A stretch of 64,000 nucleotides of DNA, from assembly GCA_011174815.1 (NCBI GenBank), contig DUFF01000023.1, positions 368 through 64,367 on the forward strand, read 5' to 3'. The stretch's first letter is position 1, and every line of letters starts with the position of its first letter. Position numbers and translations under genes: made by a program. Shown piece by piece: positions 1 through 64,000 of this stretch. The notes under the pieces were generated by a model. The model was not told where the DNA came from and ran no database searches. It saw only the letters and a program-made list of their open reading frames with translations. Origin of the DNA: Dehalococcoidia bacterium (GTDB lineage Bacteria > Chloroflexota > Dehalococcoidia > Dehalococcoidales > RBG-16-60-22).

Positions 1-253
1 GGGGGGAATCTCCGGAAACAGGCTGAAGCAGCTCAATGCCTATTGGCCCCAGATTTGTCGCCGCTACTACGTTTTTGATATCGGAGGGGGCAGGTTTGCC
101 GTAAAGCTTCCTGTCGATATGAACCATGTTAGAGGGTTCAAATGGCCCTATACCCAGGGCTTCATAATATTTAATAGCCCTGTCCATATCTCTGACAATT
201 ATCGAAATGTGGTGGAATTTTGAGAGTATCTCCCCGATTGTTTTATTCTTCAC
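1..253 (-). CDS. VOC-family (glyoxalase/bleomycin-resistance/dioxygenase fold) protein, N-terminal part; the gene runs off the window edge
   Basis: Not in the ORF track because it is truncated. My translation of the minus strand from GTG at 253-251 gives VKNKTIGEILSKFHHISIIVRDMDRAIKYYEALGIGPFEPSNMVHIDRKLYGKPAPSDIKNVVAATNLGPIGIELLQPVSGDSP. The HHISIIVRDMDRAIKYY opening is typical of VOC domains. An AGGAGG Shine-Dalgarno lies about 5 nt upstream (about 260-267). Confidence 0.55.
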   Translation of the reverse strand, partial: MKNKTIGEILSKFHHISIIVRDMDRAIKYYEALGIGPFEPSNMVHIDRKLYGKPAPSDIKNVVAATNLGPIGIELLQPVSGDSP

Positions 254-282
254 GTTAACTCCTCCTAAACCGAAATATTGAA

Positions 283-1245
283 TTAGATTGAAGGCAAGCC
301 ATGTTCCTTCCTGGTCAAGTTTATGGTCTCCTTTATGCCTCGCTCCATAGACCACTGAGGCCTATAGCCGATTTCCTCCTCGATGAGCCTGGTATCGAAT
401 TTAACCGGGTCCCCGGTGAAACCTCCAGGCGATACGGCAATGTCAGCGTCGGGAAGGAGCGTCCTGACGTAATCAACCGCTTCTTTCACCGAGTGGACAT
501 CTCCCATGATGGAATAAGACTTTGTCTTTGTCTTAAGCACTTTGCTCGCCATAACCGTGGCTCTGGCCGGGTCGTCCACATAACTCCAGCCTATGATGGC
601 ATCACCATGAGGGACTCTACCCGGTTTCCCCAGCGCTGGATTTACCATGAGCTCCTGAAGGATGGTGGCAAAGAACCCCCGGCGCACGCCGGCACCATAC
701 ACATGCATATACCTTATCCCCGTGATATCCACACCATAGTGGTCGATATAGTAAGCGGCTACTACTTCATTGAAAGCCTTGGTGCCCGCGTATACGTTTT
801 GCGGATAGTGGGGGGCATCATTGGGGATATACTCCTCGGGATACATCTCCTGCGGCCCGAAGCAGGCGTTGGAGCTGGCATAAACCACTTTTTTCAGCCC
901 CAGAGTCCTTGCCGCTTCGAAAACGTTGATTGTCCCCTCGCAATTAACCCTTACCGCCATTAAAGGGTTTGAATTTGAATCGAGGACTAGAAGAGAGGCC
1001 GTATGGATGACCTTCTCTACGTTATTTTCCTTGATAGTACGGAAGAGGTGAGGAGCATCAGTTATTTCACCCTGAACGATTTTTACCCTGCTTCCTATTT
1101 CCTCTTCGCTCATCAGCCGCTCCATGGCACTTCTGGCCGGAAGAAAGTCATAGACTACTACTTGTTCACCTTCACGAATCAGGTCACGAACAATGCGTGA
1201 GCCTATTAGACCCGTGCCACCAGTAACTAAGTAAGTCATATCCAT
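283..1245 (-). CDS. NAD-dependent epimerase/dehydratase (extended SDR family)
   Basis: ORF 283..1269. It has the N-terminal Rossmann motif LVTGGTGLIGSRIV and a YAGTK catalytic Y-x3-K. GAGGGGGA precedes ATG-GAT-ATG, so the start is most likely 1245 or 1239 rather than 1269. Confidence 0.8.
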   Translation of the reverse strand: MDMTYLVTGGTGLIGSRIVRDLIREGEQVVVYDFLPARSAMERLMSEEEIGSRVKIVQGEITDAPHLFRTIKENNVEKVIHTASLLVLDSNSNPLMAVRVNCEGTINVFEAARTLGLKKVVYASSNACFGPQEMYPEEYIPNDAPHYPQNVYAGTKAFNEVVAAYYIDHYGVDITGIRYMHVYGAGVRRGFFATILQELMVNPALGKPGRVPHGDAIIGWSYVDDPARATVMASKVLKTKTKSYSIMGDVHSVKEAVDYVRTLLPDADIAVSPGGFTGDPVKFDTRLIEEEIGYRPQWSMERGIKETINLTRKEHGLPSI

Positions 1246-1470
1246 TCCCCCTCTCTTATGTTTTACCACATAAAAGATACCCGAAATGCTTGTTTAATAT
1301 CTCTTACTTAATCATTTGGCTAGGAAGCCAAACCACAGCATATCAGTGTGAGTTAATTATAGCTAGGTGTTGCCGTTTGTCAACAACTCCAGTAAACCGG
1401 TATAGTTCGAGACCGGTTGGGCACACTTCCGGGACGGCAAGATAGACGATTAGTGTTCGTATTTCTGGGG

Positions 1471-2226
1471 CTATGGGAAAAGGCCCAGGCCTGAAATGAT
1501 ACCCAGTAATCCGGCACAGATGACGATAGCCACCGAAAGAGCTCTAAAGAAGCGGGCATTCACCCGGTGAAACACAATCATTCCCAGACCTGTGCCCGCT
1601 AATAAGGCTGGCGCCAGCGACGCCGCAGTGACAACCGCTTCTGCTTTTACTTGGCCGAATAACGAAAGTGCCCCCAGGGAGCAGCTGCCAAGAAAAAGAA
1701 AATAACCGGCGAGACTGGGATGAATTATCTCCTTGGACCAGTTCTGGCCGTGCATGAGTAAGACAACCGGTGGGCCTCCAAGGCTGGTTGAGCTCGATAG
1801 TATGCCACTGAAGAAGCCGGCTATGCCGGAAGATATTCTTTCACCGGCAAAGGTTTTACGGAAACCGGAGGCCACCAGCACCGCAAAGCAAACGATGACC
1901 GCGCCGATAAATATCTTCAGAATAGATGCCGCCACCACACTGATAATCCAGACACCCAGAGGAATGCCCAGCAGGCTGCTCAGCGCCATAGGGAGAATTC
2001 GCTTAAAATCAATCCTAGCAAAGGAATGAATCACGACCACAATATTGCTAAGTAAACTGAGAAACAAATTGATAACCACCACAGCGGCGGGATTTAAGAT
2101 CAGGAGCAAAATCGGCGCCAGAATCAGCGCAAAGCCGAATCCGGCCAGACCTCGGATAAAAGCAGCAAATAAAACGGCACACAGGGCAAGAATCCAGATG
2201 GGGCTAAATATTTCCAGGTTCTGCAC
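1471..2226 (-). CDS. TSUP-family membrane transporter (TauE/SafE sulfite/anion exporter-like)
   Basis: The 251-aa protein is very hydrophobic and polytopic, with glycine-rich helices (GLAGFGFALILAPILL and GGPPVVLL) typical of the TauE/SafE family. Confidence 0.7.
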   Translation of the reverse strand: MQNLEIFSPIWILALCAVLFAAFIRGLAGFGFALILAPILLLILNPAAVVVINLFLSLLSNIVVVIHSFARIDFKRILPMALSSLLGIPLGVWIISVVAASILKIFIGAVIVCFAVLVASGFRKTFAGERISSGIAGFFSGILSSSTSLGGPPVVLLMHGQNWSKEIIHPSLAGYFLFLGSCSLGALSLFGQVKAEAVVTAASLAPALLAGTGLGMIVFHRVNARFFRALSVAIVICAGLLGIISGLGLFP

Positions 2227-2868
2227 GATGCTATCCAGCGACCGCGTGGTAGATTGGTCTGACTATGTGGATTTTACGTCAGTACTTACCAAATTTACAA
2301 ATTCCAATGACGATAGAGACCATTAGTAGCTGAAGCTAGATGACTAGTTTGAAGGTTAAACTAAAAATTCTTTGTTCCGTCCACTTAGCTCCATCTGAGG
2401 GGACGATACCCAGAACTTCTTCGGTCTTCGATTAATAGAGTTTTTCAATAACCTTCCCCACACGCTAGCCTTTTGGCTAGGAAAAAGGCTCCATTTCGGA
2501 AATGGGTCAGAATCTCTTCAGATGGATGGCGTATGGAACTTTTTTTGTTTTATGATTTATATTAAATTAAAATAGTTTAATTTAATAAGAAACGGTGTGA
2601 TGTAAAAAGTGAAAAAGGTGACTACTTTTATTGGAACTCAGACCAAGAAGGCTACTTATCAGGCAGTGCAAGAATTTGAGAAGAATTTGCGGGATATTTG
2701 TTTGATTTCATAGGGCGGCAGATGGTTAAGCATAAATAAGACGGTTAATTAAGTTACCTGATTTCCAATTGATTTTCAACTAGCGGCCGCTAAGTTCGAT
2801 GAACAAAGTTGATAAAAGAAAGATCTAAGAGAAAGAACACGAACTCTTGAATGGGAGGTTTCTTGAAA

Positions 2869-3330
2869 ATGAAAGGAATAGTTGTTTATGACACTTCCTA
2901 CGGGAATACCAAGACAATCGCAGAAACAATTTCAGAGACGTTGAAAGAGTCTGGAATAGAAGTCGATGCCTTCTACGTAAAGGACGTAAAGAAGCTAAGC
3001 GCAAAGGACTATAATTTCTTGGTTCTAGGTTCTCCAACCAAATTTGGCACAATGAGCTTTACAGTCAAAGGTTTTTTAGGTAAGGTGAAGAGTAAAGAAT
3101 GGATGAACAAGCCTTTCGCAGCCTTCGACACTGAAAATCCTGAGAATATTGAGAGGAATGAAGGCAGTGCTGCCGAAAAGATTGCTGAAAAGCTCAGAGA
3201 GAAGCAGATGAACCAACTGCTACCAGTTCTGAAAGCCGTTGTGTTGGGGTGGAAGGGACCGCTTCAAGAAGGAGAAATCGAGCGGGCAAAAGAGTATGCA
3301 GGGAGACTCGCCACTGAATTGAAAAGGTAA
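2869..3330 (+). CDS. flavodoxin-like domain protein
   Basis: ORF 2851..3330. GGGAGG at 2853-2858 favours the ATG at 2869. MKGIVVYDTSYGNTKTIAE matches the flavodoxin FMN phosphate-binding loop (S/T-x-x-G-N-T). Confidence 0.75.
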   Translation: MKGIVVYDTSYGNTKTIAETISETLKESGIEVDAFYVKDVKKLSAKDYNFLVLGSPTKFGTMSFTVKGFLGKVKSKEWMNKPFAAFDTENPENIERNEGSAAEKIAEKLREKQMNQLLPVLKAVVLGWKGPLQEGEIERAKEYAGRLATELKR

Positions 3331-3497
3331 AAAACTTTACAAACATCGCTGACCAGAAATTAGCTCCCAAATTGAATTAGGGATATTTTGGCTATCCATC
3401 CCCCAGTTTGAAGCTAAGTTCGAAGGTTTTGGTTCCACTATCGTACAGTACCGTCCACCATACCGTCTAGAATTAAATACTAGCTTAGGAGAGTCTC

Positions 3498-3935
3498 ATG
3501 GATAAAGATAAGTTTACCGGCGCCTGGAAACTCATCTCGACGGATTACCGGAGCGAAGGAGGTGAGGTAATTTATCCGTTTGGACAGGAGGTCATCGGGT
3601 TGCTGATGTATGACGGCAAACGGCACATGGCGGCGCAAGTTATCAAGGCCAAGCGTCCCAACTTTGCTTCTGGTGACTGGCTTAAAGGAACACCCGAAGA
3701 GATAAAAGCAGCCTTTGAGGGCTACCGGTGTTATTTCGGCACTTACGACGTGGATGAAGAGAAGAAGATTGTGACGCATCACGTTGAGGGAAGCAGCTTC
3801 CCGAACTGGATGACAGAAGGAGTGGAGCACGTCCGCTACTACGAGTTCTCTGGAAACCGCCTGACACTCCGCACTGCGCCGCTTTTGATGGGCGGCAAAA
3901 AGGTGATCGGCAGACTGGTCTGGGAGTACCTCTGA
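3498..3935 (+). CDS. lipocalin-like domain protein (function unknown)
   Basis: AGGAG lies 6 nt upstream of the ATG. The FTGAWKLIS...YPFG..V.G.L.Y....M..Q pattern is typical of the bacterial lipocalin-like domain family. I preferred this ORF over the antisense ORF 3480..3947. Confidence 0.6.
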   Translation: MDKDKFTGAWKLISTDYRSEGGEVIYPFGQEVIGLLMYDGKRHMAAQVIKAKRPNFASGDWLKGTPEEIKAAFEGYRCYFGTYDVDEEKKIVTHHVEGSSFPNWMTEGVEHVRYYEFSGNRLTLRTAPLLMGGKKVIGRLVWEYL

Positions 3936-3948
3936 CTCCCGTTTCACA

Positions 3949-5670
3949 TCACACAGATTCGTCGGGGTTGAACTCGGCGATTTCTTCGTCCTTGCGTACC
4001 AAGGCCAGGATGCGCCTCCGGTCTTCCTTCTCCAGGCCGATTATGTTCAGCAATCTCTTGATGAACCTGAAACTTGCCTCGTATTCGGGGCTGACCAGTT
4101 CGTTAACCCCCAGTCTCCTGAGTATGTCTGCCTCGCGTGCACGGTGCACCCGTGCCAGAATCTTGAGCCCGGGATTGATACCTAATGCGGTCTTGGCCGT
4201 GGTCACCACCGCCATCGGGTCGGGATAGGTTATGACCAGCGCCCGGGCCTTGTCCAGGCCTGCCCTCTCAAGCACGTTGACATTGGTGGCATCGCCATAC
4301 ATGCGCGGCCTGCCGATCGCCTTTGCCTCGGCAACACGTTCCGGGTCAATGTCAACGACAAGGTAAGGGATTTTAGCGTCCTGTAAACCCTGGGCAATGT
4401 TTTGCCCAACCCGGCCATAACCGGCTACCACCACCCGGCTCGGCACCTCCGGTTGCTCTAAAGCTGGTGCCGTCTCTTTGACCACCAATCTTTTACCGCC
4501 CGCTTTCGAGGCCAGCCTACGAAAGAGCCATGACGCGAGGCTTATGGAAACCGGCGTCAGCAGCATGGTGATGATGGCTCCGGCCAGAATCAGGGAATAT
4601 AGCTGGTCGGATATGATGGCCATATTTACACCACCCTGCGCCAAGATGAAGCCAAACTCGCCGATTTGAAAAAGGCCGGCGCCGGTCAGAAGGGCTATCC
4701 TTGCGCTGTAGCCGAAGATTCGAACCACGCCGAAAACAACCAGCAACTTCAGCAATATAATGACAGCCACCAGCAACAATACCGATGCCCAGTTGTCAAC
4801 AAGGAACCGCGGGGCCAGCAGCATGCCCAGCGAGACAAAGAAAAGGGCGGCGAAGATATCCCGCAGGGGTGTTATCTCTGCCAGCGCCTGGTGCACAAAC
4901 CTCGTTTCCCGCAGCACCAGTCCCACCAGGAAAGCGCCGAATACCACGGAAAGGCCAAAAATGTGGGTCCCGATGGCGGCGCCCAAGCACATGACTAAAA
5001 CGGTGAGCAGAAATAGCTCGCGAATCCGAACGCCGCCAACCCTGCCCATCAGCCAGGGGAGCACCCATCTGCCGGCCACAATGGCGATGCCGATAAAAAA
5101 GATGGCCTTCCCGACGGCGATGGCCAGAGCCAGGGGCAGGCTTGTCGCCACGCCCCCCAGAAGCGGCAGGACCACCATCATCACCACCACGCTGATATCC
5201 TGAAAAATAAGAATGGCGAGCATGATGCGTCCCTGAACCGAAGACAGCTCGCCTCTTTCCATCAATATCTTCAGACATACTGATGTGCTGCTGAGCGAGA
5301 TAATCAGTCCAAACAGGACTGCCTGAGGTATAGCCCACTTGAACAAAGCGATGCCCACCACCAGCCCCAGACCAAAGGTAACCAATACCTGTGCCATGCC
5401 ACCCCACAGCCCCACCCGGCCGACCTGCCTTAGCTGGGCGATGGAAATCTCCAGGCCGAGGGTAAACATGAGGAGGGCAACGCCCATAGTGGCCACCGCC
5501 TCAACCAGTTCCAGATCATTAACCAGCCCCAGGGCATGTGGGCCGACCGCCACGCCGATTACCAGGTAGCCCAGTATGACCGGCTGGCGCAGACGGTGGG
5601 CTATCATGCCCCCGACCAGAGCGGCGGTCAGCAGAATAGCAAGGGTGACTACCTGACTCAGCTGTTCCAT
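3949..5670 (-). CDS. monovalent cation:proton antiporter-2 (CPA2, Kef/YbaL-type) with C-terminal TrkA-N/RCK domain
   Basis: 573 aa. The N-terminal ~390 aa form a polytopic Na/H-exchanger-like domain. The C-terminal Rossmann segment VVVAGYGRVGQNIAQGLQDAKIPYLVVDIDPERV matches TrkA-N. Confidence 0.85.
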   Translation of the reverse strand: MEQLSQVVTLAILLTAALVGGMIAHRLRQPVILGYLVIGVAVGPHALGLVNDLELVEAVATMGVALLMFTLGLEISIAQLRQVGRVGLWGGMAQVLVTFGLGLVVGIALFKWAIPQAVLFGLIISLSSTSVCLKILMERGELSSVQGRIMLAILIFQDISVVVMMVVLPLLGGVATSLPLALAIAVGKAIFFIGIAIVAGRWVLPWLMGRVGGVRIRELFLLTVLVMCLGAAIGTHIFGLSVVFGAFLVGLVLRETRFVHQALAEITPLRDIFAALFFVSLGMLLAPRFLVDNWASVLLLVAVIILLKLLVVFGVVRIFGYSARIALLTGAGLFQIGEFGFILAQGGVNMAIISDQLYSLILAGAIITMLLTPVSISLASWLFRRLASKAGGKRLVVKETAPALEQPEVPSRVVVAGYGRVGQNIAQGLQDAKIPYLVVDIDPERVAEAKAIGRPRMYGDATNVNVLERAGLDKARALVITYPDPMAVVTTAKTALGINPGLKILARVHRAREADILRRLGVNELVSPEYEASFRFIKRLLNIIGLEKEDRRRILALVRKDEEIAEFNPDESV

Positions 5671-5773
5671 CTGTCCTGCCAGAGCAAAATTTACTGATTT
5701 ATTCTATCACAAGGGCTGCCTGTATACGAAAACTCCCGGCCACTGACATTACGCTGCGTCTAAAGATTTATTA

Positions 5774-5816
5774 TTGACAAAGCAAGCGTCATTCATTATA
5801 ATTGCAATAATTGTAA
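5774..5816 (+). promoter_or_regulatory. consensus sigma70-type promoter (TTGACA-17 nt-TATAAT) followed by an imperfect palindrome; candidate iclR promoter and operator
   Basis: TTGACA is at 5774-5779 and TATAAT at 5797-5802, with a 17-nt spacer. TTGCAAT-A-ATTGTAA at 5802-5816 is an inverted repeat with one mismatch overlapping the -10/start region. It lies 26 nt upstream of the iclR ATG. Confidence 0.45.
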
Positions 5817-5841
5817 TATATTTTCATTATTTGAAATTATT

Positions 5842-6594
5842 ATGAAGACCATCCAAAAGGCCCTTGACATCTTGGAATTGTTTCTGGACAGAGATGATGA
5901 GATTGGCCTCGCCGAGATTGCCAGCCTGACCGGCTTGAATGTCAGCACCGCCCACCGGATTGTGGCTACCCTGATGAAAAGGGGTTACCTGAACCAGCGG
6001 CAGAAAAGGCAAAAGTATTCCCTGAGCACCAAATTGCTGCAGTTCAGTCACGTGCTGAGCAAGCGGATGAAAATACGCGACTTAGCCTTCCCTATTCTGG
6101 ATGGCCTCAATAAGATGGTCAGTGAATCGGTTAATATCGCCATTCTGGATCAGAACGAGGCTGTTTACATTGAGCATATCGAGTCCAACCAAAACTTGCG
6201 CATGTTTACCCAGGTTGGCAATCGGGTGCCGCTGCACAGTACCGGGGTCGGCAAGGTATTTCTGGCTCACATGAATGACGAGCAACTGGAGGATTTTCTG
6301 AATGGCAAACCTCTCCCCTCCTATACTAAAAACACCATAACCGACGTAGATAAATTAAAACACGAACTGATTATTATCAGTGAGGAAGGTGTCGGTATCG
6401 ATGACGAGGAGAGGGAAATCGGTGTCAAATGCATTGCTTCGCCGATCAAGAACAGCAATGGAGGTGTGGTTGCCGCCATCAGTGTCTCCGGCCCCTCGGC
6501 TCGCCTTTCCAACAAAAGGGTACAGGAGATAAAACCACTGATAAAAAGCTGCGCGCTGGAAATCTCCCGCGCAATGGGATACCAGGGAGAATAG
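5842..6594 (+). CDS. IclR-family transcriptional regulator
   Basis: The N-terminal winged HTH (ALDILELFLDRDDEIGLAEIASLTGLNVSTAHRIVATLMKRGYL) and the C-terminal effector domain (GVGKVFLAH, AISVSGPSARL) are textbook IclR architecture. Confidence 0.9.
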   Translation: MKTIQKALDILELFLDRDDEIGLAEIASLTGLNVSTAHRIVATLMKRGYLNQRQKRQKYSLSTKLLQFSHVLSKRMKIRDLAFPILDGLNKMVSESVNIAILDQNEAVYIEHIESNQNLRMFTQVGNRVPLHSTGVGKVFLAHMNDEQLEDFLNGKPLPSYTKNTITDVDKLKHELIIISEEGVGIDDEEREIGVKCIASPIKNSNGGVVAAISVSGPSARLSNKRVQEIKPLIKSCALEISRAMGYQGE

Positions 6595-6639
6595 CGCCAG
6601 CTGATACTCCAGATAACCCGAGACAAAGGAGCTCATAAG

Positions 6640-8346
6640 ATGGCCAGAATGCAAGCCGCGGAAGCCATGGTGAAAATCCTGGAAGATGAAGGGGTGGAAG
6701 TTATTTTTGGCATACCGGGGGCAGGAATACTCCCGTTTTACAGCGCCCTGAGAAAGTCCGCTAAAATCAGGCATTTCCTGGCCCGTCACGAGGAAGGTGC
6801 CTCCCATGCTGCTGACGGCTATGCCCGTGCCAGCGGGAAGGTCGGCGTTTGCGTGGGGACGTCGGGGCCGGCCGGGACGAATATGGTTACCGGTCTGTAT
6901 GCCGCGCAGGTAGATTCCATCCCCCTCATTGCCATCACTGGCCAGGCGGTGATTGCCCAGCTTGGCAAGGAAGCCTTTCAGGCCGTGGATATCGCTGAAA
7001 TCGTCAGGCCGATAACCAAGAAGAGCTACTGCGTGAAGGAATCGGAACGGCTCCCCTATATCACCAGAGAAGCATTTCGAGTCGCCCGCGAGGGACGCCC
7101 GGGCCCGGTGCTCATCGACCTGCCGCTGGACGTGCAGCGCAAGGAAATCGAATATGACCCCACAACCGACTCTTCTCTGGAAATAAGAAGGCCGGCACCG
7201 GAGCAGTCAAAAATCAGCCAGGCACTGGAGATGGTACTCTCCGCAGAGAAGCCGCTGCTGCTACTCGGCGGCGGCGTGCTGAGGGCCGATGCCTGCGATG
7301 AGTTCGTGGCGCTGGCCGAATACTTGTCCCTTCCCGTGGTCACGTCCCTTATGGGCAAAGGAGGCATTGCCGCCAATCACCCCCTCTACGCCGGTCAGGT
7401 GGGCACTTCCTGCAATACCATCTTCGGTAACAGGACATTTCTGGACTCCGACCTGGTGCTGGGCATTGGCTGCCGCTTCTCCGACCGGCATACCGGCACC
7501 CTTGATGTCTACACCGGGAATAGAAAATTCATCCACATCGACATTGAACCCACCCAGATAGGGCGCATCATCCCGGCAGATTTGGGCATCGTTGCCGATG
7601 CCAAGCTGGCCCTTAACGCCCTGCTGGAAACGGCCAGAAAGATAACCCCACCCCTGGAGCCAGCGGGCAGGGTGCCCTTCATACCGGAAGAACGCGAAAA
7701 ATACCAGCGCCGGCTTGACTTCAACCAGGTGCCTATCAAGCCACAGCGGGTTTTCCAGGAAATCAACGAGTTCTTCAACGAGGACACCGTATTTGTCACC
7801 TGTATTGGCCTGAACCAGATATGGTCATCACAGTTCCAGCGGGTATTCCAGCCACGCCATTACCTCATTCCCGGCGGGGCCGGCCCACTGGGCTGGGACC
7901 TCCCCGCCGCCATTGGTGCCAAGGTGGCCCACCCGGAGAAAACGGTAGTGAACATCGTCGGCGACTACGGAATCGGGTTCTGCGGCGAGGAACTGGCCAT
8001 GGCGGTGATGTACCAGTTACCCCTCATTATCATCGTCATCAATAATGGCTATTTGAGCCTCATCCGCCAGCAGGAAAAACACCTTTACCAGATGAACTAC
8101 GAGGTCAATACTTGGTACGACGGGATGTACGTTGACTTCGTCAGGTTCGCCGAGGCTTATGGCGCCTACGGTCAGCGGGTGGAGAAGCCGGAGGAAATCA
8201 AACCGGCGCTGCAACGGGCGCTAGAGGCAAACTGGCCTTATATCATTGAGGTGATTGTAGACCGTGAAACCGATGCATCGATGGGAGCGAGTCTGGACAA
8301 GATAGTGGAATACGAGCCTCTGCCGGATATCGTTTCCGTTGCCTGA
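6640..8346 (+). CDS. thiamine-diphosphate-dependent enzyme of the acetolactate synthase / glyoxylate carboligase family (Gcl-like)
   Basis: 568 aa. FGIPGAGILPFYSAL...RHEEGASHAADGYARASGKVGVCVGTSGPAGTNMVTGLYAAQVDSIPLIAITGQ matches the ThDP pyrimidine-binding domain. The C-terminal GDYGIGF...NNGYLSLI is the ThDP-Mg motif. The N-terminus resembles E. coli Gcl as I remember it. Confidence 0.75.
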   Translation: MARMQAAEAMVKILEDEGVEVIFGIPGAGILPFYSALRKSAKIRHFLARHEEGASHAADGYARASGKVGVCVGTSGPAGTNMVTGLYAAQVDSIPLIAITGQAVIAQLGKEAFQAVDIAEIVRPITKKSYCVKESERLPYITREAFRVAREGRPGPVLIDLPLDVQRKEIEYDPTTDSSLEIRRPAPEQSKISQALEMVLSAEKPLLLLGGGVLRADACDEFVALAEYLSLPVVTSLMGKGGIAANHPLYAGQVGTSCNTIFGNRTFLDSDLVLGIGCRFSDRHTGTLDVYTGNRKFIHIDIEPTQIGRIIPADLGIVADAKLALNALLETARKITPPLEPAGRVPFIPEEREKYQRRLDFNQVPIKPQRVFQEINEFFNEDTVFVTCIGLNQIWSSQFQRVFQPRHYLIPGGAGPLGWDLPAAIGAKVAHPEKTVVNIVGDYGIGFCGEELAMAVMYQLPLIIIVINNGYLSLIRQQEKHLYQMNYEVNTWYDGMYVDFVRFAEAYGAYGQRVEKPEEIKPALQRALEANWPYIIEVIVDRETDASMGASLDKIVEYEPLPDIVSVA

Positions 8347-8356
8347 GCCGTCGTGC

Positions 8357-10021
8357 TCACTTATTCACATGATGGGCGGTGAGCTGCCTTTCCCTCACTT
8401 CCGGATTGGCATAGTCAGGAAGAAGTATCGGCGCCACGCGGTCGGTTACAACGCCTGATTTCTCCAAATCATGGTGATAATCTTTCACGTGTTGCAGTGA
8501 TAGTCTACCGTCCTTGGCTTTATCCCTGGTATAGCCGGATGCGCTCTCCCCGGCAATCCGTCCAAAGACGAGAACATCGAGCAGGGAATTGCCTATCAGG
8601 CGATTTTCGCCATGCACGCCGCCGCTGACCTCGCCGGCGATGAAAAGCCCGGGCACAGATGTTTCCCCGCGGGCATTGTATTCCAGTCCGCCATTCTGGT
8701 AGTGGAGCGTGGGGTAAATCAGCATCGGTTGCTTGGCGATATCAATGTCAAACCGCCGGTACACGATGAATTTACCCAAAAATTCCCTCTCCACCGTGCC
8801 TTCGCCCATCAAGATATCGATCATGGGCGAATCCAGCCATACGCCCAGTTTTCCGGTGGGCGTGGGAACGCCCTTTCCCGTCTCCAGACACTCCCTGATT
8901 ATAGCCGCTGATTCCACGTCCCTCGGCTCGCGCTCATAGACGAATTGCTCCCCGTCAATGTTCACCAGATTCGCCCCGGCCCCCCGGAATTTTTCCGTGA
9001 TGAGAAGGCCTTCCACCTGCTCGGGGAAGACAGCACCGGTGGGATGATACTGGATGGTATGCAGTAGCTTTAGCTTCACCCCGGCCCGGTAGCCCAAAAC
9101 AATGCCGTCAGCCGTGGCCCCGTAGTGATTGGTGGTCATAAAGCCCTGAATGTGCAAACGACCGCAGCCTCCGGTGGCCAGAATGGTCGCCTTGGCCTTG
9201 ACTATCAGGTATTCTTCGGTCTCCAGGTTGTAAAGTACGGCGCCGGCGCAGTGACCATGCTCGTTCAAAATAAGTTCGATGGTGGGGGAGAATTCCAGGA
9301 CGGTGATATTCTCTTTATTGCGGGCCTCATCGCGAATGGTGCGCATTATCTCGGCGCCGGTTATGTCACTGCAGTAATGCATTCGCTTCCGGCTTATCCC
9401 ACCGCCAAGCAAAGTATGCAGCCGGCCATCAGGAAATTTGGAGAACATCACCCCGAGACCTTCCAGCCACTTGAGCACTCCCGGTGCCTCGGTGACCAGA
9501 GTGCTCAGCAGTTCCGGTTCATTCTTAAAGTGGCCGCCACCCAACGTGTCAAGGTAATGCACGCAGGGCGAGTCTTTCTCCACCTTGCTGGCCGCCTGAA
9601 TGCCGCCTTCAGCCATCATGGTGTTGGCATCACCGTGGCGCAGTTTGGTGACCAGCAACACCCTGGCCCCGTTCTGCTCGGCAAGCAGCGCGGCTGCAGT
9701 CCCGGCACCACCACCCCCAATTATCAGGATATCGGTTTCCATATCCACGCGGGAGAGGTCGATGTAATCCGGGTTTATCCGGCTCCATGCCTCAAGCAGG
9801 TCGGCAAATTCGTGGGGAATCCGGTCCCCTTTGCTCGGCCCTACCTTCAGTTCCCGACGCCCCTCTCCTTTATAATCGGGATGAAACTTCTTCAGGACCT
9901 CATCGGCCTCATCCGGCGACATGCGGGGGAATTCCTCCCCCTTCTTCTTCCGCGCCAGCCGCTGCGGCCTGGTCTTCTCCACCACTTTTATCAGATTCGT
10001 CAGTTCCTCAGTGTACGGCAT
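8357..10021 (-). CDS. fumarate reductase/succinate dehydrogenase-family flavoprotein (FrdA/TfrA-like) with a ~95-aa N-terminal extension
   Basis: It has the FAD motif ILIIGGGGAGTAAAL, the HPT active-site motif (IQYHPTGAVFP), EKFRGAGANLVN (compare EGCRGEGG in SdhA), and the C-terminal GLFIAGEVSGGVHGENRLIGNSLLDVLVFGR. The position of the covalent-FAD His (SHTVAAQGG in SdhA/FrdA) reads ANTMMAEGG. Confidence 0.75.
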   Translation of the reverse strand: MPYTEELTNLIKVVEKTRPQRLARKKKGEEFPRMSPDEADEVLKKFHPDYKGEGRRELKVGPSKGDRIPHEFADLLEAWSRINPDYIDLSRVDMETDILIIGGGGAGTAAALLAEQNGARVLLVTKLRHGDANTMMAEGGIQAASKVEKDSPCVHYLDTLGGGHFKNEPELLSTLVTEAPGVLKWLEGLGVMFSKFPDGRLHTLLGGGISRKRMHYCSDITGAEIMRTIRDEARNKENITVLEFSPTIELILNEHGHCAGAVLYNLETEEYLIVKAKATILATGGCGRLHIQGFMTTNHYGATADGIVLGYRAGVKLKLLHTIQYHPTGAVFPEQVEGLLITEKFRGAGANLVNIDGEQFVYEREPRDVESAAIIRECLETGKGVPTPTGKLGVWLDSPMIDILMGEGTVEREFLGKFIVYRRFDIDIAKQPMLIYPTLHYQNGGLEYNARGETSVPGLFIAGEVSGGVHGENRLIGNSLLDVLVFGRIAGESASGYTRDKAKDGRLSLQHVKDYHHDLEKSGVVTDRVAPILLPDYANPEVRERQLTAHHVNK

Positions 10022-10030
10022 TCCTTCCTC

Positions 10031-10831
10031 CTAGGGATAATCATGCTTCGCCGGCGTCCAGTCCTCGCCCGCCATTTCCGGCTCCATTTCCCGGGACTTA
10101 TAGAGTTCCCTTAATTGTTTGACATCGGACTTCATCAGCTTCTGCAACGCCTGCTGGCATTTTTCGCTTTTCGCCACCTCGACCGCCTCATTCAGGTGCT
10201 CGGCCCTAGGCGCAATCCGGCTCCCGTAAATTCTCCGCGCCAGCTGCATGATGTGATACTGCGGCAATTCCCCCATGCACCTGCTGACGCAGAGGCCGCA
10301 CTGTATACAGCTAAAGGAAAGGGTGGCTGCCCTCTCGATGTTGCCCTGTTTCACCGCCGAGATAACGTCCATCACCTGGACATCCATGGGACAGACTTTG
10401 GTACAGCTATTGCAGGCGATGCAGCGAAATACCTCGGGATACAGCTTGAATATCTCCTCGGGACCGGCGGTGAGCTTCTCGAAATCATAGCTCGCCCGGT
10501 TCGCCGGGTAAAAGGGTATCTGCGTCAGATACATATCCGGTTCCACCACCGTCTGACAGGCCAGCCCAACGCGAAGGTGATAGTCCCCCGGCTTGCGATA
10601 AACGGTGGCGCAGGCGCCGCAGATGCCGCCCCGGCAGCCGCACCCGCGAATGAACTGGTATCCGGCGTACTCCAGCGCCTTCATGATGGTGAGCGTCTCC
10701 GGTACCAGATACCTTTTGCCCATCACGTAAACCGGAATCAGCTTTGCCTCTTCTGTTTCCGCCTCTTTCTTATTGATGGTCTCTGTACGCTCTTTATCCG
10801 CCATGATAACCTCCGTTTGATTATAAACCAA
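10031..10831 (-). CDS. FrdB/SdhB-like iron-sulfur protein ([2Fe-2S] plus two cubane-type cluster motifs)
   Basis: CGCRGGICGACATV is a 2Fe-2S-type motif. CIACNSCTKVCP and CIQCGLCVSRC are ferredoxin-type motifs. The start may be the ATG at 10804 (MADKERT) rather than 10831. Confidence 0.7.
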   Translation of the reverse strand: MVYNQTEVIMADKERTETINKKEAETEEAKLIPVYVMGKRYLVPETLTIMKALEYAGYQFIRGCGCRGGICGACATVYRKPGDYHLRVGLACQTVVEPDMYLTQIPFYPANRASYDFEKLTAGPEEIFKLYPEVFRCIACNSCTKVCPMDVQVMDVISAVKQGNIERAATLSFSCIQCGLCVSRCMGELPQYHIMQLARRIYGSRIAPRAEHLNEAVEVAKSEKCQQALQKLMKSDVKQLRELYKSREMEPEMAGEDWTPAKHDYP

Positions 10832-11690
10832 GCGAGGCCAACAGACCAGAAGGTGAAATCAAATGTTTTTTGAACCAGGACCCGGCCTCAGCTATTCCCA
10901 GCGCCAGCCCGATAAGTTCGGTGAAATAGAATACGGGCATTTTATTTCCGTTAGCTCCGCCCTGCCGCATTTCCAGGTTGGCGTGGCACAGCGGACAGGC
11001 GGCGACCATTGCCTCGGCACCGGCCCGCCTCGCCATCTCAACCAGCTCACCTACCATTCGCCTAGCCATTTCCCTTTTGCTCAGCGACAGGCTGCCACCG
11101 CAGCAGTCCACCTTGCCGGACCAGTCCCTGACCTCGGCACCAAGGGTATCAAGCAGAGCATCCAGGCACTGCGGGTTTTCCGGGTCATCGAAGGCAACGA
11201 TTTCAGGGGGGCGGACAAGGTAGCAGCCATAATAGGCGGCCAGTTTCAAGCCGTGTAGCGGTTTGACCACTTTATCTTTCAGGCTCTCCAGACCGATTTC
11301 GTTACAGATTATGTCAAGGAGATGTCGGGTATTATATTGAGCATTGTAGGACAGTCCGGTCAAATTTGTGAGTTCATCTCGCTGCTTTTCATCCTGTTTC
11401 ATCTCGTTCTGTGCTTTTCTCAACCTGATGTAGCAGGCGGGACAGGCAACGGCGATGTCCATCCCCATACCCTCGGCCAGCGCCAGGTTCCTGCCGGCGA
11501 GGTTACCGGCCAGACGACGGTCGGTGCTGTGCCCGGACGACGCCCCGCAGCAATTCCAGTCGGGAATCTCCGCCAGCTCAATGCCGAGATGCTCACACAC
11601 GGCGCGTACAGACAGGTCATACTCCCTGGCGGTAGCCTCCAAGGAACAGCCGGGGTAATAGGCATATTTCACTGCTGTCTGCTGATTCAT
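10821..11690 (-). CDS. hdrB: HdrB-like protein with two CCG (cysteine-rich) domains; equivalent to the C-terminal half of archaeal TfrB
   Basis: There are two CCG repeats: YPGC...NCCGASSG...CPACY and YYGC...VDCCGGSLS...CPLCH. The gene has a 4-nt stop/start overlap with the upstream hdrC-like gene. Confidence 0.8.
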   Translation of the reverse strand: MNQQTAVKYAYYPGCSLEATAREYDLSVRAVCEHLGIELAEIPDWNCCGASSGHSTDRRLAGNLAGRNLALAEGMGMDIAVACPACYIRLRKAQNEMKQDEKQRDELTNLTGLSYNAQYNTRHLLDIICNEIGLESLKDKVVKPLHGLKLAAYYGCYLVRPPEIVAFDDPENPQCLDALLDTLGAEVRDWSGKVDCCGGSLSLSKREMARRMVGELVEMARRAGAEAMVAACPLCHANLEMRQGGANGNKMPVFYFTELIGLALGIAEAGSWFKKHLISPSGLLASLGL

Positions 11691-12241
11691 TTTTCCGCTC
11701 CCCGGAAAATGTCCCTCACCTTTTCTATCTCTTTGAAGCGCTCCGGAAGCAACTTCAACTTACCCTTCATGAGCATTTTTATCCCCGGCAGCAAATCGCT
11801 GAACAGGTCTCGCGTCTTGAGTTTGAGCTTCAAAATCAGGGATAGTTCGTGCTGCCTACCCCACTGCTCAATGTTGCCCAGAAAAATGCGGTGGAAATCA
11901 GCGACACTGCGCTCTTTGACAAATCCTTCACGCAGCGAAATCTCACGCAGGACATCCATTATCCTGACGATGTCAACTTCATTGGGACATCTGGTAGCAC
12001 AGGCCTGGCAGTCGGCACAGACCCAGATGGTGGAACTGGTCAGCACCTGCTCCCGGAGGCCTATCTGCACCATGCGGACAATCTGGTGGGGAAGATAGTC
12101 CATGGCAAAGGCCGACGGGCAGCCCAGGCTGCAGGTGAGGCACTGGTAGCAGCGGTTTATTTCCGTGCCGCTCGCCTCTTTTACCTGCTCGGCAAAGTTC
12201 GCTTCAATTACCGCTACACCGTTCTTATCAAAGTACTGCAT
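11687..12241 (-). CDS. hdrC: HdrC-like 2x[4Fe-4S] ferredoxin-domain protein
   Basis: It contains CYQCLTCSLGCP and CADCQACATRCP. Its size and its position directly upstream of the hdrB-like gene fit HdrC. Confidence 0.8.
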   Translation of the reverse strand: MQYFDKNGVAVIEANFAEQVKEASGTEINRCYQCLTCSLGCPSAFAMDYLPHQIVRMVQIGLREQVLTSSTIWVCADCQACATRCPNEVDIVRIMDVLREISLREGFVKERSVADFHRIFLGNIEQWGRQHELSLILKLKLKTRDLFSDLLPGIKMLMKGKLKLLPERFKEIEKVRDIFRGAEK

Positions 12242-12244
12242 GGG

Positions 12245-13369
12245 CTACACCCCGATATTGGGCAGTTCCTCCTCCCTGAACGTGGTCAGGGGCAGTTCCT
12301 CATCCAGGCTTCTGCCCGGTACGTAATCGAATACCTTCTGTACCTCATATCCCACCAGGCGGAAAATATCGAAAACCGGAACATCGTTGGGACAGGCTTC
12401 CGTGCAAAGCCCACAGCCAACGCAGGCAACCACCATATGGTTGAGCCGGGTCAAATGAAAAAGCAGCGTATCGTTGGGCATGCGCAGAGCACCCTTTCTT
12501 TTTGCCCAACCCAGATACTTCTCGGCCTCGAATTCGAATACCGGAGAGTCGAAGAAGCACTCCTTGCAGTAGCAGAGCGGGCAGGCTGTCTTGCAGTTGT
12601 GGCAGTTGATGCAGGTGGCCAGCGTGGCCATCATTTTGTCCAGGCCCTTTACTTCTTCCTGGACCTGTTTTAAAACCTCTTCCCTCTTCCTTGCCCTCTC
12701 CGCAGTGAGCTTTTCTACGGCTGGCTGTCTCTCCCCAGCTTTCGCCTCCTCAAGGCCCATCTCCTCAATCACCTTTTCACCTTCCGGCGTTCCGGCGACC
12801 AGCAAAATCCCCTTGGCCAGGTCTACACCGAGCAGACCGATGGTGAGGTCAGCGCCCATGGGGACCGGGTATTCGCATATCTGGCAGGCTTTACGAAGCA
12901 GAGGGTCTTCCTTTCCCTCTCGCGCCCGGTTCAGGAAATCCTCGGTCGATGACGCGCTTTCCTTGACGGATTTTTCGTAGTCGTTTACCGAGTAGGTGCC
13001 AAAGCAGTCAATGCCTATCAGGAGCAGCTTATCCAGCGAGGCCTGCTTCAACTTCACCAGCTCAACGAGTGCCCGGAGTTCGCAGGAACGCAGCACCACA
13101 CCCAGCCGTTCCGGGCTGGAAGATACCAGGGTGACCCTGGAGACGAGCCGGGCGGCATTCACCGGCAGCACCGGCGCCAGCGGGTTGGCCCTCTGGACCT
13201 GCTCCGGCCGGCTCACGATAGTCGGTACCACATTCTCGCCCGTGGGCAATTCCAGCGGCACCAGCAGCGCATCGACCAGCTTTTTCTCCAGCAGGCCGGC
13301 CAGAAACTGGCGAATCGCCCCCAGCACTCCGTTTTCCACCGGCAAAGTTGCGTATCTTTCCATATTCAT
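12245..13369 (-). CDS. FrhB/FdhB-like (coenzyme F420 hydrogenase/dehydrogenase beta-family) Fe-S protein with C-terminal 2x[4Fe-4S]
   Basis: 374 aa. The N-terminal half (LLVPLELPTGENVVPTIVSRPEQV...LLIGIDCFGTYS) resembles the FrhB family. The C-terminal half has CINCHNCKTACPLCYC and CVGCGLCTEACP. The family assignment is from memory of the motif pattern. Confidence 0.5.
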   Translation of the reverse strand: MNMERYATLPVENGVLGAIRQFLAGLLEKKLVDALLVPLELPTGENVVPTIVSRPEQVQRANPLAPVLPVNAARLVSRVTLVSSSPERLGVVLRSCELRALVELVKLKQASLDKLLLIGIDCFGTYSVNDYEKSVKESASSTEDFLNRAREGKEDPLLRKACQICEYPVPMGADLTIGLLGVDLAKGILLVAGTPEGEKVIEEMGLEEAKAGERQPAVEKLTAERARKREEVLKQVQEEVKGLDKMMATLATCINCHNCKTACPLCYCKECFFDSPVFEFEAEKYLGWAKRKGALRMPNDTLLFHLTRLNHMVVACVGCGLCTEACPNDVPVFDIFRLVGYEVQKVFDYVPGRSLDEELPLTTFREEELPNIGV

Positions 13370-13372
13370 TCC

Positions 13373-13804
13373 TTAAATTGACCAGTCTTCCCGCAATGGA
13401 TTGGGCCCAAGTTTCTTAATTGATTCGGTCACCTCTCTCATGGTGCGGGCAAACTTGGCGCCTTCCGCAGCGCTGATCCATCTTATCCAGACCCGGTCAT
13501 CCTCAATTCCCAGGGTCTTCAGCATCGTCTTCAGTATGGCCATTCGCCTTCTCGCCTTGTAGTTTCCGGAGACATAGTGGCAATCGCCGGGAGTACATCC
13601 CCCTACAATCACGCCGTCAGCGCCGCCCAGCAGCGCCCGCAATACGTAAACCGGGTCCACCGATCCGCTGCACATGGTGCGGATGGGGCGGATATTGGCC
13701 GGGTACTGCATGCGGAGCGTGCCAGCGAGGTCGGCGGCGGTAGCCGTACACCAGTTGCAGAAGAAGCCCACGATTACCGGTTGAAACTCTTTTTCCTCGG
13801 CCAC
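13373..13804 (-). CDS. mvhD: MvhD/FlpD-like (methyl-viologen-reducing hydrogenase delta subunit family) [2Fe-2S] electron-transfer protein
   Basis: FCNWCTATAADLAG...IRPIRTMCSGSVDPVYVLRALLGGADGVIVGGCTPGDCHYVSGN is the conserved MvhD core. Confidence 0.85.
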   Translation of the reverse strand: MAEEKEFQPVIVGFFCNWCTATAADLAGTLRMQYPANIRPIRTMCSGSVDPVYVLRALLGGADGVIVGGCTPGDCHYVSGNYKARRRMAILKTMLKTLGIEDDRVWIRWISAAEGAKFARTMREVTESIKKLGPNPLREDWSI

Positions 13805-13819
13805 TTCTTTACCTCCTTA

Positions 13820-16800
13820 TCACTGAAAAACGGCATCTATTAACGAGAATACCTGCTTGTCCCTGAACCCTCTCATTTTGGCAGCGCCGCTGGGGCAGGC
13901 CACGACACAGGCCCCGCAGCCCTGACAGAGAGCCTCCCGTACAACTATCTCGTTGGTTTCCTCGTCTCTGGCTCTGGCATCGTAGGGGCAAACGGTAATG
14001 CACATCTCGCACTTACGGCACAGTCTCTGAACGACCTCGGAGACCATCCTTCCCGCTTTCAGGTGCTTCGAGGTCAGCAGGGATACCGCTCTTCCGGCGG
14101 CGGCCTGTGCCTGGGCGATGGTCTCCTCGATACCCCGGGGCGACTGAGCCAGCCCGCAGACATAGATACCCTCTCGCAGAAAATCTGTAGACCGGAACTT
14201 CTCCTCTGCCTCGCGGAAGAAGCCATCCTCATCCGTCTCTACCTCCAGGATACCGGCGAGCGCCGGGTTATCATTCGGGATAATGCCCGTGCTCAGAACG
14301 ACCAGGTCGGGCTCAAGCACCAGCTTTCCCCCTAACACCGGCTCGATGAGCTCCGTGATTAACCGCTCCCCCTCCTCTTTTACCTCCGGTTTGCTGTCCA
14401 GCCCGTAGCGTATAAATTGCACGCCTTTTTCCCGCGCCAGTGTATAGTACTGCTCCTTGAAGCCGTAGCTCATCACATCCCGGTGGAGAACGGCTACCTC
14501 AATGCCGGGATTTACTTCCTTCAATTTCAAAGCATTTTTTATGGCCTCTGAGCAGCAGACACGGCTGCAATACGGCCGGTCTTTCTCCCTGGAGCCGACA
14601 CACTGTATCATCACCACCGAACTCAGCCCACTCGGGTCAATCTCGCCGGAAGCAAGCCTCTTTTCCAGCTCACGCTGCGTGAGCACCTTCTGACTTTGCC
14701 CGTACAGGTACTCTTCGGGGCGGTACTCATCACCACCGGTAGCGACGATGACGGCACCGACTTCCAGTACATCTGTGGTGTCGTCTTTCTTCTTGATACT
14801 GACCCGAAAATCACCGGCATAGCCGCTGGTCGCCACCACCTCTGACTCCAGGTGCAGGTGGATATTGGAGTTGCTGCTCACCTGCTCCAAAGTATCTTTG
14901 AGCAATGGCCGGGTATCGCCGCTTTCCAGCGTGGAGTACAGGTCCTTCAGGTTTCCGCCCAGCTCCGGTGATTTTTCGACAAGGTGGACTTCAATGTCAT
15001 GCCGGGCGATGGACAGGGCCGCCGTCATGCCGGCGATGCCGCCGCCGATGACCAGCGCGCCGGGTGTTACCGCCGTCAGCGATACGGGCGGATAGTCCTG
15101 CTGTCTAGCATCCTCTATGGCCATGTTCAGCAGGCTTCTGGTCTTGGCCAGAGCAGCATCGGGCTGGTCACGGTGCACCCAGACCACGTCTTCCCTGAGA
15201 TTCACCACCCTGATTTTCTCCGGCATAAGTCCAGCCTCAGTGGCAAATTTATCATTAATGTATTTGTTGACACACAGGCCACACCCACCCAGCACCAGAC
15301 GGTTGCCCTTGTGCTCCTTTGCTCCTTTTGCCACTGCTTCCAAGGCCTCGTCCGAGCAGAGGTAGGGCACCTGTTCTACGTGAACCATGCCCGGCAGTTG
15401 TCCTATGTAACCTGCCACCGACTCAAGGTCGAGCGCGGAGGCGATTTCATCGCCGCAGCCGCACAGAAAAACGACAACCTGCGGCGCTTCCTCTTCTGAC
15501 GGTGTTTCCGCCGGCTTTTCAGCCGCAGGGCGGGCAGGAGGTGAGCTGAGCCATCGCGTCGCCTCACCAGCAGCAGCACCGGCTTCAACCACCGTATCGG
15601 TGATATCCTTGGGGCCGGCGGCACTGCCACATACGTATATTCCATCCTGTGACGTCTCCGTCAGAGAAAACGGACGCGTCTGGCAGAACCCCCACCGATT
15701 GGTCTCCACGCCTAGGACCTGACAGAGCTCCCCGAATTCCGGGGCCGGCGTCTGGCCCACGGACAGCACGGCCATTTCAAACTGGCGCCTGACCGGTAAG
15801 CCACCATCAGCGGCCACGGTAAGCATAATGTTATGGGTCTGGGGGTCTTCTTTCACCACCGGGACGCGGCAGCGGGTGAAGTGCACGCCGAGTTCGTCCC
15901 TGGCATGCTCATAGTAGCGATAATAACCCTTGCCGAAGGTCCTCAAATCCATGAAAAAGATATGGACATCCGTATCCGGCCAGGTCTTTCTGATGAGCGC
16001 GGCCTCTTTTACGGCAAACATGCAGCACGCCGAGGAGCAGTAATCCCTCCCGCGGTCACGCGAGCCGATGCACTGCAAAAAGGCAATTGACGCTGGCGTT
16101 TTGCCATCTGAAGAACGGACCAGCTCCCCTCCGGAAGGTCCGCCCGGACTGAGTATACGCTCCAGCTCAATGCTGGTTATTACGTTGGGATAGCGCCGGT
16201 AGCCATACTGCGTGGCCATGCGCGGGTCGAATTCCTCGAAGCCGGTCGACAGGATAATGGCACCCACCTGGAGCTGCATGGTGCTCTCCTTCGGTTCCAG
16301 CTGAATGGCCTGGGTGGGGCACTTGCCGACGCATTCTCCGCACCGGGTGCATTTTTCCCAGTCTATGGCATACCGGCGAGGAGAGGCGTATGGATTCGGC
16401 ACATCGATAGCCTTCTTTCGACCCAGCCCCTCGTCGAATTGACTTTCCACCTCGACCGGGCAGGCCTCAGTACAGAGCCCGCAGCCAATGCATAAGCTAG
16501 CATCCACGCCGGTGCTCCTCGTGCTTAATTCTGCTCTGAAATCGCCCGCCTCGCCCTGCAGGCCGGTTACTTCCGTGTTGAAAAGCAGCTCGACTCCGGG
16601 ATGGACCAGCCCGCGCCGCAGGCAGAACTGGGAGGATAAATCTCTATTCAGTGTGGGCAGCATCTGGCACAGGCTGCAGTGGTTGTCCGGGAACCACCTG
16701 TCCATCTGAACCACGGCGCCACCGATGCTCGGCTTCCGCTCGCAGAGATAGACCGTATATCCCGCCTCCGCCAGGTCCAGGGAGGCCTTTATTCCGGCCA

Positions 16801-16852
16801 CCCCGGCACCGATTACCAGAACCGCTTCTGACTTGGCCATTTTATTACTCAC
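13820..16852 (-). CDS. hdrA: tandem-fused HdrA-like flavoprotein (two complete HdrA cores in one 1010-aa polypeptide)
   Basis: It has two FAD dinucleotide motifs (VLVIGAGVAGIKASLDLAEAG and ALVIGGGIAGMTAALSIARHD). It also has two HdrA signature motifs (FLQCIGSRDRGRDYCSSACC and MIQCVGSREKDRPYCSRVCC), an internal HdrA N-domain-like segment (VVFLCGCGDEIAS), and several CxxCxxCxxxCP motifs including a C-terminal ferredoxin domain. Confidence 0.8.
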   Translation of the reverse strand: MSNKMAKSEAVLVIGAGVAGIKASLDLAEAGYTVYLCERKPSIGGAVVQMDRWFPDNHCSLCQMLPTLNRDLSSQFCLRRGLVHPGVELLFNTEVTGLQGEAGDFRAELSTRSTGVDASLCIGCGLCTEACPVEVESQFDEGLGRKKAIDVPNPYASPRRYAIDWEKCTRCGECVGKCPTQAIQLEPKESTMQLQVGAIILSTGFEEFDPRMATQYGYRRYPNVITSIELERILSPGGPSGGELVRSSDGKTPASIAFLQCIGSRDRGRDYCSSACCMFAVKEAALIRKTWPDTDVHIFFMDLRTFGKGYYRYYEHARDELGVHFTRCRVPVVKEDPQTHNIMLTVAADGGLPVRRQFEMAVLSVGQTPAPEFGELCQVLGVETNRWGFCQTRPFSLTETSQDGIYVCGSAAGPKDITDTVVEAGAAAGEATRWLSSPPARPAAEKPAETPSEEEAPQVVVFLCGCGDEIASALDLESVAGYIGQLPGMVHVEQVPYLCSDEALEAVAKGAKEHKGNRLVLGGCGLCVNKYINDKFATEAGLMPEKIRVVNLREDVVWVHRDQPDAALAKTRSLLNMAIEDARQQDYPPVSLTAVTPGALVIGGGIAGMTAALSIARHDIEVHLVEKSPELGGNLKDLYSTLESGDTRPLLKDTLEQVSSNSNIHLHLESEVVATSGYAGDFRVSIKKKDDTTDVLEVGAVIVATGGDEYRPEEYLYGQSQKVLTQRELEKRLASGEIDPSGLSSVVMIQCVGSREKDRPYCSRVCCSEAIKNALKLKEVNPGIEVAVLHRDVMSYGFKEQYYTLAREKGVQFIRYGLDSKPEVKEEGERLITELIEPVLGGKLVLEPDLVVLSTGIIPNDNPALAGILEVETDEDGFFREAEEKFRSTDFLREGIYVCGLAQSPRGIEETIAQAQAAAGRAVSLLTSKHLKAGRMVSEVVQRLCRKCEMCITVCPYDARARDEETNEIVVREALCQGCGACVVACPSGAAKMRGFRDKQVFSLIDAVFQ

Positions 16853-18810
16853 ACATATTCCGCAGTGGCGATATCGATTACCTCGAAAAACTGTCGGGCG
16901 GTCCAGTTCCGGTGCTGCATCGCTCCGGAAGGACAGGTAACCGCACAGGCGCCACAGCCGTCACATATCGCTTCATTGACCCAGGCCACCTTCTTCACCG
17001 GGTCGAGCTCGATTGCCTTAAAGGCACAGATGGCAACACACTGTCCGCAGCCACGGCATACTTCCGGGTCAACGACGGCAACGGTGGGCTCATGGAGCAG
17101 CTCCCTGCGGGAGAAAAGGGAGAGGATTTTGCTCGCCGCCCCGCTCGCCGAGGCGATAGTATCAGGCAGGTCTCTGGGCCATTGCGCCGTCCCCGCCAAG
17201 TAGATGCCGGCAGTAAGGGTCTCCACCGGCCTCAACTTGATGTGCGCTTCGGTGATAAAACCATACTGGTCAACGATGATATTGAGCTTCCTCGCCAGTT
17301 CCTTGGCTCCCGGATTGGGTACCATGGCGGTGGCCAGAACCACCAGGTCGGCGGCAATCTCAATGCTCTTTCCGGTCAGAGTGTCGGAACCCCAGACCTT
17401 GAGCTTATCCCCGTCCCGGAATATCCTGGACACCCTTCCCCGCAGATAGAGGACCCTTTCCTCATCCACCATTTTCTTGACATATTCCTCATAGCCCTTG
17501 GCATCAGAGCGAATATCCATATAAAAAACGTATGCCTGGCCTTCGGGAACGGCCTGTTTGTAAAGAAGTGCGTGTTTCGCCACGTACATGCAGCAAACCC
17601 GCGAGCAGTAGGACACGCCGTGTTCCGGGTCGCGGGAACCGACACACTGTAGGAAAACAACCTGCTCCGGTATTTTCCCATCAGACGGCTTTCTGACCTC
17701 ACCTGACGTTGGACCGGAAGGTGAAAGCAGCCTCTCGAACTGTAGCCCATCTATCACGTCCGGATCTGAGGCATATTCGGCAATGCCGGTGCATGGGAAA
17801 AGCTCATAGCCCGTGGCCACGATAATGGCACCGACCTCCTCCTCAACTATTGTGTCCTCCTGTTTGAAATCTATGGCATTTTGGGGGCAAGCTTCCTGGC
17901 AGGCCTGGCACTTATCGCCACCAAAATGCCGGCAGGTCTCCCGGTCTATCACCGGTCGCTGCGGCAGGGCCTCGAGAAAGGGGATGTAGATGGCACCGCG
18001 TTGCGCAAGCTCCCGGTCGAATTCGGAAGCAGTCTTCACGGGACAGCTTTCCAGACAGAGCCCGCAGTAATTGCACTTCGATTCATCTACAGACGTCGCC
18101 TTACGCCGGATGCTCACCTGAAAATTGCCGACGTATCCGGATACGTCTTCCAATTCTGAGTAGGCGTAAAGACTGATATTGGGATGCGAAGCTATCTTTG
18201 ACATCATGGGTGAAACCAGTCCCGGTATAACATCGCCAGTCAGGAATGTCTCCGATAGCTGTGCGGTATGCCCGCCAATGCTGGGGCTTTGCTCCACCAG
18301 CACCACTTCGTAGCCGCTATCGGCGATGTCCAGAGCTGCCTGCATCCCCGCCACCCCGGCCCCGATCACGAGCACCCTCTTGGTCAGCGGCACCACTAGG
18401 GGAGTAAGAGATATATTGCGACGCAATTTTTCGATTATCGCCTTGATGATGGCGACTGCCTTTCTGGTGGCCGTTTCCTTATCGCCGGCATGGGGCCAGC
18501 TGCACTGCTCCCGTATATTGGCAATCTCACAGAAGTAGGGATTAACCCCTTCAGAAGCCGCCAGTTTGCGAAACGTCGCCTGGTGCAGAGAGGGCGAGCA
18601 ATTGCTCATGATAATGCCGTCCAGGCCTTTTTCTTTAATTGCCTTTCGCACCAGCTCCTGGCCCGGGTCGGAGCACATGTAAATATAGTGCTCGGCGTGG
18701 GCTACGCCGGGGTAATCCTTTATCTGCTCCACGACCTGCTCCACGTCCACCGTGCCGGCGATATTCAGCCCGCAGTGGCAGACAAAGACGCCGATTCGCT
18801 TCTCTTTCAT
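16849..18810 (-). CDS. hdrA: HdrA (heterodisulfide reductase subunit A-like FAD/Fe-S flavoprotein)
   Basis: 653 aa. It has the N-terminal Cys domain IGVFVCHCGLNIAG, the FAD motif VLVIGAGVAGMQAALDIADSG, FLQCVGSRDPEHGVSYCSRVCC, and a C-terminal 2x[4Fe-4S] domain (CRGCGQCVAICA and CDGCGACAVTCP). It overlaps both neighbours by 4 nt. Confidence 0.9.
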   Translation of the reverse strand: MKEKRIGVFVCHCGLNIAGTVDVEQVVEQIKDYPGVAHAEHYIYMCSDPGQELVRKAIKEKGLDGIIMSNCSPSLHQATFRKLAASEGVNPYFCEIANIREQCSWPHAGDKETATRKAVAIIKAIIEKLRRNISLTPLVVPLTKRVLVIGAGVAGMQAALDIADSGYEVVLVEQSPSIGGHTAQLSETFLTGDVIPGLVSPMMSKIASHPNISLYAYSELEDVSGYVGNFQVSIRRKATSVDESKCNYCGLCLESCPVKTASEFDRELAQRGAIYIPFLEALPQRPVIDRETCRHFGGDKCQACQEACPQNAIDFKQEDTIVEEEVGAIIVATGYELFPCTGIAEYASDPDVIDGLQFERLLSPSGPTSGEVRKPSDGKIPEQVVFLQCVGSRDPEHGVSYCSRVCCMYVAKHALLYKQAVPEGQAYVFYMDIRSDAKGYEEYVKKMVDEERVLYLRGRVSRIFRDGDKLKVWGSDTLTGKSIEIAADLVVLATAMVPNPGAKELARKLNIIVDQYGFITEAHIKLRPVETLTAGIYLAGTAQWPRDLPDTIASASGAASKILSLFSRRELLHEPTVAVVDPEVCRGCGQCVAICAFKAIELDPVKKVAWVNEAICDGCGACAVTCPSGAMQHRNWTARQFFEVIDIATAEYV

Positions 18811-21527
18811 CGTTTTTCCGCTTTTTCCAGCACCGGCTCCTGCTGTGAGAACAGCGCCAGTACTTTGCTCGCTGCCCCGCTCCCCTGGGCCACCGAATCG
18901 GGGATGTCCTTGGGGCCCTGGGCGGTACCGGCGATATAGATGCCCGGCACCGAACTCTCCAGGGGACGAAGCTTGGGATGGGCTTCGGTGATAAACCCGT
19001 GCATATCGGTATTTATGCCCAGTATCCGCATCAACTCCCTGGCCGCCGGGTCAGGTACCATGGCCATGCCCAGCACCACCAGGTCGCAGGACAGTTCTAT
19101 TCTCTTCCCGGTCAGGGTGTCCGCTCCCCAGACTTTGAGCTTATCACCATCCCGGAATATCTTGGAGACTCTACCCCGCAGATAGAGCACTCCATCTTCC
19201 TCCACAGCTCTTTGCACGAATTCCTCATAACCTTTCCCGGTCGTTCTGATGTCCATATAGAAGATATATGCCTGACCATCGGGGACAGCGTGCTTGTAGA
19301 GCATGGCCTGTTTGACCAGATACATACAGCACACCCGGGAACAGTAAGGGACACCGTGCTCCGGGTCGCGGGAGCCCACACAGGAGATGAATGCCACCTC
19401 TTTCGGTTCTTTGGCGTCGGACGGCCTCAGCACCACGCCGGCGGTAGGACCGCCGGGACAGAGAATCCGTTCAAATTGAATTCCGTCCAAGATATCCAAA
19501 TCCGGCTCAAACTCTGAGATCGCTTTAACCGGTGTTAATTCAAAGCCGGTGGCCACCACAATGGCTCCGACCTCAACTTCCTCATAGCGGTCGGCCAGCT
19601 CGTGGTTGATCGCTTTTCTCTCGCAGGCTACTTCACAGGAGAAGCACTCGCAGCAGCCGGCGCAGTTCAGGCAGCGTTTGGCTTCCTCAATGGCCGTTTT
19701 CTCGTCAAGGCCGAGTTCCACCTCGGCAAAGGAGCGCTCTCTCTGTTTCAGGTCAAGCATCGGCATGGCTGCCCTCGACCTCGGCAATACCCCTTCCTTG
19801 GAGACCTCTTCGACTTTGTTAAGCTGCCTTGGCCTTCCCTCACACAGGTCAGCGCCATTCAAATAGCGGTCAATGCTTTCCGCCGCCTCTTTGCCCGCAG
19901 CAATGGCCCGGATAACATCCGCCGGACCAGAGACCATATCTCCGCCGGCGAAGACACCGGCCATACTGGTTTCAAACGTGACCGGGTCTGCGGAAAGAGT
20001 ACCTCGCTCGGTACAGGCAAGCTCTTCGGGCAGCCCGGCTTTATCCACCACCTGACCGATGGCGATGATGACATTGTCAACGTCCAGAATAAATTCCGAG
20101 CCTTTGACCGGTATCGGTCTCCGGCGGCCGCTGGCATCGGGCTCACCCAGCTCCATACGCAGGCACTCGATGCCGGTCAGTTTGCCACCCTGGCTCAAAA
20201 CCTGCGTCGGCGCAGCTAAAATATGGAGCCTGACACCTTCTTTTTCCGCCTCGTCAACCTCTTCGGCAACCGCCGGCATTTCGTCCCGGGAACGACGGTA
20301 AACGATGGTCACCTCGTCAGCGCCCAGACGTTTGGCCACCCGGGCGGCATCCACCGCTGCATTGCCTCCACCAATGACCACCACCCGCCGGCCCAGGCTG
20401 GCTTTATCTCCGGAGTTGACCTGCTTCAGGAAATCAAGGGCATGGATTACCCCCGGCGTGTCCTCACCGGGGATGTTCATTTTCTGGCTCATTCCGGCAC
20501 CAGTGCCCAGAAATACCGCCTTGTACCCTTCGGCAAAGAGCTTGCCCGGGTCCTCCACCCGGCTATTCGTCCTGACTTCAACGCCGAGTTCCTGGACATA
20601 ATCAATCTCGTTATCAAGCACGTTCTTCGGCAATCGGTATTCCGGAATTCCATAGCGCAGCAGACCGCCGGCCACAGGCATGGCCTCAAATACGGTTACC
20701 GGATATCCCTTCCGGATCAGGTCATAGGCACAGGCCAGACCCGCCGGCCCGGAGCCAACCACCGCCACCTTCTCCTGTCTTGTCTTTTCGACGGGAGTTA
20801 CCTTCTCTCTGCCCGCCTTCAGCTCGTAATCGGCAATGAATCGTTTGAGAGTTCGGATGGCCATGGGCTCATCGACAGTCCCCCGTTCACACTCCGTTTC
20901 ACAGCGATGAGTACAGACCCGCCCGATTACCCCGGCGAAGGGCATGGTCCGGCGCACCACCTCCAGAGCTTCCGGGAACTTACCCTGAGAAATAAGGGCA
21001 ATATACCCCTGAGCATTCACGCCAGCCGGACAGGCAACCCGGCACGGGGAGTACCCCCTCTTTTCCACAGTAAAGACAGCGGGGACCGCCTGACCGAATG
21101 GTTTATAGATTGCCTTTTGTGCGGTGACACCGCGCTCGTACTCGCTATATACTTCCACCGGGCATACGGCGGCACATTCTCCGCAGCCGGTGCACTTGTC
21201 CCACTCCACATAAGGGGTCTTTCTTCTGATTCGAACGTTAAAATTGCCAACTTTCCCGGAGACGCTTTCTACCTCGGAATAGGTTAAAAGCCTGATGTTG
21301 GGGTGCTGTCCCACCTCCACCATTTTGGGGGTCATGATACATTGCGGACAATCCAAGGTCGGAAAAACCTCTGAATACTGGAGCATATGACCGCCAATGC
21401 TGGGCGTTCTTTCCACCAGAATAACTTCATATCCCGCATCGGCGATGTCCAGGGACGCCTGAATGCCCGCCACCCCACCACCGATTATCAATGCCTTTCT
21501 GGCAATGGAACCATCTATACTTCCCAT
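18807..21527 (-). CDS. hdrA: HdrA-like flavoprotein with an inserted GltD/NfnB-like NAD(P)H:FAD oxidoreductase module (HdrL-type architecture)
   Basis: 906 aa. HdrA N-terminal part: ALIIGGGVAGIQASLDIADAG. Inserted module: VAVVGSGPAGLACAYDLIRKGYPVTVFEAMPVAGGLLRYGIPEYRLPK, RVVVIGGGNAAVDAARVAKRLG and VFAGGDMVSGPADVIRAIAAGK, which is the glutamate synthase small-subunit pattern. HdrA C-terminal part: FISCVGSRDPEHGVPYCSRVCC. Confidence 0.85.
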   Translation of the reverse strand: MGSIDGSIARKALIIGGGVAGIQASLDIADAGYEVILVERTPSIGGHMLQYSEVFPTLDCPQCIMTPKMVEVGQHPNIRLLTYSEVESVSGKVGNFNVRIRRKTPYVEWDKCTGCGECAAVCPVEVYSEYERGVTAQKAIYKPFGQAVPAVFTVEKRGYSPCRVACPAGVNAQGYIALISQGKFPEALEVVRRTMPFAGVIGRVCTHRCETECERGTVDEPMAIRTLKRFIADYELKAGREKVTPVEKTRQEKVAVVGSGPAGLACAYDLIRKGYPVTVFEAMPVAGGLLRYGIPEYRLPKNVLDNEIDYVQELGVEVRTNSRVEDPGKLFAEGYKAVFLGTGAGMSQKMNIPGEDTPGVIHALDFLKQVNSGDKASLGRRVVVIGGGNAAVDAARVAKRLGADEVTIVYRRSRDEMPAVAEEVDEAEKEGVRLHILAAPTQVLSQGGKLTGIECLRMELGEPDASGRRRPIPVKGSEFILDVDNVIIAIGQVVDKAGLPEELACTERGTLSADPVTFETSMAGVFAGGDMVSGPADVIRAIAAGKEAAESIDRYLNGADLCEGRPRQLNKVEEVSKEGVLPRSRAAMPMLDLKQRERSFAEVELGLDEKTAIEEAKRCLNCAGCCECFSCEVACERKAINHELADRYEEVEVGAIVVATGFELTPVKAISEFEPDLDILDGIQFERILCPGGPTAGVVLRPSDAKEPKEVAFISCVGSRDPEHGVPYCSRVCCMYLVKQAMLYKHAVPDGQAYIFYMDIRTTGKGYEEFVQRAVEEDGVLYLRGRVSKIFRDGDKLKVWGADTLTGKRIELSCDLVVLGMAMVPDPAARELMRILGINTDMHGFITEAHPKLRPLESSVPGIYIAGTAQGPKDIPDSVAQGSGAASKVLALFSQQEPVLEKAEKR

Positions 21528-21545
21528 TGTTTTTCCGTATAGTAA

Positions 21546-22424
21546 TTAAGAGACCACTTTCCTGCTCTTAAGTAGAGAAAAAGGATCCCCATAGCTCAGT
21601 TCAAAATGGCAGACTTCTGGGTCAATTCCCAGGGCAATAGCCAGAAGCTGAGTGAAATAGAAGACCGGCATGCCCTGAAAATCGCTGTACCTTTTTACCA
21701 GTTCCGGCTGTCTTTGGCTGAGGTTGAAGTGACAGAGGGGGCAGGTGAGGACAATAGCTTCCGCGCCACACCTAATTGCCGAGCTCAATATCTCCCAGGC
21801 ACGCTGGTTAATGAAATCGGGATTGCCCACAATCTGAAATGAGCCGCAACATTCGGTGGCGTAGGGGAAATCAACTGCTTCCGCACCCAGGCTTTTCATC
21901 ATCTGATGCAGAATGGTTGGCCTTTCCACCTCGTCGATGGCCACGTCCTGGGGTCGCAGCAGTGTGCAGCCATAATATGGCGCCACTTTCAGGCCCTGCA
22001 GCGGGACTTTAACTTTTTCGGTTATAGCCTCCCAGCCGACCTCGTCCCGCAGCACCTCGAGAAGATGCAAGACCTCTACTTCCCCATTGTAATCAACCTC
22101 TTCCTCCATGAAGTCGTTAAGGGTCTTCCTCTTTTCGCCGTCATTGCGCACCAGCAAATTCGCCCGTTTCAGCGTATGATAGCAGAAAGAGCACAGGGTA
22201 ACCACTCTATCGCTGCCCTGTTCTTTGACGCGAATGAGATTGCGCACTGGAGCCAGATGATGTGCCAGGTCATCCTCAGCGAGCGAATAGACGGTGCCGC
22301 AGCAATTCCAGCGTTCGATTTCGACCAGCCTGATGCCCAGGGCATTCATGGAGGCAATGGCCGAATCCTCCAAACCTTTCGCCGCTGTCTTCAATGTACA
22401 GCCCGGATAGTAGCTCAGATCCAT
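21546..22424 (-). CDS. hdrB: HdrB-like protein with two CCG domains (second copy)
   Basis: The track ORF 21546..22748 overlaps hdrC. The ATG at 22424 (MDLSYYPGCTLK), preceded by GAGGGG, gives a standard ~292-aa HdrB. CCG repeats: YPGC...WNCCGTVYS...CSFCY and YYGC...TECCGSFQ...CPLCH. Confidence 0.85.
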   Translation of the reverse strand: MDLSYYPGCTLKTAAKGLEDSAIASMNALGIRLVEIERWNCCGTVYSLAEDDLAHHLAPVRNLIRVKEQGSDRVVTLCSFCYHTLKRANLLVRNDGEKRKTLNDFMEEEVDYNGEVEVLHLLEVLRDEVGWEAITEKVKVPLQGLKVAPYYGCTLLRPQDVAIDEVERPTILHQMMKSLGAEAVDFPYATECCGSFQIVGNPDFINQRAWEILSSAIRCGAEAIVLTCPLCHFNLSQRQPELVKRYSDFQGMPVFYFTQLLAIALGIDPEVCHFELSYGDPFSLLKSRKVVS

Positions 22425-22432
22425 AATACCCC

Positions 22433-22840
22433 TCAGGCAGTGTGCTTGCGGAAGCTGCTCACCAGTGCTATCTGTGGAAGTTCGCTGATGGTATCTTTCG
22501 GGATTTTTGCCGCGCCCACATAGTCGATATTCTTCCTCAGGGTGATGAGTCTTATGGCCTCCATCACCCTGCCCAAGTCGACCCCACGCGGACAGCGCAC
22601 GGTGCAGGTAAGGCAAGAGGCACAGAGCCAGACCGTTTTTGACGCGGCGATATCCTCTTCCAGCCCCAGCTGTGCCAGTCGAATAATCTGATTGGGCAGC
22701 AGATCCATGGCAAAGCACATAGGGCAGCCAGCCGAGCATTTGCCACACTGATTGCAGGCTAGAAGGTCCTGTCCGGAGATTTCGGTTACTTTCTTAACGA
22801 AGTCACTCTGCAGCGTCCTTGAAGATATCTGAATCCTCAT
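22433..22840 (-). CDS. hdrC: HdrC-like 2x[4Fe-4S] protein (second copy); first gene of the minus-strand redox cluster
   Basis: It contains CNQCGKCSAGCP and CASCLTCTVRCP, is 135 aa, and lies immediately upstream of hdrB. Confidence 0.85.
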   Translation of the reverse strand: MRIQISSRTLQSDFVKKVTEISGQDLLACNQCGKCSAGCPMCFAMDLLPNQIIRLAQLGLEEDIAASKTVWLCASCLTCTVRCPRGVDLGRVMEAIRLITLRKNIDYVGAAKIPKDTISELPQIALVSSFRKHTA

Positions 22841-23095
22841 CCTAAAGCCTTATTCAAATTCTGGCCGGAGCCAGAAATCCACTTTGCTGAGTTTAAGGTG
22901 TATTTTGAAATAATTCAACAGCAGTTTGAGGAGACGTGCGATGTAAACGGTTAATCCACCTTCCGGTGAATCTCTGTTCCAGCATACATCCCAATTTTAG
23001 CAAATGAAATGAGGAAAAGCAAAATCGGATAGATAGGCCGAGTGAAAAAGACACAATCCTTACCTTTTCCTATGTCCATAAGTGCCCACCTAAAC

Positions 23096-23124
23096 TTGTG
23101 TGTATATTTTCAATTATATATAAT
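23096..23124 (+). promoter_or_regulatory. candidate promoter for korDABG-sucCD (TTGTGT-17 nt-TATAAT) only 14 nt from the korD ATG
   Basis: TTGTGT is at 23096-23101 and TATAAT at 23119-23124. I see no Shine-Dalgarno between the -10 and the ATG at 23139, so the transcript would be leaderless or nearly so. Confidence 0.35.
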
Positions 23125-23138
23125 AGTTTGGCAGTCAG

Positions 23139-23366
23139 ATGAACAGGGTTGAGATATATCGAGGGTGGTGCAAGCAATGTGGCATCTGCATCGCCTTCTG
23201 TCCCCATCAGGTCCTTGAAGCCGATGATTCAGGATATCCCGTGGTAAGAAATCCCGAGAAATGCACCGGCTGCCTGCTCTGCGAGATGAGATGTCCCGAT
23301 TTTGCCATAGTGGTGAATAAAGATGAAGAAAGCCGTGAGGAAACAGGTTCTCCTGCAGGGAAATGA
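23139..23366 (+). CDS. korD: 2-oxoglutarate:ferredoxin oxidoreductase delta subunit (2x[4Fe-4S] ferredoxin-like)
   Basis: 75 aa with CKQCGICIAFCP and CTGCLLCEMRCP. It is the first gene of a four-gene OFOR operon. Confidence 0.85.
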   Translation: MNRVEIYRGWCKQCGICIAFCPHQVLEADDSGYPVVRNPEKCTGCLLCEMRCPDFAIVVNKDEESREETGSPAGK

Positions 23367-24468
23367 AGCGTGCGTTGAAGGCGCACTGATGGCCGGCTGT
23401 CGTTTCTATGCCGGTTATCCCATCACGCCGGCAACGGAGATTATGGAGATTATGGCCCGGAAAATGCCCGGGGCCAGCGGCGTATTCATCCAGATGGAAG
23501 ATGAAATCGCCAGCCTGGGGGCAGTGATCGGCGCTTCGCTTGCCGGCAGCAAAAGCATGACGGCCACGAGCGGGCCCGGTTTCTCACTGATGCAGGAGCA
23601 TATCGGCTATGCCAGCATGGCAGAGGTGCCCTGCGTCATCGTCGATGTGATGCGCGCCGGGCCGAGCACCGGCCTGCCCACGCAGCCCTCCCAGAGCGAC
23701 GTTATGCAATCCCGCTGGGGTACCCACGGCGACCATCCTATCATTGTGCTCGCCCCTTCCTCCGTCTACGAGTTTTTCGAGCTCACCGTGCAGGCTTTTA
23801 ACCTCTCGGAACGATACCGCACTCCGGTCATCCTGCTCGTTGATGAACTGGTGGCACACATGAGGGAAGGGGTCATCCTGCCGACCAGGGATAGTCTGGA
23901 AATTGAAGACAGGCCCCACCCCACCGTGCCCCCGGAATGGTATATACCCTACGCTGACCCGGGCACCGGCGTGCCAGCGATGCCGGCGTTTGGCGAGGGT
24001 TACCGCTATCACGTGACCGGACTTTACCACGATGTACGGGGATATCCCACCGTCCGCACCGATGAGGTGGAACCGCTCATCCACCGGCTTTTTAACAAGA
24101 TATCGAAGGACTATGACCGCCTGCAGTGGTTCGACGCTTTTGCAACAGAAGATGCCAAGATAACGATAATCGCCTACGGCTGCGTGGCGCGTGCCGCGCT
24201 CCGGGCAGTACAGCAGGCACGGGAAAAAGGACTTAAAGTGGGGCTGATTAATCTCAAGATACTCTGGCCTTTCATGCGCCGCACCATAAGCGGGATACTG
24301 GAAAATTCAGCAAAGGTCCTAGTGCCGGAGCTGAACATCGGGCAGATTTCCCGGGAGGTAAAAAGGATAAATCAAAGCCGCTGTGAAGTGCTAACTCTGA
24401 ATAAGGTCGACGGCACGCCTATCAAACCCGCGGAAATCCTGCGGACGCTGGAGGAGGTCTACTCATGA
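23323..24468 (+). CDS. korA: 2-oxoacid:ferredoxin oxidoreductase alpha subunit
   Basis: LLQGNEACVEGALMAGCRFYAGYPITPATEIME is the canonical KorA N-terminus. The gene overlaps korD by 44 nt. Confidence 0.9.
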   Translation: MKKAVRKQVLLQGNEACVEGALMAGCRFYAGYPITPATEIMEIMARKMPGASGVFIQMEDEIASLGAVIGASLAGSKSMTATSGPGFSLMQEHIGYASMAEVPCVIVDVMRAGPSTGLPTQPSQSDVMQSRWGTHGDHPIIVLAPSSVYEFFELTVQAFNLSERYRTPVILLVDELVAHMREGVILPTRDSLEIEDRPHPTVPPEWYIPYADPGTGVPAMPAFGEGYRYHVTGLYHDVRGYPTVRTDEVEPLIHRLFNKISKDYDRLQWFDAFATEDAKITIIAYGCVARAALRAVQQAREKGLKVGLINLKILWPFMRRTISGILENSAKVLVPELNIGQISREVKRINQSRCEVLTLNKVDGTPIKPAEILRTLEEVYS

Positions 24469-25292
24469 GGGAAGCTGAGCACCTTGTCCACAAATATCTC
24501 CGCTCGAGCAAACGGTTTCCACATATCTGGTGTTCCGGCTGCGGCATCGGCATTTTCATGCAGGCTCTGGTCAGGGTCATTGACCAGAGCGAATATAGTA
24601 AAGACGATATCGTACTTATATCCGGAATCGGCTGTTCCGGTCGGCTCCCGGTCTATGTTGACTTCAACACATTGCATACCACGCACGGGAGAGCCCTCAC
24701 CTTTGCCACCGGGATAAAACTGGCCAATCCTCGCCTCAAGGTTATCACGGTGATGGGAGACGGCGATGCCGTTGCCATCGGGGGGAACCACTTCATACAC
24801 GCCGCCAGACGCAATGTTGAGATAGCAAGCTTCATCCTGAACAACAACGTCTACGGGATGACCGGAGGGCAGAGCTCGCCGACCACACCCCACGGAGCCA
24901 TAACCGCCTCAGCACCATATGGCAATATTGAGCCCGATTTTGATATCTGCCGGCTAGCCGAGGCCGCCGGGGCAGTATTGGTCGCCCGCTCCACCGTATA
25001 CCACACGCGACTTCTCGAGCGGCTCATCGGCATGGCGCTGAAAAAGAAGGGATTTTCCGTGCTTGAAGTGGTATCCCAGTGCACAACCTATACCGGTCGA
25101 TTCCTGCAGCTTAACTCGCCGGTGGAAATGTTGAAATGGCAGAAGGATAACGCGATTACGGTAGAGAAGGCGAAACAGTTGAGTGACACGGAGCTGGAAG
25201 GTAAAATAGTCATCGGCGTTCTGGTGAATAGAGAAAGGCCAAACTATCATGAACAATACCAAAGTCTCCTCGGTAAAAAGTCCAAGGTATGA
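24465..25292 (+). CDS. korB: 2-oxoacid:ferredoxin oxidoreductase beta subunit (ThDP-binding)
   Basis: WCSGCGIGI, SGIGCSGR and the GDGD...IGGNH ThDP/Mg motif are present. The start overlaps korA by 4 nt. Confidence 0.9.
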   Translation: MREAEHLVHKYLRSSKRFPHIWCSGCGIGIFMQALVRVIDQSEYSKDDIVLISGIGCSGRLPVYVDFNTLHTTHGRALTFATGIKLANPRLKVITVMGDGDAVAIGGNHFIHAARRNVEIASFILNNNVYGMTGGQSSPTTPHGAITASAPYGNIEPDFDICRLAEAAGAVLVARSTVYHTRLLERLIGMALKKKGFSVLEVVSQCTTYTGRFLQLNSPVEMLKWQKDNAITVEKAKQLSDTELEGKIVIGVLVNRERPNYHEQYQSLLGKKSKV

Positions 25293-25851
25293 AATCAGGA
25301 TAGCCGGCGCCGGAGGCCAGGGTATCATCTTGGCGGGTATAATGCTGGCCGAGGCCGGAATCGTCCAGGACCTGTACGTGGCACAGAGCCAGAGCTACGG
25401 CCCGGAAACAAGGGGCGGTAACTCAATCTCCGAGGTCGTTCTGAGCAATACCGAGATTGATTTTCCCCAGTCTACAGAACTGGATATGCTGATTGCCCTC
25501 ACCCAGGTAGCCTGCGACCGTAACCTGCCGGATATGAAAGAAGATGGCCTGGTAATAGTTGATTCGGAAGCGGTACAGCGAGTTCTCTGGGATAAATCGC
25601 TCTCCATTCCCTTCGGGGAAATAGCCCGGAAGGTCGGGGAGGAACGTGCCATCAACGTGGCGGCTTTAGGCTCTCTGGTGCCCTTCTGCCCGCTCATCGA
25701 CCGCCAAGCTTTGGTCAAGGCCATTGCCAACCGCCTGCCTTCGGCAAAACTGGAGGCCAATTTACAGGCGTTCGATAAGGCACTGAACTTTGCCCGCAGA
25801 TTGAAGGGCCGTTTGAAATCTGCCGGCACAACCGAGGAGTTTGAAATTTAA
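25249..25851 (+). CDS. korG: 2-oxoacid:ferredoxin oxidoreductase gamma subunit
   Basis: EIRIAGAGGQGIILAGIMLAEAG and SYGPETRGG are the conserved gamma-subunit motifs. Confidence 0.9.
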   Translation: MNNTKVSSVKSPRYEIRIAGAGGQGIILAGIMLAEAGIVQDLYVAQSQSYGPETRGGNSISEVVLSNTEIDFPQSTELDMLIALTQVACDRNLPDMKEDGLVIVDSEAVQRVLWDKSLSIPFGEIARKVGEERAINVAALGSLVPFCPLIDRQALVKAIANRLPSAKLEANLQAFDKALNFARRLKGRLKSAGTTEEFEI

Positions 25852-25875
25852 GGCTCGCTCTGTTAAGGTTGAAGA

Positions 25876-27006
25876 ATGAAGCTTTTTGAGTTTGAAGCCA
25901 AGGATATCCTGCACAAATACGGCATCACAACGCCGATGGGAAAGGTGGTCAGCAGTCCCGCTGAAGCGGAAGCGGCCGCCGCAGAAATCGGCGCACCGGT
26001 GGCCTTGAAATCCCAGGTGCTGGTTTCAGGCAGGGGCAAGTCAGGCGGAATACTGTTCGCCAATGGTCCGGCAGAGGCGAAAGAAATCGCCACCAGACTT
26101 TTCGGCAGCACCATCAAAGGCTTGCCGGTTAACAACATCCTAGTGGAACAAAAAATTGACCTTATCGAGGAATATTATGCTTCTCTTACCATAGACCGTC
26201 AGGCCAAAAAATATGCAGTCATGGCGTCCACCAGCGGCGGCGTTGACATTGAGGAAATCGCCCGGACTGCACCGGAAAAAATATCCCGCCATCACGTCGA
26301 CCCCGGCACCGGTTTCAGTCAGGATACGGCTCTGGAACTGGCGGCACGTTTACCAGACATAGACAGAGAAGATGCCATCCGGCTGGGCAATATCCTGCAT
26401 ACACTCTACGGCATCGCTATGGACTGCGATGCCGAGCTGGTTGAAATCAATCCGCTGGCCAAGACAGAAACAGAAGAACTGGTGGCCTGTGATGCCCGTG
26501 TGATAATCGATGATAACGCTCTTTTCCGGCACCCGGAGTTCGCCGATTCTTTATATATCAGGCTGGAGGCCAGTCCCGCCGAGGTTGAGGCAAGAAAGCA
26601 GGGGCTGGCGTATGTTGACCTCGATGGTGACATCGGCATTATCGGCAACGGTGCCGGCCTAGTGATGGCCACGCTGGACGTGGTGCACCTTTTCGGCGGC
26701 AAGCCGGCCAACTTCCTGGACACCGGCGGGGGCGTCGGTCCGGAAGTCGTCAGGAAAGGACTCACCGTCATCATGTCCAAACCGCAGGTGAAGGCAATCC
26801 TGGTCAACATCCTGGGCGGAGTAACTCGCTGCGACCTGGTGGCTCAGGGAATTGTCGAAGCGCTCAACGAGTCGACAGCCAGAAAACCGATTGTGGTCCG
26901 GATGATCGGCACGAAAGAGGAGGAGGGTATCCGGATACTCAAGGAGGCAGGAATCGAAAGTTACTCCAATATGGAGGACGCCATTAAAGAAGTGGTGAGG
27001 ATATAG
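25876..27006 (+). CDS. sucC: succinate-CoA ligase (ADP-forming) beta subunit
   Basis: MKLFEFEAKDILHKYGI...ALKSQVLVSGRGKSGGI is the ATP-grasp N-terminus. The C-terminal NILGGVTRCD is also typical. Confidence 0.92.
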   Translation: MKLFEFEAKDILHKYGITTPMGKVVSSPAEAEAAAAEIGAPVALKSQVLVSGRGKSGGILFANGPAEAKEIATRLFGSTIKGLPVNNILVEQKIDLIEEYYASLTIDRQAKKYAVMASTSGGVDIEEIARTAPEKISRHHVDPGTGFSQDTALELAARLPDIDREDAIRLGNILHTLYGIAMDCDAELVEINPLAKTETEELVACDARVIIDDNALFRHPEFADSLYIRLEASPAEVEARKQGLAYVDLDGDIGIIGNGAGLVMATLDVVHLFGGKPANFLDTGGGVGPEVVRKGLTVIMSKPQVKAILVNILGGVTRCDLVAQGIVEALNESTARKPIVVRMIGTKEEEGIRILKEAGIESYSNMEDAIKEVVRI

Positions 27007-27013
27007 TCGGGCT

Positions 27014-27907
27014 ATGAGCATCATCGTCGGCGCAGGCACCAGAGTCCTGGTGCAGGGCATTACCGGAAATGTGGGCAGCTTCCACACCGAGGCGATGCTT
27101 CGTTACGGGACCAATATAGTTGCCGGCGTTACCCCGGGCAAGGGAGGACAGGAAGTGCTCGGCGTGTCCGTTTATGATACAGTCGCCGAGGCGGTCAAAA
27201 AACATAACGCCAACGCCAGCGTGATATACGTTCCACCCCGCTTTGCCGCGGCGGCAATAACGGAAGCCATCGACGCCGGGCTGAAGACGCTGGTGGTGAT
27301 TACCGACCTTGTCCCGCAGAAGGATGCCATCGAGTTTGTTGCCAAAGCAAATCGCAACGGTGTTACCATGGTTGGCCCTAACTGCCCGGGCATCATCAAC
27401 CCCAGCAACCGGGTGCACATGGGCGTGATGCCAGCCCATGTTTTCCGGCCTGGCGGCACCGGTATGATTTCCAGAAGCGGCACCCTCACCTATGAGATTG
27501 CCTCGCTCATCAGCCGTGCCGGGCTCGGACAAAGCACCTGCCTCGGACTGGGCGGTGATACTATTATCGGACTGGACTTCATCCGGGTACTGGAAATGAT
27601 GGAGAATGATGAAGAGACCGAGGCCGTGGTGCTTATCGGCGAAATCGGGGGCAATCTGGAGGAAAAGGCCGCCGAATACATCGGCAAGAAGAAATATCCC
27701 AAGCCGGTTGTGGCCTACATTGCCGGCCGGACCGCGCCTCCGGAAAAGCGCATGGGGCATGCTGGGGCCATCATCAGCGGCACCGCAGGGACGGCCAAAT
27801 CAAAAATCGATGCCTTCCTAGCTAACGGGGTACCGGTGGCGGAGAAACCAAGCGATATACCGCGACTGCTGCTGGAGACACAGCCGGACAAGCCGGGGCG
27901 TCATTAA
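27014..27907 (+). CDS. sucD: succinate-CoA ligase alpha subunit
   Basis: VLVQGITGNVGSFH, MVGPNCPGIINP, SRSGTLTYE and the phosphohistidine loop MGHAGAII are all present. Confidence 0.92.
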   Translation: MSIIVGAGTRVLVQGITGNVGSFHTEAMLRYGTNIVAGVTPGKGGQEVLGVSVYDTVAEAVKKHNANASVIYVPPRFAAAAITEAIDAGLKTLVVITDLVPQKDAIEFVAKANRNGVTMVGPNCPGIINPSNRVHMGVMPAHVFRPGGTGMISRSGTLTYEIASLISRAGLGQSTCLGLGGDTIIGLDFIRVLEMMENDEETEAVVLIGEIGGNLEEKAAEYIGKKKYPKPVVAYIAGRTAPPEKRMGHAGAIISGTAGTAKSKIDAFLANGVPVAEKPSDIPRLLLETQPDKPGRH

Positions 27908-28006
27908 TTTCCTATCGCAGAACCGCCACCACTGAATTTCTACGGCATCAAGCGACTTCCACCACCTTAAAGATAGGTCTCTGCTATGGTATAATTTATA
28001 TTGGAA

Positions 28007-28462
28007 ATGGCGGTCAAGACGGTAGCTACCAATCGCAAGGCGTATCATAACTACCACATCGGTGAGAGCCTGGAGGCGGGCATCGCTCTGACCGGCACGG
28101 AGATAAAATCGATCCGGGAAGGAAGAGTGAGCCTGGGAGATGCCTATGTCAGGCCCGAGGGCGACGAGCTGTGGCTGATGAATGCGCACATCGCGCGCTA
28201 TGAAGCGGGGAGCTACATGAGCCATGAACCCAAGAGGCCGCGAAAGCTGTTGCTGCACCGCAAGCAGATAGCTGGCCTCGCCAGCCAGGTGGCCGAGAAG
28301 GGCCTTACCCTGGTGGCGACGAAGCTGTATCTGAAAGACAGCCGGGCGAAGGTGGCCATTGCCCTGGCCAAAGGCAAAAAACTGTACGATAAACGGGCGA
28401 CAATCACCCAGCGTGAGGTGGAAAGGGAAATCGGACGAGCGGTGAAGAGGCACAAAAGGTAA
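28007..28462 (+). CDS. smpB: SsrA-binding protein SmpB
   Basis: ATNRKAYHNYHI...GIALTGTEIKSIREG...L..AHI..YE and the basic tail KRPRKLLLHR are canonical SmpB. The ATG at 28007 lies 11 nt after an extended -10 (TGGTATAAT, 27987-27995). Confidence 0.92.
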   Translation: MAVKTVATNRKAYHNYHIGESLEAGIALTGTEIKSIREGRVSLGDAYVRPEGDELWLMNAHIARYEAGSYMSHEPKRPRKLLLHRKQIAGLASQVAEKGLTLVATKLYLKDSRAKVAIALAKGKKLYDKRATITQREVEREIGRAVKRHKR

Positions 28463-28492
28463 AGGAGGTCAGACAAGTTCGCCGTAGCTCCT

Positions 28493-28845
28493 GGGGACGC
28501 GTGGTTTCGACAGGGGAAGTAGGCTACAGAGTTGCAGGCTGAGGTGCCATCACCCTCACAAAACAGGTGGCAAAAAGATAAACGGCGAACCTGAAGTCGT
28601 TTACGCAGCTTAAAACTTAGCTGCACATCCAACTCGACCTCTCTCCAACGGGTCGGGATTGGGTGACGCAAAGTTGGGGTGCCGCTGCCGGACGTCGATA
28701 AAGGCAGCGAAAGAAAAATCGACTGGTCTGGTTGAACTCGGTCAGCAGAGGCCAGCCAGATGAGAAAAAAGAGTTGGCTAAGCCTGTAGCATACTCTGGG
28801 TCGCTTCTTCTGGACGGGGAGTTCGACTCTCCCCCGTCTCCACCA
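28493..28845 (+). ncRNA. ssrA: tmRNA (transfer-messenger RNA, SsrA)
   Basis: The 5' end is GGGGACGCGTGGTTTCGACAGGGG. The 3' end is GGGAG-TTCGACT-CTCCC-CCGTCTCC-ACCA, that is T-arm, acceptor 3' strand and CCA. The acceptor stem GGGGACG/CGTCTCC includes the G3:U pair. An internal tag frame ...GGC GAA CCT GAA GTC GTT TAC GCA GCT TAA (28584-28613) has its stop codon in the loop of the hairpin GCAGCT-TAAAACTT-AGCTGC. The gene lies directly downstream of smpB. Confidence 0.92.
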
Positions 28846-30406
28846 GAAACACAGATGAGCCTCCAAGTGGCTCATTGAGGATACGAATCTTAGACCCAGC
28901 ATGGGTCACCGCCACCTGGAAGATCGGTCTGAAGGGTGGCTTTGGTTTTATAGCGACTATCGATTTCGTCTGTTTGGCATCCACATACACCGCATCAAGC
29001 ATACCGAGAAGCAGTTTTCTTTTCTCTTCAATATTAGCTTGAATCCACAGCTTTGGCAGATTCAGGATGAGTTTCCCCGCCTCTTCGGCAGCATCTGCTG
29101 CTGGCACCACCAGTGATTCCAGTTCCATCTCCAAGAGCTTCTTCTGGCGGTGGTATTCTTCATCGGGGAACACACCGTCTATATATGCTCTTGCCATTCT
29201 CCTTAGTTTCTCCTGTGCCGCCCGGCGCTTCTTACTGACCTGATAAACATCATCTTTCAAACTGATAATAGCAAGCACCTCTTCCAGCCATTGAGGACCT
29301 AATTCTATCGCTTCTATCAGACTAGATACCTGCTCGTCCAACGTCTTGCAGGTAATTGAGCCTCCGCCATGACAGAGCCCCTGACTCCTTGAAGCCTTAT
29401 GCTCCCGGTAAAATGGTTTCCCACTCTTGTAAGTCTGTGCCCACATAGGCATTCCGCAGTAGGCACACCTGACTATTCCTTTCAGCAGGTAATGCCTTTC
29501 TGGTCTAACCTGAAGGGTCTCAGAGCGTCCACTGTTCTTCTTCAGCATCATCTGTACCGTCTCAAAAAGGCTTTCGCTGATTAGCGCCTGGTGGATCCCG
29601 GGAAGGAGCTTGTCGCGGTGTGTGATTTTCCCAGCATAGAAATGGTTATGTAATATACCTCTTACCGATGCCGTGGTGAATAGCCTGGGACCAGCAGTGA
29701 GGTTCCCATCAGGCCCGGGCATCTTCTTCGTGTTCCGTGTCCTGAATCCCTGCTCATTGAGCCATGCGGCAAGTTGGCTCAAGGTAGTCGTCCCGGTAGC
29801 GTAGCGCCTGAATAACTCTGTTACTGCACGGCTTTCTTTATCATGGATATGTACGCCACCAGGATGTTCATGCTCACAGATGCGCTTCTTTTCCCCCCTC
29901 TCCCCTTTCACCCAGCATGACTCATAACCGAAGGGTATCCCGCCGGTATGCTTTCCCTCAGCGGCACGCTGGGCAAGTCCTTTACTTACATGATTGGCAA
30001 GAGCACCGGAGAAGTATTCTGCAAATGAGCCCAGCATCTGTGTGAATAGCCTACCCTGTGGCGTGGAGTAATCTATCTGCTCAGAAATTGAAACGAAAGA
30101 AACGTTGGCCTTCGCCAGAATAGAGAAGGACTCCAGCATCACCCGCTGGTTCCGCGACCACCTGTCCAGGGTGTGAGTAACGACGGTATCGAATTGCTGT
30201 TTGGCCGCGTCTTCAAGTAGCTGGCGGAATACCGGGCGCCGGGATATGCTCTCTACATGGGCAGACTTCCCTTCTTCCCGATAGATTTTAACCGCTTCCC
30301 ACCCTCGATTCTTACAAAGTTCTTTGAATAGCCTCTCCTGAGCATCTAGTGAATGCCCGTCTACCTGTGAAATTGAAGATACCCTGAGATAAGCAACGGC
30401 TCTCAT
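28778..30406 (-). CDS. large serine recombinase (island integrase candidate)
   Basis: 542 aa. MRAVAYLRVSSISQVDGHSLDAQ is the resolvase catalytic domain with the nucleophile Ser. A recombinase domain, a zinc ribbon (CAYCGMPMWAQ...CHGGGSITC) and a coiled-coil region follow. The last ~23 codons are antisense to the tmRNA 3' end. Confidence 0.9.
   Translation of the reverse strand: MRAVAYLRVSSISQVDGHSLDAQERLFKELCKNRGWEAVKIYREEGKSAHVESISRRPVFRQLLEDAAKQQFDTVVTHTLDRWSRNQRVMLESFSILAKANVSFVSISEQIDYSTPQGRLFTQMLGSFAEYFSGALANHVSKGLAQRAAEGKHTGGIPFGYESCWVKGERGEKKRICEHEHPGGVHIHDKESRAVTELFRRYATGTTTLSQLAAWLNEQGFRTRNTKKMPGPDGNLTAGPRLFTTASVRGILHNHFYAGKITHRDKLLPGIHQALISESLFETVQMMLKKNSGRSETLQVRPERHYLLKGIVRCAYCGMPMWAQTYKSGKPFYREHKASRSQGLCHGGGSITCKTLDEQVSSLIEAIELGPQWLEEVLAIISLKDDVYQVSKKRRAAQEKLRRMARAYIDGVFPDEEYHRQKKLLEMELESLVVPAADAAEEAGKLILNLPKLWIQANIEEKRKLLLGMLDAVYVDAKQTKSIVAIKPKPPFRPIFQVAVTHAGSKIRILNEPLGGSSVFLVETGESRTPRPEEATQSMLQA
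28818..28849 (+). repeat. attL: left copy of a perfect 32-nt direct repeat (tmRNA 3' end GGAGTTCGACTCTCCCCCGTCTCCACCAGAAA)
   Basis: The identical 32-mer recurs at 54424-54455. Sequence diverges on both sides of both copies. Confidence 0.9.
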
Positions 30407-30606
30407 TTTCCCACCTCTTTCCGGGAAGCAACGGCAAGGGCAATCTCGGCCAAGGTATCCAGAAAGTGTTTTACCATTAGCTCATCGACCTCGCTCGTCT
30501 CCCCCGTTTGTGTGGCGGACAGTGTATACGAAGCGTGTATACCCGTCAACACGTCTGGGCCGTTATTTTCATTGCTGCCCGGCACTTCCATCTTTATCCC
30601 CGGCAT
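30403..30606 (-). CDS. small hypothetical protein between the two recombinase genes (possible directionality/accessory factor)
   Basis: This 67-aa ORF has a 4-nt stop/start overlap with the large recombinase gene. Its start overlaps the resolvase gene end, so an internal start at 30591 is possible. I recognise no motif. Confidence 0.3.
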   Translation of the reverse strand: MPGIKMEVPGSNENNGPDVLTGIHASYTLSATQTGETSEVDELMVKHFLDTLAEIALAVASRKEVGK

Positions 30607-31198
30607 CGATGAGCCTTTTCAGGGTCGCATAGCCAATGTTCAACTCTCTGGCTGCCTGGCAACGCGACACCTGGCCGTGCTCAAGTCGCTCCAAAATACC
30701 TCCAAAACGGCGTTTGAACCCTCGCCTATCCGTTACCCTTGGCCTGCCGATTTTGTGTCCCTGTTTCCTTGCCCTTTCCATGCCCGCTTTTACTCTTTCC
30801 CGGAGAATGCCTCTTTCCAGCTGGGCATAGGCAACCGTGATGTAATAAAGGGCTTCGCCAAATGGCGAAGTTGTGTCCAGCCAAGGTTCGGAATATGACC
30901 TGAGACCTACACCCCACGTTTTCAATCTCTCCAGTGTCGTGGCAGCATCAAGAACAGACCTGAAGGCTCTGTCCATGCGCCAGACGAGGAGAAGGTCAAA
31001 GCGCCTCTTGCTGGCATCATCCAGCAGTTCCCGCCAGGCTGTGCGGTGGAGAAGGTCGGTGGCCGGGGCATGATCCACAAACTCTACATAGGTCTCCCAC
31101 TCCTGGGCCTTTACGAATTCACGCATAGGAATAAGCTGAGTAAACGGATCCTGGTCCTTATCAGTAGTAGATACACGGGCATAGAGACAGACCTTCAT
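30569..31198 (-). CDS. small serine recombinase (resolvase/invertase type) with C-terminal HTH
   Basis: MKVCLYARVSTTDKDQD contains the catalytic Ser. LLLVWRMDRAFRS, GLRSYSEPWLDT and YAQLERGILRERVKAGMERARKQGHKIGRP follow, then the HTH AARELNIGYATLKRLI. Confidence 0.88.
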   Translation of the reverse strand: MKVCLYARVSTTDKDQDPFTQLIPMREFVKAQEWETYVEFVDHAPATDLLHRTAWRELLDDASKRRFDLLLVWRMDRAFRSVLDAATTLERLKTWGVGLRSYSEPWLDTTSPFGEALYYITVAYAQLERGILRERVKAGMERARKQGHKIGRPRVTDRRGFKRRFGGILERLEHGQVSRCQAARELNIGYATLKRLIDAGDKDGSAGQQ

Positions 31199-32067
31199 GG
31201 ATTTCCTTCTTTGCGTCTGAAGATTTTATCCAGGAGCGACCGCTTCTCCCCAAGCTGCCTTGACAGAGTGTCAATTTCGTCTCTGGCTTCTTTGATGGCC
31301 TGCTCAAGGATAGCCAGTTCTACCCACCCCATACGCTTTTGGATTTTTACAATTCTATCGGCGAGTTCCTCTTCTCTGGCAACCAGCCCTCGCTCTTTAG
31401 CCGAGATATCCCTGACTTTCGCCTCGTGTGTGGCTATTGCAGCTTCAAGCGACTTCTTCCGCTCTTCCAGAGACGGAATGGACCTTATCTTCCTTGATAG
31501 ATTACGGCACTCTTTTTGTAGTTTGTCCACCTTAGCAGCCTGTTCTTTGAGCTTGTTTGCTTCTGATATGAGATAAGGTAACTGCGAGGGTTTATTCCTT
31601 TCTTCTTTTACATAGTTAAGAAGCTCACGTTCCTTGATCCTCAGCTTGACTATATCCTTCCATTCTTTCTCCAGTGCCTTGATCCTTTCAGGTAGGTCTT
31701 GGAAATACTTGATGGAAGATTCCAGCTTTTCGGCGAGCTCTTCACATCTTACTGTTATTGCCTTCCTCATCTCTTCCAGCCTTCCACGATCGAGGATGAA
31801 CCGGTTCTTGCCGTGCGTCATGGCGGTGCCTATACCCATACCAGCGAAGACCTGTCCGGTGAATGAGGCAGAGACTTCTATGCCGTACTCTCTGATCGCT
31901 CTTTCGGTTATCTGGCTTGCCGTAGCCCGTGTGGTCTCTTCGATGGACATGAGACAGGCAGCCTGAACGAGGGCAAGCTGTACCTTGAGTTCCCGAAGCC
32001 CGTTGCTGGCTGAATTGCCTTTAAGCATGTTCAACATGCGCTCATCAATCTGTCTGTTTAAAACCAT
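31195..32067 (-). CDS. hypothetical coiled-coil protein
   Basis: 290 aa. The C-terminal two thirds are rich in heptad-like charged repeats (KALEKEWKDIVKLRIKERELL...). It has a 4-nt overlap with the resolvase start. Confidence 0.5.
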   Translation of the reverse strand: MVLNRQIDERMLNMLKGNSASNGLRELKVQLALVQAACLMSIEETTRATASQITERAIREYGIEVSASFTGQVFAGMGIGTAMTHGKNRFILDRGRLEEMRKAITVRCEELAEKLESSIKYFQDLPERIKALEKEWKDIVKLRIKERELLNYVKEERNKPSQLPYLISEANKLKEQAAKVDKLQKECRNLSRKIRSIPSLEERKKSLEAAIATHEAKVRDISAKERGLVAREEELADRIVKIQKRMGWVELAILEQAIKEARDEIDTLSRQLGEKRSLLDKIFRRKEGNP

Positions 32068-32091
32068 CTTGATATCTTCCCTATACTAGTA

Positions 32092-32325
32092 CTATTGTAA
32101 ACGCCTTTTTCGCTCGTCTCTCACTGTACCCATCCCCGTACCACTACCCTTCGATTCAATTTCATGGAATACTCTGTTCACATATTCCTGATCTGTGATG
32201 AAACCTCTAAAATGCCTTCCGTCTTTCGGACATTTGAGCATGATGAATGACTTATTCGATTTACGCCCTCTCGCTATTCTCACAGATAGCGGGTTTGAAC
32301 ATATAGGGCAGTTTATCTCTTTCAT
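32092..32325 (-). CDS. small zinc-ribbon protein
   Basis: 77 aa with CPICSN...CPKDG, a four-Cys-type ribbon. It has a 4-nt overlap with the upstream ParB-like gene. Confidence 0.5.
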   Translation of the reverse strand: MKEINCPICSNPLSVRIARGRKSNKSFIMLKCPKDGRHFRGFITDQEYVNRVFHEIESKGSGTGMGTVRDERKRRLQ

Positions 32326-32954
32326 TCTTCCTTCACGTTCTCCAGGTAGAATCTACAGAGCAGATAGACCGCATTTCCGCGGGTATTTGGGTTGTCGAAA
32401 GAATCATCTTTTACCCTTGGTAGTATCCTGCTAACTGCCTCTTCAACCAGTTCCAGCTGTTTGTAAGTGAACTGTAACTGCATGTGCTTTAACTTGGCAG
32501 CCTGTGCCTGCTCCCATGCCTCAAGGTGCTGAGCGATATCAGTATGTGTGAAGGAAGAGAGAGTCCTTAAACTGTAGGCGGTTTCGGGCAGCAGAGAAAG
32601 TACTTCATTCTCCGGTATCGAAGCGAGGATGCTTCTCAGCAGTTCACCTTTGAGAGCTAGATCATCTTCACCACGGAGACCATTGAGAGCCTGTGCTAAT
32701 AGCATCGCTTCATCGTCATTCAGATTGACTACCACACAGGGAACGGTTTGTGATTTAAGGTCGCTGATAATCCTGAAACGTTGGTTCCCGGATAGTACCT
32801 CATAAGCTCCATTCTTGGGTCTCACCACCAGAGGCTCAACGAGACCATAGCGTACCAGGCTTTCCTTGAGTCGCTCCTGCATGGACTCGTCCATCTGGTT
32901 CGGGTTCCAAGGAGCTTCATGAAGCTGGTCAGGCGAGATTTCAACTATCTTCAT
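32322..32954 (-). CDS. ParB N-terminal (ParB-like nuclease) domain protein
   Basis: APWNPNQMDESMQERLKESLVRYGLVEPLVVRPKNGAYEVLSGNQRFRI matches the ParB/Srx-fold N-terminal domain pattern (NPN..., G-x-x-R box). Confidence 0.75.
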   Translation of the reverse strand: MKIVEISPDQLHEAPWNPNQMDESMQERLKESLVRYGLVEPLVVRPKNGAYEVLSGNQRFRIISDLKSQTVPCVVVNLNDDEAMLLAQALNGLRGEDDLALKGELLRSILASIPENEVLSLLPETAYSLRTLSSFTHTDIAQHLEAWEQAQAAKLKHMQLQFTYKQLELVEEAVSRILPRVKDDSFDNPNTRGNAVYLLCRFYLENVKEE

Positions 32955-33006
32955 CGTTCCTTCCCTGTACTAATGATGAGGGGGTACAAGGGGGAGAAGC
33001 TCGTCA

Positions 33007-33726
33007 TTATTGCATACCATACCCCCATACCATACCCTCTTCCTTCTTGGGATATGGAAGCTCTTTAACAGTTAAATCGGGTCTCAGCGACTTATCCAGC
33101 AAGTAGATATACCTGTGCTTACGTGGCTGAGGAATGACTTTCACCCTGGTCCCGCATGATTCGAAGTGCTTTATAGAATGAGTGCCATAGCTGTGACTTA
33201 AGCTTCTGGAATGCCTTACCTTGCCATCTCCCAGATCGAACATGGGCATCGCCTCACTTAGTCCCGTATAGAGCCACCCGGTAGCCTGGTATATCGTCCC
33301 CATGTGTCCCTGAGAGGGATCAGCATAGCTCACCAGGAATTTAACCTTTGTGTGTTTCTTCAAGGCTCTGAGGCATATGCTTATTACCCTTGATTCCGAG
33401 TTGGAAGGTAATTCATCAGATAGCCAGAGTCTGGTTAAAGTCAGGCAGTCTTCAGGCGTTGTTCCCGAAACAAGCTGGTAAGCATTAGCCGGGCCTGATC
33501 CAAAGGCAATAGCCCCTGATAGTCTTCCATTCACCAGTGCACCGAATACCAGCTTGGTGCCACCGGGCATACTGTGAAGGTAATGGTTCTTGACTATCAG
33601 CCTCCTGGCAGCTATGAAGGGGATGGGTTGCACCCGGATGGAGTGGAGCGCCGTGCTGGGACTCGGACCCGCTCCTGCCCCCTGGACAGGGACCGTGCTT
33701 ACCCTTACACTAACGGCGCCAGTCAT
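33007..33726 (-). CDS. GNAT-fold protein resembling the phage Mom-like / prophage acyltransferase family (candidate DNA-base modification enzyme)
   Basis: AARRLIVKNHYLHSMPGGTKLVFGALVNGRLSGAIAFG...LTRLWLSDELPSNSESRVISICLRAL...LVSYADPSQGHMGTIYQATGWLYTG matches, from memory, the pattern of proteins annotated as Mom-family adenine-modification or GNAT proteins in prophages. I did not verify this by search. Confidence 0.4.
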   Translation of the reverse strand: MTGAVSVRVSTVPVQGAGAGPSPSTALHSIRVQPIPFIAARRLIVKNHYLHSMPGGTKLVFGALVNGRLSGAIAFGSGPANAYQLVSGTTPEDCLTLTRLWLSDELPSNSESRVISICLRALKKHTKVKFLVSYADPSQGHMGTIYQATGWLYTGLSEAMPMFDLGDGKVRHSRSLSHSYGTHSIKHFESCGTRVKVIPQPRKHRYIYLLDKSLRPDLTVKELPYPKKEEGMVWGYGMQ

Positions 33727-34079
33727 TCATCATCCTCCGTGTATTCGGGATCCAGAAGGATTTCCTTTAGCATCCAGCGTGCGTATTCTTGCCGTTTTGT
33801 ATCTTTAGCCTGGATGCTCTGCCTAAGTATGTTCCTCCACTCCGGGATACTGGTTCTTCTCCACTCTTCCAGTAACCAGCATTCCGATTCATTCCTAAGC
33901 TGACGACGAAGTTCCTGCAATATAAACTGTTTCGCTTCTTTCAGGTCAGCTATAATATCATCAGGTAAGGGTTGTGGTGCTTGCACCTTGAACCGGTCAT
34001 TCAGATGAATAAATATTGCACCTAAAACCCGACACCTTTCCATCAAATCCACCACATTCCTCATATCTCCATCTCCCAC
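33723..34079 (-). CDS. hypothetical protein
   Basis: This 118-aa ORF overlaps the primase gene end by 19 nt and the next gene start by 4 nt, so it looks translationally coupled. I recognise no motif. Confidence 0.45.
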   Translation of the reverse strand: MGDGDMRNVVDLMERCRVLGAIFIHLNDRFKVQAPQPLPDDIIADLKEAKQFILQELRRQLRNESECWLLEEWRRTSIPEWRNILRQSIQAKDTKRQEYARWMLKEILLDPEYTEDDE

Positions 34080-36088
34080 TGCTGTCCCTCTTTAAATACG
34101 AAAACTTCTTCGTTTCCCTCTCTTCCCGGGGTTTTATCCGCAACATCCGCAACATTAGCTTCAGGATAGCTTTGAGAATTATCCGCAACATCTGGTACTT
34201 CAGGCACGGTTTGTTGCGGATATTTTGGAGCCCTTTCGCAAAGCTGAGCCGTAGCTGCGTGTTGCGCTGTTGCGGATAGAAGGTCGGAATAAAGGTAACG
34301 CATCCAAACATCTTGAAAATCGGCCTGTCTGTAACCCTTTGGTGTTTTGTCATCGATGCGAATGGTCTGCGGTCGGATTCCATAGGGTTTTAGGAGACGA
34401 GCCAGACGGCGGGCGTTAATCGGCTTTCCGTGCATATCCCCCCAGGGCGATTCTTCTATTTGAATTAGTGCGCTTACCAGGTCAGCTGAAGAAATCTGTT
34501 CGGGATTTTCCTCAAATACTAATTTAATGTCAGCTAACAGCTGGACGCCCAGCGACTCGTCTTCCCGGTCTTCTCCAGTCATCAGGGCTCTGGCTGCCTC
34601 TCGGGCTCTACGGGGCCAGTCGTCACCGGCAGCATCAGCGATGGCAAGCAGAGGCTCCCAGCAGTCGGCGGCCCGGTCATCCAGTTCCTGCGGAATGTCA
34701 GGCTCGGTATCGGACAAAGGAGTTACGCTCAAGAATTGAATTATCTGCTGTCGTAACAGAGAAGCTTCCTGTTCCGCATTCCTTTGGCGGAACCTCTCGA
34801 TTTGCTCATTGGGAGCACGCCGTTTCAATACGATTGGAATGCTGCGGTCGGCTACTGTATCCGGCAGTTTCCCTATGCCTGCGATTGCTTTCGGACAGAA
34901 AGTTGATAGGTCCTTATACCCAATCGCCGCACCCTGCCCAACACAGAGCGAGGACTTACCACCTCGTCGGTAGCCTGTATTCAGAATTGACCTTAGCGCC
35001 TCTGCGTACTCTTTGTCGCTTTTGAAGGCAGCATCCGATTCATCGAGGAGCAATGTCGGGCGCTCTAAATCTACTTTCCTTGCCAGGACTGCGGGAGTCA
35101 CACGACCTGTGAACCACGGGCGGGCTACCAGCAATTCCAGAGTCTCCAATAGTCGAGTCTTCCCGGACCTCTTCTCAGGCGAGGTGATGTTAAGATAGGG
35201 TGTTGCCTCAGCTGCTTCCAGCGCATGGGTGTGCAGGACCCATAAGGCGATAGCTTCTGCCTGGCATTGTGATAGGACGACGAACCTCAAGATAAAGGCG
35301 ACGATAGCGTCGAGGACTTCATGACCACTTGAGGACTGCCAGGTTGGTGAGACTTCAGTTAGCCTCAGCAGGTCTTCAATGCTGTTTCCCTTTGCCAGCC
35401 AGTCATATATGTCCTGGCCTCGCTCAAGGTTCGGCAGGACGATGACTTTAACACAACTGGCTATACGGATGAGAGAAGTAGCAACCTGGTGAGCGTGAGC
35501 TTGCCCGGGTTCATCGTTATCAGAGAGAACAGCGACCTTTCTGCCCCGGAATGGCTGGCGATATTCTTCCCGCCATTTGCCCGCTCCCATCGGGGAGCAG
35601 GTCGCTGCCTGCCCTCGCTCTACAAGGGCGTCAGCATCCTTCTCACCTTCAACGAGGAATACCCATTTTCCTCCAGGTGTGGCAAGCAGTTGCGGGAGAC
35701 GATAGACGACACGCCGGACGCCTTCTATATTCCAAATCCAGTCGCCATTACCATCGGGCCTCCGCTGTCGAAAGGTCTTAGGCTCATAACGGGCGACCTG
35801 GAAGAGAAAGTTATTGTTTTCGTCCTGATAATCGTAGGTAGCGACGATGCGTTCAGGAATCTGCTTAGGCTTGGCCTCTTCAATGCCCAGCTTCTGCGCC
35901 AGCTTCTTTAGACCGCCTTTTTCCCCGCAGGCCATGCATTTGAAACCCGTTTGACGAAACCTTAAGTTTGGCTTTCTCCTATCGTCATGGAAGGGGCATA
36001 GGGCAGTATACCAGCCTGTTCTATCGGGACCGGAAACCTTATTTAGCCGACGAATAACCAAGTCGACAGAGATGCTCTTGGTATCCAT
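34061..36088 (-). CDS. DNA primase-like protein: CHC2 zinc finger + Toprim + DUF3631-like C-terminal domain
   Basis: CPFHDDRRKPNLRF...FKCMACGEKG is a CHC2 finger. VFLVEGEKDADAL...VAVLSDNDEPGQAHA is a Toprim (E...DxD). The C-terminal part (TLLLDESDAAFKSDKEYAEALRSILNTGYRRGG) resembles the DUF3631 family common in integrative elements. Confidence 0.8.
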   Translation of the reverse strand: MDTKSISVDLVIRRLNKVSGPDRTGWYTALCPFHDDRRKPNLRFRQTGFKCMACGEKGGLKKLAQKLGIEEAKPKQIPERIVATYDYQDENNNFLFQVARYEPKTFRQRRPDGNGDWIWNIEGVRRVVYRLPQLLATPGGKWVFLVEGEKDADALVERGQAATCSPMGAGKWREEYRQPFRGRKVAVLSDNDEPGQAHAHQVATSLIRIASCVKVIVLPNLERGQDIYDWLAKGNSIEDLLRLTEVSPTWQSSSGHEVLDAIVAFILRFVVLSQCQAEAIALWVLHTHALEAAEATPYLNITSPEKRSGKTRLLETLELLVARPWFTGRVTPAVLARKVDLERPTLLLDESDAAFKSDKEYAEALRSILNTGYRRGGKSSLCVGQGAAIGYKDLSTFCPKAIAGIGKLPDTVADRSIPIVLKRRAPNEQIERFRQRNAEQEASLLRQQIIQFLSVTPLSDTEPDIPQELDDRAADCWEPLLAIADAAGDDWPRRAREAARALMTGEDREDESLGVQLLADIKLVFEENPEQISSADLVSALIQIEESPWGDMHGKPINARRLARLLKPYGIRPQTIRIDDKTPKGYRQADFQDVWMRYLYSDLLSATAQHAATAQLCERAPKYPQQTVPEVPDVADNSQSYPEANVADVADKTPGREGNEEVFVFKEGQQWEMEI

Positions 36089-36160
36089 ATCCGTATATTA
36101 AGGGAGTATACGGAACCAATTGAAGGCCAAGAATTGGGTCACCGAGAAATGCGCCGCAAT

Positions 36161-37243
36161 TTAGTGGCTTTGATGTTTCTTGTAGGGCGCTCTTGGTAAC
36201 TTAAGCCCTAGAAGTTTTCCAAGATATTCGGTGCTCCGTTTGACAGTCGCAGGATCGCACTCTGACTGCTTCCTCACACCGTACCTTGTAGAAATGTCCT
36301 CGACAGAAAGCTTTAAATATAATCGATCAAACAACATATCAAAATCACGCTGCCTCCACGTACGATTGGGGCGATAGCCCCACTTCTTTTTCTGCTCGTT
36401 TACCGTGCGACTGTGATTCGGCCCCAAATCTCGAGTTGTTTCCTTTCCAGTCATCGCAATCAACGACCACTCATTTAATGTTCTATCAGATAAGACTCCA
36501 CCTTCACTTGGAATCAGTATGTCCTGTATAGTACGTGGAAACATAGTTCCTAAAAGGCCGTCCGGAGTTGGCTCAGCAAGCTCCTCTTTGGGGATAGGTT
36601 CTAACAAACGAGCCCTATCGTTGGCAAGTAAGAATTCCGGCGCCCACCAGCACTTCAGCCCTGAAGTAAAACATAGTTTTGTTAACTCTCTCTGGTAGTT
36701 AAGTAAGGGCACAACAGGATAACTGATCAAGGTCTTGGTTGCAACGAAGGCTTTTGCAACTAGCTTTGGTGAGAACAGGTGCCATCCGAAGCGTGGCTTC
36801 CACGCTCCCCCAAGTGAATCCCTCAAGTATTTGTTCCTGTAGTAGCGAATGAATTCGGAACGACTTCGTATAGATTGCTGCATAAAAGTATCACGAGCGT
36901 TAAACAGTATTGTATTGAGTCCTTTGATCATCCATATTCCTGCTGCTATGCTTCCCGGCACTATTAACATCATCTGAAAGTTTGAAAGAACCTTATTTGT
37001 TGCTTCACGTGAAGCACCAAACTCTCTTATGTCGAAAGCTGATCGGAGTCTGGATGTCCACTTTGTAATATCAACGCTTGCAGCCAGATACTCAGATTCA
37101 AGTTTATGCTTTTTTGCCCAGAAACACGAAGCTTCTGGTCTTCGTTCATAAGTACCTAAAAGTAGACGTATTGCCATTACATAGTCTAGGAGTTCATTTG
37201 ACCAAGGCAATCTATTGGCGTCTTCAATAGTAAATGGCTTCAT
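36161..37243 (-). CDS. hypothetical protein with possible C-terminal HTH
   Basis: 360 aa with no recognisable catalytic motif. The C-terminal LSVEDISTRYGVRKQSECDPATVKRSTEYLGKLLGL looks HTH-like. It lies at the transition to lower-GC DNA. Confidence 0.5.
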   Translation of the reverse strand: MKPFTIEDANRLPWSNELLDYVMAIRLLLGTYERRPEASCFWAKKHKLESEYLAASVDITKWTSRLRSAFDIREFGASREATNKVLSNFQMMLIVPGSIAAGIWMIKGLNTILFNARDTFMQQSIRSRSEFIRYYRNKYLRDSLGGAWKPRFGWHLFSPKLVAKAFVATKTLISYPVVPLLNYQRELTKLCFTSGLKCWWAPEFLLANDRARLLEPIPKEELAEPTPDGLLGTMFPRTIQDILIPSEGGVLSDRTLNEWSLIAMTGKETTRDLGPNHSRTVNEQKKKWGYRPNRTWRQRDFDMLFDRLYLKLSVEDISTRYGVRKQSECDPATVKRSTEYLGKLLGLKLPRAPYKKHQSH

Positions 37244-37824
37244 GGATACTATAATTATACGTAACCTTAGCGGGTTATACTAGGAGGTTTCATTTGATGG
37301 GCGCTACATCTCCAAAAAGGTTATGTCTTGTTGATAGCTAGAAACGGGTGTATAATTTCCATAGCCAAAAAGACTCCTTTTACAAGTATAACCACCTGTA
37401 AGCTTAGAAATACTAACATACTAAATCTGGTGCGGCCCAGTAGGCTACGGCTTGTCCTAAATAATGGATCTATCGAAAGCGTATTAGGCCTAGTCCTGAG
37501 CGATATCGAGGCGAAAGAAGGGAACGGAGATAGGAAGAGACGGCCAAAAATAATGGGCTAGTTTCCATTATCGCTTTGTCGAGCATCTGAAGGCTAGGTC
37601 AAGGTACTCTTTCCCACTGTCAAGCCCAACTAGGGTGCTCACACCGGTTCTGCAATAGATGGGGGCAAAGGTGAAAAATGTACTGACACAGGAAAAGTTA
37701 CACCTCTTTATGAAGAGGCTGCCCATTGATAGTGAGCCTATACTTATTTAAAGTACTACGTCAGGCGTGATGGTGAACCGTCTCTTACGACGGGAAACTT
37801 TCACTTTTCAGTGCAATCTTTTTG

Positions 37825-39984
37825 TTACTTTGCCTTGGGATGGCTGACAAATTTGACCCATATCCTCCTAATGGCATGATACTCTATAGCAGTGAAGAAG
37901 TAAGTGCATAAGATCACTGCGAGAGTTACAAAGGATAAAGCATAGCTTGGTAAATAAATCTGGTAGAACCTTTGGTAGATGGCTTCTCCTCGTTCTGGTG
38001 ATGAAGGAAAGGCAGGCATGAATCCAAGATTCTTCATCGGTTTCTTTCCGTTATACCTCCAGTGGTTTGTACTAATATTCTGAGGAACAGTAAAAATGGT
38101 GTATTTCAAGTTACTACCAGTTATGTGGAATTTTATTGGACTCTTTTTGGTTACTTCAAGATCTTCGGCTTTTTCTTCACAGGCGCTGTCCTCACCGTCT
38201 CCAAGGATGTAAAGATGTTCTTTAACGTCTTGAATTTTACTATAGTTTACATATTCCTCAAGGCTCTTAATATAGATAACGCTACTAACAGCATAAGCTC
38301 TCGCCGTGGGATTCATGTTTTTAAAAAGTGTAATCTTGTCGTTCTTAATCACGGTTTGTAGGTCGTCCTGACGGTAAAGAAAGTCATATTCCCGATAATC
38401 TGATTCATTAAAGAGAATCACGTACTTTATATCTAGCGATAGCAGCATTTCGCCGAAATTGGCGATAGTATCCTTCTTTTGTAATAAAAATTCTATATAC
38501 TGGCTTATGGGATTGAGGCTCTGTGTGAAGATGCCCGGTACCTCGATGTTATCGCCCTGGATTATTGGCTTGTCAAAGAACTTCTGGGCAGGATTTTCTA
38601 GTCTTTTTTCTTTGTTGGGCAACCAGCTAAAATCCATGTATCGGTGCCAGGGAAGCACCAGCACATTAAAATCATCTGTATCTTGGTTGAGATATTGGTT
38701 AATCATGTACCATTCTTGGGGGTAATCTGTTGCCCGCAATTGTCCATAGGAGCCGAACATAGGGAGAGTGTAGATAACTGGTGTAAGTAATGATATAACG
38801 CTCACAAGTACCACAGCGGTCTTTGCCAAAGCTTTACCACTTTTCCCTATTTCTGTGACCAGTTTATTAACTCCAAGACCACCAAGATAAGCGTAAGTAA
38901 GACAGAGAAGCGCAACGAACTTATGCGAGTCCCTGAATGCACGAATAAGGGGGAAGTTCTCCCACAACCACTCAAAAGGGGCTCTGGTTGACGTGATGGT
39001 TGCTGCAATTGCCAAAAAGAGGCTAATCGCACCAATAGTTGCCACTGATGTGACTTTCCATGATATTCTATGCTTAGACTGTCTTCCGATTGTGCCATAT
39101 ATAGCAAAGAAAAGAATGACTAAGAATAATATCCACCACCAGGCTGTGAAGTCTTTGAGGTAGATATAGCCTAATCTCCAAAAACCATGCAATGAAGCCA
39201 CCGTAAAAGCTGTGGATATATTAGGGATATTTTTAGGGGCGAAATAGTTTAAGTCTACCAGTCCGACTTGGCTAAGCAAAGTGTGATCCGCAGTCATGGA
39301 AGGTATTATCCAGTATAGATTGAGCGCACCATATGTGCCTGCTGTTATGGCTACCGACTTCATAAGCCTTAGAAGTACGGGCTTGTTGTCGCTTACTTGC
39401 ATCATTTTAACAATAAACAAGATTGCGAAAGCTAGAATAAGTAAGAATAAGCTATGCACTTGAAATAAGCCTGCTACGGTAGTGAAGATGACCACCTTAA
39501 ACGTTGATTTACAATTCTGTTTTTTCAGGAGTTCTATAAATGCCAGCACAGCAAAAGGGGTGAAGGCATATGCCCAAAGTATTCCCCATTGCCCTGCCAT
39601 GAATCTGGTGTAAGTAAATGGGTTTATTGTATAGAGAAGGCCGGCATAATAGCTGCCGATGCCAAGCTTAGGAAGCAGTTTGTATCCACCCAGACCACAT
39701 AGAAATAATATCAAGAAGAGAATTACTTTCTGGAATACCCAAGCAGGCATAAAATGATATGCCCAATGTTGAATAAGCATATAGGGTGCGGCAGCGGTAA
39801 TCCATCCATCAGCACTTAAGCCATATGTATAAATAGTGATATCTTCATTTGGAGCAAAGACCATGTCAAGGGTGAGGATATATCCAGGATTGAGGAGTTG
39901 CAATAGTACTACCAATGCTAGGAATGCAAAGACAATGTATGGCAGCCACCGGGATATTATCCAATCTTTGGGCTTGTGTCCCAT
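37825..39984 (-). CDS. large polytopic membrane protein, GT-C-fold glycosyltransferase-like, with extracytoplasmic C-terminal domain and terminal TM helix
   Basis: 719 aa. It has roughly 12-13 hydrophobic helices, an acidic motif in the first loop (LTLDMVFAPNED), and a ~250-aa soluble domain. The architecture resembles YfhO/AftD-like GT-C enzymes. Confidence 0.55.
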   Translation of the reverse strand: MGHKPKDWIISRWLPYIVFAFLALVVLLQLLNPGYILTLDMVFAPNEDITIYTYGLSADGWITAAAPYMLIQHWAYHFMPAWVFQKVILFLILFLCGLGGYKLLPKLGIGSYYAGLLYTINPFTYTRFMAGQWGILWAYAFTPFAVLAFIELLKKQNCKSTFKVVIFTTVAGLFQVHSLFLLILAFAILFIVKMMQVSDNKPVLLRLMKSVAITAGTYGALNLYWIIPSMTADHTLLSQVGLVDLNYFAPKNIPNISTAFTVASLHGFWRLGYIYLKDFTAWWWILFLVILFFAIYGTIGRQSKHRISWKVTSVATIGAISLFLAIAATITSTRAPFEWLWENFPLIRAFRDSHKFVALLCLTYAYLGGLGVNKLVTEIGKSGKALAKTAVVLVSVISLLTPVIYTLPMFGSYGQLRATDYPQEWYMINQYLNQDTDDFNVLVLPWHRYMDFSWLPNKEKRLENPAQKFFDKPIIQGDNIEVPGIFTQSLNPISQYIEFLLQKKDTIANFGEMLLSLDIKYVILFNESDYREYDFLYRQDDLQTVIKNDKITLFKNMNPTARAYAVSSVIYIKSLEEYVNYSKIQDVKEHLYILGDGEDSACEEKAEDLEVTKKSPIKFHITGSNLKYTIFTVPQNISTNHWRYNGKKPMKNLGFMPAFPSSPERGEAIYQRFYQIYLPSYALSFVTLAVILCTYFFTAIEYHAIRRIWVKFVSHPKAK

Positions 39985-40017
39985 GTCCTCATGTGCTTTC
40001 TGTGGTAGGCAGGATTT

Positions 40018-40977
40018 CTATATCTCCTCTATCATCCTCTTTATCCAAAGATACGTCCTAGCGATGCCATCTTCTAAGGATACTTTTGGCTCCCAGCCAA
40101 GCATTTTCTTTGCTAGCGTCAGATCGGCATTACGACCCCGCACACCTTGTGGAGCAGATAGGTCATGCTCTTTCTCTATTTTCTTGCCAGATATGCCTAT
40201 GACCATGTCGGCCAAGTCTTCCACTGAGATAAGGCGATCAGAGCCGATATTGAGTGGCTTATCATAATCAGAATCCATGAGACTTACGGTACCCGCGATG
40301 CAATCATCAATATAGCAGTAGGACCTAGTAGCTTTACCATCACCCCAGATTAATATCTTGCCGGGGTCAGAGGCCTCAGCAACCTTACGGCAAATTGCTG
40401 CTGGAGCCTTTTCGCGGCCACCCTTGTAGGTGCCCTCCGGTCCATAGACATTATGGTACCGAGCAATCCTGATATCCAGCCCATAGTCGCTCTTATATGC
40501 CTTCGTCATTTCCTCGGTGAACAACTTTTCCCAGCCGTATGCCTCATTTGGGTCTGCTGGGTACGCATCCTCTTCCTTAAGCCCTAAAACATCCGGATTG
40601 GTCTGCTTATAGTTTGGATAAACACAGGCGCTGGAACTGAAGAAGAACCGTTTTATTTTATTGGCCACCGAGGCCTGCAGCATATTGACATTAATAAGTA
40701 CATTGTCACGCATAACATCAGCGGATACCAAAGTAATAAAGCCTATGCCTCCCATGTTAGCTGCCAGATTATATACTTTATCAATATTCTCTGTTGCACG
40801 CAGGCAGTTGGAATATTCACGCAGGTCCAAGGCGAGCTTTTCGTTACAGTATTCCTCCTTGATATAATTGTCATATTTAATATCGGCAACCCTTACGAAG
40901 TTGCCATGCTCATACAGGTATCTTGCCAGATGGCTTCCGATAAAACCACCACCGCCAGTAACTAGAATCCTTTCCAT
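40018..40977 (-). CDS. GDP-mannose 3,5-epimerase-like NAD-dependent epimerase
   Basis: VTGGGGFIGSHLA, NLAANMGGIGFI, SSACVYP, YGWEKL, YKGGREKAPAAICRK and PQGVRGRNAD closely track the plant GME sequence as I remember it (ADMGGMGFI, KGGREKAPAAFCRK, PEGVRGRNSD). Confidence 0.7.
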   Translation of the reverse strand: MERILVTGGGGFIGSHLARYLYEHGNFVRVADIKYDNYIKEEYCNEKLALDLREYSNCLRATENIDKVYNLAANMGGIGFITLVSADVMRDNVLINVNMLQASVANKIKRFFFSSSACVYPNYKQTNPDVLGLKEEDAYPADPNEAYGWEKLFTEEMTKAYKSDYGLDIRIARYHNVYGPEGTYKGGREKAPAAICRKVAEASDPGKILIWGDGKATRSYCYIDDCIAGTVSLMDSDYDKPLNIGSDRLISVEDLADMVIGISGKKIEKEHDLSAPQGVRGRNADLTLAKKMLGWEPKVSLEDGIARTYLWIKRMIEEI

Positions 40978-41028
40978 TGTGCTTCTCCTTTCCCATGTAT
41001 TTATTTTGAAAATACTAATATTGCCGGT

Positions 41029-41877
41029 TTAGCCTGTATTACTCAGCCGCCTAGCCACGATATTTATGCCCCTTCGGAATGGCGGTATTATGCAAGTAAG
41101 CGGAACATACGCGGCAGCATAGATTGCCCATAGCAACGCAATTCCCAATTTTCCTAAAGGAATATATTTAATCCAGTAGCGCGCATCTAACATATCGCTG
41201 AAACAAGGCAGTTTATCCCAGTACCTATTATGTGATGCCTTGAGAATCTCAAACCCGGAAGACTTAATCTCTTGCACTAGTTCTGACTTTATGTATTCCC
41301 GGTAGTGAAATCGCCCGGGCAGGTCATTTTCCACCCACATCTCCTGGACATGCCAACCTAATAACATCCGTACCCTGTTATATAGACATGCGAAATTGGG
41401 TGTAGAGGTTATGAGTGTACCTCCCGGCTTTAGAACGCGCCAGCACTCCCGCAGGATTGGACCTGGGTGACAAGGGAGGTGCTCTATTACCTCCGCCAAA
41501 GCAACGACATCAAAACATTCATCTGGCCAAGGCAATGCCTCCTTGAGTAGGTCAACTTCCTTAAATTGTATGTTGTATTTTTCACAGCAAGTTTTCTGTA
41601 TATCATTCATGTCTAAGGTGTTGATATCTGCCGCCGGCATCAATCGGCGTAGGATATAGGTAAAAGGACTTACGCCAATATCAAGAATTGATTCAACATG
41701 GGGTATGCGGGTGATTTCTGCTGCGAGAGACTCAAATCGAAACCGGTGTTGCTTAAGATACAATTTTTCAAAATACCCGTCCCGCAGTCCTTCTCTCTCT
41801 AAGGCCCAAAGAGAATATATCTCGTGAAAGGCGGCCCAGAAATTCTTTCCGGAGGCTGTTACCTCATAATCTGCCAT
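41029..41877 (-). CDS. class I SAM-dependent methyltransferase
   Basis: Motif I is ILDIGVSPF. FDVVALAEVIEHL and LKPGGTLITSTPN are typical of Methyltransf_11/23-type enzymes. Confidence 0.75.
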   Translation of the reverse strand: MADYEVTASGKNFWAAFHEIYSLWALEREGLRDGYFEKLYLKQHRFRFESLAAEITRIPHVESILDIGVSPFTYILRRLMPAADINTLDMNDIQKTCCEKYNIQFKEVDLLKEALPWPDECFDVVALAEVIEHLPCHPGPILRECWRVLKPGGTLITSTPNFACLYNRVRMLLGWHVQEMWVENDLPGRFHYREYIKSELVQEIKSSGFEILKASHNRYWDKLPCFSDMLDARYWIKYIPLGKLGIALLWAIYAAAYVPLTCIIPPFRRGINIVARRLSNTG

Positions 41878-41925
41878 TTTTATCTTCCCCGCTAAGCAAA
41901 CTGTTAGAAGCGCTCCATTCTTAGA

Positions 41926-43329
41926 TTAAATATACTTGTTTCTAGGTTTGAGGTTTCGTACTGATGTAATGGTAATCGATATAAGACATGTCAATGCAAT
42001 TATGATGGCTATTAACCTAATATCCAGTGAAGCATTTTTGTTGAATAATCCGGGTAGTGATAAATATTGCATTGTCCAATTAACCATTGGTTCCCAAGGT
42101 ATTATATCCCAGTTAACCGCAAGTGGTAGCCAAATGATGACCGGACCCAATAGCGCCAAAGTCCAAGCGACAAGAGAAAAATTAAGAAGACCATATACAA
42201 AGACTGAAAGATGGAGCAAGGGGATAGTAACGGCCATAAAAGCTAATAAGGGAATATAATAATGCGCTCCTGTATAGGTATATAAAATGGGGAACAGAAG
42301 CAATGCAATTACTGCTAACAGGTAGATAGACTGTGAGAAGTCACCTTGCCTGCGGACGGTAATAGTTGTTAGTAAAGTAATGAATAAGGCGCCGATAACT
42401 AAAAAGCCAATTAGGACCGAAGGGTAGTGCAGGTGACCCCACGTAAAGATGGACTGGCTAATTCTTAGGGGTATGAGTTCGATGAACCATAAATTAATAC
42501 CGCCCAACTGAGGCCACGTAAGGCGTGTTGTTGCACTTTGTCCAATACCAAGCAACTGTCCACCTGGCAGGAAAGCAATAACCGGAATGATGCAGCCAGC
42601 AGCAAACTTGGCCAATGGTTTACAACCGGCAAGCCATCGTAAACGTATTTTATATTTTTCCTTAATTGTTGAGCTGCGATCCGATAAGCTCATAAACCCA
42701 AACCATAACAAAAAGATGCCAATACTTATGCCAAAGAACAAATTTAACGGTTTGAAGAGAAAACCCAAGGAAAAGGCAACGCCAGCTTCGATGTATGACT
42801 TCCTTGTAATTAAATAGGCTGCTAAAAGGGATAATAAGGCTACGATCACGTCATACTGCCCGAAGATACAGCTCTCAATTATGACCATAGGGCTGAGAAA
42901 CCAAAGAGCAAAGGCAAACTTCGCTTTTTTATCACCGGCAAGCCTCCTAACAATGGTGTATATCAACAACCCCACCAGAATATCGGCAACAATCAGCGGC
43001 AATTTTATGGCAACCATCGCGAGCGGTGTGGCCAGACTAGTCATATTAGCTACGGTTTGTAAAAAGCCATTACTAAGTGGTACCGTCAGGTGTGAAGGGT
43101 CAACAAACTGTAAAATTAGTACCAAGGGAAGGGAAATAAGAGTTATCCAAGTCGCCGGGTAAATATTATCAAATGGTGCTCCAGCCCCGGGGCTGATAAT
43201 TGTCCTCAGTGACAGTAGCTGGAAATACTCTGTATCAGGCCAGACTGCTATCAGTGCCAGAACTATCCGTATGATGAGACCAATAAGCAAGATATTTCTT
43301 ATGGGGTGCCGTAGCAATCTTTCCTCCAA
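41926..43329 (-). CDS. polytopic membrane protein, GT-C/DUF2029-like glycosyltransferase candidate
   Basis: 467 aa with more than 10 predicted helices. I recognise no soluble domain. It sits inside the glycosylation cluster. Confidence 0.45.
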   Translation of the reverse strand: MEERLLRHPIRNILLIGLIIRIVLALIAVWPDTEYFQLLSLRTIISPGAGAPFDNIYPATWITLISLPLVLILQFVDPSHLTVPLSNGFLQTVANMTSLATPLAMVAIKLPLIVADILVGLLIYTIVRRLAGDKKAKFAFALWFLSPMVIIESCIFGQYDVIVALLSLLAAYLITRKSYIEAGVAFSLGFLFKPLNLFFGISIGIFLLWFGFMSLSDRSSTIKEKYKIRLRWLAGCKPLAKFAAGCIIPVIAFLPGGQLLGIGQSATTRLTWPQLGGINLWFIELIPLRISQSIFTWGHLHYPSVLIGFLVIGALFITLLTTITVRRQGDFSQSIYLLAVIALLLFPILYTYTGAHYYIPLLAFMAVTIPLLHLSVFVYGLLNFSLVAWTLALLGPVIIWLPLAVNWDIIPWEPMVNWTMQYLSLPGLFNKNASLDIRLIAIIIALTCLISITITSVRNLKPRNKYI

Positions 43330-43384
43330 CTTACCGGTAGGTGGAACTACCTCATATACTTTGTTTCCGACTCACTACCGGTTT

Positions 43385-45016
43385 TTACGGTGTATTGATT
43401 ATTGTTGATTTGGGCTCTCCTGTTTCAAGGTAGTAGCTTCGATAAAAGAAATGATATATGTCGGTAGAATAAATAAACACATTTACCGGCTCACCAATTG
43501 CTACCGGCAAAGCCAGTGTATCTTCAATGGATGTCCCGCCTTTTAAGAAATAATCGCGATACACCATCTTAAACCTAGTTTCTAGGATGCTAGATTGCAG
43601 GATCTGCATTATGTCCTTTGAGATAGTCTCCTGTCCGTAAGGTCCATTTACACCACCGCCAAAGATAATGATACTACCCTTACCCAGTTGCAAGGCAGCA
43701 ATCGATGTTCTAGGGGATTCATCATGGGTGACCTTGCCCAAGACTTTTCCTCCCATCAATTCAACTATTTCAACTTCCGGCCCTGTTGTAGCTAGGTTGT
43801 GACTCAGGCCTAAACCCTCCGATATAACTGTAGCATTTTCTGCTTCCAGATTTGCTATTGAATTAGGTATTATAGACACTTTTTGCAAAATATTTACTCC
43901 GGTGCAGTACAGGTTGAAACTCACCATGCCACTTTGGTTGGTAACAAAGTCAGCTACTAATGCAAGTGACTTGATATCGGATAGGTCAGGCGGTGTTTCC
44001 GAGGTGTACGAAGGTTCTGATAGATTTATCATCACGTCTTGCCATTTCCCCAAGTCGCCTACCATTTGGGAGATGTAGTAATCGTGAAAGTTACTCAAAC
44101 TATCATTGATACGCAGGTAGAAGCGTTCTACCGAGGATGGGTCGTCCAATTTCATGCGAAACTGCAGGTTCTGGTAGGTATTCCAGTCTCGTTGTGTCTC
44201 TAGGGTACTAATTATCCAGGCGGCTTTTCCAGCTTCAGAAATATCTTCATACTGCCATACGAAGCCCTCATCCGGCTCGGTTATAGGATTTAATATGGCT
44301 AGGCCACTATTATTAAGATCACCTGCCGACCATGATAATGGATTCCGAGGGCCGACCTCCACTATGCTCGAATACAGTGTCATAAGGTCTCGATAGTATT
44401 CTGTACCTCCTAGTAAAATGACGGTACCGCCATTTGATATCCAGTCAAGCAGTTCCTTCTGATTTAGTGACGGTGGTATCATTTCCCAGTACTCGACGAC
44501 AGCTGGTAGTACCAGGATGCCATCGGTTTCCTCTGTCAGTATTTGCTGCAGTTTATCATCACCGACCATTATCGCACTCCCTTTAATCCCCCGTAGGCTG
44601 AGCTCCGAAGCGAGAATATCTCCCAGACCGGCTGCTATTATAGCGCGGGGCTGGGTAGAATGATAAACTCTGTAATCGTTTTCGCTCTCGTAATAGATAA
44701 ATATCTTAAGTTCTTCAGGCGGGCGAGCCCCGGGAATAGCCACAACTCGGAGCGGTAAATCATATTTTCCCGCTGATACTTGGTATCCGATTTCTAAATA
44801 CGAGCCACTTCCTATACCAGCGTTTAAGTCAATAGACAACGCCTGTTTAGACTTAGCACTCTCAATGTTAAATCCAGGCCCTTCGGTAAATAATAAATAG
44901 TATTGTCCGCCAACGAGTATTGCAACTACTAGGAGTAAAGCAATTAAAATACGATTATTATTCACGATGATGACAACCCTGCAATCTAAGCCTTTTTTAA
45001 TATTTTCCTGAGTCAC
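43385..45016 (-). CDS. N-terminally anchored extracytoplasmic protein of unknown function (DUF4350-like segment?)
   Basis: 543 aa with a single N-terminal helix (ILIALLLVVAILVGG). The segment ILVLPAVVEYWEMIPPSLNQKELLDWISNGGTVILLGG resembles the GATase1-like DUF4350 family. Assignment confidence is low. Confidence 0.45.
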   Translation of the reverse strand: MTQENIKKGLDCRVVIIVNNNRILIALLLVVAILVGGQYYLLFTEGPGFNIESAKSKQALSIDLNAGIGSGSYLEIGYQVSAGKYDLPLRVVAIPGARPPEELKIFIYYESENDYRVYHSTQPRAIIAAGLGDILASELSLRGIKGSAIMVGDDKLQQILTEETDGILVLPAVVEYWEMIPPSLNQKELLDWISNGGTVILLGGTEYYRDLMTLYSSIVEVGPRNPLSWSAGDLNNSGLAILNPITEPDEGFVWQYEDISEAGKAAWIISTLETQRDWNTYQNLQFRMKLDDPSSVERFYLRINDSLSNFHDYYISQMVGDLGKWQDVMINLSEPSYTSETPPDLSDIKSLALVADFVTNQSGMVSFNLYCTGVNILQKVSIIPNSIANLEAENATVISEGLGLSHNLATTGPEVEIVELMGGKVLGKVTHDESPRTSIAALQLGKGSIIIFGGGVNGPYGQETISKDIMQILQSSILETRFKMVYRDYFLKGGTSIEDTLALPVAIGEPVNVFIYSTDIYHFFYRSYYLETGEPKSTIINTP

Positions 45017-45025
45017 TTCGTGTTT

Positions 45026-46009
45026 TCAGTGTTTGACTGGACTAAGACGAAAACGTACTATTTTCGGAAAGCGTACCATATTCCACCAGATAGCTTTTGC
45101 ATCAGCAATTACTTCGCCAAACCTGCGCCGTCTTGAGAACATCGAAAAGCCTTTCTGAGGAAAAATCCGGTACCCAAATGGCAGCAACAGAATCAGGTCA
45201 AGAAGAAAGATTATGCTGTAACCGACCAGACCACAAGGCAACAGGTACCAAGGATAATACTTTAAGACCAAGTTAAGCATGCTCCTGCGCAGGCAGTAGA
45301 AGGGAAACGCCGTACTTTTACCAATGGTGGCGCTGGTTCTATGCCAAGTAATGGCTGTGGGTACAAGCAATACCTTATAGCGATTGCTTCGCGCCCGGAA
45401 ACAATATTCAGCATCCTCTCCAAAAAAGTAATAGTCCTGATCAAAGGGGCCAAGTTCCTGATAGGCTAAGTTCGGCATAGCAAGCATGTTCAAATAGTCC
45501 ACTTCCTGGATGTCTTCTTTCGGACATTTCTCTATGGGGAAACCATTATAACGCTTGATAGAGACACCAAATGGATAAAGATGTTTCATACCGAGGTCGT
45601 CTACCAATCTCTCGCTGCCGTGTTGTAACCTTGCACCGCCGACAATAACTTTGTGGTTATCTTGATTTTGAATAACTTCGACAAGGCGACCCAACCAGTT
45701 CGGTTCAGCGGTTTCATCAGTATTAAAATCAATAACTAAAATTTCTCCATTAGCTACATTGACTCCGCAGTTAATCGCCTCTCCAATACCTACCTTCTTA
45801 TCTAAGGCGACTAACTTGACCCCTGGGAACTGCTCTCTTATGAGCTTCTTTGATTCATCTGTTGAACATGCATCGACAACAACAACTTCATAGTTGGAAT
45901 AATTTAGTTTGCCCAGTGAATCTAGACATGCTGGCAATAACTTCTCTCCATTAAAATTCGAGATAATGATAGATACCTTTGGTGCTGTCTTTTTCCGATC
46001 TACACTCAT
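45026..46009 (-). CDS. family 2 glycosyltransferase
   Basis: VSIIISNFNGEKLLPACLDSL...YEVVVVDACSTDES and the DxD-like FGEDAEY are present. Confidence 0.8.
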   Translation of the reverse strand: MSVDRKKTAPKVSIIISNFNGEKLLPACLDSLGKLNYSNYEVVVVDACSTDESKKLIREQFPGVKLVALDKKVGIGEAINCGVNVANGEILVIDFNTDETAEPNWLGRLVEVIQNQDNHKVIVGGARLQHGSERLVDDLGMKHLYPFGVSIKRYNGFPIEKCPKEDIQEVDYLNMLAMPNLAYQELGPFDQDYYFFGEDAEYCFRARSNRYKVLLVPTAITWHRTSATIGKSTAFPFYCLRRSMLNLVLKYYPWYLLPCGLVGYSIIFLLDLILLLPFGYRIFPQKGFSMFSRRRRFGEVIADAKAIWWNMVRFPKIVRFRLSPVKH

Positions 46010-46184
46010 TTGTACATTGTCACCAATCGTTTTTGACTATTGACCTGCTCCGCCCTTGTAAAGGAACCGAGATTAGCTTCGAACATTACCAGTATTTCTA
46101 TCGTGTCCAGAGCTTGAGTCCTTAAATCCTGAAGTATCCAACAATCTCGGTACTGGCAGCTGTGAGCTTGCCGTTTGTTTGCTT

Positions 46185-47150
46185 CTAATCACGCCCTTTA
46201 GTCGATTTTGTGGATGAAATCATCTCCCAGATAAACGGGTTCTTCCTACGAATAAAGAAATCGAAACTTCCAGCCGCCCTTGCATAAATTTCAAGTATAA
46301 TACTCACAAAAGTCCACGCAATAGATTTGAAGCTAAGGCTTGTACATCGAGGTATCAGTTTTAGCAATCTCAGACAATTGAGGCTTGCTACCCGATAGTT
46401 CGATGTTTTCATCAGGTGAAGATGGCCAACGTATATCCGGCGTCTCTGCTTTACAAAGTCCGCTACCGTTTCAGGTCCCTTGTTGTACACTATTGCTTCT
46501 GGAACATATCGCAGTGAGTAACCCTTCTTCCTTATTGCTGCCTCAATTGCTGCTTCGTCGACAGCGGTATCTTCAGGAATAAAATCAACTATGTTTCTGA
46601 ACGCTATGTATTCTCCCAGTCTTGGCTCGATTAATGATAATTCATGGTTCATGTCCCATATAAGTCTGCTAACAAACCCCATTAATGTAGTTTGATCATT
46701 AACTGGAATCGGACGTCCGCCGGCCATTCCCACAATAGGGTCGAAGAAGACACTACTCAAAGATTCGCAACTTGTTTCCGTTAGTCTAGTGTCAGCACTA
46801 ACAAGAATGCAGATATCACCTCGTGAAGCTCTTAGGAAGAGATTAACTGCAGCTGCCTTGCCTCTACGTTTAGCTTCTGTAATAAGGTGTATTCTTTGAT
46901 CACCGTCTTGGAAGTGCCTGACTATATCCTCGGTTCCGTCACAACAGGCAGAGGAGACAACTACGATCTGAACAATTTCTAGTTTGTGTAGCACTTGGTT
47001 TTGGATTGACATCAAGAGGTGTCCGATATTCTGCTCTTCATTGTACGCACAGATTCCAATACTAGCTGTAATTCTTCTGTCATTTTGTCCCTCGCTGGTC
47101 ACAGCCGATCTCTCTTCTTGTTGAGCCTCAACTCGTTGGATCTGGAACAT
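46185..47150 (-). CDS. family 2 glycosyltransferase
   Basis: Track ORF 46185..47192. The ATG at 47150 is preceded by GGAAGGA. ASIGICAYNEEQNIGHLL, VVVSSACCDGTEDIV and ILVSADT are GT2-like motifs. Confidence 0.75.
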   Translation of the reverse strand: MFQIQRVEAQQEERSAVTSEGQNDRRITASIGICAYNEEQNIGHLLMSIQNQVLHKLEIVQIVVVSSACCDGTEDIVRHFQDGDQRIHLITEAKRRGKAAAVNLFLRASRGDICILVSADTRLTETSCESLSSVFFDPIVGMAGGRPIPVNDQTTLMGFVSRLIWDMNHELSLIEPRLGEYIAFRNIVDFIPEDTAVDEAAIEAAIRKKGYSLRYVPEAIVYNKGPETVADFVKQRRRIYVGHLHLMKTSNYRVASLNCLRLLKLIPRCTSLSFKSIAWTFVSIILEIYARAAGSFDFFIRRKNPFIWEMISSTKSTKGRD

Positions 47151-47167
47151 CTTACATATTCCTTCCC

Positions 47168-48535
47168 CTACTTTTGGATAACTACGACCCAATGGACGAA
47201 GCCACCATACGGCGAAAGATGAAAGCGATGGCTAGAAAATCCAACTTGAGCTAAAAGCGAATTTACTATCGTACGCTTGAAAAGGGTGTATTCAGTGGGA
47301 AAGAAAATTATGCGCTTTCTTGAGACTACCCTAGCGAGAGTTTCCGTTATTTCCACCGCAAGGTGCACCGGTCCTAATCTCCAAGGCCAGAAAAGGAGGC
47401 CAACAGAATCACCTTTAAGGACACGCTTGAACTCGGTAAGGATGGCTATGAGCTCATCCTCCTTAAAATGCTCCATCACCCCAAAGTTCCATATTCCATC
47501 TATCGAATCAGATCTGAACGGCAGATTAAAGATGTCCCCCTGAACATGAAAGTCGATTACTAGAACCTCTTTAGCCTTCAGCAGTGCAGGGCGTGAAATA
47601 TCAAGGGCTAGTAGTTTCCTTTCTCCTTTGTTTATCTTGGAGGAAGATTGGCTGCTTCCTGAGCCGCACTCAATAAAATTACCACTTTTGGCAAAGTATA
47701 TGTCGCTATAATGCTTCATCTCATTGGCTAGAAGGGTTTTTCGGTAAGCTGACACAATCCAACCAAAGAGTCCAGTCTGGCTCAGGCCACTCTGCCAATG
47801 TCTATCCCAATCCTTGGTATTAATATGAGAGGTGACCCTGCCGTGCGAAAGAATATGCCTGACTTTCTCCAGATATAAGTGATAGAGTAAATTCAAGTAT
47901 CTTAGGTACTCTTTCAGCTCAAGCTTGCTTTTCCCTGCTTGCCTGATCCTGAAAATGTAAGGCACCTCCGCGACCTTGCTATATTCCCCCAGAGCTAAAA
48001 TCTCCAGTAGAATCTTGTATCCTATAGTCCTAAACGTTCTTCCTTGAATGACCTTTTTCCTAATAAAAAAGAAACCACTCATAGGATCTCTGACCTTCGT
48101 TATAGGTCTAGCCATTAGAATGGCTACCCTTGATACTACCAGTCTAAACCACGGCCAGTTCTCTACCCCGCCACCGGGAACATATCTGCTGCCTATGGCT
48201 ACATCGTAGCCATAGGCAATCTTGCCCACAAGTTTATCTATCACCTGGGGGTCATGCTGTAAGTCAGCATCTATAACTCCAACTATACTCCCTTCAGCGC
48301 CCTTAAATCCTGCCAGTATCGCGGAAGCCAATCCGAGCTTCCGTTCCCGCCTTATAACTGTGATGGGATACCTGCCAGCCAAATCTTCTGCTACTTCAGC
48401 GGTGCCGTCAGGGCTGTTGTCATCGACAATTATAATCTCGTAGTCCCTTGTACTTAAAGTCTGAGCTAACCTTTCCACGAGAGGTTTGATATTGTCTTTT
48501 TCTTGGTAAGTAGGTACTACCACTGAAATTTTCAT
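47168..48535 (-). CDS. fusion protein: polyprenyl-phosphate sugar synthase-like GT2 (Dpm1/GtrB type) + C-terminal class I SAM methyltransferase
   Basis: The N-terminal half has ISVVVPTYQEKDNIKPLVERL...IIIVDDNSPDGT...GVIDADLQHDP. The C-terminal half has FIECGSGSSQ...LLALDIS...DGIWNFGVMEHF. Confidence 0.75.
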   Translation of the reverse strand: MKISVVVPTYQEKDNIKPLVERLAQTLSTRDYEIIIVDDNSPDGTAEVAEDLAGRYPITVIRRERKLGLASAILAGFKGAEGSIVGVIDADLQHDPQVIDKLVGKIAYGYDVAIGSRYVPGGGVENWPWFRLVVSRVAILMARPITKVRDPMSGFFFIRKKVIQGRTFRTIGYKILLEILALGEYSKVAEVPYIFRIRQAGKSKLELKEYLRYLNLLYHLYLEKVRHILSHGRVTSHINTKDWDRHWQSGLSQTGLFGWIVSAYRKTLLANEMKHYSDIYFAKSGNFIECGSGSSQSSSKINKGERKLLALDISRPALLKAKEVLVIDFHVQGDIFNLPFRSDSIDGIWNFGVMEHFKEDELIAILTEFKRVLKGDSVGLLFWPWRLGPVHLAVEITETLARVVSRKRIIFFPTEYTLFKRTIVNSLLAQVGFSSHRFHLSPYGGFVHWVVVIQK

Positions 48536-48608
48536 TGTTTATTCCTCGGAGAGAGTGAAAGTATGAATATTGTATTTAATATTCCCTCCTAGCGAAATAT
48601 TAGCCAAA

Positions 48609-49859
48609 TCAATTATGGCGATGGAAAAAAGGAAGCATCGAAAATGGAGACAGTACAGCACATGCAAGCAGCACGTTGACCATTTGCCCAATGCCAGAAT
48701 GGAATGCAACTATCAGAAAAATCTCGAGAAGCATTACCCCTAGCAGAGAGAAGGCCACTTTTGTTTGATTCAATGACAGCAAGTAACTCATTGCCAAAAA
48801 CGAAACAGCTAGGAAACCCATTGCCAGTCCGTATGTTGCAAGATATGTTCCAATAAGGGGATACTTGCCATCAAAGAGAAACTGAGCTAAATGATGAGGA
48901 AATAGAGCATAGACCACCACCACACTGCCGGCAATTAGAACAGTTAGTATCATAGCCCTCGCAAATGGACCCCGATGGTCCCCGCTACGTTCAAAGAGTT
49001 CTGATGTCTTGGGAAACATGGCTGCTGCTATACCTACGGGAGCATAGAAAGCGACTCTACCCAGAACAGACATTGCTGAGTAGTTACCGGCATCAGTAGC
49101 AGTCAGATAATGTTTCGCGAGGATCACGTCAATGTTAATGAGCACAGTTACGCACGAGATTGCTAGTAGAGTAAGGCCAGCGTAAGAACGAACATCGGGA
49201 AGTGACACACGCTCATTCCTAACGGATAATAGATTGCGGAGAGGTAAAAACGTAAAAATCAAAACTAGGAAGAACGCAACAGGAATCGCAGTTAGAGCAC
49301 CCTGAACTCCAAAACCACACTGGACAAGAAAAACACCGAGTACTAACCTGAGAAATCCCGCCAACACCTGACTTGACCCGAGGGGCACAAACTTTTGTAG
49401 TCCCTGCAGAGTTCCCAAGTTCACTGAGAGCATAAGAACGATGAAAATAGCCGAAAATACAATAATGGGATAGATAATGCTATCCAGCTTGAGAAATCGT
49501 GAAAGCAAAGGACTAAGTAAGGCCAGAATAGCAAAACCACCTATCCCGGCAAGCAGCATTTTTGTGAAAAAAAGGCGCCATACATAGTTCACCCCCCCAA
49601 GTCTACCCTCAGCTACAAGTTTGGAAGTGAATTTAGCTACTGCGATTGTAATAGCCTGAGAAACGACTATTAAGATCACAAACAGCGAGGTCAGGCTGAA
49701 AAGAACGCCATACTCTTGGGTTGGCAATAACACGCCCATGGCTAACTGGTAGAGATAGTTAAAAAGACCACCCAAAATGCCAAAGGCCACCATGATGAGA
49801 CCGTGCTTAGTCATATCGTCAATCATCCCGCCTAGCTTAATAAGGTTAAACTTGTTCAC
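48609..49859 (-). CDS. Wzx-like oligosaccharide/polysaccharide flippase (MOP superfamily)
   Basis: 416 aa with about 12 helices. The composition is typical of polysaccharide biosynthesis (PST family) flippases. Its position heads the glycosylation cluster. Confidence 0.65.
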   Translation of the reverse strand: MNKFNLIKLGGMIDDMTKHGLIMVAFGILGGLFNYLYQLAMGVLLPTQEYGVLFSLTSLFVILIVVSQAITIAVAKFTSKLVAEGRLGGVNYVWRLFFTKMLLAGIGGFAILALLSPLLSRFLKLDSIIYPIIVFSAIFIVLMLSVNLGTLQGLQKFVPLGSSQVLAGFLRLVLGVFLVQCGFGVQGALTAIPVAFFLVLIFTFLPLRNLLSVRNERVSLPDVRSYAGLTLLAISCVTVLINIDVILAKHYLTATDAGNYSAMSVLGRVAFYAPVGIAAAMFPKTSELFERSGDHRGPFARAMILTVLIAGSVVVVYALFPHHLAQFLFDGKYPLIGTYLATYGLAMGFLAVSFLAMSYLLSLNQTKVAFSLLGVMLLEIFLIVAFHSGIGQMVNVLLACAVLSPFSMLPFFHRHN

Positions 49860-50010
49860 GGCTCTGTGCCTCTATCCATCGCCCGATACTGTTTCATTAA
49901 CCTCCGATTCTTGGAGTCACCAACCAAGGTTTCCCGCTCCTCAGTTTGCCCGTAACGCCCTCTATCCTCACCCCATCGCCTGACCTGCCTCCATAAAGGA
50001 TACCCCTTTT

Positions 50011-50460
50011 TTAATTTAGAGTTACCGACATTATAGCCTCAGGAGCAGGTGGCCGGTAGCCTAATGAGCTATATGGTCGTACCTGATTTTACTCCCTCTT
50101 CTAATGCTCAAGCAATACCTTCGCTTCAGTTAAATTGGTAAACACCTCCCGAGTCAGCAGCCCGTCTCTCAACTTCCCATTGAAAGATTCGATATAGCCG
50201 TTCTCCCAGGGACTTTCCGATTCGATGAATAACGTCTTCACACTAACACGACTCAACCATCTACGTACCGCCCTAGTGATAAATTAAGGTCCGTTGTCTG
50301 ATTTGAGGTGTTCCGGTATACCCCTAAAAATGATTAGTTGAAACAGCTGGTCAATAACGTCCTGTGAAGTGATAGGTCTCTATACCAGTATCGCCAAGCA
50401 TTTTCTGGTGTATTAATTGATAATATTGAGGATACGAAATGCTCTTCCTTTTTGGAGGCA
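50011..50460 (-). pseudogene. relic of an IS3-family transposase OrfB (rve/DDE integrase core C-terminal half) with at least five in-frame stops
   Basis: My minus-strand translation is GRAFRILNIIN*YTRKCLAILV*RPITSQDVIDQLFQLIIFRGIPEHLKSDNGP*FITRAVRRWLSRVSVKTLFIESESPWENGYIESFNGKLRDGLLTREVFTNLTEAKVLLEH*KRE*NQVRPYSSLGYRPPAPEAI. SDNGPEF, PWENGYIESFNGK and RPHSSLGY are IS3 OrfB hallmarks. Confidence 0.85.
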
Positions 50461-50517
50461 AGTCAAAATTGATTGTTCTTCTAAGAAATTTTCGTTTTCT
50501 CTAATGCCCTTCTCTTA

Positions 50518-50940
50518 TTAACGGAAGACTATGACTTTTATAAATATTAATGGGAAAACGAACAGTTCTAATTGAAGAACAAAGAGTATCCAAGCCGAAC
50601 TTATTAAAAAGATTTCATAAGTTATGAAATAAAACAAGATTACAAGAATCACAATGCAGCCAATTACTGCTGACCAAGACAAAAATGTCCGGCAACTTCT
50701 TATGCTTTTATCAGAAACTCGTAATTCCTTAACTAAGATCTCATAATTCCAGATCACCTTAATAAGAAGAATAACTGAAAAACCAACAAGAGCAGTTGAA
50801 GCGATGAGTAGTGAGCGTAAAAGGCTGATTTTATACTCTATCCCTAATGGCCAATTTATGAAAACTGCAATTAAAGCCCACCCTCCTATCAAGATAAAGG
50901 CAAGAAGTATTTTCAACAATATGGACATTGTATTTTTCAC
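50518..50940 (-). CDS. small polytopic membrane protein, paralog of 51015..51623
   Basis: 140 aa with 4 hydrophobic helices. It aligns along its whole length with the C-terminal ~140 aa of the neighbouring ORF. The DNA is very AT-rich. Confidence 0.55.
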   Translation of the reverse strand: MKNTMSILLKILLAFILIGGWALIAVFINWPLGIEYKISLLRSLLIASTALVGFSVILLIKVIWNYEILVKELRVSDKSIRSCRTFLSWSAVIGCIVILVILFYFITYEIFLISSAWILFVLQLELFVFPLIFIKVIVFR

Positions 50941-51014
50941 TTTAACTTCCGATATTCTACTACATCGGGCTACTACATAAATCTAAATATTATGTGACCG
51001 ATCATCTAATGTAA

Positions 51015-51623
51015 TCAATGTAAAACAATAATTCTTGCAAAGAGCAGAGGGATAATTAATAAGGCTAATTGAAGTATAAAAAATACCCAGGCCATATAAA
51101 CTATATTAATCTCATAAATTACGAAATAGACCATGATAGCTAGAATCGTAAAACAACCAGAAGTTACTGATTGGCATATCAACACCCTTAATTTCTTTGT
51201 TCTGATATCTGATATCCCAAGCTTTACGTTAGACCCACTGTTATTGCGAACCATTTCAGGTAGAATAATAACAACAAAGCCAGCTAGTGCCGATGTAGCA
51301 ATAAGAACTGACTGCAATAGTTCAACTTTCATCATTATTTCTACGGGCCAATCACCAAAGAATATGATGGATGCAAACAATCCTGCAACAATCACAACGA
51401 TTACTAATGGTAAATTAGTTATTATTGACCGTATGATAGCTTTATTGTATTTTACGAATAAAGCCAGAAGGATAATACCTGCCAATGCTGATAAGATATT
51501 AGATACAAGTTGTAATAGCTTGACCTCCCCCTCTCTTTCTGGAGGTGGACCTGCAAAAAAAAGTAGTGCTCCTATGGTAATTGTAATAACAATCGCTAGT
51601 ATAATCCTTCCAGTATTTTTCAT
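51015..51623 (-). CDS. polytopic membrane protein, paralog of 50518..50940 with a ~60-aa N-terminal extension
   Basis: 202 aa. Compare GDWPVEIMMKVELLQSVLIATSALAGF...YFVIYEINIVYMAWVFFILQLALLIIPLLFARIIVLH with INWPLGIEYKISLLRSLLIASTALVGF...YFITYEIFLISSAWILFVLQLELFVFPLIFIKVIVFR. Confidence 0.55.
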   Translation of the reverse strand: MKNTGRIILAIVITITIGALLFFAGPPPEREGEVKLLQLVSNILSALAGIILLALFVKYNKAIIRSIITNLPLVIVVIVAGLFASIIFFGDWPVEIMMKVELLQSVLIATSALAGFVVIILPEMVRNNSGSNVKLGISDIRTKKLRVLICQSVTSGCFTILAIMVYFVIYEINIVYMAWVFFILQLALLIIPLLFARIIVLH

Positions 51624-51867
51624 TCTTGCCTTTACATTCGGTTTTGCCTAAATATTATAGCTCCTAACACCGATATAACCATAGTCAATTATTGACGTTT
51701 TTAAAAGATGAGGGAAATAATATTTTGGAGATGTATTATGGTTAATTATTTCAAAAGAATGAGACATTCGATATTCTTCCCAGATACTCAGAAACAATTG
51801 ACTAAAGTTCAATTTATTTTGATGATTCGTTCGAAAACTTATAGGACCTGTCCATCCAGTCAGTCAA

Positions 51868-52503
51868 TCAATATAACCTGCCGTTCTGCAGGAACTTGAT
51901 TGTAATTCTGCGGTTTAGAAGTTCCCACGCGAACAACACGAATGCTATAAAGCCGATTATCTCTGGTATATAAACTGCCGGTTCATTTAATAAAACATAG
52001 AAGACTTTGCTTAAGTAATCGAAAGTTTCAGTCTTTTCAAAGCCAAAACCTAAAATTGGCCAGAACAGTGTTTTGGGTGTCTGCCACATCTTATCCAATA
52101 ATAGGTGAAAAACCGTGCCTATAGATAGAGCCAATCCCCATGTTTTACCTGAATATCCCCTAATAAAAAGTCCAGCAACCATTAACAATATGAGAAACAG
52201 CAAGGTATGGGAGAATATCCTTCCGTTACTGTAAGTTTCTTGGAACAAGAATATCCCAACCGGCTTATCAATAATATCGGGTAGCATTGACCCTACAAGA
52301 AGAAATCTTATATCCACGTGGTTTGCTAGCGACCTGAAAAACGACATCCTATTATCTGGCTGGATTTTTAAATGAGAACTGTCACTGGTCGGGGAGCTTC
52401 CTCCTACCCTATCTTCTGTAATTCTATTGCGAAGCTTATCTGTCAGCCTAAATCCGAGGGCAGTTGCAGCAAGCGTTATTCCAATATGACCAAACAATAA
52501 CAT
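51868..52503 (-). CDS. membrane-bound metal-dependent hydrolase (YdjM/DUF457-like)
   Basis: Track ORF 51868..52569. The ATG at 52503 gives MLLFGHIGITLAA, the typical family opening. LPDIIDKP and SHT...HLLLD are conserved His/Asp motifs. Confidence 0.6.
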   Translation of the reverse strand: MLLFGHIGITLAATALGFRLTDKLRNRITEDRVGGSSPTSDSSHLKIQPDNRMSFFRSLANHVDIRFLLVGSMLPDIIDKPVGIFLFQETYSNGRIFSHTLLFLILLMVAGLFIRGYSGKTWGLALSIGTVFHLLLDKMWQTPKTLFWPILGFGFEKTETFDYLSKVFYVLLNEPAVYIPEIIGFIAFVLFAWELLNRRITIKFLQNGRLY

Positions 52504-52569
52504 TTGATTCCCGCTTTTGGCATAATAACAGACAATACAATTTGCGACAATTAGTGAAACTAGAAACAA

Positions 52570-54100
52570 TTAATATAAAGCGCCCTTTTTGCTATGCAGG
52601 GCCGCACTATGTATCTTTTGTGAACTTTTTTCTATATTTACCTTGATATTTATATAATTCCCTGTTTCTTAGACAGTGATAAATAATTTCTGCTAGCTTT
52701 CCCATGGTGCTAACTAAAGCTTTTATTCTGACTTTACCTTGGTTAACCTGCCTTGAATAGTAATCTTTAAAATCATTGTCAGGTGCATTTCTTTTGATGC
52801 AATTCCTGCAAACCTGAAATAATACACGACGTCCATGCTTGCTGCCTTCTTTCCCTCGCCTACTATACGATCTATTACCAGATCGCGTTGATCTGCTATA
52901 AATACCAAGGGCTTTTTTGAACTTTTTCTTGTTTGACCAGTTATCAATATTTTTCACAGTTGCTATGATAGTAGCTGCTGCTATTTCGCCAAGGAAGGGA
53001 AATGAATACAAAATTTCAGTGTAGGGATGCTCAGCGAGTTGTTTGCGAAGCATTAGTGTAATAGTTTCACGCTTCTTGACCAGATCCAGTCTTAGAATGC
53101 CAAGCTCTTTTATTAACCACTTATACTCATTGCTTGGCACTCCAATACTATTAACTGCAAATTGCATAATATCTTCTCTGTCATTCTTAGAGAGACCTCT
53201 AACGTTCTCTAAACCACGACTATCGACGATGTCCCTTGGAGTCGGATAATGAGGGATAATTCTAAGAAGTTTATTGAAGTATCTAGCTTCCCCCTCGGGA
53301 AAGGTTGCAATGAGTAACTGATGCAGTCTATTGGTCATTTGATTGAGCAATTTGACGAATTGCAGCCTTTGTAGAATTAGTGAGTTCAAGACAGCAGCTC
53401 TAGAACCTAGCTCATATTGTATCAATGAGATACGAAAAGATAAGCTGTGTGTATCTCTCAAATACAGCAAATACGCAGTACCAATTGAATCGATAATATC
53501 GCTTTTGTTTTCCTCATCAAGTAAACGCTCTCTTGCAGATTTTACCGCCTTTGACTCCAAATAATAAACATCATATCCTGCAGTCAACAAATAATATACT
53601 ATTGGCTCTGAGTAGTGGCCGCCAGTATGATCAACGGCAATAGTAACCTCGCTTGTATCGCAAACTTGCGACCTGATGGAATCATCAAGATTTTTAAAGC
53701 TATTGTATTCATTCTTTACGACTATTGGCCTAATACTTCCCCATACTGTACTAGTTTGCTGAAACAAGCCCACCGGTACAATTGCTGCTTTATGCTCTCT
53801 CGAATGGATATCAATTCCAACATATAGTTTCTTCTTTGTAGGTTTCATAATGCTTCTAAGGGGCAGGCAATTTGTGCCGCTCAACCCAAACTATCAAGGA
53901 TCTTTCTACTTCATTTTGACTGTTCGACCAATATTCTGACCGATTTAAGCAGCAACAATGTCTTGACCACTATCGATACAGGCCTCTGATCTCTTTCCTA
54001 GCCTATTGATAAGTTGAAAAAAGAACGACCATGAGTATCATTGATCTCAGCCTGCCCCACATAGAATTATTGGATGATACTTATATTCTGTAGACTTATA
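52570..54100 (-). mobile_element. IS110-family insertion sequence (boundaries approximate)
   Basis: It contains the IS110 transposase gene and about 240 nt of non-coding 5' end. I saw no terminal inverted repeats, as expected for IS110. The ends are not mapped. Confidence 0.55.
52607..53848 (-). CDS. IS110-family DEDD transposase/recombinase
   Basis: LYVGIDIHSREHKAAIV is the first Asp of the DEDD RuvC-like domain. The C-terminal Transposase_20-like region is FPFLGEIAAATIIATVKNIDNWSNKKKFKKALGIYSRSTRSG. The ATG at 53848 (MKPTKKKLYVGID) is more plausible than the TTG at 53884. Confidence 0.85.
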   Translation of the reverse strand: MKPTKKKLYVGIDIHSREHKAAIVPVGLFQQTSTVWGSIRPIVVKNEYNSFKNLDDSIRSQVCDTSEVTIAVDHTGGHYSEPIVYYLLTAGYDVYYLESKAVKSARERLLDEENKSDIIDSIGTAYLLYLRDTHSLSFRISLIQYELGSRAAVLNSLILQRLQFVKLLNQMTNRLHQLLIATFPEGEARYFNKLLRIIPHYPTPRDIVDSRGLENVRGLSKNDREDIMQFAVNSIGVPSNEYKWLIKELGILRLDLVKKRETITLMLRKQLAEHPYTEILYSFPFLGEIAAATIIATVKNIDNWSNKKKFKKALGIYSRSTRSGNRSYSRRGKEGSKHGRRVLFQVCRNCIKRNAPDNDFKDYYSRQVNQGKVRIKALVSTMGKLAEIIYHCLRNRELYKYQGKYRKKFTKDT

Positions 54101-54149
54101 GTCTACATTGTAATACTTTTAATGTCAAATATCTTTGATTATTTTTTTA

Positions 54150-54371
54150 ATGAATAATATACAGCGAAAATTGGGGAAAAGAATTAAAGATCTGAGACTT
54201 AAAAGACAGTTGTCTCAAGAAAAGCTAGCGTTCGAATCTAAAATGCATCGCACTTATATTGGTAGTATTGAAAGAGGAGAGCGAAATCCATCGCTAAAAA
54301 ACATCGAAGCAATTGCCAACGCGCTGGGTGTTACATTGTCAGACTTGTTTAGATTTGAAAATTGCGGTTAA
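54150..54371 (+). CDS. XRE (Cro/CI)-family HTH transcriptional regulator
   Basis: LGKRIKDLRLKRQLSQEKLAFESKMHRTYIGSIERGERNPSLKNIEAIANALGV is a canonical HTH_3 domain. I preferred the ATG at 54150 over the TTG at 54135. Confidence 0.85.
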   Translation: MNNIQRKLGKRIKDLRLKRQLSQEKLAFESKMHRTYIGSIERGERNPSLKNIEAIANALGVTLSDLFRFENCG

Positions 54372-54423
54372 CCTGCCAACTAAATGTAGAGTCGATTACG
54401 TAAAGCAAAGAATTGTTTCAGGT

Positions 54424-54455
54424 GGAGTTCGACTCTCCCCCGTCTCCACCAGAAA
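54424..54455 (+). repeat. attR: right copy of the 32-nt direct repeat (orphan tmRNA 3' end)
   Basis: It is identical to 28818-28849. The upstream sequence (..TTTCAGGT) cannot complete the T-stem, so this copy is the displaced remnant. Confidence 0.9.
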
Positions 54456-54464
54456 ATCAGAAAC

Positions 54465-54491
54465 GCTAGCCTTTAATCGCTAGCATTTTTA
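54465..54491 (+). terminator. rho-independent terminator, probably the ancestral ssrA terminator now separated from the gene by the island
   Basis: The hairpin is GCTAGC (54465-54470), loop CTTTAATC, GCTAGC (54479-54484), followed by ATTTTT. It starts 10 nt after attR. Confidence 0.6.
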
Positions 54492-54591
54492 TATAAGGCT
54501 TTTGATTATGACTTAGACCCGCATATTGTCCGCCACCGCCAAGAAGTTGCAGACTTGATTATACTTTCCGAAAACACTATATTCACTAACA

Positions 54592-55758
54592 GTGATTAAA
54601 GAAAAGAAGTCTTTCAAAGTCGGAATATCTGGCTCGTACGGGGGATTCAACCTTGGTGACGAGGCGATTTTACAGGTAATCGTGACCCAGTTGCAAAAAT
54701 CGATACCTGTGGACATTACCGTTTTTTCCAGAAATGCCAAGGACACCCTGCGCCGTCATCAGGTGGAGCGGGCAATAGACGTGCGGGAGCTTACCCGTGA
54801 GGAAGCGACCAGAGCCATTCAGGGGCTTGACTTATTTATACTCGGCGGCGGAGGCATCCTGTATGATGCTGAAGCCAGAACGTACTTGAGAGAGGTTGAC
54901 ATCGCCCACCGGAAGGGTATACCAACGATGACCTACTCGGTGGGGGTGGGGCCGCTGGATGACCCTTTGGTGCAAAAACTGGTATGCGATGTATTGAAAC
55001 AGGTAAACGTCATTACGGTACGGGAACGCGGTGACGCAAGATTGCTAGAAGATATCGGCGTTCACCGGGACATCATCGTCACCGCCGACCCGGCGCTGCT
55101 GCTAAAGCCGGAACCACTTCCCGAAGATGCCCTCAGCGTTGAGCATATGACGGGAAAGAGGCATCTGGTAGGCATGTCTGTTCGGGAGGCCGGGGTTGCC
55201 GCCCCTGATCTGGATGAAAAGTTCTACCACGGGCTTCTAGCCAATGCCGCTGATTTCATGATCGACCGTTTTGATGCTGACATCGTATTTTTCCCCATGG
55301 AGCAACGAATGCTTGATACCCAGCAGTCACATGCCGTTATAGCGCAGATGTTGCGCCCGCAGCGTGTGCACGTGCTGAAGGGGGAATACACTTCAGGGCA
55401 ATTATTATCTTTAATCAAACACTGCGACCTTGTAGTAGGTATGCGTCTTCATTTTCTGCTCTTTGCGGCGCTGCAGGGAGTGCCATTTGTGGCTCTTCCA
55501 TATTCAGCCAAAGTCGGCGGGTTGCTGCACGCTTTGCAGGTGGAGATGCCCCCGATAAATCTGGTCAATGCCGGCCGACTTATTGCCCATATTGACCGGT
55601 CGTGGGACAGACGCAATACGCTTAAAGCAAAAATCAGGTCCACTCTGCCATCCATGAAGAAAGAGGCACTTAATACTAACCGGCTCGCCGTGCGCCTATT
55701 AATCGACCTGCACCCGGAATACCGCAAAACAGTGAAGGCACCAAAAAGCGGCCGCTGA
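54592..55758 (+). CDS. polysaccharide pyruvyl transferase family protein (CsaB-like)
   Basis: VGISGSYGGFNLGDEAILQVIV, ILGGGGILYD and VVGMRLHFLLFAALQGVPFVALPYSAKV match the PS_pyruv_trans pattern. The start is GTG. Confidence 0.75.
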   Translation: MIKEKKSFKVGISGSYGGFNLGDEAILQVIVTQLQKSIPVDITVFSRNAKDTLRRHQVERAIDVRELTREEATRAIQGLDLFILGGGGILYDAEARTYLREVDIAHRKGIPTMTYSVGVGPLDDPLVQKLVCDVLKQVNVITVRERGDARLLEDIGVHRDIIVTADPALLLKPEPLPEDALSVEHMTGKRHLVGMSVREAGVAAPDLDEKFYHGLLANAADFMIDRFDADIVFFPMEQRMLDTQQSHAVIAQMLRPQRVHVLKGEYTSGQLLSLIKHCDLVVGMRLHFLLFAALQGVPFVALPYSAKVGGLLHALQVEMPPINLVNAGRLIAHIDRSWDRRNTLKAKIRSTLPSMKKEALNTNRLAVRLLIDLHPEYRKTVKAPKSGR

Positions 55759-55779
55759 CGGCCTAGGAGGAAAATATTT

Positions 55780-57201
55780 ATGCCACCGCTTGTCCGTCCG
55801 GATGGTCAACCGGAAATTCTCACTTTGCCCGCACGGCAGGCCCCGGTAATCGCTGATGCTGATGTGCTGGTGGTTGGCGGTGGCCCGGCCGGGATAGGGG
55901 CGGCGGTTGGCGCGGCAGAGGCCGGGGCCAGCGTAATCCTGGCCGAACGATATGGTTTTCTCGGCGGGAATGCCACGGCGGCCCTGGTCACGCCCCTGAT
56001 GTCCTTTTTCACCCACAAACCGACGGAACAGAAGGCCGGAGCTACCACGCTCTTCCCCACCAACCACGGTTCCGGTAACCCGGTGATTTCCGGCGTACTG
56101 GCCAGATTGGTAAATCGCCTGGTTGAGCTCGGTGGCGCCATCCCACCTTCCTTGCAAACGGGGTACGTCGTACCATTCGATCCGGAAATCTTCAAGATGG
56201 TTGCTTTTGAATTGCTGGATAATGCGGGAGTAAAATATCTGCTCCATAGTCTGGCCAGCGGCACAATAGGCAATGATGAAGTACGGGGGGTGGTGTTTGA
56301 AACCAAAAGTAGCCCGGTTATTATCAAGGCGTTGGTTACGGTTGACTGCACCGGGGATGCTGATATCGCTGCCCGGGCGGGTGCCGCCTACGAGATCGGT
56401 CGCGAAGCCGACGGATTGACGGAGCCTTTGACACTTATGTTTTGCATGGCGGAGTTTCAACGGTCGGGTTTTGAGACATATGTTAAAGCACATCCTGACC
56501 AATGGTATGGTGTGCACGGACTCTGGGATCTGATTGGCAAAGCCACGGCTGAAGGTAAACTGGATTTGAAACGGGAAGATATCCTCCTATTTGGTACCCC
56601 ACATGAAAGAGAGGTAAGTATAAACAGCACTCGAATCACCAAGGTGAACGGGATAGACATCTGGGACCTGACCTATGCCGAGTGGGAGGGCCGGAAGCAG
56701 ATAAACCAGATTGCCGAATTTTTGCGCCGCTATGTTCCGGGCTTTGCCGAGGCGTACGTATCCCGGACCGGGATAAGTATTGGGGTTAGAGAGACACGAA
56801 GGGTCATAGGAGAATACAGGTTGACCGCCAGCGATGTGCTTGAAGCTCGAAAATTCAGCGATGTGATTGCCCGCGGTTCTTATCCGGTAGACGTTCATAA
56901 TCCAAGGGGAAAAGGGACATTGCTCAAGCCATTGCCACCACGTGAAGCATATGATATCCCGTTGCGCTGCCTTCTGCCAAGAGATGTTGATGGCTTGACG
57001 GTTGCCGGACGCTGCATCTCCGGTTCGTTTGAAGCGCAAGCATCTTACCGGGTTATGCCCATATGTGTGGCTACGGGGCAGGCGGCTGGTGTATGTGCTG
57101 CTATCGCGGCGCGCCGCCGGAAATCCCCACACGAATTACCCCATTCGGAGGTCCAGGAGGAGCTGCTTCGGCAGGGTGCTGACTTGGGGAATCTCGGATA
57201 G
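55780..57201 (+). CDS. FAD-dependent oxidoreductase (FAD_oxidored/GIDA-like family)
   Basis: DVLVVGGGPAGIGAAVGAAEAGASVILAERYGFLGGNAT is present, together with the C-terminal GRCIS...R.MP.C..TGQAAG pattern typical of this family. Confidence 0.7.
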   Translation: MPPLVRPDGQPEILTLPARQAPVIADADVLVVGGGPAGIGAAVGAAEAGASVILAERYGFLGGNATAALVTPLMSFFTHKPTEQKAGATTLFPTNHGSGNPVISGVLARLVNRLVELGGAIPPSLQTGYVVPFDPEIFKMVAFELLDNAGVKYLLHSLASGTIGNDEVRGVVFETKSSPVIIKALVTVDCTGDADIAARAGAAYEIGREADGLTEPLTLMFCMAEFQRSGFETYVKAHPDQWYGVHGLWDLIGKATAEGKLDLKREDILLFGTPHEREVSINSTRITKVNGIDIWDLTYAEWEGRKQINQIAEFLRRYVPGFAEAYVSRTGISIGVRETRRVIGEYRLTASDVLEARKFSDVIARGSYPVDVHNPRGKGTLLKPLPPREAYDIPLRCLLPRDVDGLTVAGRCISGSFEAQASYRVMPICVATGQAAGVCAAIAARRRKSPHELPHSEVQEELLRQGADLGNLG

Positions 57202-57302
57202 ATATACGTCACTTGCGACCGTTTCTTTTTGTTTCGCGCCGGGCCTGAATATGATAACCTTGTTATCAGGCATGCGCTTGAGCGATTCAAACAGGTTATA
57301 GA

Positions 57303-58472
57303 ATGGCGGCTTCGACTGAATTAATCGTCAAGGAAATCCCGCTGGGAGACCCGGAATTAAGAGACTTTGTAAAGTTTCACTGGCAACTTCACAAAAGTGA
57401 GCCTTGCTGGACGCCACCGCTGAATGGAGACTTGCTGGGCAATCGATTACTTGGCCTCAAAGGTTTACTGACACCCAAGCATCCTTATCACCGGCACGCA
57501 GATGTGACCCATTTTATGGTGTGGCGGGAGAAAACGTCGTTAGGGCGTATCTCAGCGGCAGTAAATAGGCAATATAATGACTTCCATAGAACCTCCTTTG
57601 GTTTTTTTGGCTTTTTTGAGGTTGTGCCAGAATATCAGGTGGCCAAACTGTTATTGGATTGCGCCAGGACCTGGATCTCGGGACGCGGCATGACCATAAT
57701 GCGAGGCCCTGGTGAATACTCAAATGCCACGCACGAACGTCAGGGCATATTAATTGACGGCTTCCAATATCCACCGACAGTCGAGATGACTCATAGTCCA
57801 CCATACTACTCCCAATTTATGGAGCAATACGGAATGAAAAAAGCCAAGGACTATGTTGCTTATCTGGTTCATCGTGACAGCTACCAGGTCTCGCCGCTAA
57901 AAAGGCTGGCCCAGAGGGTAAACAGAACTGCAAATATTGAAACCAGACCCCTGATTATGAGAAAGCTGAAAGAGGAAATCCGCTTAATTGTGCAAATCTA
58001 TAATGAAGCCTGGTCACAGAACTGGGGGTTTTTACCGATATCAGCTGAGGAGGGTGATGCTCTGGCTGATTCTCTGCGCTTGATAATAGACCCTCAGCTG
58101 GTGCAATTTGCCTTTATCAATAAAGAGCCGGCAGCGGTAATGGGTATCATACCTGACCCTAATTATGCCCTGCTTCCTCGATGGCGCTGGTATGGTGATT
58201 CAGATTTGGTCAGGGTTTTGAGATTGCTCCGCGTGCGCAGACGCATTCCCCGGCTCAGAGGCATGTTTTTTGGGATAAGGCCAAGATACCGGAATTTGGG
58301 AATACCGGCGCTTATGGCTGATAAAATTGCCAGCCGCATTTTGCCACGACATTATCAGGAATGCGAGGCCTCTCTAATGCTTGATGATAATGAGCCAATA
58401 ATCAAGCTCGTAAGACGTTTCGGCGGGCGGTATTACAAGAGATGGCGCATTTACGACATGGCTTTGAAGTGA
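57303..58472 (+). CDS. hypothetical protein, two-lobed GNAT-like acyltransferase fold suspected
   Basis: 389 aa. FGFFGFFEVVPEYQVAKLLLDCARTW and RNLGIPALMADKI resemble acyl-CoA N-acyltransferase motifs. The functional call is weak. Confidence 0.4.
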   Translation: MAASTELIVKEIPLGDPELRDFVKFHWQLHKSEPCWTPPLNGDLLGNRLLGLKGLLTPKHPYHRHADVTHFMVWREKTSLGRISAAVNRQYNDFHRTSFGFFGFFEVVPEYQVAKLLLDCARTWISGRGMTIMRGPGEYSNATHERQGILIDGFQYPPTVEMTHSPPYYSQFMEQYGMKKAKDYVAYLVHRDSYQVSPLKRLAQRVNRTANIETRPLIMRKLKEEIRLIVQIYNEAWSQNWGFLPISAEEGDALADSLRLIIDPQLVQFAFINKEPAAVMGIIPDPNYALLPRWRWYGDSDLVRVLRLLRVRRRIPRLRGMFFGIRPRYRNLGIPALMADKIASRILPRHYQECEASLMLDDNEPIIKLVRRFGGRYYKRWRIYDMALK

Positions 58473-58510
58473 TTTAGCCTTATCTAGGGCAACAGCCATT
58501 AAACTTGAAG

Positions 58511-59122
58511 TCAACCGGGTAAATACAAGAGTGCCCCCACGATAGCCAACGACAGGACTGTACCTGTCGCCAGTTGGGCTAGAGTGTGCTGTTTGATCTG
58601 GTACTTAGCCCAACCGATGACAGGGATAGTCACCAAAAGAACAAGAAAAATTTGGCCCCAGGTAAGTGCTGCCATGATTACCAGCACAGTCACCGCAGCT
58701 AGATGATAACTGACCCGGTAAAACATATTAAATAGGGCGGTCGCGATTGAGCTGGCAAGCAAGGCAACAAGTGTGTGAAGCATCGGTGATGGAGCTTCCA
58801 GAAAATAAAGGATGGCCAAACAGGGCAGACCCAGTAAAAGCCCTAAAATTAAAACATCTTTGGGGTGGTGCCTGAGAAAAAAAGTTGGATCGGCTGGCAG
58901 CCTTGTGCTAATCCTGCTTCTGGACATTCTCAGATAAACGTAGACGAGGGGTATCAAAACGAGGAATAAAAGCACTATCGTAACCGAGTAAGCTAAGACA
59001 CCAAAGTCAGTAGATTCAGCGTAGGCGATCAGCAGCAATAGCAATACACTATGGATACATGGATTCGTAACTCTGGAGATTACATGGGCCAGATAGGTTG
59101 ACCGGCTTACCTTTTCTTCCAT
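58511..59122 (-). CDS. polytopic membrane protein (possibly degenerate PAP2-like)
   Basis: 203 aa with 5-6 helices. The SYH and KQHT..Q...G spacing is reminiscent of PAP2 C-terminal motifs. The function is uncertain. Confidence 0.45.
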   Translation of the reverse strand: MEEKVSRSTYLAHVISRVTNPCIHSVLLLLLIAYAESTDFGVLAYSVTIVLLFLVLIPLVYVYLRMSRSRISTRLPADPTFFLRHHPKDVLILGLLLGLPCLAILYFLEAPSPMLHTLVALLASSIATALFNMFYRVSYHLAAVTVLVIMAALTWGQIFLVLLVTIPVIGWAKYQIKQHTLAQLATGTVLSLAIVGALLYLPG

Positions 59123-59209
59123 TGCTTATGGTCTCAATCAGTGTAGAAAGGTCACTATATTTTACTTGGTTTAGAACAACACAGTAAATAAACCCTCGTG
59201 TTCGATGCC

Positions 59210-59262
59210 TTGACAATTAAGTAGATAGATTATTATAATAATTATGGGCATATGCCCATAAT
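59210..59262 (+). promoter_or_regulatory. sigma70-type promoter (TTGACA-18 nt-TATAAT) immediately followed by a perfect 22-bp palindrome (candidate operator)
   Basis: TTGACA is at 59210-59215 and TATAAT at 59234-59239. ATTATGGGCATATGCCCATAAT at 59241-59262 equals its own reverse complement. It lies 21 nt upstream of the DUF134 ATG. Confidence 0.6.
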
Positions 59263-59282
59263 ATCTGAGAGATTCAAGGATT

Positions 59283-59645
59283 ATGCCAAGGCCAGTAAAG
59301 TGGCGGCGAGTAAACTTTGTGCCGGGTGTAACGTACTTCAAGCCAGCCGGCATTCCACTGCAGGTTCTCAATGAAGTTTGTCTCACGGTGGAAGAAGCCG
59401 AGGCAATACGACTGAAGGATTTTGAAGGTCTGGAGCAAGAGCAGGGGGCCGAGAAAATGAATATTTCCCGTCCCACTTTTCAGCGCGTACTGGGAGCTGC
59501 CCGCAAGAAAATTGCCGATGCTTTACTTAATGGCAAGGCAATCCGGATCGAAGGTGGTAACTTTGAGATAGCGCCGCAGATTACCCCAGTGCAAGCCGCA
59601 GCGGCTGGGCAGCGTGGGCGGAGGCGCGGCATACATTGGAGTTAG
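59283..59645 (+). CDS. DUF134 (UPF0251) family putative DNA-binding protein
   Basis: MPRPVKWRRVNFVPGVTYFKPAGIP...LTVEEAEAIRLKDFEGLEQEQGAEKMNISRPTFQRVL..ARKKIADAL..GKAIRIEGG is the canonical DUF134 sequence pattern. Confidence 0.85.
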   Translation: MPRPVKWRRVNFVPGVTYFKPAGIPLQVLNEVCLTVEEAEAIRLKDFEGLEQEQGAEKMNISRPTFQRVLGAARKKIADALLNGKAIRIEGGNFEIAPQITPVQAAAAGQRGRRRGIHWS

Positions 59646-59676
59646 CAATGGACATTCAGTCTTTTGGAGTATCCAG

Positions 59677-60399
59677 TTGAAGATTATCGACGATTTACTT
59701 TCTACGTTGAACTATGAAGCCCCGGTAAGGGATATTCATCAAGGGCCATTTCAAACGGCGGTGCTGACTCGCAACTGCGGGCTGGCAGCCACTCCTCATG
59801 AGCCTGGCCCCCATCACCATAAGGCTCCGGTGCAGGAAGCAGGCTCCTTAATGCAAAAAAATGCCCTTGAGCTCGCCAGCATGTCAAACTCACCGAGCCC
59901 TCTGGAGGCCAGTATCGGGATGGCGGCCATCAACTCCCTCATCGAGGTTGAGGAGTCGCGCTGCGTAGAATTAAACGCTGGCGACCTGCTTGCGGAAAGA
60001 GGTAGAGGCAAAAAAGTGGCTCTTGTTGGGCACTTCCCTTTCGTCGCTGAACTTCGTGATGCCGCCCGGGAACTCTGGGTAATTGAGCGACAGCCACAAG
60101 CAGGTGATTTCCACGAGGAGCAGGCGAAGAAACTGATTCCTATGGCGGAAGTCATCGGTATTACCGGCACCGCTTTAACCAACCATACCATGGAATACTT
60201 GCTCAAGCTATGTGCACCACAGGCCTACGTCATAATCCTGGGGGGCACCACTCCCTTATCTCCGGTCTTATTCGATTACGGCGTGAACGCTGTTTCCGGC
60301 ACTCAAGTGATTAACCCGGAGATAGTGATGCGTTGCGTCAGTCAGGGGGCAACATTCCGACAACTCAAAGGGATCCGGTTGCTCACCATGATGAGGTAA
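59677..60399 (+). CDS. DUF4213/DUF364 family protein (Rossmann-like, putative metal/cofactor handling)
   Basis: Track ORF 59614..60399. The TTG at 59677 is preceded by GGAG (59666-59669). LKIIDDLL...VRDIHQGPFQTAVLTRNCGLAAT...AAINSL...VALVGHFPF...ITGTALTNHT is the family pattern. Confidence 0.75.
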   Translation: MKIIDDLLSTLNYEAPVRDIHQGPFQTAVLTRNCGLAATPHEPGPHHHKAPVQEAGSLMQKNALELASMSNSPSPLEASIGMAAINSLIEVEESRCVELNAGDLLAERGRGKKVALVGHFPFVAELRDAARELWVIERQPQAGDFHEEQAKKLIPMAEVIGITGTALTNHTMEYLLKLCAPQAYVIILGGTTPLSPVLFDYGVNAVSGTQVINPEIVMRCVSQGATFRQLKGIRLLTMMR

Positions 60400-60470
60400 A
60401 TGATGTTCTATTGATGAGTTAGGGGGAAAACATCAGTAATATATAGAATATCTTATCAGGAGGTATTATC

Positions 60471-60668
60471 ATGCCCAGAGGAGATGGAACCGGCCCGCCC
60501 CGTGACGGTGTCGGAAGGGGTGGCAGGATGGGGGGAAACCGTCCCGGAGCCGGCCCCGGCGGGAATTGCATCTGTCCGAAATGTGGCTCGACGGTGCCTC
60601 ATCAGAGAGGGACTCCCTGTTATCAGCAGAACTGCCCCAAATGTGGTACCAGAATGACGAGGGAATAA
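60471..60668 (+). CDS. DUF5320 family small protein (Gly/Arg-rich N-terminus + zinc-ribbon)
   Basis: MPRGDGTGPPRDGVGRGGRMGG...CICPKCGSTVPHQRGTPCYQQNCPKCGTRM. AGGAGG lies 8 nt upstream. Confidence 0.8.
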   Translation: MPRGDGTGPPRDGVGRGGRMGGNRPGAGPGGNCICPKCGSTVPHQRGTPCYQQNCPKCGTRMTRE

Positions 60669-60675
60669 AGAGGTA

Positions 60676-60762
60676 ATGATACTATCCGTTGCCAGCGGCG
60701 AAGGTGGAACAGGCAAGACATCAGTGACAACCAGCCTAGTTCTTGAGGAGGAAAGGAGATGA
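60676..60762 (+). pseudogene. 28-codon remnant of a MinD/Mrp/CooC-type P-loop ATPase gene
   Basis: My translation is MILSVASGEGGTGKTSVTTSLVLEEERR*. This is the deviant Walker A region (normally SGKGGTGKT) with the signature Lys replaced by Glu, followed by truncation after the first helix. Confidence 0.55.
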
Positions 60763-60763
60763 G

Positions 60764-61159
60764 ATGAAAATTGCAGCTATATCTGATGATGGAGTTACTA
60801 TCAGCCAGCACTTCGGCAGGGCCCCTCTCTATGTGATTGCTACCGTTGAAGATGATAAGGTCGTGCATAAAGAAAACCGACCCAAAAGCGGGCACCATAC
60901 CTTTGCGGCACACCACGCCGATACAAAACCCGGGGAACGCCATGGCTATGATGCCGGAGCACAGGTAAGACATGCCAATATGGTAAGTGCTATTGCTGAT
61001 TGCCAGGTTCTCGTGGCTGGTGGCATGGGCTGGGGCGCTTATGAGAGCCTGAAGGACAACAACATCGAGCCAATTGTTACCGATGTGAAAGACATTGATG
61101 AAGCAGTGAAACGCTATCTTGATGGCAAACTCGATAATTTAATGGAGCGGTTGCACTAA
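60764..61159 (+). CDS. NifX/NifB-C-terminal-like (dinitrogenase FeMo-cofactor biosynthesis domain) protein
   Basis: Track ORF 60743..61159. The ATG at 60764 is preceded by GGAGGAAAGGAG. MKIAAISDDGVTISQHFGRAPLYVI...CQVLVAGGMGWGAYESL...GIEP matches the Nitro_FeMo-Co domain pattern. Confidence 0.85.
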   Translation: MKIAAISDDGVTISQHFGRAPLYVIATVEDDKVVHKENRPKSGHHTFAAHHADTKPGERHGYDAGAQVRHANMVSAIADCQVLVAGGMGWGAYESLKDNNIEPIVTDVKDIDEAVKRYLDGKLDNLMERLH

Positions 61160-61248
61160 AGAAAAGCAGGCGATAGCTTTGACGGAAGCAAATCGTGACG
61201 GTGGACGGAAATCGGCCACTGTTGAGAAATAGATAAGGGAAAGCCCCA

Positions 61249-61494
61249 ATGGGGTGCTGGTTCCGGGGGGCTAGTCGAAGTCTGAATGGCTTGGCTTCGG
61301 CAGCTTTGAACAGCGAGACCCGGAACTGGATTGAAAACAAAGTAAAAGAAACCTGTGCTGATTTAAATTCCGCTGCAGCATTCAGGGAATATCCATTGCC
61401 AGAAGAGGAAAAGACTGCTATTATGAGCGGGGAAAAATGCAAGACTGAGGCCGGGGTGGGTCAACCGGACAATATTAAAGAGATGGCTAACTAG
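61249..61494 (+). CDS. possible small protein with LigA-like/NHLP-like helix segment (uncertain)
   Basis: 81 aa with AGGGAAAG 5 nt upstream. AAAFREYPLPEEEKTAIMSGE resembles the ..EYGLTEEE..A.L.GD motif of small LigA-subunit-like/NHLP-type proteins. It could equally be non-coding. Confidence 0.25.
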   Translation: MGCWFRGASRSLNGLASAALNSETRNWIENKVKETCADLNSAAAFREYPLPEEEKTAIMSGEKCKTEAGVGQPDNIKEMAN

Positions 61495-61531
61495 CCAGAT
61501 TATCTTTTTAAAAAACAGGAGGAACATCGCA

Positions 61532-62881
61532 GTGGAGAAACATGAACTGGTAATTATAGGAGGCAGCGCCGGCGGAATACAGGCCGCAATCTGTGCCCAG
61601 AAGCACCATGGCTTAAAAGACATTCTGGTTATACGCATAGAGGAAAAGGCCATGGTCCCCTGTGGAATCCCCTACATATATGGCACGCTGGGCTCCGTGG
61701 AGAAAAACATCATGCCCGATACGCTGCTAGGCGAAGCCAAACTCAGAATCGGCGAAGCTGTATCCCTTGATCGGGAAAAGAAGACAGTCAAGCTAAAGGA
61801 TGGGGATGAGATAGGTTATAACAAGTTAATACTTGCCACCGGTTCGAGCCCCCTGCAACCGCCCATCCCGGGAATAGACAAAAAGGGAGTCTGGTTTGCC
61901 TGGAAGAACACGGATTACCTGGAGGAACTCGCCAAAGCGATCGATGGCGTTGGTGAAATAGTGGTTATCGGTGGAGGATTCATCGGGCTGGAATTCGCTG
62001 ACGAGTGCCGCAAAAGCGGTCACAATGTCACCGTCATAGAGCTGCTCGAGCATTGCCTGCAGCTTGTATGCAGCACGGACCTCTGCATCCGGGCTGAAGA
62101 AACGCTGACGGAAAAGGGTATAAATATAATTACCGGGAATGGCGTGAAATCCATCAATGGTGCCGAAAAGGCAGAATCGGTAACACTGCAAAGCGGTGAG
62201 CAAGTCGCCTGCGATATGGTGATTATTGGAATCGGCGTGGTACCCAACGTGAGGCTGGCTAAGGATGCCGGTCTGGAGATAGGACCGACGGGAGGTATAA
62301 AGGTAGACGAGTTTCAGAGAACCGCCGACCAGGATATCTTCGCCGTGGGCGACTGTGCGGAAAAGTATTCCTTCTTTAACGGTGAACCTGTGCCTGTCCG
62401 GCTGGCTTCGGTAGCCACCCGGGAAGGTAAGATTGCCGCTGCCAACCTTTTCCAAGCACAGTGGCGCAACATAGGCACGGTCGGCGTTTTTTCCACAGTG
62501 GTAGGAGATACCGCCCTGGCCATGGCCGGGCTCACAGATACCAATGCGCAGAAACTGGGCTATGCGGTGGTGATAGGAGAAGCCCAGGCAGCCTCCAAAC
62601 ACCCGGGGACAATGCCGGATGCACACCCGCTGAGAGTGAGATTGGCTTTTGACCGGAGGTCGGGCAAGATACTGGGCGGCTGTGCCTGCTGCACTCAGAG
62701 TGTTGGCGAAGTTGTCAATCTAATTGCCGCAGCTATAGTTAATGAAATGACTATGGAGCAGATTGCCATGTTCCCTATGGGCACTCATCCCTGGTTGACG
62801 GCCTCACCTCTAGTATATCAGTTCACAGATGCCGCCAGCAATGCCCTGCATAAAGTTAAAGGCACAGTCCAGGCTGTGTAA
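61532..62881 (+). CDS. pyridine nucleotide-disulfide oxidoreductase of the CoA-disulfide reductase / NADH oxidase family
   Basis: It has a GTG start, LVIIGGSAGGIQAA, a single redox Cys in VPCGIPYIYG, a second Rossmann segment IVVIGGGFIGLEFA, and FAVGDC. Confidence 0.8.
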   Translation: MEKHELVIIGGSAGGIQAAICAQKHHGLKDILVIRIEEKAMVPCGIPYIYGTLGSVEKNIMPDTLLGEAKLRIGEAVSLDREKKTVKLKDGDEIGYNKLILATGSSPLQPPIPGIDKKGVWFAWKNTDYLEELAKAIDGVGEIVVIGGGFIGLEFADECRKSGHNVTVIELLEHCLQLVCSTDLCIRAEETLTEKGINIITGNGVKSINGAEKAESVTLQSGEQVACDMVIIGIGVVPNVRLAKDAGLEIGPTGGIKVDEFQRTADQDIFAVGDCAEKYSFFNGEPVPVRLASVATREGKIAAANLFQAQWRNIGTVGVFSTVVGDTALAMAGLTDTNAQKLGYAVVIGEAQAASKHPGTMPDAHPLRVRLAFDRRSGKILGGCACCTQSVGEVVNLIAAAIVNEMTMEQIAMFPMGTHPWLTASPLVYQFTDAASNALHKVKGTVQAV

Positions 62882-62982
62882 CTGCATTTATCAAAATCAA
62901 AGAGCGGAAAAGCAGCCGAGGTGCTAGCGGGAGAAGATTAACATACATCAGAAGACTACCTGAAGTAAAGGAGGCATACTTT

Positions 62983-63957
62983 ATGGCGAACTGCTTGGTA
63001 ACTGGCGGTTTCGGATTCGTGGGGCGGCACTTGGTCCGAATGCTGGTGGAGCAGGGCGATAAGGTGACTGTCTTTGACATCGTGCCTGGTTCAAAGTTCT
63101 TAGATGATATCAAGGACACGTTCAGCTTCAGATTAGGCGACCTAGGAAACTGGGTGCATGTCGCCGAGACGGTACGTGATAACCAGATCGATATAATCTA
63201 TCACCTTGCGGCGGCGGTCCCGCCCCTTTCCGAAACCAGCCCGGCCACGGCCTTTTACAGCAATGTGATGGGCACCTTCAATATTTTAGAGGCGGCAAGG
63301 CTATTCGACGTGAAGAGGGTGATTTTTACCTCCACCCAGTCAAGTTATTCGGAGGGTGATATGCTGATTCCGGACGACTTTCCTCAGCGCCCCAACACCT
63401 TCTACGGCATTACCAAGGTTTGTGGCGAGCGTCTGGGAGAGGGCTACTGGATGAAGCACAAGGTGGACTTCCGTGGTGTGCGCTATCCCATCGTTAATGG
63501 CCCGGGCCGGATGCTGGAGGTACCCGGCCAGTACGTGGTCTGGGCGCAGCAGATGCCAGCGCTGGGACGTCCCTTCAAAGTATTCGTAGAGCCGGATACT
63601 GAGGTGCCTACACTTTATGTCAAGGATGCGGCCAAGGCGCTCATTGACCTTGCCGAAGCCGATGGCTCCAGGCTGACACTGCGTGTCTATAGCCTGCTAG
63701 GCTATTCAATAACTGCTCAGGGCCTAGTAGAGTTGGTGAAAAAGCATATCCCGAAGGCTGACCTGAGCTTCCGCGTCAACGAGGCTATTATGGAGCAGCT
63801 GCGCAAGCTCAGCATAGGTCGCTGCATGGACTCATCCGCCGCCAAGCGCGACTGGGGCTTTAAACCGGCCTTTGGCCCGGAGGAGGCTTTACAGGACTAC
63901 ATCAAGCAGTGCACTGAGTACCGCAACCTGTTGGACTACCCCATACCCGACTGGTAG
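62983..63957 (+). CDS. NAD-dependent epimerase/dehydratase (extended SDR), paralog-like to 283..1245
   Basis: VTGGFGFVGRHLV and YGITK (Y-x3-K) are present. AGGAGG lies upstream. Confidence 0.8.
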   Translation: MANCLVTGGFGFVGRHLVRMLVEQGDKVTVFDIVPGSKFLDDIKDTFSFRLGDLGNWVHVAETVRDNQIDIIYHLAAAVPPLSETSPATAFYSNVMGTFNILEAARLFDVKRVIFTSTQSSYSEGDMLIPDDFPQRPNTFYGITKVCGERLGEGYWMKHKVDFRGVRYPIVNGPGRMLEVPGQYVVWAQQMPALGRPFKVFVEPDTEVPTLYVKDAAKALIDLAEADGSRLTLRVYSLLGYSITAQGLVELVKKHIPKADLSFRVNEAIMEQLRKLSIGRCMDSSAAKRDWGFKPAFGPEEALQDYIKQCTEYRNLLDYPIPDW

Positions 63958-64000
63958 GCAATTGAATTTGGCGAGGGTTATTGGCTGTTATCAGAACAAA

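Follow-up and report, generated by a model that had tools for sequence, protein, structure and literature searches.

An eleven-gene Frd-Hdr cluster in a Dehalococcoidia bacterium: a candidate electron-bifurcating fumarate reductase beside 2-oxoacid:ferredoxin oxidoreductase genes

Gene content of the cluster and its divergent neighbours

Which electron donor and which acceptor might be joined by a long, unbroken run of Frd-like and Hdr-like genes, and what might such a machine serve? This question was raised by positions 8357-22840 of a 64,000-nucleotide stretch of DNA from an uncultured Dehalococcoidia bacterium (contig DUFF01000023.1; hereafter, the window), which a sequence-only reading had described as a candidate fumarate- or disulfide-linked bifurcating machine, with the five-subunit enzyme that Hydrogenobacter reportedly has as a comparison. 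The ORF list confirmed eleven co-oriented genes on the minus strand, in the order hdrC1, hdrB1, HdrL, hdrA, tandem hdrA, mvhD, FrhB-like, hdrC2, hdrB2, FrdB-like, FrdA-like. When each ORF was searched against Pfam and NCBIfam profiles, all eleven assignments were backed by matches, and the composition claimed earlier was borne out. The features, in window coordinates, are as follows.

8357-10021, minus: FrdA-like flavoprotein, 554 aa (Pfam FAD_binding_2 only)
10031-10831, minus: FrdB-like SdhB-type Fe-S subunit (Pfam Fer2 and Fer4; alignment with E. coli FrdB/SdhB); start TTG at 10831 or ATG at 10804
10821-11690, minus: hdrB2, HdrB/SdhE-like, 289 aa, two complete CCG motifs (Pfam CCG twice)
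11687-12241, minus: hdrC2, HdrC-like, 184 aa, two CxxCxxCxxxCP motifs and a C-terminal extension (Pfam)
12245-13369, minus: FrhB/FdhB/ElpB/FlxC-like flavo-Fe-S protein, 374 aa (Pfam FrhB_FdhB_C and Fer4); annotated start M3
13373-13804, minus: MvhD/FlxD/ElpC-like [2Fe-2S] adaptor, 143 aa, five Cys (Pfam FlpD, 178.8 bits)
13820-16852, minus: tandem (fused-dimer) HdrA, 1010 aa (Pfam, NCBIfam; three stretches match 5odc_A)
16849-18810, minus: full-length HdrA, 653 aa (5odc_A match of 626 bits over residues 1-646)
18807-21527, minus: HdrL, 906 aa, HdrA core with NfnB/GltD-like insert (Pfam Fer4_20 and Pyr_redox_2; NCBIfam; PDB matches)
21546-22424, minus: hdrB1, HdrB-like, 292 aa, two complete CCG motifs with 10 Cys (Pfam CCG twice); start ATG 22424, after the hdrC1 stop (mechanical ORF extends to 22748)
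22433-22840, minus: hdrC1, HdrC-like, 135 aa, two CxxCxxCxxxCP motifs (Pfam Fer4_8/Fer4_17)
22841-23138: intergenic region from which hdrC1 and the OFOR delta gene diverge (read from the sequence)
23139-23366, plus: OFOR delta-type 2x[4Fe-4S] ferredoxin subunit, 75 aa (translation; NCBIfam)
23323-25851, plus: 2-oxoacid:ferredoxin oxidoreductase (OFOR) alpha (23323-24468), beta (24465-25292) and gamma (25249-25851) (Pfam POR_N/PFOR_II, TPP_enzyme_C, POR)
25876-27907, plus: succinyl-CoA synthetase (SucCD) beta (25876-27006) and alpha (27014-27907) (NCBIfam equivalogs)

Three 4-nt overlaps lie within the cluster (18807-18810, 16849-16852 and 11687-11690, the second conditional on the GTG start of tandem hdrA), and the remaining intergenic gaps are 3-18 nt. 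Together with the gene order, this layout supports the earlier proposal that the cluster is likely a single operon. Scans for consensus promoters and for terminators at the cluster, including 22841-23138, gave no match. In agreement with the absence of hydrogenase noted previously, neither a hydrogenase large subunit nor a molybdopterin protein turned up in the window ORFs that were scanned.

The OFOR and SucCD genes diverge from the cluster in the window, an arrangement shared by relatives with as little as 72% identity; the divergent OFOR arrangement is kept in window-like relatives whose contigs extend upstream of hdrC1. The two SucCD equivalog models scored above their cut-offs (438.7 against 370; 395.4 against 336), and OFOR alpha passed PRK08659 (582; cut-off 411). 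The best substrate-specific NCBIfam models for OFOR were 2-oxoglutarate types, all below cut-off, and the best match of the delta subunit was OGOR_delta at 47.7 (cut-off 125).

The fumarate-reductase-like pair and the HdrCB proteins

NCBIfam matches of all Frd and Hdr subunits fell far below equivalog cut-offs; the FrdA-like protein scored 328 with TfrA (cut-off 718), 281 with SdhA/FrdA and 269 with NadB, and its nearest PDB entry was 7d6v_A (222 bits). The FAD_binding_2 and Fer2/Fer4 content of the proposed FrdAB-like pair stood, but the FrdA-like protein departs from the standard architecture: a conserved 95-aa N-terminal extension precedes the FAD and capping domains, and the C-terminal helical domain (Succ_DH_flav_C) is missing. 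Alignment and residue mapping revealed that the equivalents of E. coli FrdA H232, T244, E245, R287, H355 and R390 are all kept (H326, T342, E343, R367, H440 and R474), whereas the covalent-FAD position, His44 in E. coli FrdA, is occupied by N133. In 77 of 77 family members, the same catalytic residues and the Asn are present. Enzymes that work only as reductases typically bind FAD non-covalently (E. coli FrdA H44 mutants, Fcc3 and NadB). The FrdB-like protein carries [2Fe-2S] ligands C66, C71, C74 and C92 and a [4Fe-4S] site at C137-C147, and its third site, CxxCxxCxxxC, predicts a [4Fe-4S] rather than a [3Fe-4S] cluster. On an SdhB topology, this predicted cluster resembles the S3 feature described for type E complex II (PMC2754724). 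The kept catalytic residues, the Asn in place of the covalent-FAD His and the SdhB-type partner strengthened the fumarate-linked side of the sequence-only reading.

That reading had also allowed for a disulfide acceptor, and a thiol/disulfide step at HdrB is conceivable, because each of the two HdrB proteins retains its full set of ten CCG cysteines. BamD, in contrast, works without disulfide chemistry and has mostly lost its distal CCG cluster (bioRxiv 10.64898/2026.04.10.717634). HdrB1 scored 168 bits with CoB_CoM_SS_B (cut-off 345), and HdrB2 matched MFR_anch_SdhE best (191 bits), ahead of CoB_CoM_SS_B (178), both below cut-off. There is also precedent for HdrBC passing electrons to an acceptor that is not a disulfide, namely from BamD to ETF (bioRxiv 10.64898/2026.04.10.717634) and in MetVF-HdrCBA-MvhD. 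HdrC1, with QmoC and CoB_CoM_SS_C as its best NCBIfam matches (both below cut-off), is closest to the HdrC of minimal hdrCB-frdBA loci; HdrC2 scored 84.5 with CoB_CoM_SS_C (cut-off 160), and its C-terminal part resembles non-classical SdhB C-termini. Across loci, HdrCB adjoined frdBA in 70 of 70 informative cases, and in 63 of these a single HdrCB pair was detected (upstream flank up to 10 kb). This speaks for direct electron wiring. Judged from these sequence features, a single soluble fumarate reductase complex, coupled to Hdr and independent of quinones, is the most likely product of the cluster.

HdrA cores and a candidate donor arm

Equivalents of K409 and E356 were present in all four HdrA cores. 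HdrL keeps CxxC (C60/C63), E686 and K739 by residue mapping and lacks the N-terminal and C-terminal ferredoxin domains; in place of the inserted ferredoxin domain, it has an NfnB/GltD-like NAD(P)H-FAD-2x[4Fe-4S] module (about aa 160-600). Its core matched HdrA (5odc/8rvu) and its insert matched 9bov, 9n5u NfnA, 8oh5_C and NfnB (4ylf_B/5jca_L), and PRK12771 was passed (544.6; cut-off 516). The 653-aa HdrA (HdrA2 score 714; cut-off 1100) comprises the N-terminal domain, a TrxR-like FAD core (E359/K412), and inserted and C-terminal ferredoxin domains; it has no CxxC, with G197 where 5odc has C197. In the tandem HdrA, the N-half contains C59/C62, E231/K282 and the inserted ferredoxin domain, and the C-half contains an N-terminal-type domain, E730/K772 and the C-terminal ferredoxin domain, again without CxxC. 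The C59/C62/K282 of the tandem protein coincide with Cys59/Cys62 and Lys280 reported for BamE (bioRxiv 10.64898/2026.04.10.717634), and HdrL shares the CxxC pattern. By sequence, the four cores would form two asymmetric pseudo-dimers, a split HdrL plus HdrA and a fused BamE-like tandem.

The FrhB-like protein, with invariant Cys, had been suggested as an electron-input module. By sequence, only the C-terminal FrhB Pfam domain was matched; the AlphaFold2 model (pLDDT 73; 80-95 over aa 1-250) nevertheless predicts a full-length FdhB/ElpB-like fold, with 8rvu_E and 7bkb_E as best Foldseek matches (both TM 0.66), followed by FrhB, HCAR and Fsr. PDB sequence matches of about 101 bits each were obtained with the FdhB chains 9t1s_M/7bkb_E and with 8rvu_E. 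The latter chain, in an Elp-Hdr entry, was deposited as formate dehydrogenase beta subunit. ElpB/FdhB has been shown by experiment to be a donor arm of Hdr, and the MvhD and FrhB-like pair resembles the ElpBC/FlxCD arm; we consider this pair a candidate hydride-accepting donor arm.

Spread of the loci and a possible pathway role

FrdAB-like pairs were found in at least 582 species genomes of many phyla, almost always with HdrCB adjacent. Among 80 loci examined, clusters contained four to eleven genes, the window having eleven, and frdB lay directly upstream of frdA in 68. The neighbourhood check proposed earlier recovered the eleven-gene order, or the contig-covered part of it, in 7 genome loci, and the order including HdrL in nine metagenome loci at 72-93% identity (L084, L087-L090, L093-L095, L100); the arrangement is therefore not due to chance. 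In L085 and L086 the order is kept, but a short HdrA' replaces HdrL, so that even these close relatives miss the NfnB insert; type C loci have no MvhD, FrhB-like protein or NAD(P)H domain. The electron donor thus varies across the family, and HdrA is absent from 25 of the 80 loci (minimal loci), which excludes bifurcation as a trait common to all family members. In L003, a FrdA-like protein of 85% identity has a CoA-transferase/lyase neighbourhood with neither FrdB nor Hdr, which speaks against the reading given below. SucCD adjoins frdBA in 17 of the 80 loci, from four phyla, and also in L094 and L131; three loci (L114, L138 and L121) have korABG inside the cluster and co-oriented with it, and L121 additionally encodes ACL and aconitase B. 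Other phyla, too, have SucCD, KorAB, ACL and aconitase genes next to the cluster or within it.

For the window, we infer an oxidoreductase that would bifurcate electrons from NAD(P)H (or F420H2) to fumarate and ferredoxin and would feed OGOR, a reading to which we give roughly even odds. Hydride would enter at the NAD(P)H domain of HdrL, at the FAD of the FrhB-like protein or at both; the FrhB-like protein would form the donor arm with MvhD, and the four HdrA cores in their two pseudo-dimers would carry the candidate bifurcating flavins. One electron of each pair would run downhill through HdrC/HdrB and the SdhB-type FrdB to the FrdA-like flavoprotein, where non-covalent FAD would reduce fumarate to succinate (about +30 mV), and the second would be driven uphill to ferredoxin by way of the HdrA ferredoxin domains. 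SucCD and OFOR, the enzymes of the next two citric-acid-cycle steps, would then turn succinate and reduced ferredoxin into 2-oxoglutarate, so that the locus and its neighbours could amount to a reductive TCA branch that is self-sufficient. The stoichiometry would fit: each fumarate would yield 2 reduced ferredoxins, and each carboxylation of succinyl-CoA consumes 2. Electron flow from NADH to fumarate yields -58 kJ/mol, and OGOR carboxylation needs low-potential ferredoxin (PMC13147460). If this scheme holds, the energy of fumarate reduction probably provides low-potential ferredoxin for CO2 fixation into 2-oxoglutarate.

The idea of Hdr-coupled bifurcating fumarate reduction feeding OGOR is not new: for Endoriftia/Thioflavicoccus, a bifurcating complex of Hdr-Flx, TfrAB and OGOR had been put forward in 2019 (PMC6315080, PMC11636981, PMC13147460). 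Moreover, HdrL-type fusions and HdrL/MvhD/FeS clusters had already been named in sulfate reducers (PMC2702500, PMC5947623). The novelty claimed for the locus is tempered accordingly, although its eleven-gene composition is real. The published hypothesis, for which co-expression data were reported, concerns flxABCD-hdrABC-tfrAB-korABCD clusters of tubeworm symbionts, and one metagenome locus with the published flx-hdr-tfr-kor layout encodes the same FrdAB family as the window.

Cluster layout and the FrdAB-like terminal module

As proposed by the sequence-only reading, eleven successive reading frames occupy the minus strand at 8357-22840. Pfam and NCBIfam scans agreed with the claimed gene order and domain content (hdrC1, hdrB1, hdrL, hdrA, tandem hdrA, mvhD, the FrhB-like gene, hdrC2, hdrB2, then the FrdB-like and FrdA-like genes), and the FlpD, FrhB, CCG, FAD_binding_2 and other expected families were matched. 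Given the listed starts, the three 4-nt overlaps described earlier are real, and the remaining gaps measure 3-18 nt. From the sequence around 22430, hdrB1 starts at the ATG at 22424, eight bases past the hdrC1 stop. This spacing suggests that the eleven genes are co-transcribed. Scans for consensus promoters and terminators at both cluster ends returned none above shuffled expectation. The closest database protein was 100% identical and came from a Dehalococcoidia MAG.

The FrdA-like protein (554 aa) had a sole Pfam match, FAD_binding_2 (residues 97-480, 238 bits), and carries a 95-residue N-terminal extension, whose mean identity across the relatives was 61%. The Succ_DH_flav_C domain was not found in this protein by Pfam, and the C-terminal ~120 residues were absent in the alignment. 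Its NCBIfam scores were 328 bits for TfrA (cut-off 718), 281 bits for SdhA/FrdA TIGR01812 (cut-off 567) and 269 bits for NadB TIGR00551 (cut-off 452), and the nearest solved structure was SdhA of Mycobacterium Sdh1 (222 bits). Because the scores of the curated models and the closest structure match are all modest, the FrdA-like protein is assigned to a putative separate clade of the SdhA/FrdA/NadB superfamily, the NCBIfam bit scores serving as a weak proxy for phylogeny and E. coli FrdA, SdhA and NadB as alignment references. The AF2 model of this protein, built on an alignment of 26 sequences with homologues of at least 79% identity, reached a pLDDT of 36 and was unusable.

The catalytic residues were retained. 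Equivalents of FrdA H232, T244, E245, R287, H355 and R390 are present in the window protein as H326, T342, E343, R367, H440 and R474, and Asn133 occupies the position of FrdA His44 / SdhA His45, where 8-alpha-FAD is covalently bound. All seven residues (the six catalytic ones and the Asn) were identical in 77 of the 77 full-length relatives collected. In FrdA H44 variants and in soluble fumarate reductases, non-covalent flavin goes with reductase activity, and in the FrdA H44 variants succinate oxidation is abolished. The predicted non-covalent FAD thus points to a reductase over a succinate dehydrogenase.

When the FrdB-like protein was aligned with E. coli FrdB and SdhB, the [2Fe-2S] ligands and the first [4Fe-4S] motif were found to be present. 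The third motif (S3 site) reads CxxCxxCxxxC, which predicts a [4Fe-4S] cluster and not a [3Fe-4S] cluster; a [4Fe-4S] cluster at the third site is known from type E complex II (PMC2754724). The protein scored only 34 bits against TIGR00384 (cut-off 88), and its membership of the SdhB/FrdB group is therefore by topology and not by curated model. Both HdrB proteins contain two complete CCG motifs each, with ten Cys, and both HdrC proteins two CxxCxxCxxxCP motifs; the best curated NCBIfam match of HdrB2 was SdhE of methylmenaquinol:fumarate reductase. The counterparts of TfrB are split over frdB, hdrC2 and hdrB2, with which the TfrB model aligned in series through weak partial matches. Existing annotation of the FrdAB-HdrCB family goes no further than 'FAD-binding protein'.

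Two other flavoprotein systems were considered and dropped. For AprAB/QmoABC, none of the NCBIfam or PDB matches was of AprA type, and the [2Fe-2S] domain of the Fe-S partner is that of an SdhB. For TcuAB (tricarballylate dehydrogenase), the 25 best of the 41 NCBIfam matches, as listed, include no TcuA-type model, and the membrane protein TcuB is absent.

HdrA cores and candidate electron-entry modules

The 653-aa HdrA protein (16849-18810) aligned end to end with the solved HdrA 5odc_A (626 bits). The 5odc_A sequence was rebuilt from the alignment, and K409 and E356, the residues by which bifurcating HdrA is recognised (PMC12054007), were mapped onto all cores. Equivalents of both residues were kept in four of the four HdrA cores of the window. 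The CxxC motif that includes 5odc Cys197 was found only in HdrL (C60/C63), the 906-aa protein with an NfnB/GltD insert, and in the N-terminal half of the tandem HdrA (C59/C62). Two other domains, the N-terminal one and the C-terminal ferredoxin domain, were confined to the 653-aa HdrA and the C-terminal half of the tandem protein. Because the CxxC motif and the terminal domains divide the same way in both pairs, the HdrA genes are read as encoding two putative pseudo-dimers of the same asymmetry, one split (HdrL plus HdrA) and one fused (tandem HdrA). The set of features that marks an HdrABC-type module, comprising the HdrA FAD core with K409/E356, HdrC with 2x[4Fe-4S], HdrB with two CCG motifs and the MvhD adaptor, was present, and the Hdr subunits fell below the NCBIfam equivalog cut-offs throughout.

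HdrL scored 544.6 bits against PRK12771 (cut-off 516), and the HdrA2 model matched on both sides of the insert, whose PDB relatives are NfnB, Stn and GltD. The NfnB/GltD-like module takes the place of the inserted ferredoxin domain, through which low-potential electrons leave HdrA. The HdrL family, in which HdrA and a module like the glutamate synthase small subunit share one polypeptide, has been defined previously (PMC2702500).

The FrhB-like protein was nearest by sequence to the FdhB subunits of the Fdh-Hdr and Elp-Hdr supercomplexes, and its Cys residues were invariant. Its AF2 model (pLDDT 73; 80-95 for residues 1-250, the C-terminal third being of low confidence) matched ElpB 8rvu_E and FdhB 7bkb_E with a TM of 0.66 each, followed by FrhB, HCAR and Fsr. 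In Methanothermobacter, ElpB (FAD-containing and F420H2-oxidising) and the MvhD-like ElpC form the donor arm of Hdr (PMC12350162). In L121, a relative on a metagenome contig, the counterpart of the FrhB-like gene is a FlxC-like gene. Because ElpB and ElpC form an Hdr donor arm and the L121 counterpart is FlxC-like, the adjacent mvhD and FrhB-like genes look like a candidate donor arm.

Architectures, neighbouring genes and window flanks

Relatives of the FrdA-like protein were sought in a scan of one genome per species, in which at least 582 loci encode one. The best 80 of these loci, at 67-87% identity, came from Dehalococcoidia, Syntrophaceae/Thermodesulfobacteriota, Ignavibacteria, Zixibacteria, Planctomycetota, Myxococcota, Gemmatimonadota, KSB1, Holophagae and others. 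When the eleven window proteins were mapped onto them, frdB lay directly upstream of frdA in 68 of the 80 loci, and Hdr genes lay upstream in all 70 informative loci. Five architectures were distinguished, one of them the window-like order.

Gene architectures of the mapped genome loci
Type A, window-like order: 7 loci
Type B, ...hdrA-hdrC-hdrB-tandem hdrA-mvhD-frhB-frdB-frdA: 29 loci
Type C, hdrC-hdrB-hdrA'-hdrA-frdB-frdA: 5 loci
Type D, hdrC-hdrB-hdrA-mvhD-frdB-frdA: 4 loci
Type E (minimal), hdrC-hdrB-frdB-frdA: 25 loci

The FrdAB-like pair together with one HdrCB pair is the constant unit, since it is common to the five architectures across the mapped loci; HdrA-based modules have accreted onto it. 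Among the architectures mapped, two HdrCB pairs occurred in the window type only, and a single pair lay within the flank in 63 of the 70 informative loci. Of the two window pairs, HdrC1B1 is similar to that of the minimal loci and HdrC2B2 to that of the Syntrophaceae-type loci. In two relatives, L085 and L086 (HdrB1 88% identical), HdrL is replaced by a shorter protein and the rest is unchanged:

L085 6224-7528, HdrA' of 435 aa without the NfnB/GltD insert
L086 10919-12223, HdrA' of 435 aa without the NfnB/GltD insert

The NAD(P)H module can therefore be dispensed with or replaced. Type C loci are without any hydride-donor domain, and type E loci are without HdrA. The hydride donor is thus not conserved across the FrdAB-like family, and the core enzyme must therefore use other donors (thiol, quinol or ferredoxin) in many organisms.

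Several loci departed from these arrangements. In L116, L118, L119, L120 and L135 (~9600-18750), hdrC-hdrB-hdrL-tandem hdrA-mvhD-frhB-like genes are followed by no frdBA in the next 2 kb; the Hdr super-module therefore also occurs with another acceptor. Three Ignavibacteriaceae loci (L035 412-1584, L036 402-1583 and L055 12945-14090) encode a canonical-looking SdhA/FrdA homologue of 34% identity a few kb from hdrCB-frdBA, and two enzyme kinds therefore coexist there. In a Dehalococcoidaceae MAG (L003 7790-20607), an FrdA-like protein of 85% identity is encoded without frdB or hdr neighbours. Its gene has genes for a family III CoA-transferase and an HpcH/HpaI lyase to one side and MBL, MFS, galactarate-dehydratase-like, BKACE and MmgE/PrpD genes to the other, and may be a second copy for a C4/C5-dicarboxylate pathway.

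A four-subunit 2-oxoacid:ferredoxin oxidoreductase (OFOR) is encoded divergently from hdrC1, in the order delta (23139-23366), alpha, beta, gamma; the succinyl-CoA synthetase subunits SucCD (beta, alpha) follow. SucCD scored above the equivalog cut-offs. The OFOR alpha subunit passed the generic 2-oxoacid model; its best substrate-specific models were 2-oxoglutarate types, all below cut-off. This divergent kor layout was kept in window-like metagenome relatives, down to 72% identity, that reach upstream of hdrC1, with SucCD beyond it on longer contigs. Among the 80 genome loci, SucCD adjoins frdBA in 17, from four phyla, and korAB adjoins it in three; pyruvate-carboxylase-B-like genes lie upstream in four loci. 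L114 and L138 carry korABG-hdrA-mvhD-hdrCB-frdBA on one strand. In L121 (258-17570), the order is frdBA-hdrCB-korABG-hdrA-mvhD/flxD, then FlxC-, FlxB- and FlxA-like genes and the ATP-citrate-lyase (ACL) beta gene; aconitase B is encoded close by. The FrdA-like protein of L121 is a full-length family member (55% identity) that carries the N-terminal extension, has Asn in place of His44 and keeps every catalytic residue. Because kor and SucCD recur beside frdBA, the steps from fumarate through succinate and succinyl-CoA to 2-oxoglutarate are repeatedly encoded together. Apart from SucCD, 2-oxoglutarate:ferredoxin oxidoreductase (OGOR) and pyruvate-carboxylase-B-like genes, the shared neighbours were only housekeeping genes (prfB, tyrS, RNase Y and others), within Syntrophaceae. 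Among the loci examined, no conserved neighbour gene was found for a thiol carrier, a membrane anchor or a cytochrome.

The flanks of the cluster were also inspected. To the left lie a TauE/SafE sulfite-exporter-family protein (1471-2226) and a Na+/H+ exchanger with a TrkA_N domain (3949-5670), with no link to the cluster seen. Convergent to frdA, 5842-8346 encodes an IclR regulator (5842-6594) and a TPP enzyme (6640-8346). The latter scored 753 bits against the glyoxylate carboligase cut-off of 791 and passed the acetolactate synthase model TIGR00118; the same pair stands beside frdA in the close relatives L001 and L002. Just past sucD, a mobile-element-like block occupies 28778-36088 on the minus strand:

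28778-30406, minus strand, large serine recombinase
30569-31198, minus strand, small resolvase
32322-32954, minus strand, ParB_N protein
33007-33726, minus strand, Mom-family DNA-modification protein
34061-36088, minus strand, DUF3631 protein of 675 aa

From ~36000 to 54000, GC falls from about 55% to 36-45%, and glycosylation and polysaccharide genes are encoded (GT-C AftD-like, epimerases, PMT_2, GT2+methyltransferase), together with one transposase:

52607-53884, IS110 transposase

This region is probably a horizontally acquired island.

Proposed reaction, alternative explanations and known systems

In the reading that we prefer, at roughly even odds, the cluster encodes a bifurcating NAD(P)H (or F420H2):fumarate and ferredoxin oxidoreductase. 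A bifurcating HdrA flavin would be reduced by NAD(P)H through the NfnB/GltD-like domain, by a hydride donor through the FAD of the FrhB-like protein, or by both. The high-potential electron would then pass from HdrC to HdrB, FrdB, the non-covalent FAD of FrdA and fumarate, and the low-potential electron would leave via the HdrA ferredoxin domains to ferredoxin. Reduced ferredoxin would in turn drive the synthesis of 2-oxoglutarate from succinyl-CoA derived from the succinate just produced. In quinone-free anaerobes such as Dehalococcoidia and methanogens, the energy of fumarate reduction is not conservable at the membrane. At E0' values of -320, +30 and about -450 mV, we infer that the reaction of 2 NAD(P)H with fumarate and 2 oxidised ferredoxins is exergonic by ~40 kJ/mol; in the plain NADH-fumarate reaction, about 58 kJ/mol is wasted (PMC13147460). 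If the reading is true, part of this energy would be recovered as reduced ferredoxin, the reductant of the next-but-one enzyme (2-oxoglutarate synthase), a reductive TCA branch or cycle would become cheaper, and fumarate would join the short list of bifurcation acceptors. Precedents exist for HdrBC passing electrons to non-disulfide acceptors, namely BamD to ETF and the HdrCBA-MvhD-MetVF reductase.

A more specific proposal can be advanced only tentatively. The locus may encode the first enzyme with fumarate as the high-potential bifurcation acceptor, a megacomplex of an NfnB-type module and two HdrA pseudo-dimers (one split, one BamE-like and fused) that would, by stacked, hierarchical coupling, pass electrons from NAD(P)H, perhaps F420H2, to ferredoxin at the expense of fumarate reduction and deliver both products to the adjacent SucCD and OGOR. 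Its FrdAB-HdrCB core would then represent an unrecognised, phylum-spanning class of complex II relatives, with non-covalent FAD, an N-terminal extension and no membrane anchor, in at least 582 species genomes. Assigning this family, which is widespread in sediment and subsurface phyla, would alter the metabolic reconstructions of many MAGs.

The same genes might instead encode a non-bifurcating fumarate reductase that serves as an electron sink. Reduced ferredoxin (supplied by the OFOR or a PFOR working oxidatively), F420H2 or NAD(P)H would be oxidised by fumarate, the HdrA cores would be electron-collecting wires, and no ferredoxin would be reduced. Four HdrA cores with K409/E356, two of them with CxxC, would be costly for downhill transfer, the energy span of 450-480 mV would be lost, and the linkage to SucCD, ACL, aconitase and pyruvate-carboxylase-B-like genes suits reductive flow with OGOR consuming reduced ferredoxin, all of which makes this explanation unlikely in our view. 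Nevertheless, ferredoxin is the only evident partner at type C loci, which encode no hydride-donor domain; L085 and L086 are without the NfnB insert; OFORs are reversible, and their adjacency gives no direction; and the Hydrogenobacter-type NADH-dependent fumarate reductase has been described as a plain, irreversible NADH enzyme (PMC13147460). In the reverse, oxidative direction, the complex would act as a succinate dehydrogenase that needs no quinone and would suit syntrophs or fermenters, with electrons from succinate and reduced ferredoxin confurcated onto NAD(P)+ or F420. Syntrophaceae and Thermodesulfobacteriota are rich in members of the family, succinate and reduced ferredoxin would both come from OGOR and SucCD if these ran oxidatively, and Hdr-type complexes are reversible in principle. 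However, the Asn at the covalent-FAD position in every full-length relative speaks against succinate oxidation, as the FrdA H44 variants indicate. The reaction would moreover be endergonic by ~40 kJ per succinate, because succinate (+30 mV) and ferredoxin (about -450 mV) average to about -210 mV, well above the potential of NAD(P)H. We therefore hold the oxidative direction to be very improbable.

A thiol-mediated cycle of two enzymes, as in methanogens, was also weighed. HdrC2B2-FrdBA would oxidise a dithiol (a small thiol or a DsrC/TusA-like protein), and HdrC1B1 with the HdrA cores would re-reduce the disulfide by bifurcation. The window does contain two distinct HdrCB pairs, each with the ten CCG Cys for two non-cubane clusters; TfrA is the best NCBIfam model for the FrdA-like protein, with the TfrB model running in series over FrdB, HdrC2 and HdrB2; minimal hdrCB-frdBA loci offer no alternative donor; and a DsrC-like route has been considered for Endoriftia. 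With one HdrCB pair within the flank of most informative loci, however, such a cycle cannot close inside those clusters, each type of HdrCB pair is the sole partner of FrdBA in other lineages, and a conserved thiol-carrier gene is missing nearby. To our knowledge, CoM and CoB are not expected in bacteria. Type E SdhE keeps its CCG motifs without thiol chemistry (PMC2754724), and the thiol cycle seems to us a rather doubtful account of the window. It is improbable, too, that the substrate of the FrdAB-like pair is not fumarate but, for instance, L-aspartate (NadB-like) or another C4/C5 dicarboxylate (mesaconate/methylsuccinate, itaconate), with the Hdr proteins serving that reaction. The NadB models score nearly as high as the SdhA/FrdA models (269 vs 281 bits), the catalytic residues are common to NadB, the C-terminal domain is absent and an N-terminal extension added, and the L003 homologue stands beside CoA-transferase III, HpcH/HpaI lyase and MmgE/PrpD genes. 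That context, a malyl-CoA/citramalyl-CoA-type lyase and a CoA transferase, also suits succinate/fumarate chemistry, however. NadB has no SdhB-type partner with a [2Fe-2S] cluster, which is encoded directly upstream in 68/80 loci here, and the recurrent neighbours are SucCD, OGOR, ACL and aconitase, not nadA or nadC.

The bifurcating reading was compared with characterised and proposed systems. The same idea, NADH to fumarate and ferredoxin with ferredoxin going to OGOR, was put forward in 2019 for the flxABCD-hdrABC/tfrAB/korABCD genes of Ca. Endoriftia persephone, the Escarpia symbiont and Thioflavicoccus mobilis, as a genomic and transcriptomic hypothesis with co-expression support (PMC6315080, PMC11636981, PMC13147460). 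The OGOR genes are interleaved with or adjoin hdr and frd in that cluster type, as in the window, and its layout is that of L121, frdBA-hdrCB-korABG-hdrA-flxD-flxC-like-flxB-like-flxA-like-aclB with aconitase B nearby, with the same FrdA-like family. The window differs in being without FlxA/FlxB: no NAD_binding_1/DHODB_Fe-S_bind or Fer4_22 domain was found in the eleven proteins, whereas L121 has these domains. NAD(P)H entry is accordingly proposed via the NfnB/GltD-like domain of HdrL. The window also has four HdrA cores and not one, two HdrCB pairs and no ACL. The earlier claim of novelty thus stands for the eleven-gene Dehalococcoidia combination, with HdrL in place of FlxAB, a BamE-like tandem HdrA and two HdrCB pairs, but not for the bifurcating Hdr-Flx/TfrAB/OGOR concept; HdrL fusions and HdrL/MvhD/FdhB-like clusters were likewise known from sulfate reducers. 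Also new are the recognition that the FrdAB-like pair and HdrCB form a unit which is conserved across phyla and departs from complex II in defined ways, the reading of the HdrA genes as two pseudo-dimers, and the architecture series of 4 to 11 genes, a natural experiment on the addition of Hdr modules to a terminal reductase. The phrase 'electron-bifurcating fumarate reductase' was not found in the papers searched.

With the methanogen MvhAGD-, FdhAB-MvhD- and ElpABC-HdrABC complexes (5ODC, 7BKB, 8RVU; PMC12350162), the window shares the HdrA match, K409/E356, HdrB with two CCG motifs, HdrC with two [4Fe-4S] motifs, and MvhD beside a protein of FdhB/ElpB-like fold with which it could make up a donor arm. 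Unlike them, it is without hydrogenase, FdhA/ElpA and CoM/CoB, asymmetric pseudo-dimers replace the HdrA dimer, and the presumed acceptor is FrdAB and not a heterodisulfide. Methanothermobacter TfrAB has the same soluble, quinone-independent design of FrdA-type flavoprotein, Fe-S and CCG parts, and its role lies in the reductive route to 2-oxoglutarate of an anaerobe without quinones. Relative to TfrAB, the FrdA-like protein of the window lacks the C-terminal domain and has the N-terminal extension, FrdB, HdrC and HdrB are encoded by separate genes in place of the fused TfrB, and there is one extra dicluster domain. Type E SQR/MFR enzymes, SdhABE(F) (PMC2754724, PMC2680327), share the second [4Fe-4S] cluster in the SdhB-type subunit and the CCG partner, whereas the window has non-covalent FAD (Asn), no SdhA C-terminal domain and an extra HdrC. 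No SdhF-like gene was recognised in the window cluster, and there was no sign of quinone or membrane association.

Two further complexes combine Hdr parts with other terminal modules. In the Bam[(BC)2DEFGHI]2 complex of Geobacter metallireducens (bioRxiv 10.64898/2026.04.10.717634), BamE is a fused HdrA dimer of ~1000 aa with Cys59, Cys62 and Lys280 in its bifurcating unit, which compare, by the description of BamE, with C59, C62 and K282 of the window tandem protein. An MvhD-like adaptor is also shared, as would be an HdrBC-like subunit leading to a non-disulfide acceptor and the combination of two bifurcation modules. In contrast to Bam, the window has no tungsten BamB and no NuoEF-like BamGH, its acceptor would be FrdAB in place of ETF, the ligands of the distal CCG cluster are retained in HdrB1 and HdrB2 alike, and the second FAD site keeps K/E. 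The HdrCBA-MvhD-MetVF methylene-THF reductase of Moorella and Sporomusa (PMC9430772) follows the same operon logic as the type D relatives, HdrABC plus MvhD plus a two-subunit flavo-Fe-S reductase, the terminal reductase being FrdAB in the latter and MetVF in the former. In the HdrL clusters of Desulfobacterium autotrophicum (PMC2702500) and Syntrophobacter fumaroxidans Sfum_0819-0824 (PMC5947623), the HdrA/GltD-type fusion is found by mvhD, an FdhB-like Fe-S protein and hdrBC, as in the window; these clusters have no FrdAB-like pair, and their acceptor, where one is proposed, is DsrC.

The reductive TCA cycle of Hydrogenobacter thermophilus reportedly includes a five-subunit soluble NADH-dependent fumarate reductase with extra non-complex-II subunits, a finding attributed to Miura in 2008. 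The genes of the Hydrogenobacter thermophilus enzyme are scattered (PMC13147460).

Follow-up and report, generated by a model that had tools for sequence, protein, structure and literature searches.

A probable Dsi-family integrative island with glycan-biosynthesis cargo at ssrA in an uncultured member of the Dehalococcoidia

The tmRNA gene and its displaced 3′ end

The window analysed here is a stretch of 64,000 nucleotides labelled 'Dehalococcoidia bacterium' in GenBank (GCA_011174815.1, DUFF01000023.1:368-64367), a label that agrees with the Dehalococcoidia-like host suggested in the original prediction. Its left chromosomal flank carries the host gene smpB (28007-28462, plus strand; Pfam SmpB, E 4e-58), the exact product of which bears the database name 'SsrA-binding protein SmpB [Dehalococcoidia bacterium]'. 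An intact tmRNA gene, ssrA, follows at 28493-28845 on the plus strand; ARAGORN reads its tag as GEPEVVYAA, and Rfam model RF00023 matches it over the whole model, untruncated, with 164.8 bits.

A 32-nt sequence, GGAGTTCGACTCTCCCCCGTCTCCACCAGAAA, spans the end of this gene from the T-arm to 4 nt past the CCA. It is present exactly twice, on the same strand and with 0 mismatches, forming the attL core at 28818-28849 and the attR core at 54424-54455, with a spacing of 25,606 bp. Not one of 100 shuffles matched this repeat, which is the sole long direct repeat of the region (extending to 36/38 nt), and a search with a 17-nt core and up to 3 mismatches found no third copy. A perfect repeat bounding a 25.6-kb island had been predicted, and this description holds. 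Since no second tmRNA body exists, the attR copy is an orphan of the ssrA 3′ end; it had also been said to lack its 5′ T-stem partner, although 'GGAG' of the 5′ T-stem strand is retained. Directly 5′ of the attR core lies an island-borne arm, TTGTTTCAGGT (54413-54423), which is kept at orphan repeats across Dehalococcoidia.

The right chromosomal flank begins with the displaced native ssrA terminator, placed by a terminator scan at 54465-54491 (plus strand). Its GCTAGC hairpin (54465-54484), followed by the T-run ATTTTTAT, occurs after the orphan copy only. The functional copy is followed, as predicted, by a mere hairpin (28855-28875) that has no T-run on the plus strand and sits within the coding 3′ end of a recombinase gene. 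Base composition across the island is atypical: GC is about 0.56 in the flanks, drops to 0.50 in the module adjoining attL and to 0.42 across the cargo, and reaches 0.36 at 50-53 kb.

Serine recombinases at the left end

Two serine recombinase genes adjoin attL, both on the minus strand. The first, dsiB (28778-30406), encodes a large serine recombinase of 542 aa with Pfam Resolvase, Recombinase and Zn_ribbon_recom domains. This architecture is typical of large serine recombinases, the invariant Y6-R8-V9-S10 motif is present, the protein matches the TP901-1 and A118 integrase structures, and it is the orthologue of DsiB from the vcrABC island of Dehalococcoides mccartyi (67% identity, 100% coverage). 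The dsiB ORF crosses attL and has its stop codon within ssrA. DsiB is predicted to be an ssrA-specific integrase, and site specificity extends through the family: in 78 Dehalococcoidia loci, DsiB relatives adjoin ssrA or an ssrA 3′ fragment almost always, and GTDB species representatives yielded 61 informative loci with a DsiB homologue, of which 35 have a complete tmRNA gene alongside and 16 an orphan ssrA 3′ fragment.

The second gene, dsiA (30569-31198), encodes a small serine recombinase of 209 aa (Pfam Resolvase; full-length PHROG match to 'DNA invertase'; 49% identity to Dehalococcoides DsiA). DsiA is absent from several otherwise intact related modules, which renders the proposed DsiA-DsiB partnership doubtful. 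Between the two genes lies a conserved ORF of 67 aa (30403-30606, minus strand), called as a gene in contigs L011-L013. It has no Pfam match, shares a motif with small ORFs at the equivalent position in D. mccartyi (62 aa) and locus L022 (65 aa), and is a candidate accessory or directionality factor.

One could also suppose that an IS110 transposase or an undetected tyrosine integrase made the insertion, the serine recombinases being bystanders. Indeed, ssrA is a classical tyrosine integrase target (Williams 2003, as cited in a later paper), and about 540 bp separate an IS110-family gene from attR. However, a domain search of all island ORFs of at least 70 aa found no tyrosine integrase, as predicted; the IS110 gene is internal and not at a boundary; and in 51 of the 61 loci the DsiB homologue is physically tied to the ssrA core, which its ORF overlaps. 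We therefore consider such an origin highly improbable.

Module genes, Mom and an embedded tRNA-Gly-like element

The remaining module genes are likewise on the minus strand. A coiled-coil protein of 290 aa (31195-32067), the counterpart of the 'RecF-like' module gene, is 37% identical over 119 aa to its 150-aa positional counterpart in Dehalococcoides and otherwise shows weak Rad50/SMC-like matches only. It is followed by a module-conserved small Cys-rich protein of 77 aa (32092-32325; 65% identity to a positional Dehalococcoides ORF of 59 aa), present in 44 related loci, and by a 210-aa protein with a ParB-N domain (32322-32954; Pfam ParB_N; 61% identity to its Dehalococcoides counterpart). 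Beyond mom, a hypothetical protein of 118 aa (33723-34079), recognised as an ORF only, has no family match and no homologue in the related loci. The primase-like protein of 675 aa (34061-36088) combines a CHC2 zinc finger, Toprim and DUF3631 in Pfam, matches the PHROG families DNA primase and primase-helicase, and is 55% identical to a 699-aa Dehalococcoides protein. In the D. mccartyi vcrABC island (L025), the gene order is primase, Mom, ParB, small ORF, RecF-like, DsiA, small ORF, DsiB, tmRNA and smpB, and that module is fully syntenic with the one described here. Together with the DsiB orthology, this places the island in the same mechanism class as the Dehalococcoides ssrA islands, as had been proposed.

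The mom gene itself (33007-33726, minus strand) encodes a Mom-like GNAT of 239 aa (Pfam Mom, E 2e-63), 66% identical to its Dehalococcoides counterpart and predicted to be a DNA adenine-modifying enzyme. It aligns to the Mu Mom structure 8BV8 (E 4e-16) and retains six of the seven proposed active-site residues (H58, Y59, R111, S124, D149 and Y159), Mu R151 being replaced by Ser. Embedded in-frame in mom codons 3-28 is a tRNA-Gly-like element (33644-33720, minus strand), not called by ARAGORN or Rfam, which scores 88.5 bits with model R1. Its cloverleaf shows covariation over 33 homologues, with 12 pairs carrying double changes, and none of 500 shuffles reached the observed values. G1-C72, C2-G71, G3-C70, U73 and C74-C75 show no or almost no variation, A76 is present in 31 of the 33 homologues, and the anticodon loop carries NCC. 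Phage Mu Mom uses Gly-tRNAGly (Silva et al. 2026, PMC13219725), which gives the embedded gene a testable role. A ParB-Mom(-tRNAGly) cassette recurs in tailed phages; as in the ParB-Mom-tRNAGly cassette of Microbacterium phage MenE, the island mom comes after a ParB-like gene and is linked to a tRNA-Gly(-like) gene. Unlike in MenE and Mu, this gene overlaps the mom frame, and its T-arm is non-canonical, containing a bulged A.

Cargo and right end

Between module and cargo lies a hypothetical protein of 360 aa (36161-37243, minus strand) without a family match, whose links to the primase gene on one side and the GT-C gene on the other recur in 4 independent assemblies. The cargo proper is a glycan-biosynthesis cluster (37825-49859, minus strand; GC about 0.42-0.45), annotated with Pfam and NCBIfam. 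It comprises an AftD/MmpA-like GT-C, an NAD epimerase/dehydratase, a methyltransferase, a PMT_2-type GT-C, a hypothetical protein of 543 aa, three GT2 enzymes (one fused to a methyltransferase) and a polytopic membrane protein of 416 aa. No reductive dehalogenase domain was found in the cargo, in agreement with the original prediction, and none of the glycan-cluster genes was found in the 78 related loci. The cluster, for glycans or glycoconjugates, probably alters the cell surface.

Next comes a low-GC (0.36) segment (50518-52569, minus strand) with two paralogous small membrane proteins and a YdjM-family membrane protein (Pfam YdjM); a variant of it in contig L001 shows 79% identity and an extra HTH gene. 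The IS110-family transposase gene (52607-53884, minus strand; Pfam DEDD_Tnp_IS110 and Transposase_20) is found in every contig extending over this part of the island. At the right end, a Cro/C1-type HTH regulator (54135-54371, plus strand) matches Pfam HTH_3 (E 1e-17) and a PHROG transcriptional repressor.

Empty sites and variant islands

Three metagenome assemblies of the same species (L014, L015 and L016) carry the empty site foreseen in the original prediction, with the tmRNA running directly into the sequence from 54456 onward. Each contains smpB and a complete tmRNA, with the terminator directly 3′ of it, and a 10.8-kb left flank 99.91-99.93% identical to the window. These contigs stop 109-129 nt beyond the core, where genuine k=141 k-mers would be expected to end when the assembly graph branches, and the first base of the repeat is also the first base of the partner contigs L006 and L009. 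The island interior and the empty site were even assembled from one sample, ERZ27275847 (L106 and L016), and contig L004 has a variant island at the same site, with a 20-nt repeat of the Dehalococcoides type. The empty-site alleles show that the insertion is polymorphic; both recent excision and lineages that never acquired the island are compatible with them.

An assembly chimera, with a false second 32-mer or a false module-cargo join, might be suspected, given that the window comes from a metagenome-assembled genome and that many contigs break at the repeat. However, the attL and attR junctions are identical in independent ENA, JGI and NCBI assemblies, the module-cargo junction is reproduced in several independent assemblies, and Logan contributes further sources across these junctions. 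Moreover, a 32-nt repeat cannot make false k=141 joins, so that we give almost no credence to this explanation.

A search for contigs bearing the circular (attP) junction of this particular island gave none. The exact 52-nt attP-type junction has four matches, all in related but different islands with flanks 74-84% identical, and these could be tandem arrays rather than circles. Contig L124 joins the right end of the island to a third sequence. The missing circular junction, the IS110 insertion and the tmRNA left without a terminator would all suit a fixed, decaying remnant that integrated once by the Dsi mechanism and is now immobile. Yet every module gene, dsiB and dsiA included, has an uninterrupted ORF, and the two 32-nt copies agree at every position. 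Occupied and empty alleles, whose flanks are 99.9% identical, are found together in the same samples, and the site is used by at least two island variants. Such a remnant appears improbable to us.

A scenario for integration and mobility

Overall, the segment 28850-54455 is very probably an integrative and probably mobilizable island of the Dehalococcoides ssrA-GI/Dsi (VcrA-IME) family in an uncultured Dehalococcoidia bacterium. In the scenario that we propose, DsiB would catalyse recombination between the island attP and an attB formed by the 3′ end of host ssrA. The reconstructed attP, of about 46 bp, would consist of 15-nt imperfect inverted arms, GTGTTTCAGGTGGAG and CTCCACCAGAAACAC, flanking a 16-nt spacer; these arms are conserved across related DsiB-homologue loci. 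From the centre of the inverted repeat, the crossover is predicted to fall at the central CT (28829-28830 of attL), immediately 3′ of the T-loop. As attP copies the tmRNA from the T-arm to 4 nt past the CCA, integration would rebuild an intact tmRNA at attL, the last ~16 nt of ssrA presumably being supplied by the island, while the original ssrA 3′ end and terminator would be left 25.6 kb away at attR. Because dsiB spans the att core, its final codons differ between the two states, giving 542 aa when integrated and 538 aa in the reconstructed excised form. DsiA, the small ORF, the coiled-coil and ParB-like proteins, Mom with its tRNA-Gly-like element and the primase-like protein may serve excision control, replication or maintenance of the circle, and protection of its DNA from restriction. 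No relaxase, T4SS or capsid domains were detected in the island; with no transfer genes present, cell-to-cell transfer would have to come in trans.

It is tempting to go further and to regard the element as a replicative virus- or satellite-like episome that would, once excised, copy itself by means of its primase-like protein, have its DNA modified by Mom and its own tRNA-Gly, and be packaged or exported via a helper phage, vesicles or an unrecognised particle. Such a reading extends, rather than contradicts, the island explanation. The primase/Toprim/DUF3631 protein, the ParB-like protein, the Mom-like anti-restriction protein and the terminal Cro/C1 repressor all have phage-family matches, and tailed phages carry the ParB-Mom(-tRNAGly) cassettes. 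In addition, the VcrA-IME is reported to occur in the integrated state as well as in the form of a circular episome, to be a CRISPR target and to be modestly enriched in a metavirome (Nesbo et al. 2026 preprint). On the other hand, this enrichment is far below that of the truly virus-like IME1, and the domain searches of the island revealed no capsid, terminase, portal or pI-like ATPase. Across the wider family, tblastn with the primase-like gene returned few matches, and DUF3631 does not belong to the Pfam families common beyond mom in related islands. We thus hold the episome to be possible but rather unlikely.

Comparison with known systems

Among known systems, classical tyrosine-integrase ssrA islands share with the Dsi island the target gene and an island copy that restores its 3′ end; they differ in using a tyrosine enzyme instead of a serine one, and here the recombinase ORF spans the att core. 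McMurdie et al. (2011) likened the Dsi pair to SCCmec/CcrAB of Staphylococcus (~22% identity), where two serine recombinases likewise insert a cassette of cargo genes at the 3′ end of an essential gene present in single copy. The SCCmec target, however, is rlmH/orfX, the homology is distant and DsiA is of the small resolvase/invertase type. IME1 of Dehalococcoides (Nesbo et al. 2026 preprint) resembles our island in its length of ~20-28 kb, primase-helicase and terminal Cro/C1 HTH gene; however, it has an XerCD-type tyrosine recombinase acting at tRNA genes and a pI-like ATPase, neither of which is in our island.

The deep-sea fosmid EU016565 is reported to carry an environmental non-Dehalococcoides module with dsiB, dsiA, parB, mom with a tRNA-like locus, and an ssrA repeat in dsiB (McMurdie 2011); it is partial, without a defined host site or boundaries. 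The dcpA islands of Dehalogenimonas (PMC13390414), situated downstream of ssrA, have direct repeats, recombinase, ParB and primase genes and low GC in common with this one, and differ in their dcpAB cargo and shorter repeats (11-25 bp). A Dehalogenimonas DsiB homologue adjoining a tmRNA gene (L043) shows 63% identity.

The ssrA islands of D. mccartyi are the nearest match. They share the target (the ssrA 3′ end beside smpB), the direct repeat of the ssrA end, dsiB lying over attL, the tRNA-Gly-like locus in mom, low-GC cargo and a TTCAG motif upstream of attR in matching register; with the vcrABC island, gene order and orientation are shared as well, with orthologues 37-67% identical. Here, in contrast, the host is from a different lineage of Dehalococcoidia, an uncultured one whose SmpB shares just 62% identity. 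At 25.6 kb against ~12 kb, the island has double the length, and the repeat is 32 nt instead of 20 nt, since attP takes in an additional 8 nt of the T-arm as well as 4 nt beyond the CCA. The 'RecF-like' gene encodes 290 aa rather than 150 aa, and in place of rdhAB the cargo consists of glycan-biosynthesis genes and an IS110.

This difference in cargo bears out the view that the known role of such islands is extended, albeit modestly: non-rdh cargo was already known in 2011 (CRISPR modules, many hypotheticals and the deep-sea fosmid; McMurdie et al. 2011, PMC3146451), in the 78 Dehalococcoidia loci with DsiB relatives most of the cargo is something other than dehalogenases, and in our census of 28 related islands non-rdh cargo is the rule outside Dehalococcoides and Dehalogenimonas. 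Judged from its sequence, the glycosylation island is a well-supported addition to the Dsi ssrA-island family, the same family that spreads vinyl-chloride respiration genes in Dehalococcoides.

Boundaries of the Island

The 32-mer GGAGTTCGACTCTCCCCCGTCTCCACCAGAAA is present in two exact same-strand copies in the window, at 28818-28849 and 54424-54455, spaced 25,606 bp apart; it had no matches in shuffles of the window. A general repeat search returned no other long repeats in the region. Likewise, a scan of the window with a 17-mer core, allowing three mismatches, found neither a third copy nor an internal att site, so the island (28850-54455) is not an obvious tandem composite. The first copy forms the 3' end of a complete tmRNA gene (28493-28845), which ARAGORN called with the tag GEPEVVYAA and which matched the whole Rfam model, untruncated, at 164.8 bits (threshold 47 bits). 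Directly upstream of it lies smpB. The second copy has no tmRNA body. It is only 3' of this orphan copy that a GCTAGC hairpin with a T-run is found (54465-54484 plus ATTTTTAT), while the functional copy is followed by a hairpin alone (28855-28875), with no T-run. GC content drops from ~0.56 outside the island to 0.50, 0.42 and 0.36 inside.

The island has thus inserted at the 3' terminus of a single-copy tmRNA gene; ssrA forms one boundary and a direct repeat of its 3' end the other, and the exact 32-nt repeat covers the 20-nt repeat of the Dehalococcoides type. The original prediction was accurate in its description of the repeat, the tmRNA gene, the orphan copy and the hairpins. A second low-GC stretch was seen at the left edge of the window (1-4000; 0.44-0.45, versus ~0.56 nearby).

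Empty, Occupied and Variant Alleles

Contigs encoding SmpB and the right-flank oxidoreductase exactly as in the window were gathered from ENA, JGI, NCBI and Logan. There were about 30 of them, belonging to the same species and 99.5-99.9% identical. The attL side was reproduced in three contigs (L011-L013), and attR in many. The empty site, predicted as a tmRNA gene directly before 54456, was found in three metagenome contigs (L014, L015 and L016), in which smpB and the full tmRNA gene are joined straight to the sequence from 54456 onward, the GCTAGC terminator included. These three contigs end 109-129 nt past the core, as expected of a k=141 de Bruijn contig stopping at a path merge, and contigs from the same samples (L006, L009) start precisely where the repeat does. 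Since a 32-nt repeat is unable to yield false 141-mers, the empty-site junction is genuine, and those samples contain two left-hand contexts side by side. One empty-site sample also yielded the interior of the island (contig L106, ERZ27275847), and the junction between the module and the cargo was reproduced in four assemblies. An assembly chimera was considered as an explanation of the locus and rejected.

Two further contigs, from other samples, represent variant alleles. One of them (L004, 1900-1990) shows a diverged island right end at the same chromosomal site (...TTCAGGTGGAGACCA|ACTCTCCCCCGTCTCCACCA), where a motif of the Dehalococcoides type (12/15) is followed by the 20-nt repeat, and it carries a different IS110-like gene. 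The other (L001, 449-1700) has a variant low-GC segment with a 79%-identical YdjM segment and an extra gene for a 142-aa HTH protein. Overall, empty, occupied and variant alleles were seen across assemblies, which means that the site is polymorphic and the repeat is no artefact. Because these alleles coexist in public metagenomes with near-identical flanks, the locus readily lends itself to measuring how the island is gained and lost in nature.

We would also like to comment on one deposited sequence: contig LIZW01000005.1 (GCA_001302865.1; our L005 and L118) is 99.9% identical to this locus, but is deposited as 'Coxiella sp. DG_40' (KPJ68381.1). It is probably mis-binned.

Gene Content

All island genes but one are on the minus strand. 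Counting from attL, the first encodes the large serine recombinase DsiB (542 aa; Pfam Resolvase, Recombinase and zinc ribbon). Its ORF crosses attL, the stop lying at 28778 within the tmRNA gene, 40 nt past the core and outside the island. A conserved 67-aa ORF (30403-30606) separates dsiB from the gene for DsiA, a small serine recombinase of 209 aa (Pfam Resolvase). Then come genes for a 290-aa coiled-coil protein with just weak Rad50/SMC-like matches, a Cys-rich protein of 77 aa, a ParB-N protein of 210 aa (ParB_N) and a Mom-family protein (PF25680, E 2e-63). An ORF of 118 aa lies between mom and the gene for a 675-aa primase-like protein (CHC2 zinc finger, Toprim and DUF3631), after which a 360-aa hypothetical protein is encoded.

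The cargo is a 12-kb cluster encoding two GT-C glycosyltransferases, an NAD-dependent epimerase/dehydratase, methyltransferases, three GT2 glycosyltransferases and a polytopic membrane protein. Next is a segment of very low GC, with genes for small membrane proteins and a YdjM protein. The gene of an IS110-family transposase (52607-53884) is inside the island, ~540 bp from attR, and is present in every contig spanning that part; the only plus-strand gene, encoding a Cro/C1 HTH protein, is found just before attR. Such a complete glycan or glycoconjugate cluster could change the cell surface, and hence recognition by phages or grazers, in an abundant uncultured sediment lineage. The chromosomal right flank (54592-64000) also has polysaccharide-related genes, coding for a pyruvyl transferase and two NAD epimerases/dehydratases; the island cluster has thus come to lie beside a host glycan locus, possibly through a coincidence of where ssrA is located.

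No tyrosine recombinase, relaxase, secretion or capsid domains were found in the island, and a Pfam search of the island ORFs gave no reductive dehalogenase domain. Insertion by a tyrosine integrase was rejected because the domain searches gave no such recombinase in the island. Insertion mediated by IS110 was considered and likewise rejected. When the module was compared with PHROGs and all large ORFs with Pfam, the phage-type matches were to an integrase, ParB, Mom, a primase and a repressor only. These same searches gave no capsid, terminase, portal or capsid-redirecting genes, on which ground a prophage or phage satellite was rejected. Another candidate was the virus-like element IME1 of Dehalococcoides, which has a XerCD-type tyrosine recombinase as its first gene, integrates at a tRNA and encodes a pI-like ATPase (Nesbo 2026, preprint); it was rejected, as the island has neither a tyrosine recombinase nor a Zot/pI-like domain. 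Having no transfer genes, the island needs outside help to be transferred, a conclusion also reached for the Dehalococcoides islands (McMurdie 2011, PMC3146451).

DsiB, the Predicted Attachment Sites and the Search for a Circular Form

DsiB is built like a large serine integrase, has S10 within the invariant Y-x-R-V-S motif, and matches the structures of the TP901-1 and A118 integrases. Joining the island ends (54409-54455 to 28850-28856) reconstructs attP as a 46-bp imperfect palindrome, whose 15-nt arms, TTGTTTCAGGTGGAG and CTCCACCAGAAACAC, match as inverted repeats at 13/15 positions across a 16-nt spacer. In the family consensus the arms match at 14/15 positions; attB in the same register matches at 7/15. 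Large serine integrases use an attP of ~50 bp in which imperfect inverted repeats flank a central dinucleotide, and the reconstructed attP has this form. Across the class (loci L021-L105), orphan repeats and dsiB-proximal ends keep both arms, the class-wide consensus being GTGTTTCAGG.GGAG ... CCA.AAACAC, and the 'TTCAG...' motif described in 2011 is the left arm of attP. The centre of the dyad is the dinucleotide CT (28829-30 and 54435-36), located 3' of the T-loop and inside the 20-nt repeat common to all variants; judging from the dyad centre, this CT is the probable point of crossover.

Because attP holds a copy of the tmRNA sequence that starts at the T-arm and reaches four bases beyond CCA, integration of the DsiB type at the ssrA 3' end would rebuild the tmRNA gene; the original 3' end, with its terminator, would be left at attR. 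The dsiB ORF itself is hardly affected, encoding 542 aa in the chromosome versus 538 aa on the reconstructed circle, a trivial change. For DsiA, the ParB-like and primase-like proteins and the small ORF between dsiA and dsiB, we infer roles from their families only. This ORF of 62-67 aa is conserved, being found at 7820-8008 of the D. mccartyi vcrABC island (L025) and at 4164-4361 of locus L022, with the motif EVD.L..F...LAE.A.AVA.R. It has no Pfam match and is missing from the six module genes listed in 2011 (McMurdie 2011, PMC3146451); we regard its product as a candidate directionality factor. With a conserved attP of 46 bp and an attB in ssrA that are both clearly defined, DsiB is a candidate site-specific integrase for the genetically intractable Dehalococcoidia.

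When metagenome contigs were scanned for the 52-nt attP sequence, no circular junction of the island itself was found. Four contigs contained an exact match, but with flanks just 74-84% identical to the window, and thus come from related islands, in which the junction could reflect either a tandem array or a circle. Contigs encoding the terminal HTH protein of the island showed attR contexts only, plus one junction of another kind. In the latter (contig L124, 1849-2302), the sequence is identical to the right end of the island up to 24 nt into the repeat and then continues as ...GTCTCC|CCATTCGTAG..., a third sequence matching neither the host flank nor the dsiB side. This junction could reflect a tandem partner, a secondary site or a chimera. 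In the literature, the related vcrABC-island element (VcrA-IME) is reported both integrated and circular.

Mom and the Embedded tRNA-Gly-like Element

The 5' end of mom contains a tRNA-Gly-like element at 33644-33720 on the minus strand, corresponding to nt 7-83 of the ORF. Neither ARAGORN nor Rfam called it in the mom 5' region, and its single-sequence fold is not a cloverleaf and is unremarkable (z-score -1.5), so support for the cloverleaf comes from comparative analysis only. Across 33 distinct homologues (alignment A2), pairing reaches 99.6% in the acceptor stem and 99.4% in the T-arm, which has a conserved bulged A. Both partners have changed in twelve pairs, none of 500 shuffles reached the observed values, and the cloverleaf as drawn clearly beats versions with partners slid by 1-3 columns. 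Essentially all 33 copies have G1-C72, C2-G71, G3-C70, U73, an encoded CCA and NCC in the anticodon loop; the published bacterial GlyRS determinants are G1-C72, C2-G71, U73, C35 and C36. In 35/36 loci, the reading frame of mom runs uninterrupted through the element, the ATG lying from a few to about 50 nt upstream. The stems of the element covary, while the overlapping peptide is poorly conserved in a by-eye comparison with the Dehalococcoides copy.

Silva et al. (2026, PMC13219725) found that Mom of phage Mu moves glycine from Gly-tRNAGly onto N6 of adenine in duplex DNA, and suggested that it recognises the acceptor end of the tRNA. R111 and S124 are essential in their system, in which Mom has a GNAT fold, and H58, Y59, D149, R151 and Y159 are also reported. 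The island Mom aligns to the Mu Mom structure (8BV8) with an E value of 4e-16, and keeps H58, Y59, R111, S124, D149 and Y159; R151 is replaced by Ser. That paper makes no mention of tRNA genes beside mom homologues, of Dehalococcoides or of genomic islands, and in the literature searched we found no link between the 'pseudo-tRNA' of 2011 and the Mom mechanism of 2026.

The linkage also occurs in an unrelated mobile element. In the one inspected member of its group, Microbacterium phage MenE (PQ362677.1, 29392-30651; L110 and L117), a ParB-like nuclease gene and a Mom-like acetyltransferase gene are followed 33 nt on by a tRNA-Gly(ccc) gene, which is the sole tRNA and the sole minus-strand feature of the genome; our covariance model of the island element (R1) matches it at 45.5 bits. 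In Psychrobacter phage Y8A (L111, 2646-2787), two weak tRNA-like matches come right after the ParB-Mom pair. Five other phage Mom genes that we sampled had no adjacent tRNA, which makes the Mom-tRNAGly linkage recurrent, but not universal.

Because Mu Mom uses Gly-tRNAGly, the tRNA-like element may be a dedicated co-substrate gene. It is tempting to suppose, though we would put this at somewhat less than an even chance, that mom and the tRNA-Gly-like gene in its first 85 nt make up a self-contained cassette for tRNA-dependent DNA hypermodification (a glycyl-transferase with a dedicated tRNAGly co-substrate), 'momylating' the excised element against restriction in a new host. Judging from the bulged T-arm, this tRNAGly would possibly be non-proteinogenic; a parallel is the non-proteinogenic tRNAGly that the Fem transferases of Staphylococcus are reported to use. 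If true, this would explain the 'pseudo-tRNA' of the Dehalococcoides ssrA islands, unexplained since 2011, and would give a first example of a mobile element whose own tRNA serves DNA modification rather than translation. The link between Mom and tRNA-Gly provides a candidate function for a part of the module, and it concerns the whole family, beyond this island.

The Wider DsiB Family and Its Cargo

Close relatives of DsiB in metagenomes number in the hundreds (65-82% identity), and those with a name are labelled as Chloroflexota or Dehalococcoidales. A scan with one genome per species gave 78 loci with DsiB homologues. Nearly all are labelled as Dehalococcoidia or its subgroups (Dehalococcoidales, Dehalogenimonas), as the SAR202 cluster, or as unclassified Chloroflexota/Chloroflexi; a few metagenome-assembled genomes are labelled otherwise within the phylum ('Chloroflexia', Thermoflexus). 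At 35 of the 61 loci with an informative 3' end, a complete tmRNA gene lies within 200 nt of the end of the DsiB homologue, and at 16 an orphan ssrA 3' fragment does. The genes for the Zn-ORF, ParB and Mom travel with DsiB in about 41-44 loci. In several loci (L032, L034, L035, L036, L038, L041, L042 and L059), DsiB, the Zn-ORF, ParB and Mom are intact beside ssrA and DsiA is absent, which argues against an obligatory partnership of the CcrA/CcrB kind.

For a census of cargo, Pfam was run on 149 ORFs beyond mom in 28 related islands (L028-L105, alignment A3). Everything beyond mom was taken as cargo, and may hold some extra-island DNA and spurious ORFs; the window primase was abandoned as a delimiter of cargo in related loci, as it gave too few tblastn matches. 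The cargo was dominated by DNA methylases, restriction- and defence-type proteins (ResIII, XhoI, DndB, AAA_21/AAA_13) and transposases, and assorted metabolic genes were present as well. No dehalogenase family was within the 25 commonest Pfam families, and none of the related loci shared the glycosylation genes of the window. Non-dehalogenase cargo is thus normal in the wider family. The original prediction saw the different cargo (surface glycosylation, no rdhAB) as extending the known role of such islands; the glycan cluster is a new instance of non-dehalogenase cargo.

Outside organohalide respirers, the family may act largely as defence islands. Overall, the island shows that organohalide respirers are not the only carriers of the tmRNA-targeting serine-recombinase elements, known for the spread of vinyl-chloride and dichloropropane dehalogenases; in Dehalococcoidia, these elements represent a class-wide vehicle of strain-level variation.

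Comparison with the ssrA Islands of Dehalococcoides

The Dehalococcoides ssrA islands are defined by a reverse-strand module adjoining attL (McMurdie 2011, PMC3146451). Its genes encode DsiB (~540 aa), DsiA (~200 aa), a RecF-like protein (~150 aa), a ParB-domain protein (~210 aa), a Mom homologue, the first 150 bp of whose gene contain a tRNA-Gly-like locus of 76 bp, and a ~700-aa protein with an N-terminal primase-type domain. According to the same work, the overlap of dsiB with attL is constant, the dsiB stop codon lying outside the island, insertion is in the T-loop region, and a 15-bp motif, TTCAGRSMGMRKCCA, stands directly upstream of the attR repeat.

The module of the window matches that of the D. 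mccartyi vcrABC island gene for gene, which supports its original reading as an ssrA island of the serine-recombinase type. DsiB is 67% identical over 100% coverage, so the recombinase is indeed related to the Dehalococcoides ssrA-island integrases; for comparison, the host SmpB is 62% identical to that of D. mccartyi. Identities of the other module proteins are 49% for DsiA, 65% for the small Cys-rich ORF, 61% for the ParB-domain protein, 66% for Mom and 55% for the primase-like protein. The tRNA-Gly-like locus is present within the mom 5' end, as in the definition of 2011. There are two exceptions. One is the size of the RecF-like gene, since the coiled-coil protein has 290 aa here versus ~150 aa in Dehalococcoides, with 37% identity over 119 aa. 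The other is the attR-side motif: TTCAG is in the Dehalococcoides register, 35 nt from the CCA end, but just 11/15 positions fit TTCAGRSMGMRKCCA, because the attP of the island copies the tmRNA T-loop. Dehalogenase cargo, absent from the island, is typical of Dsi islands, but does not define them. With nearly all of the defining features present, the island is a member of the Dsi ssrA-island family: its mechanism is the one described in 2011, and its cargo is new.
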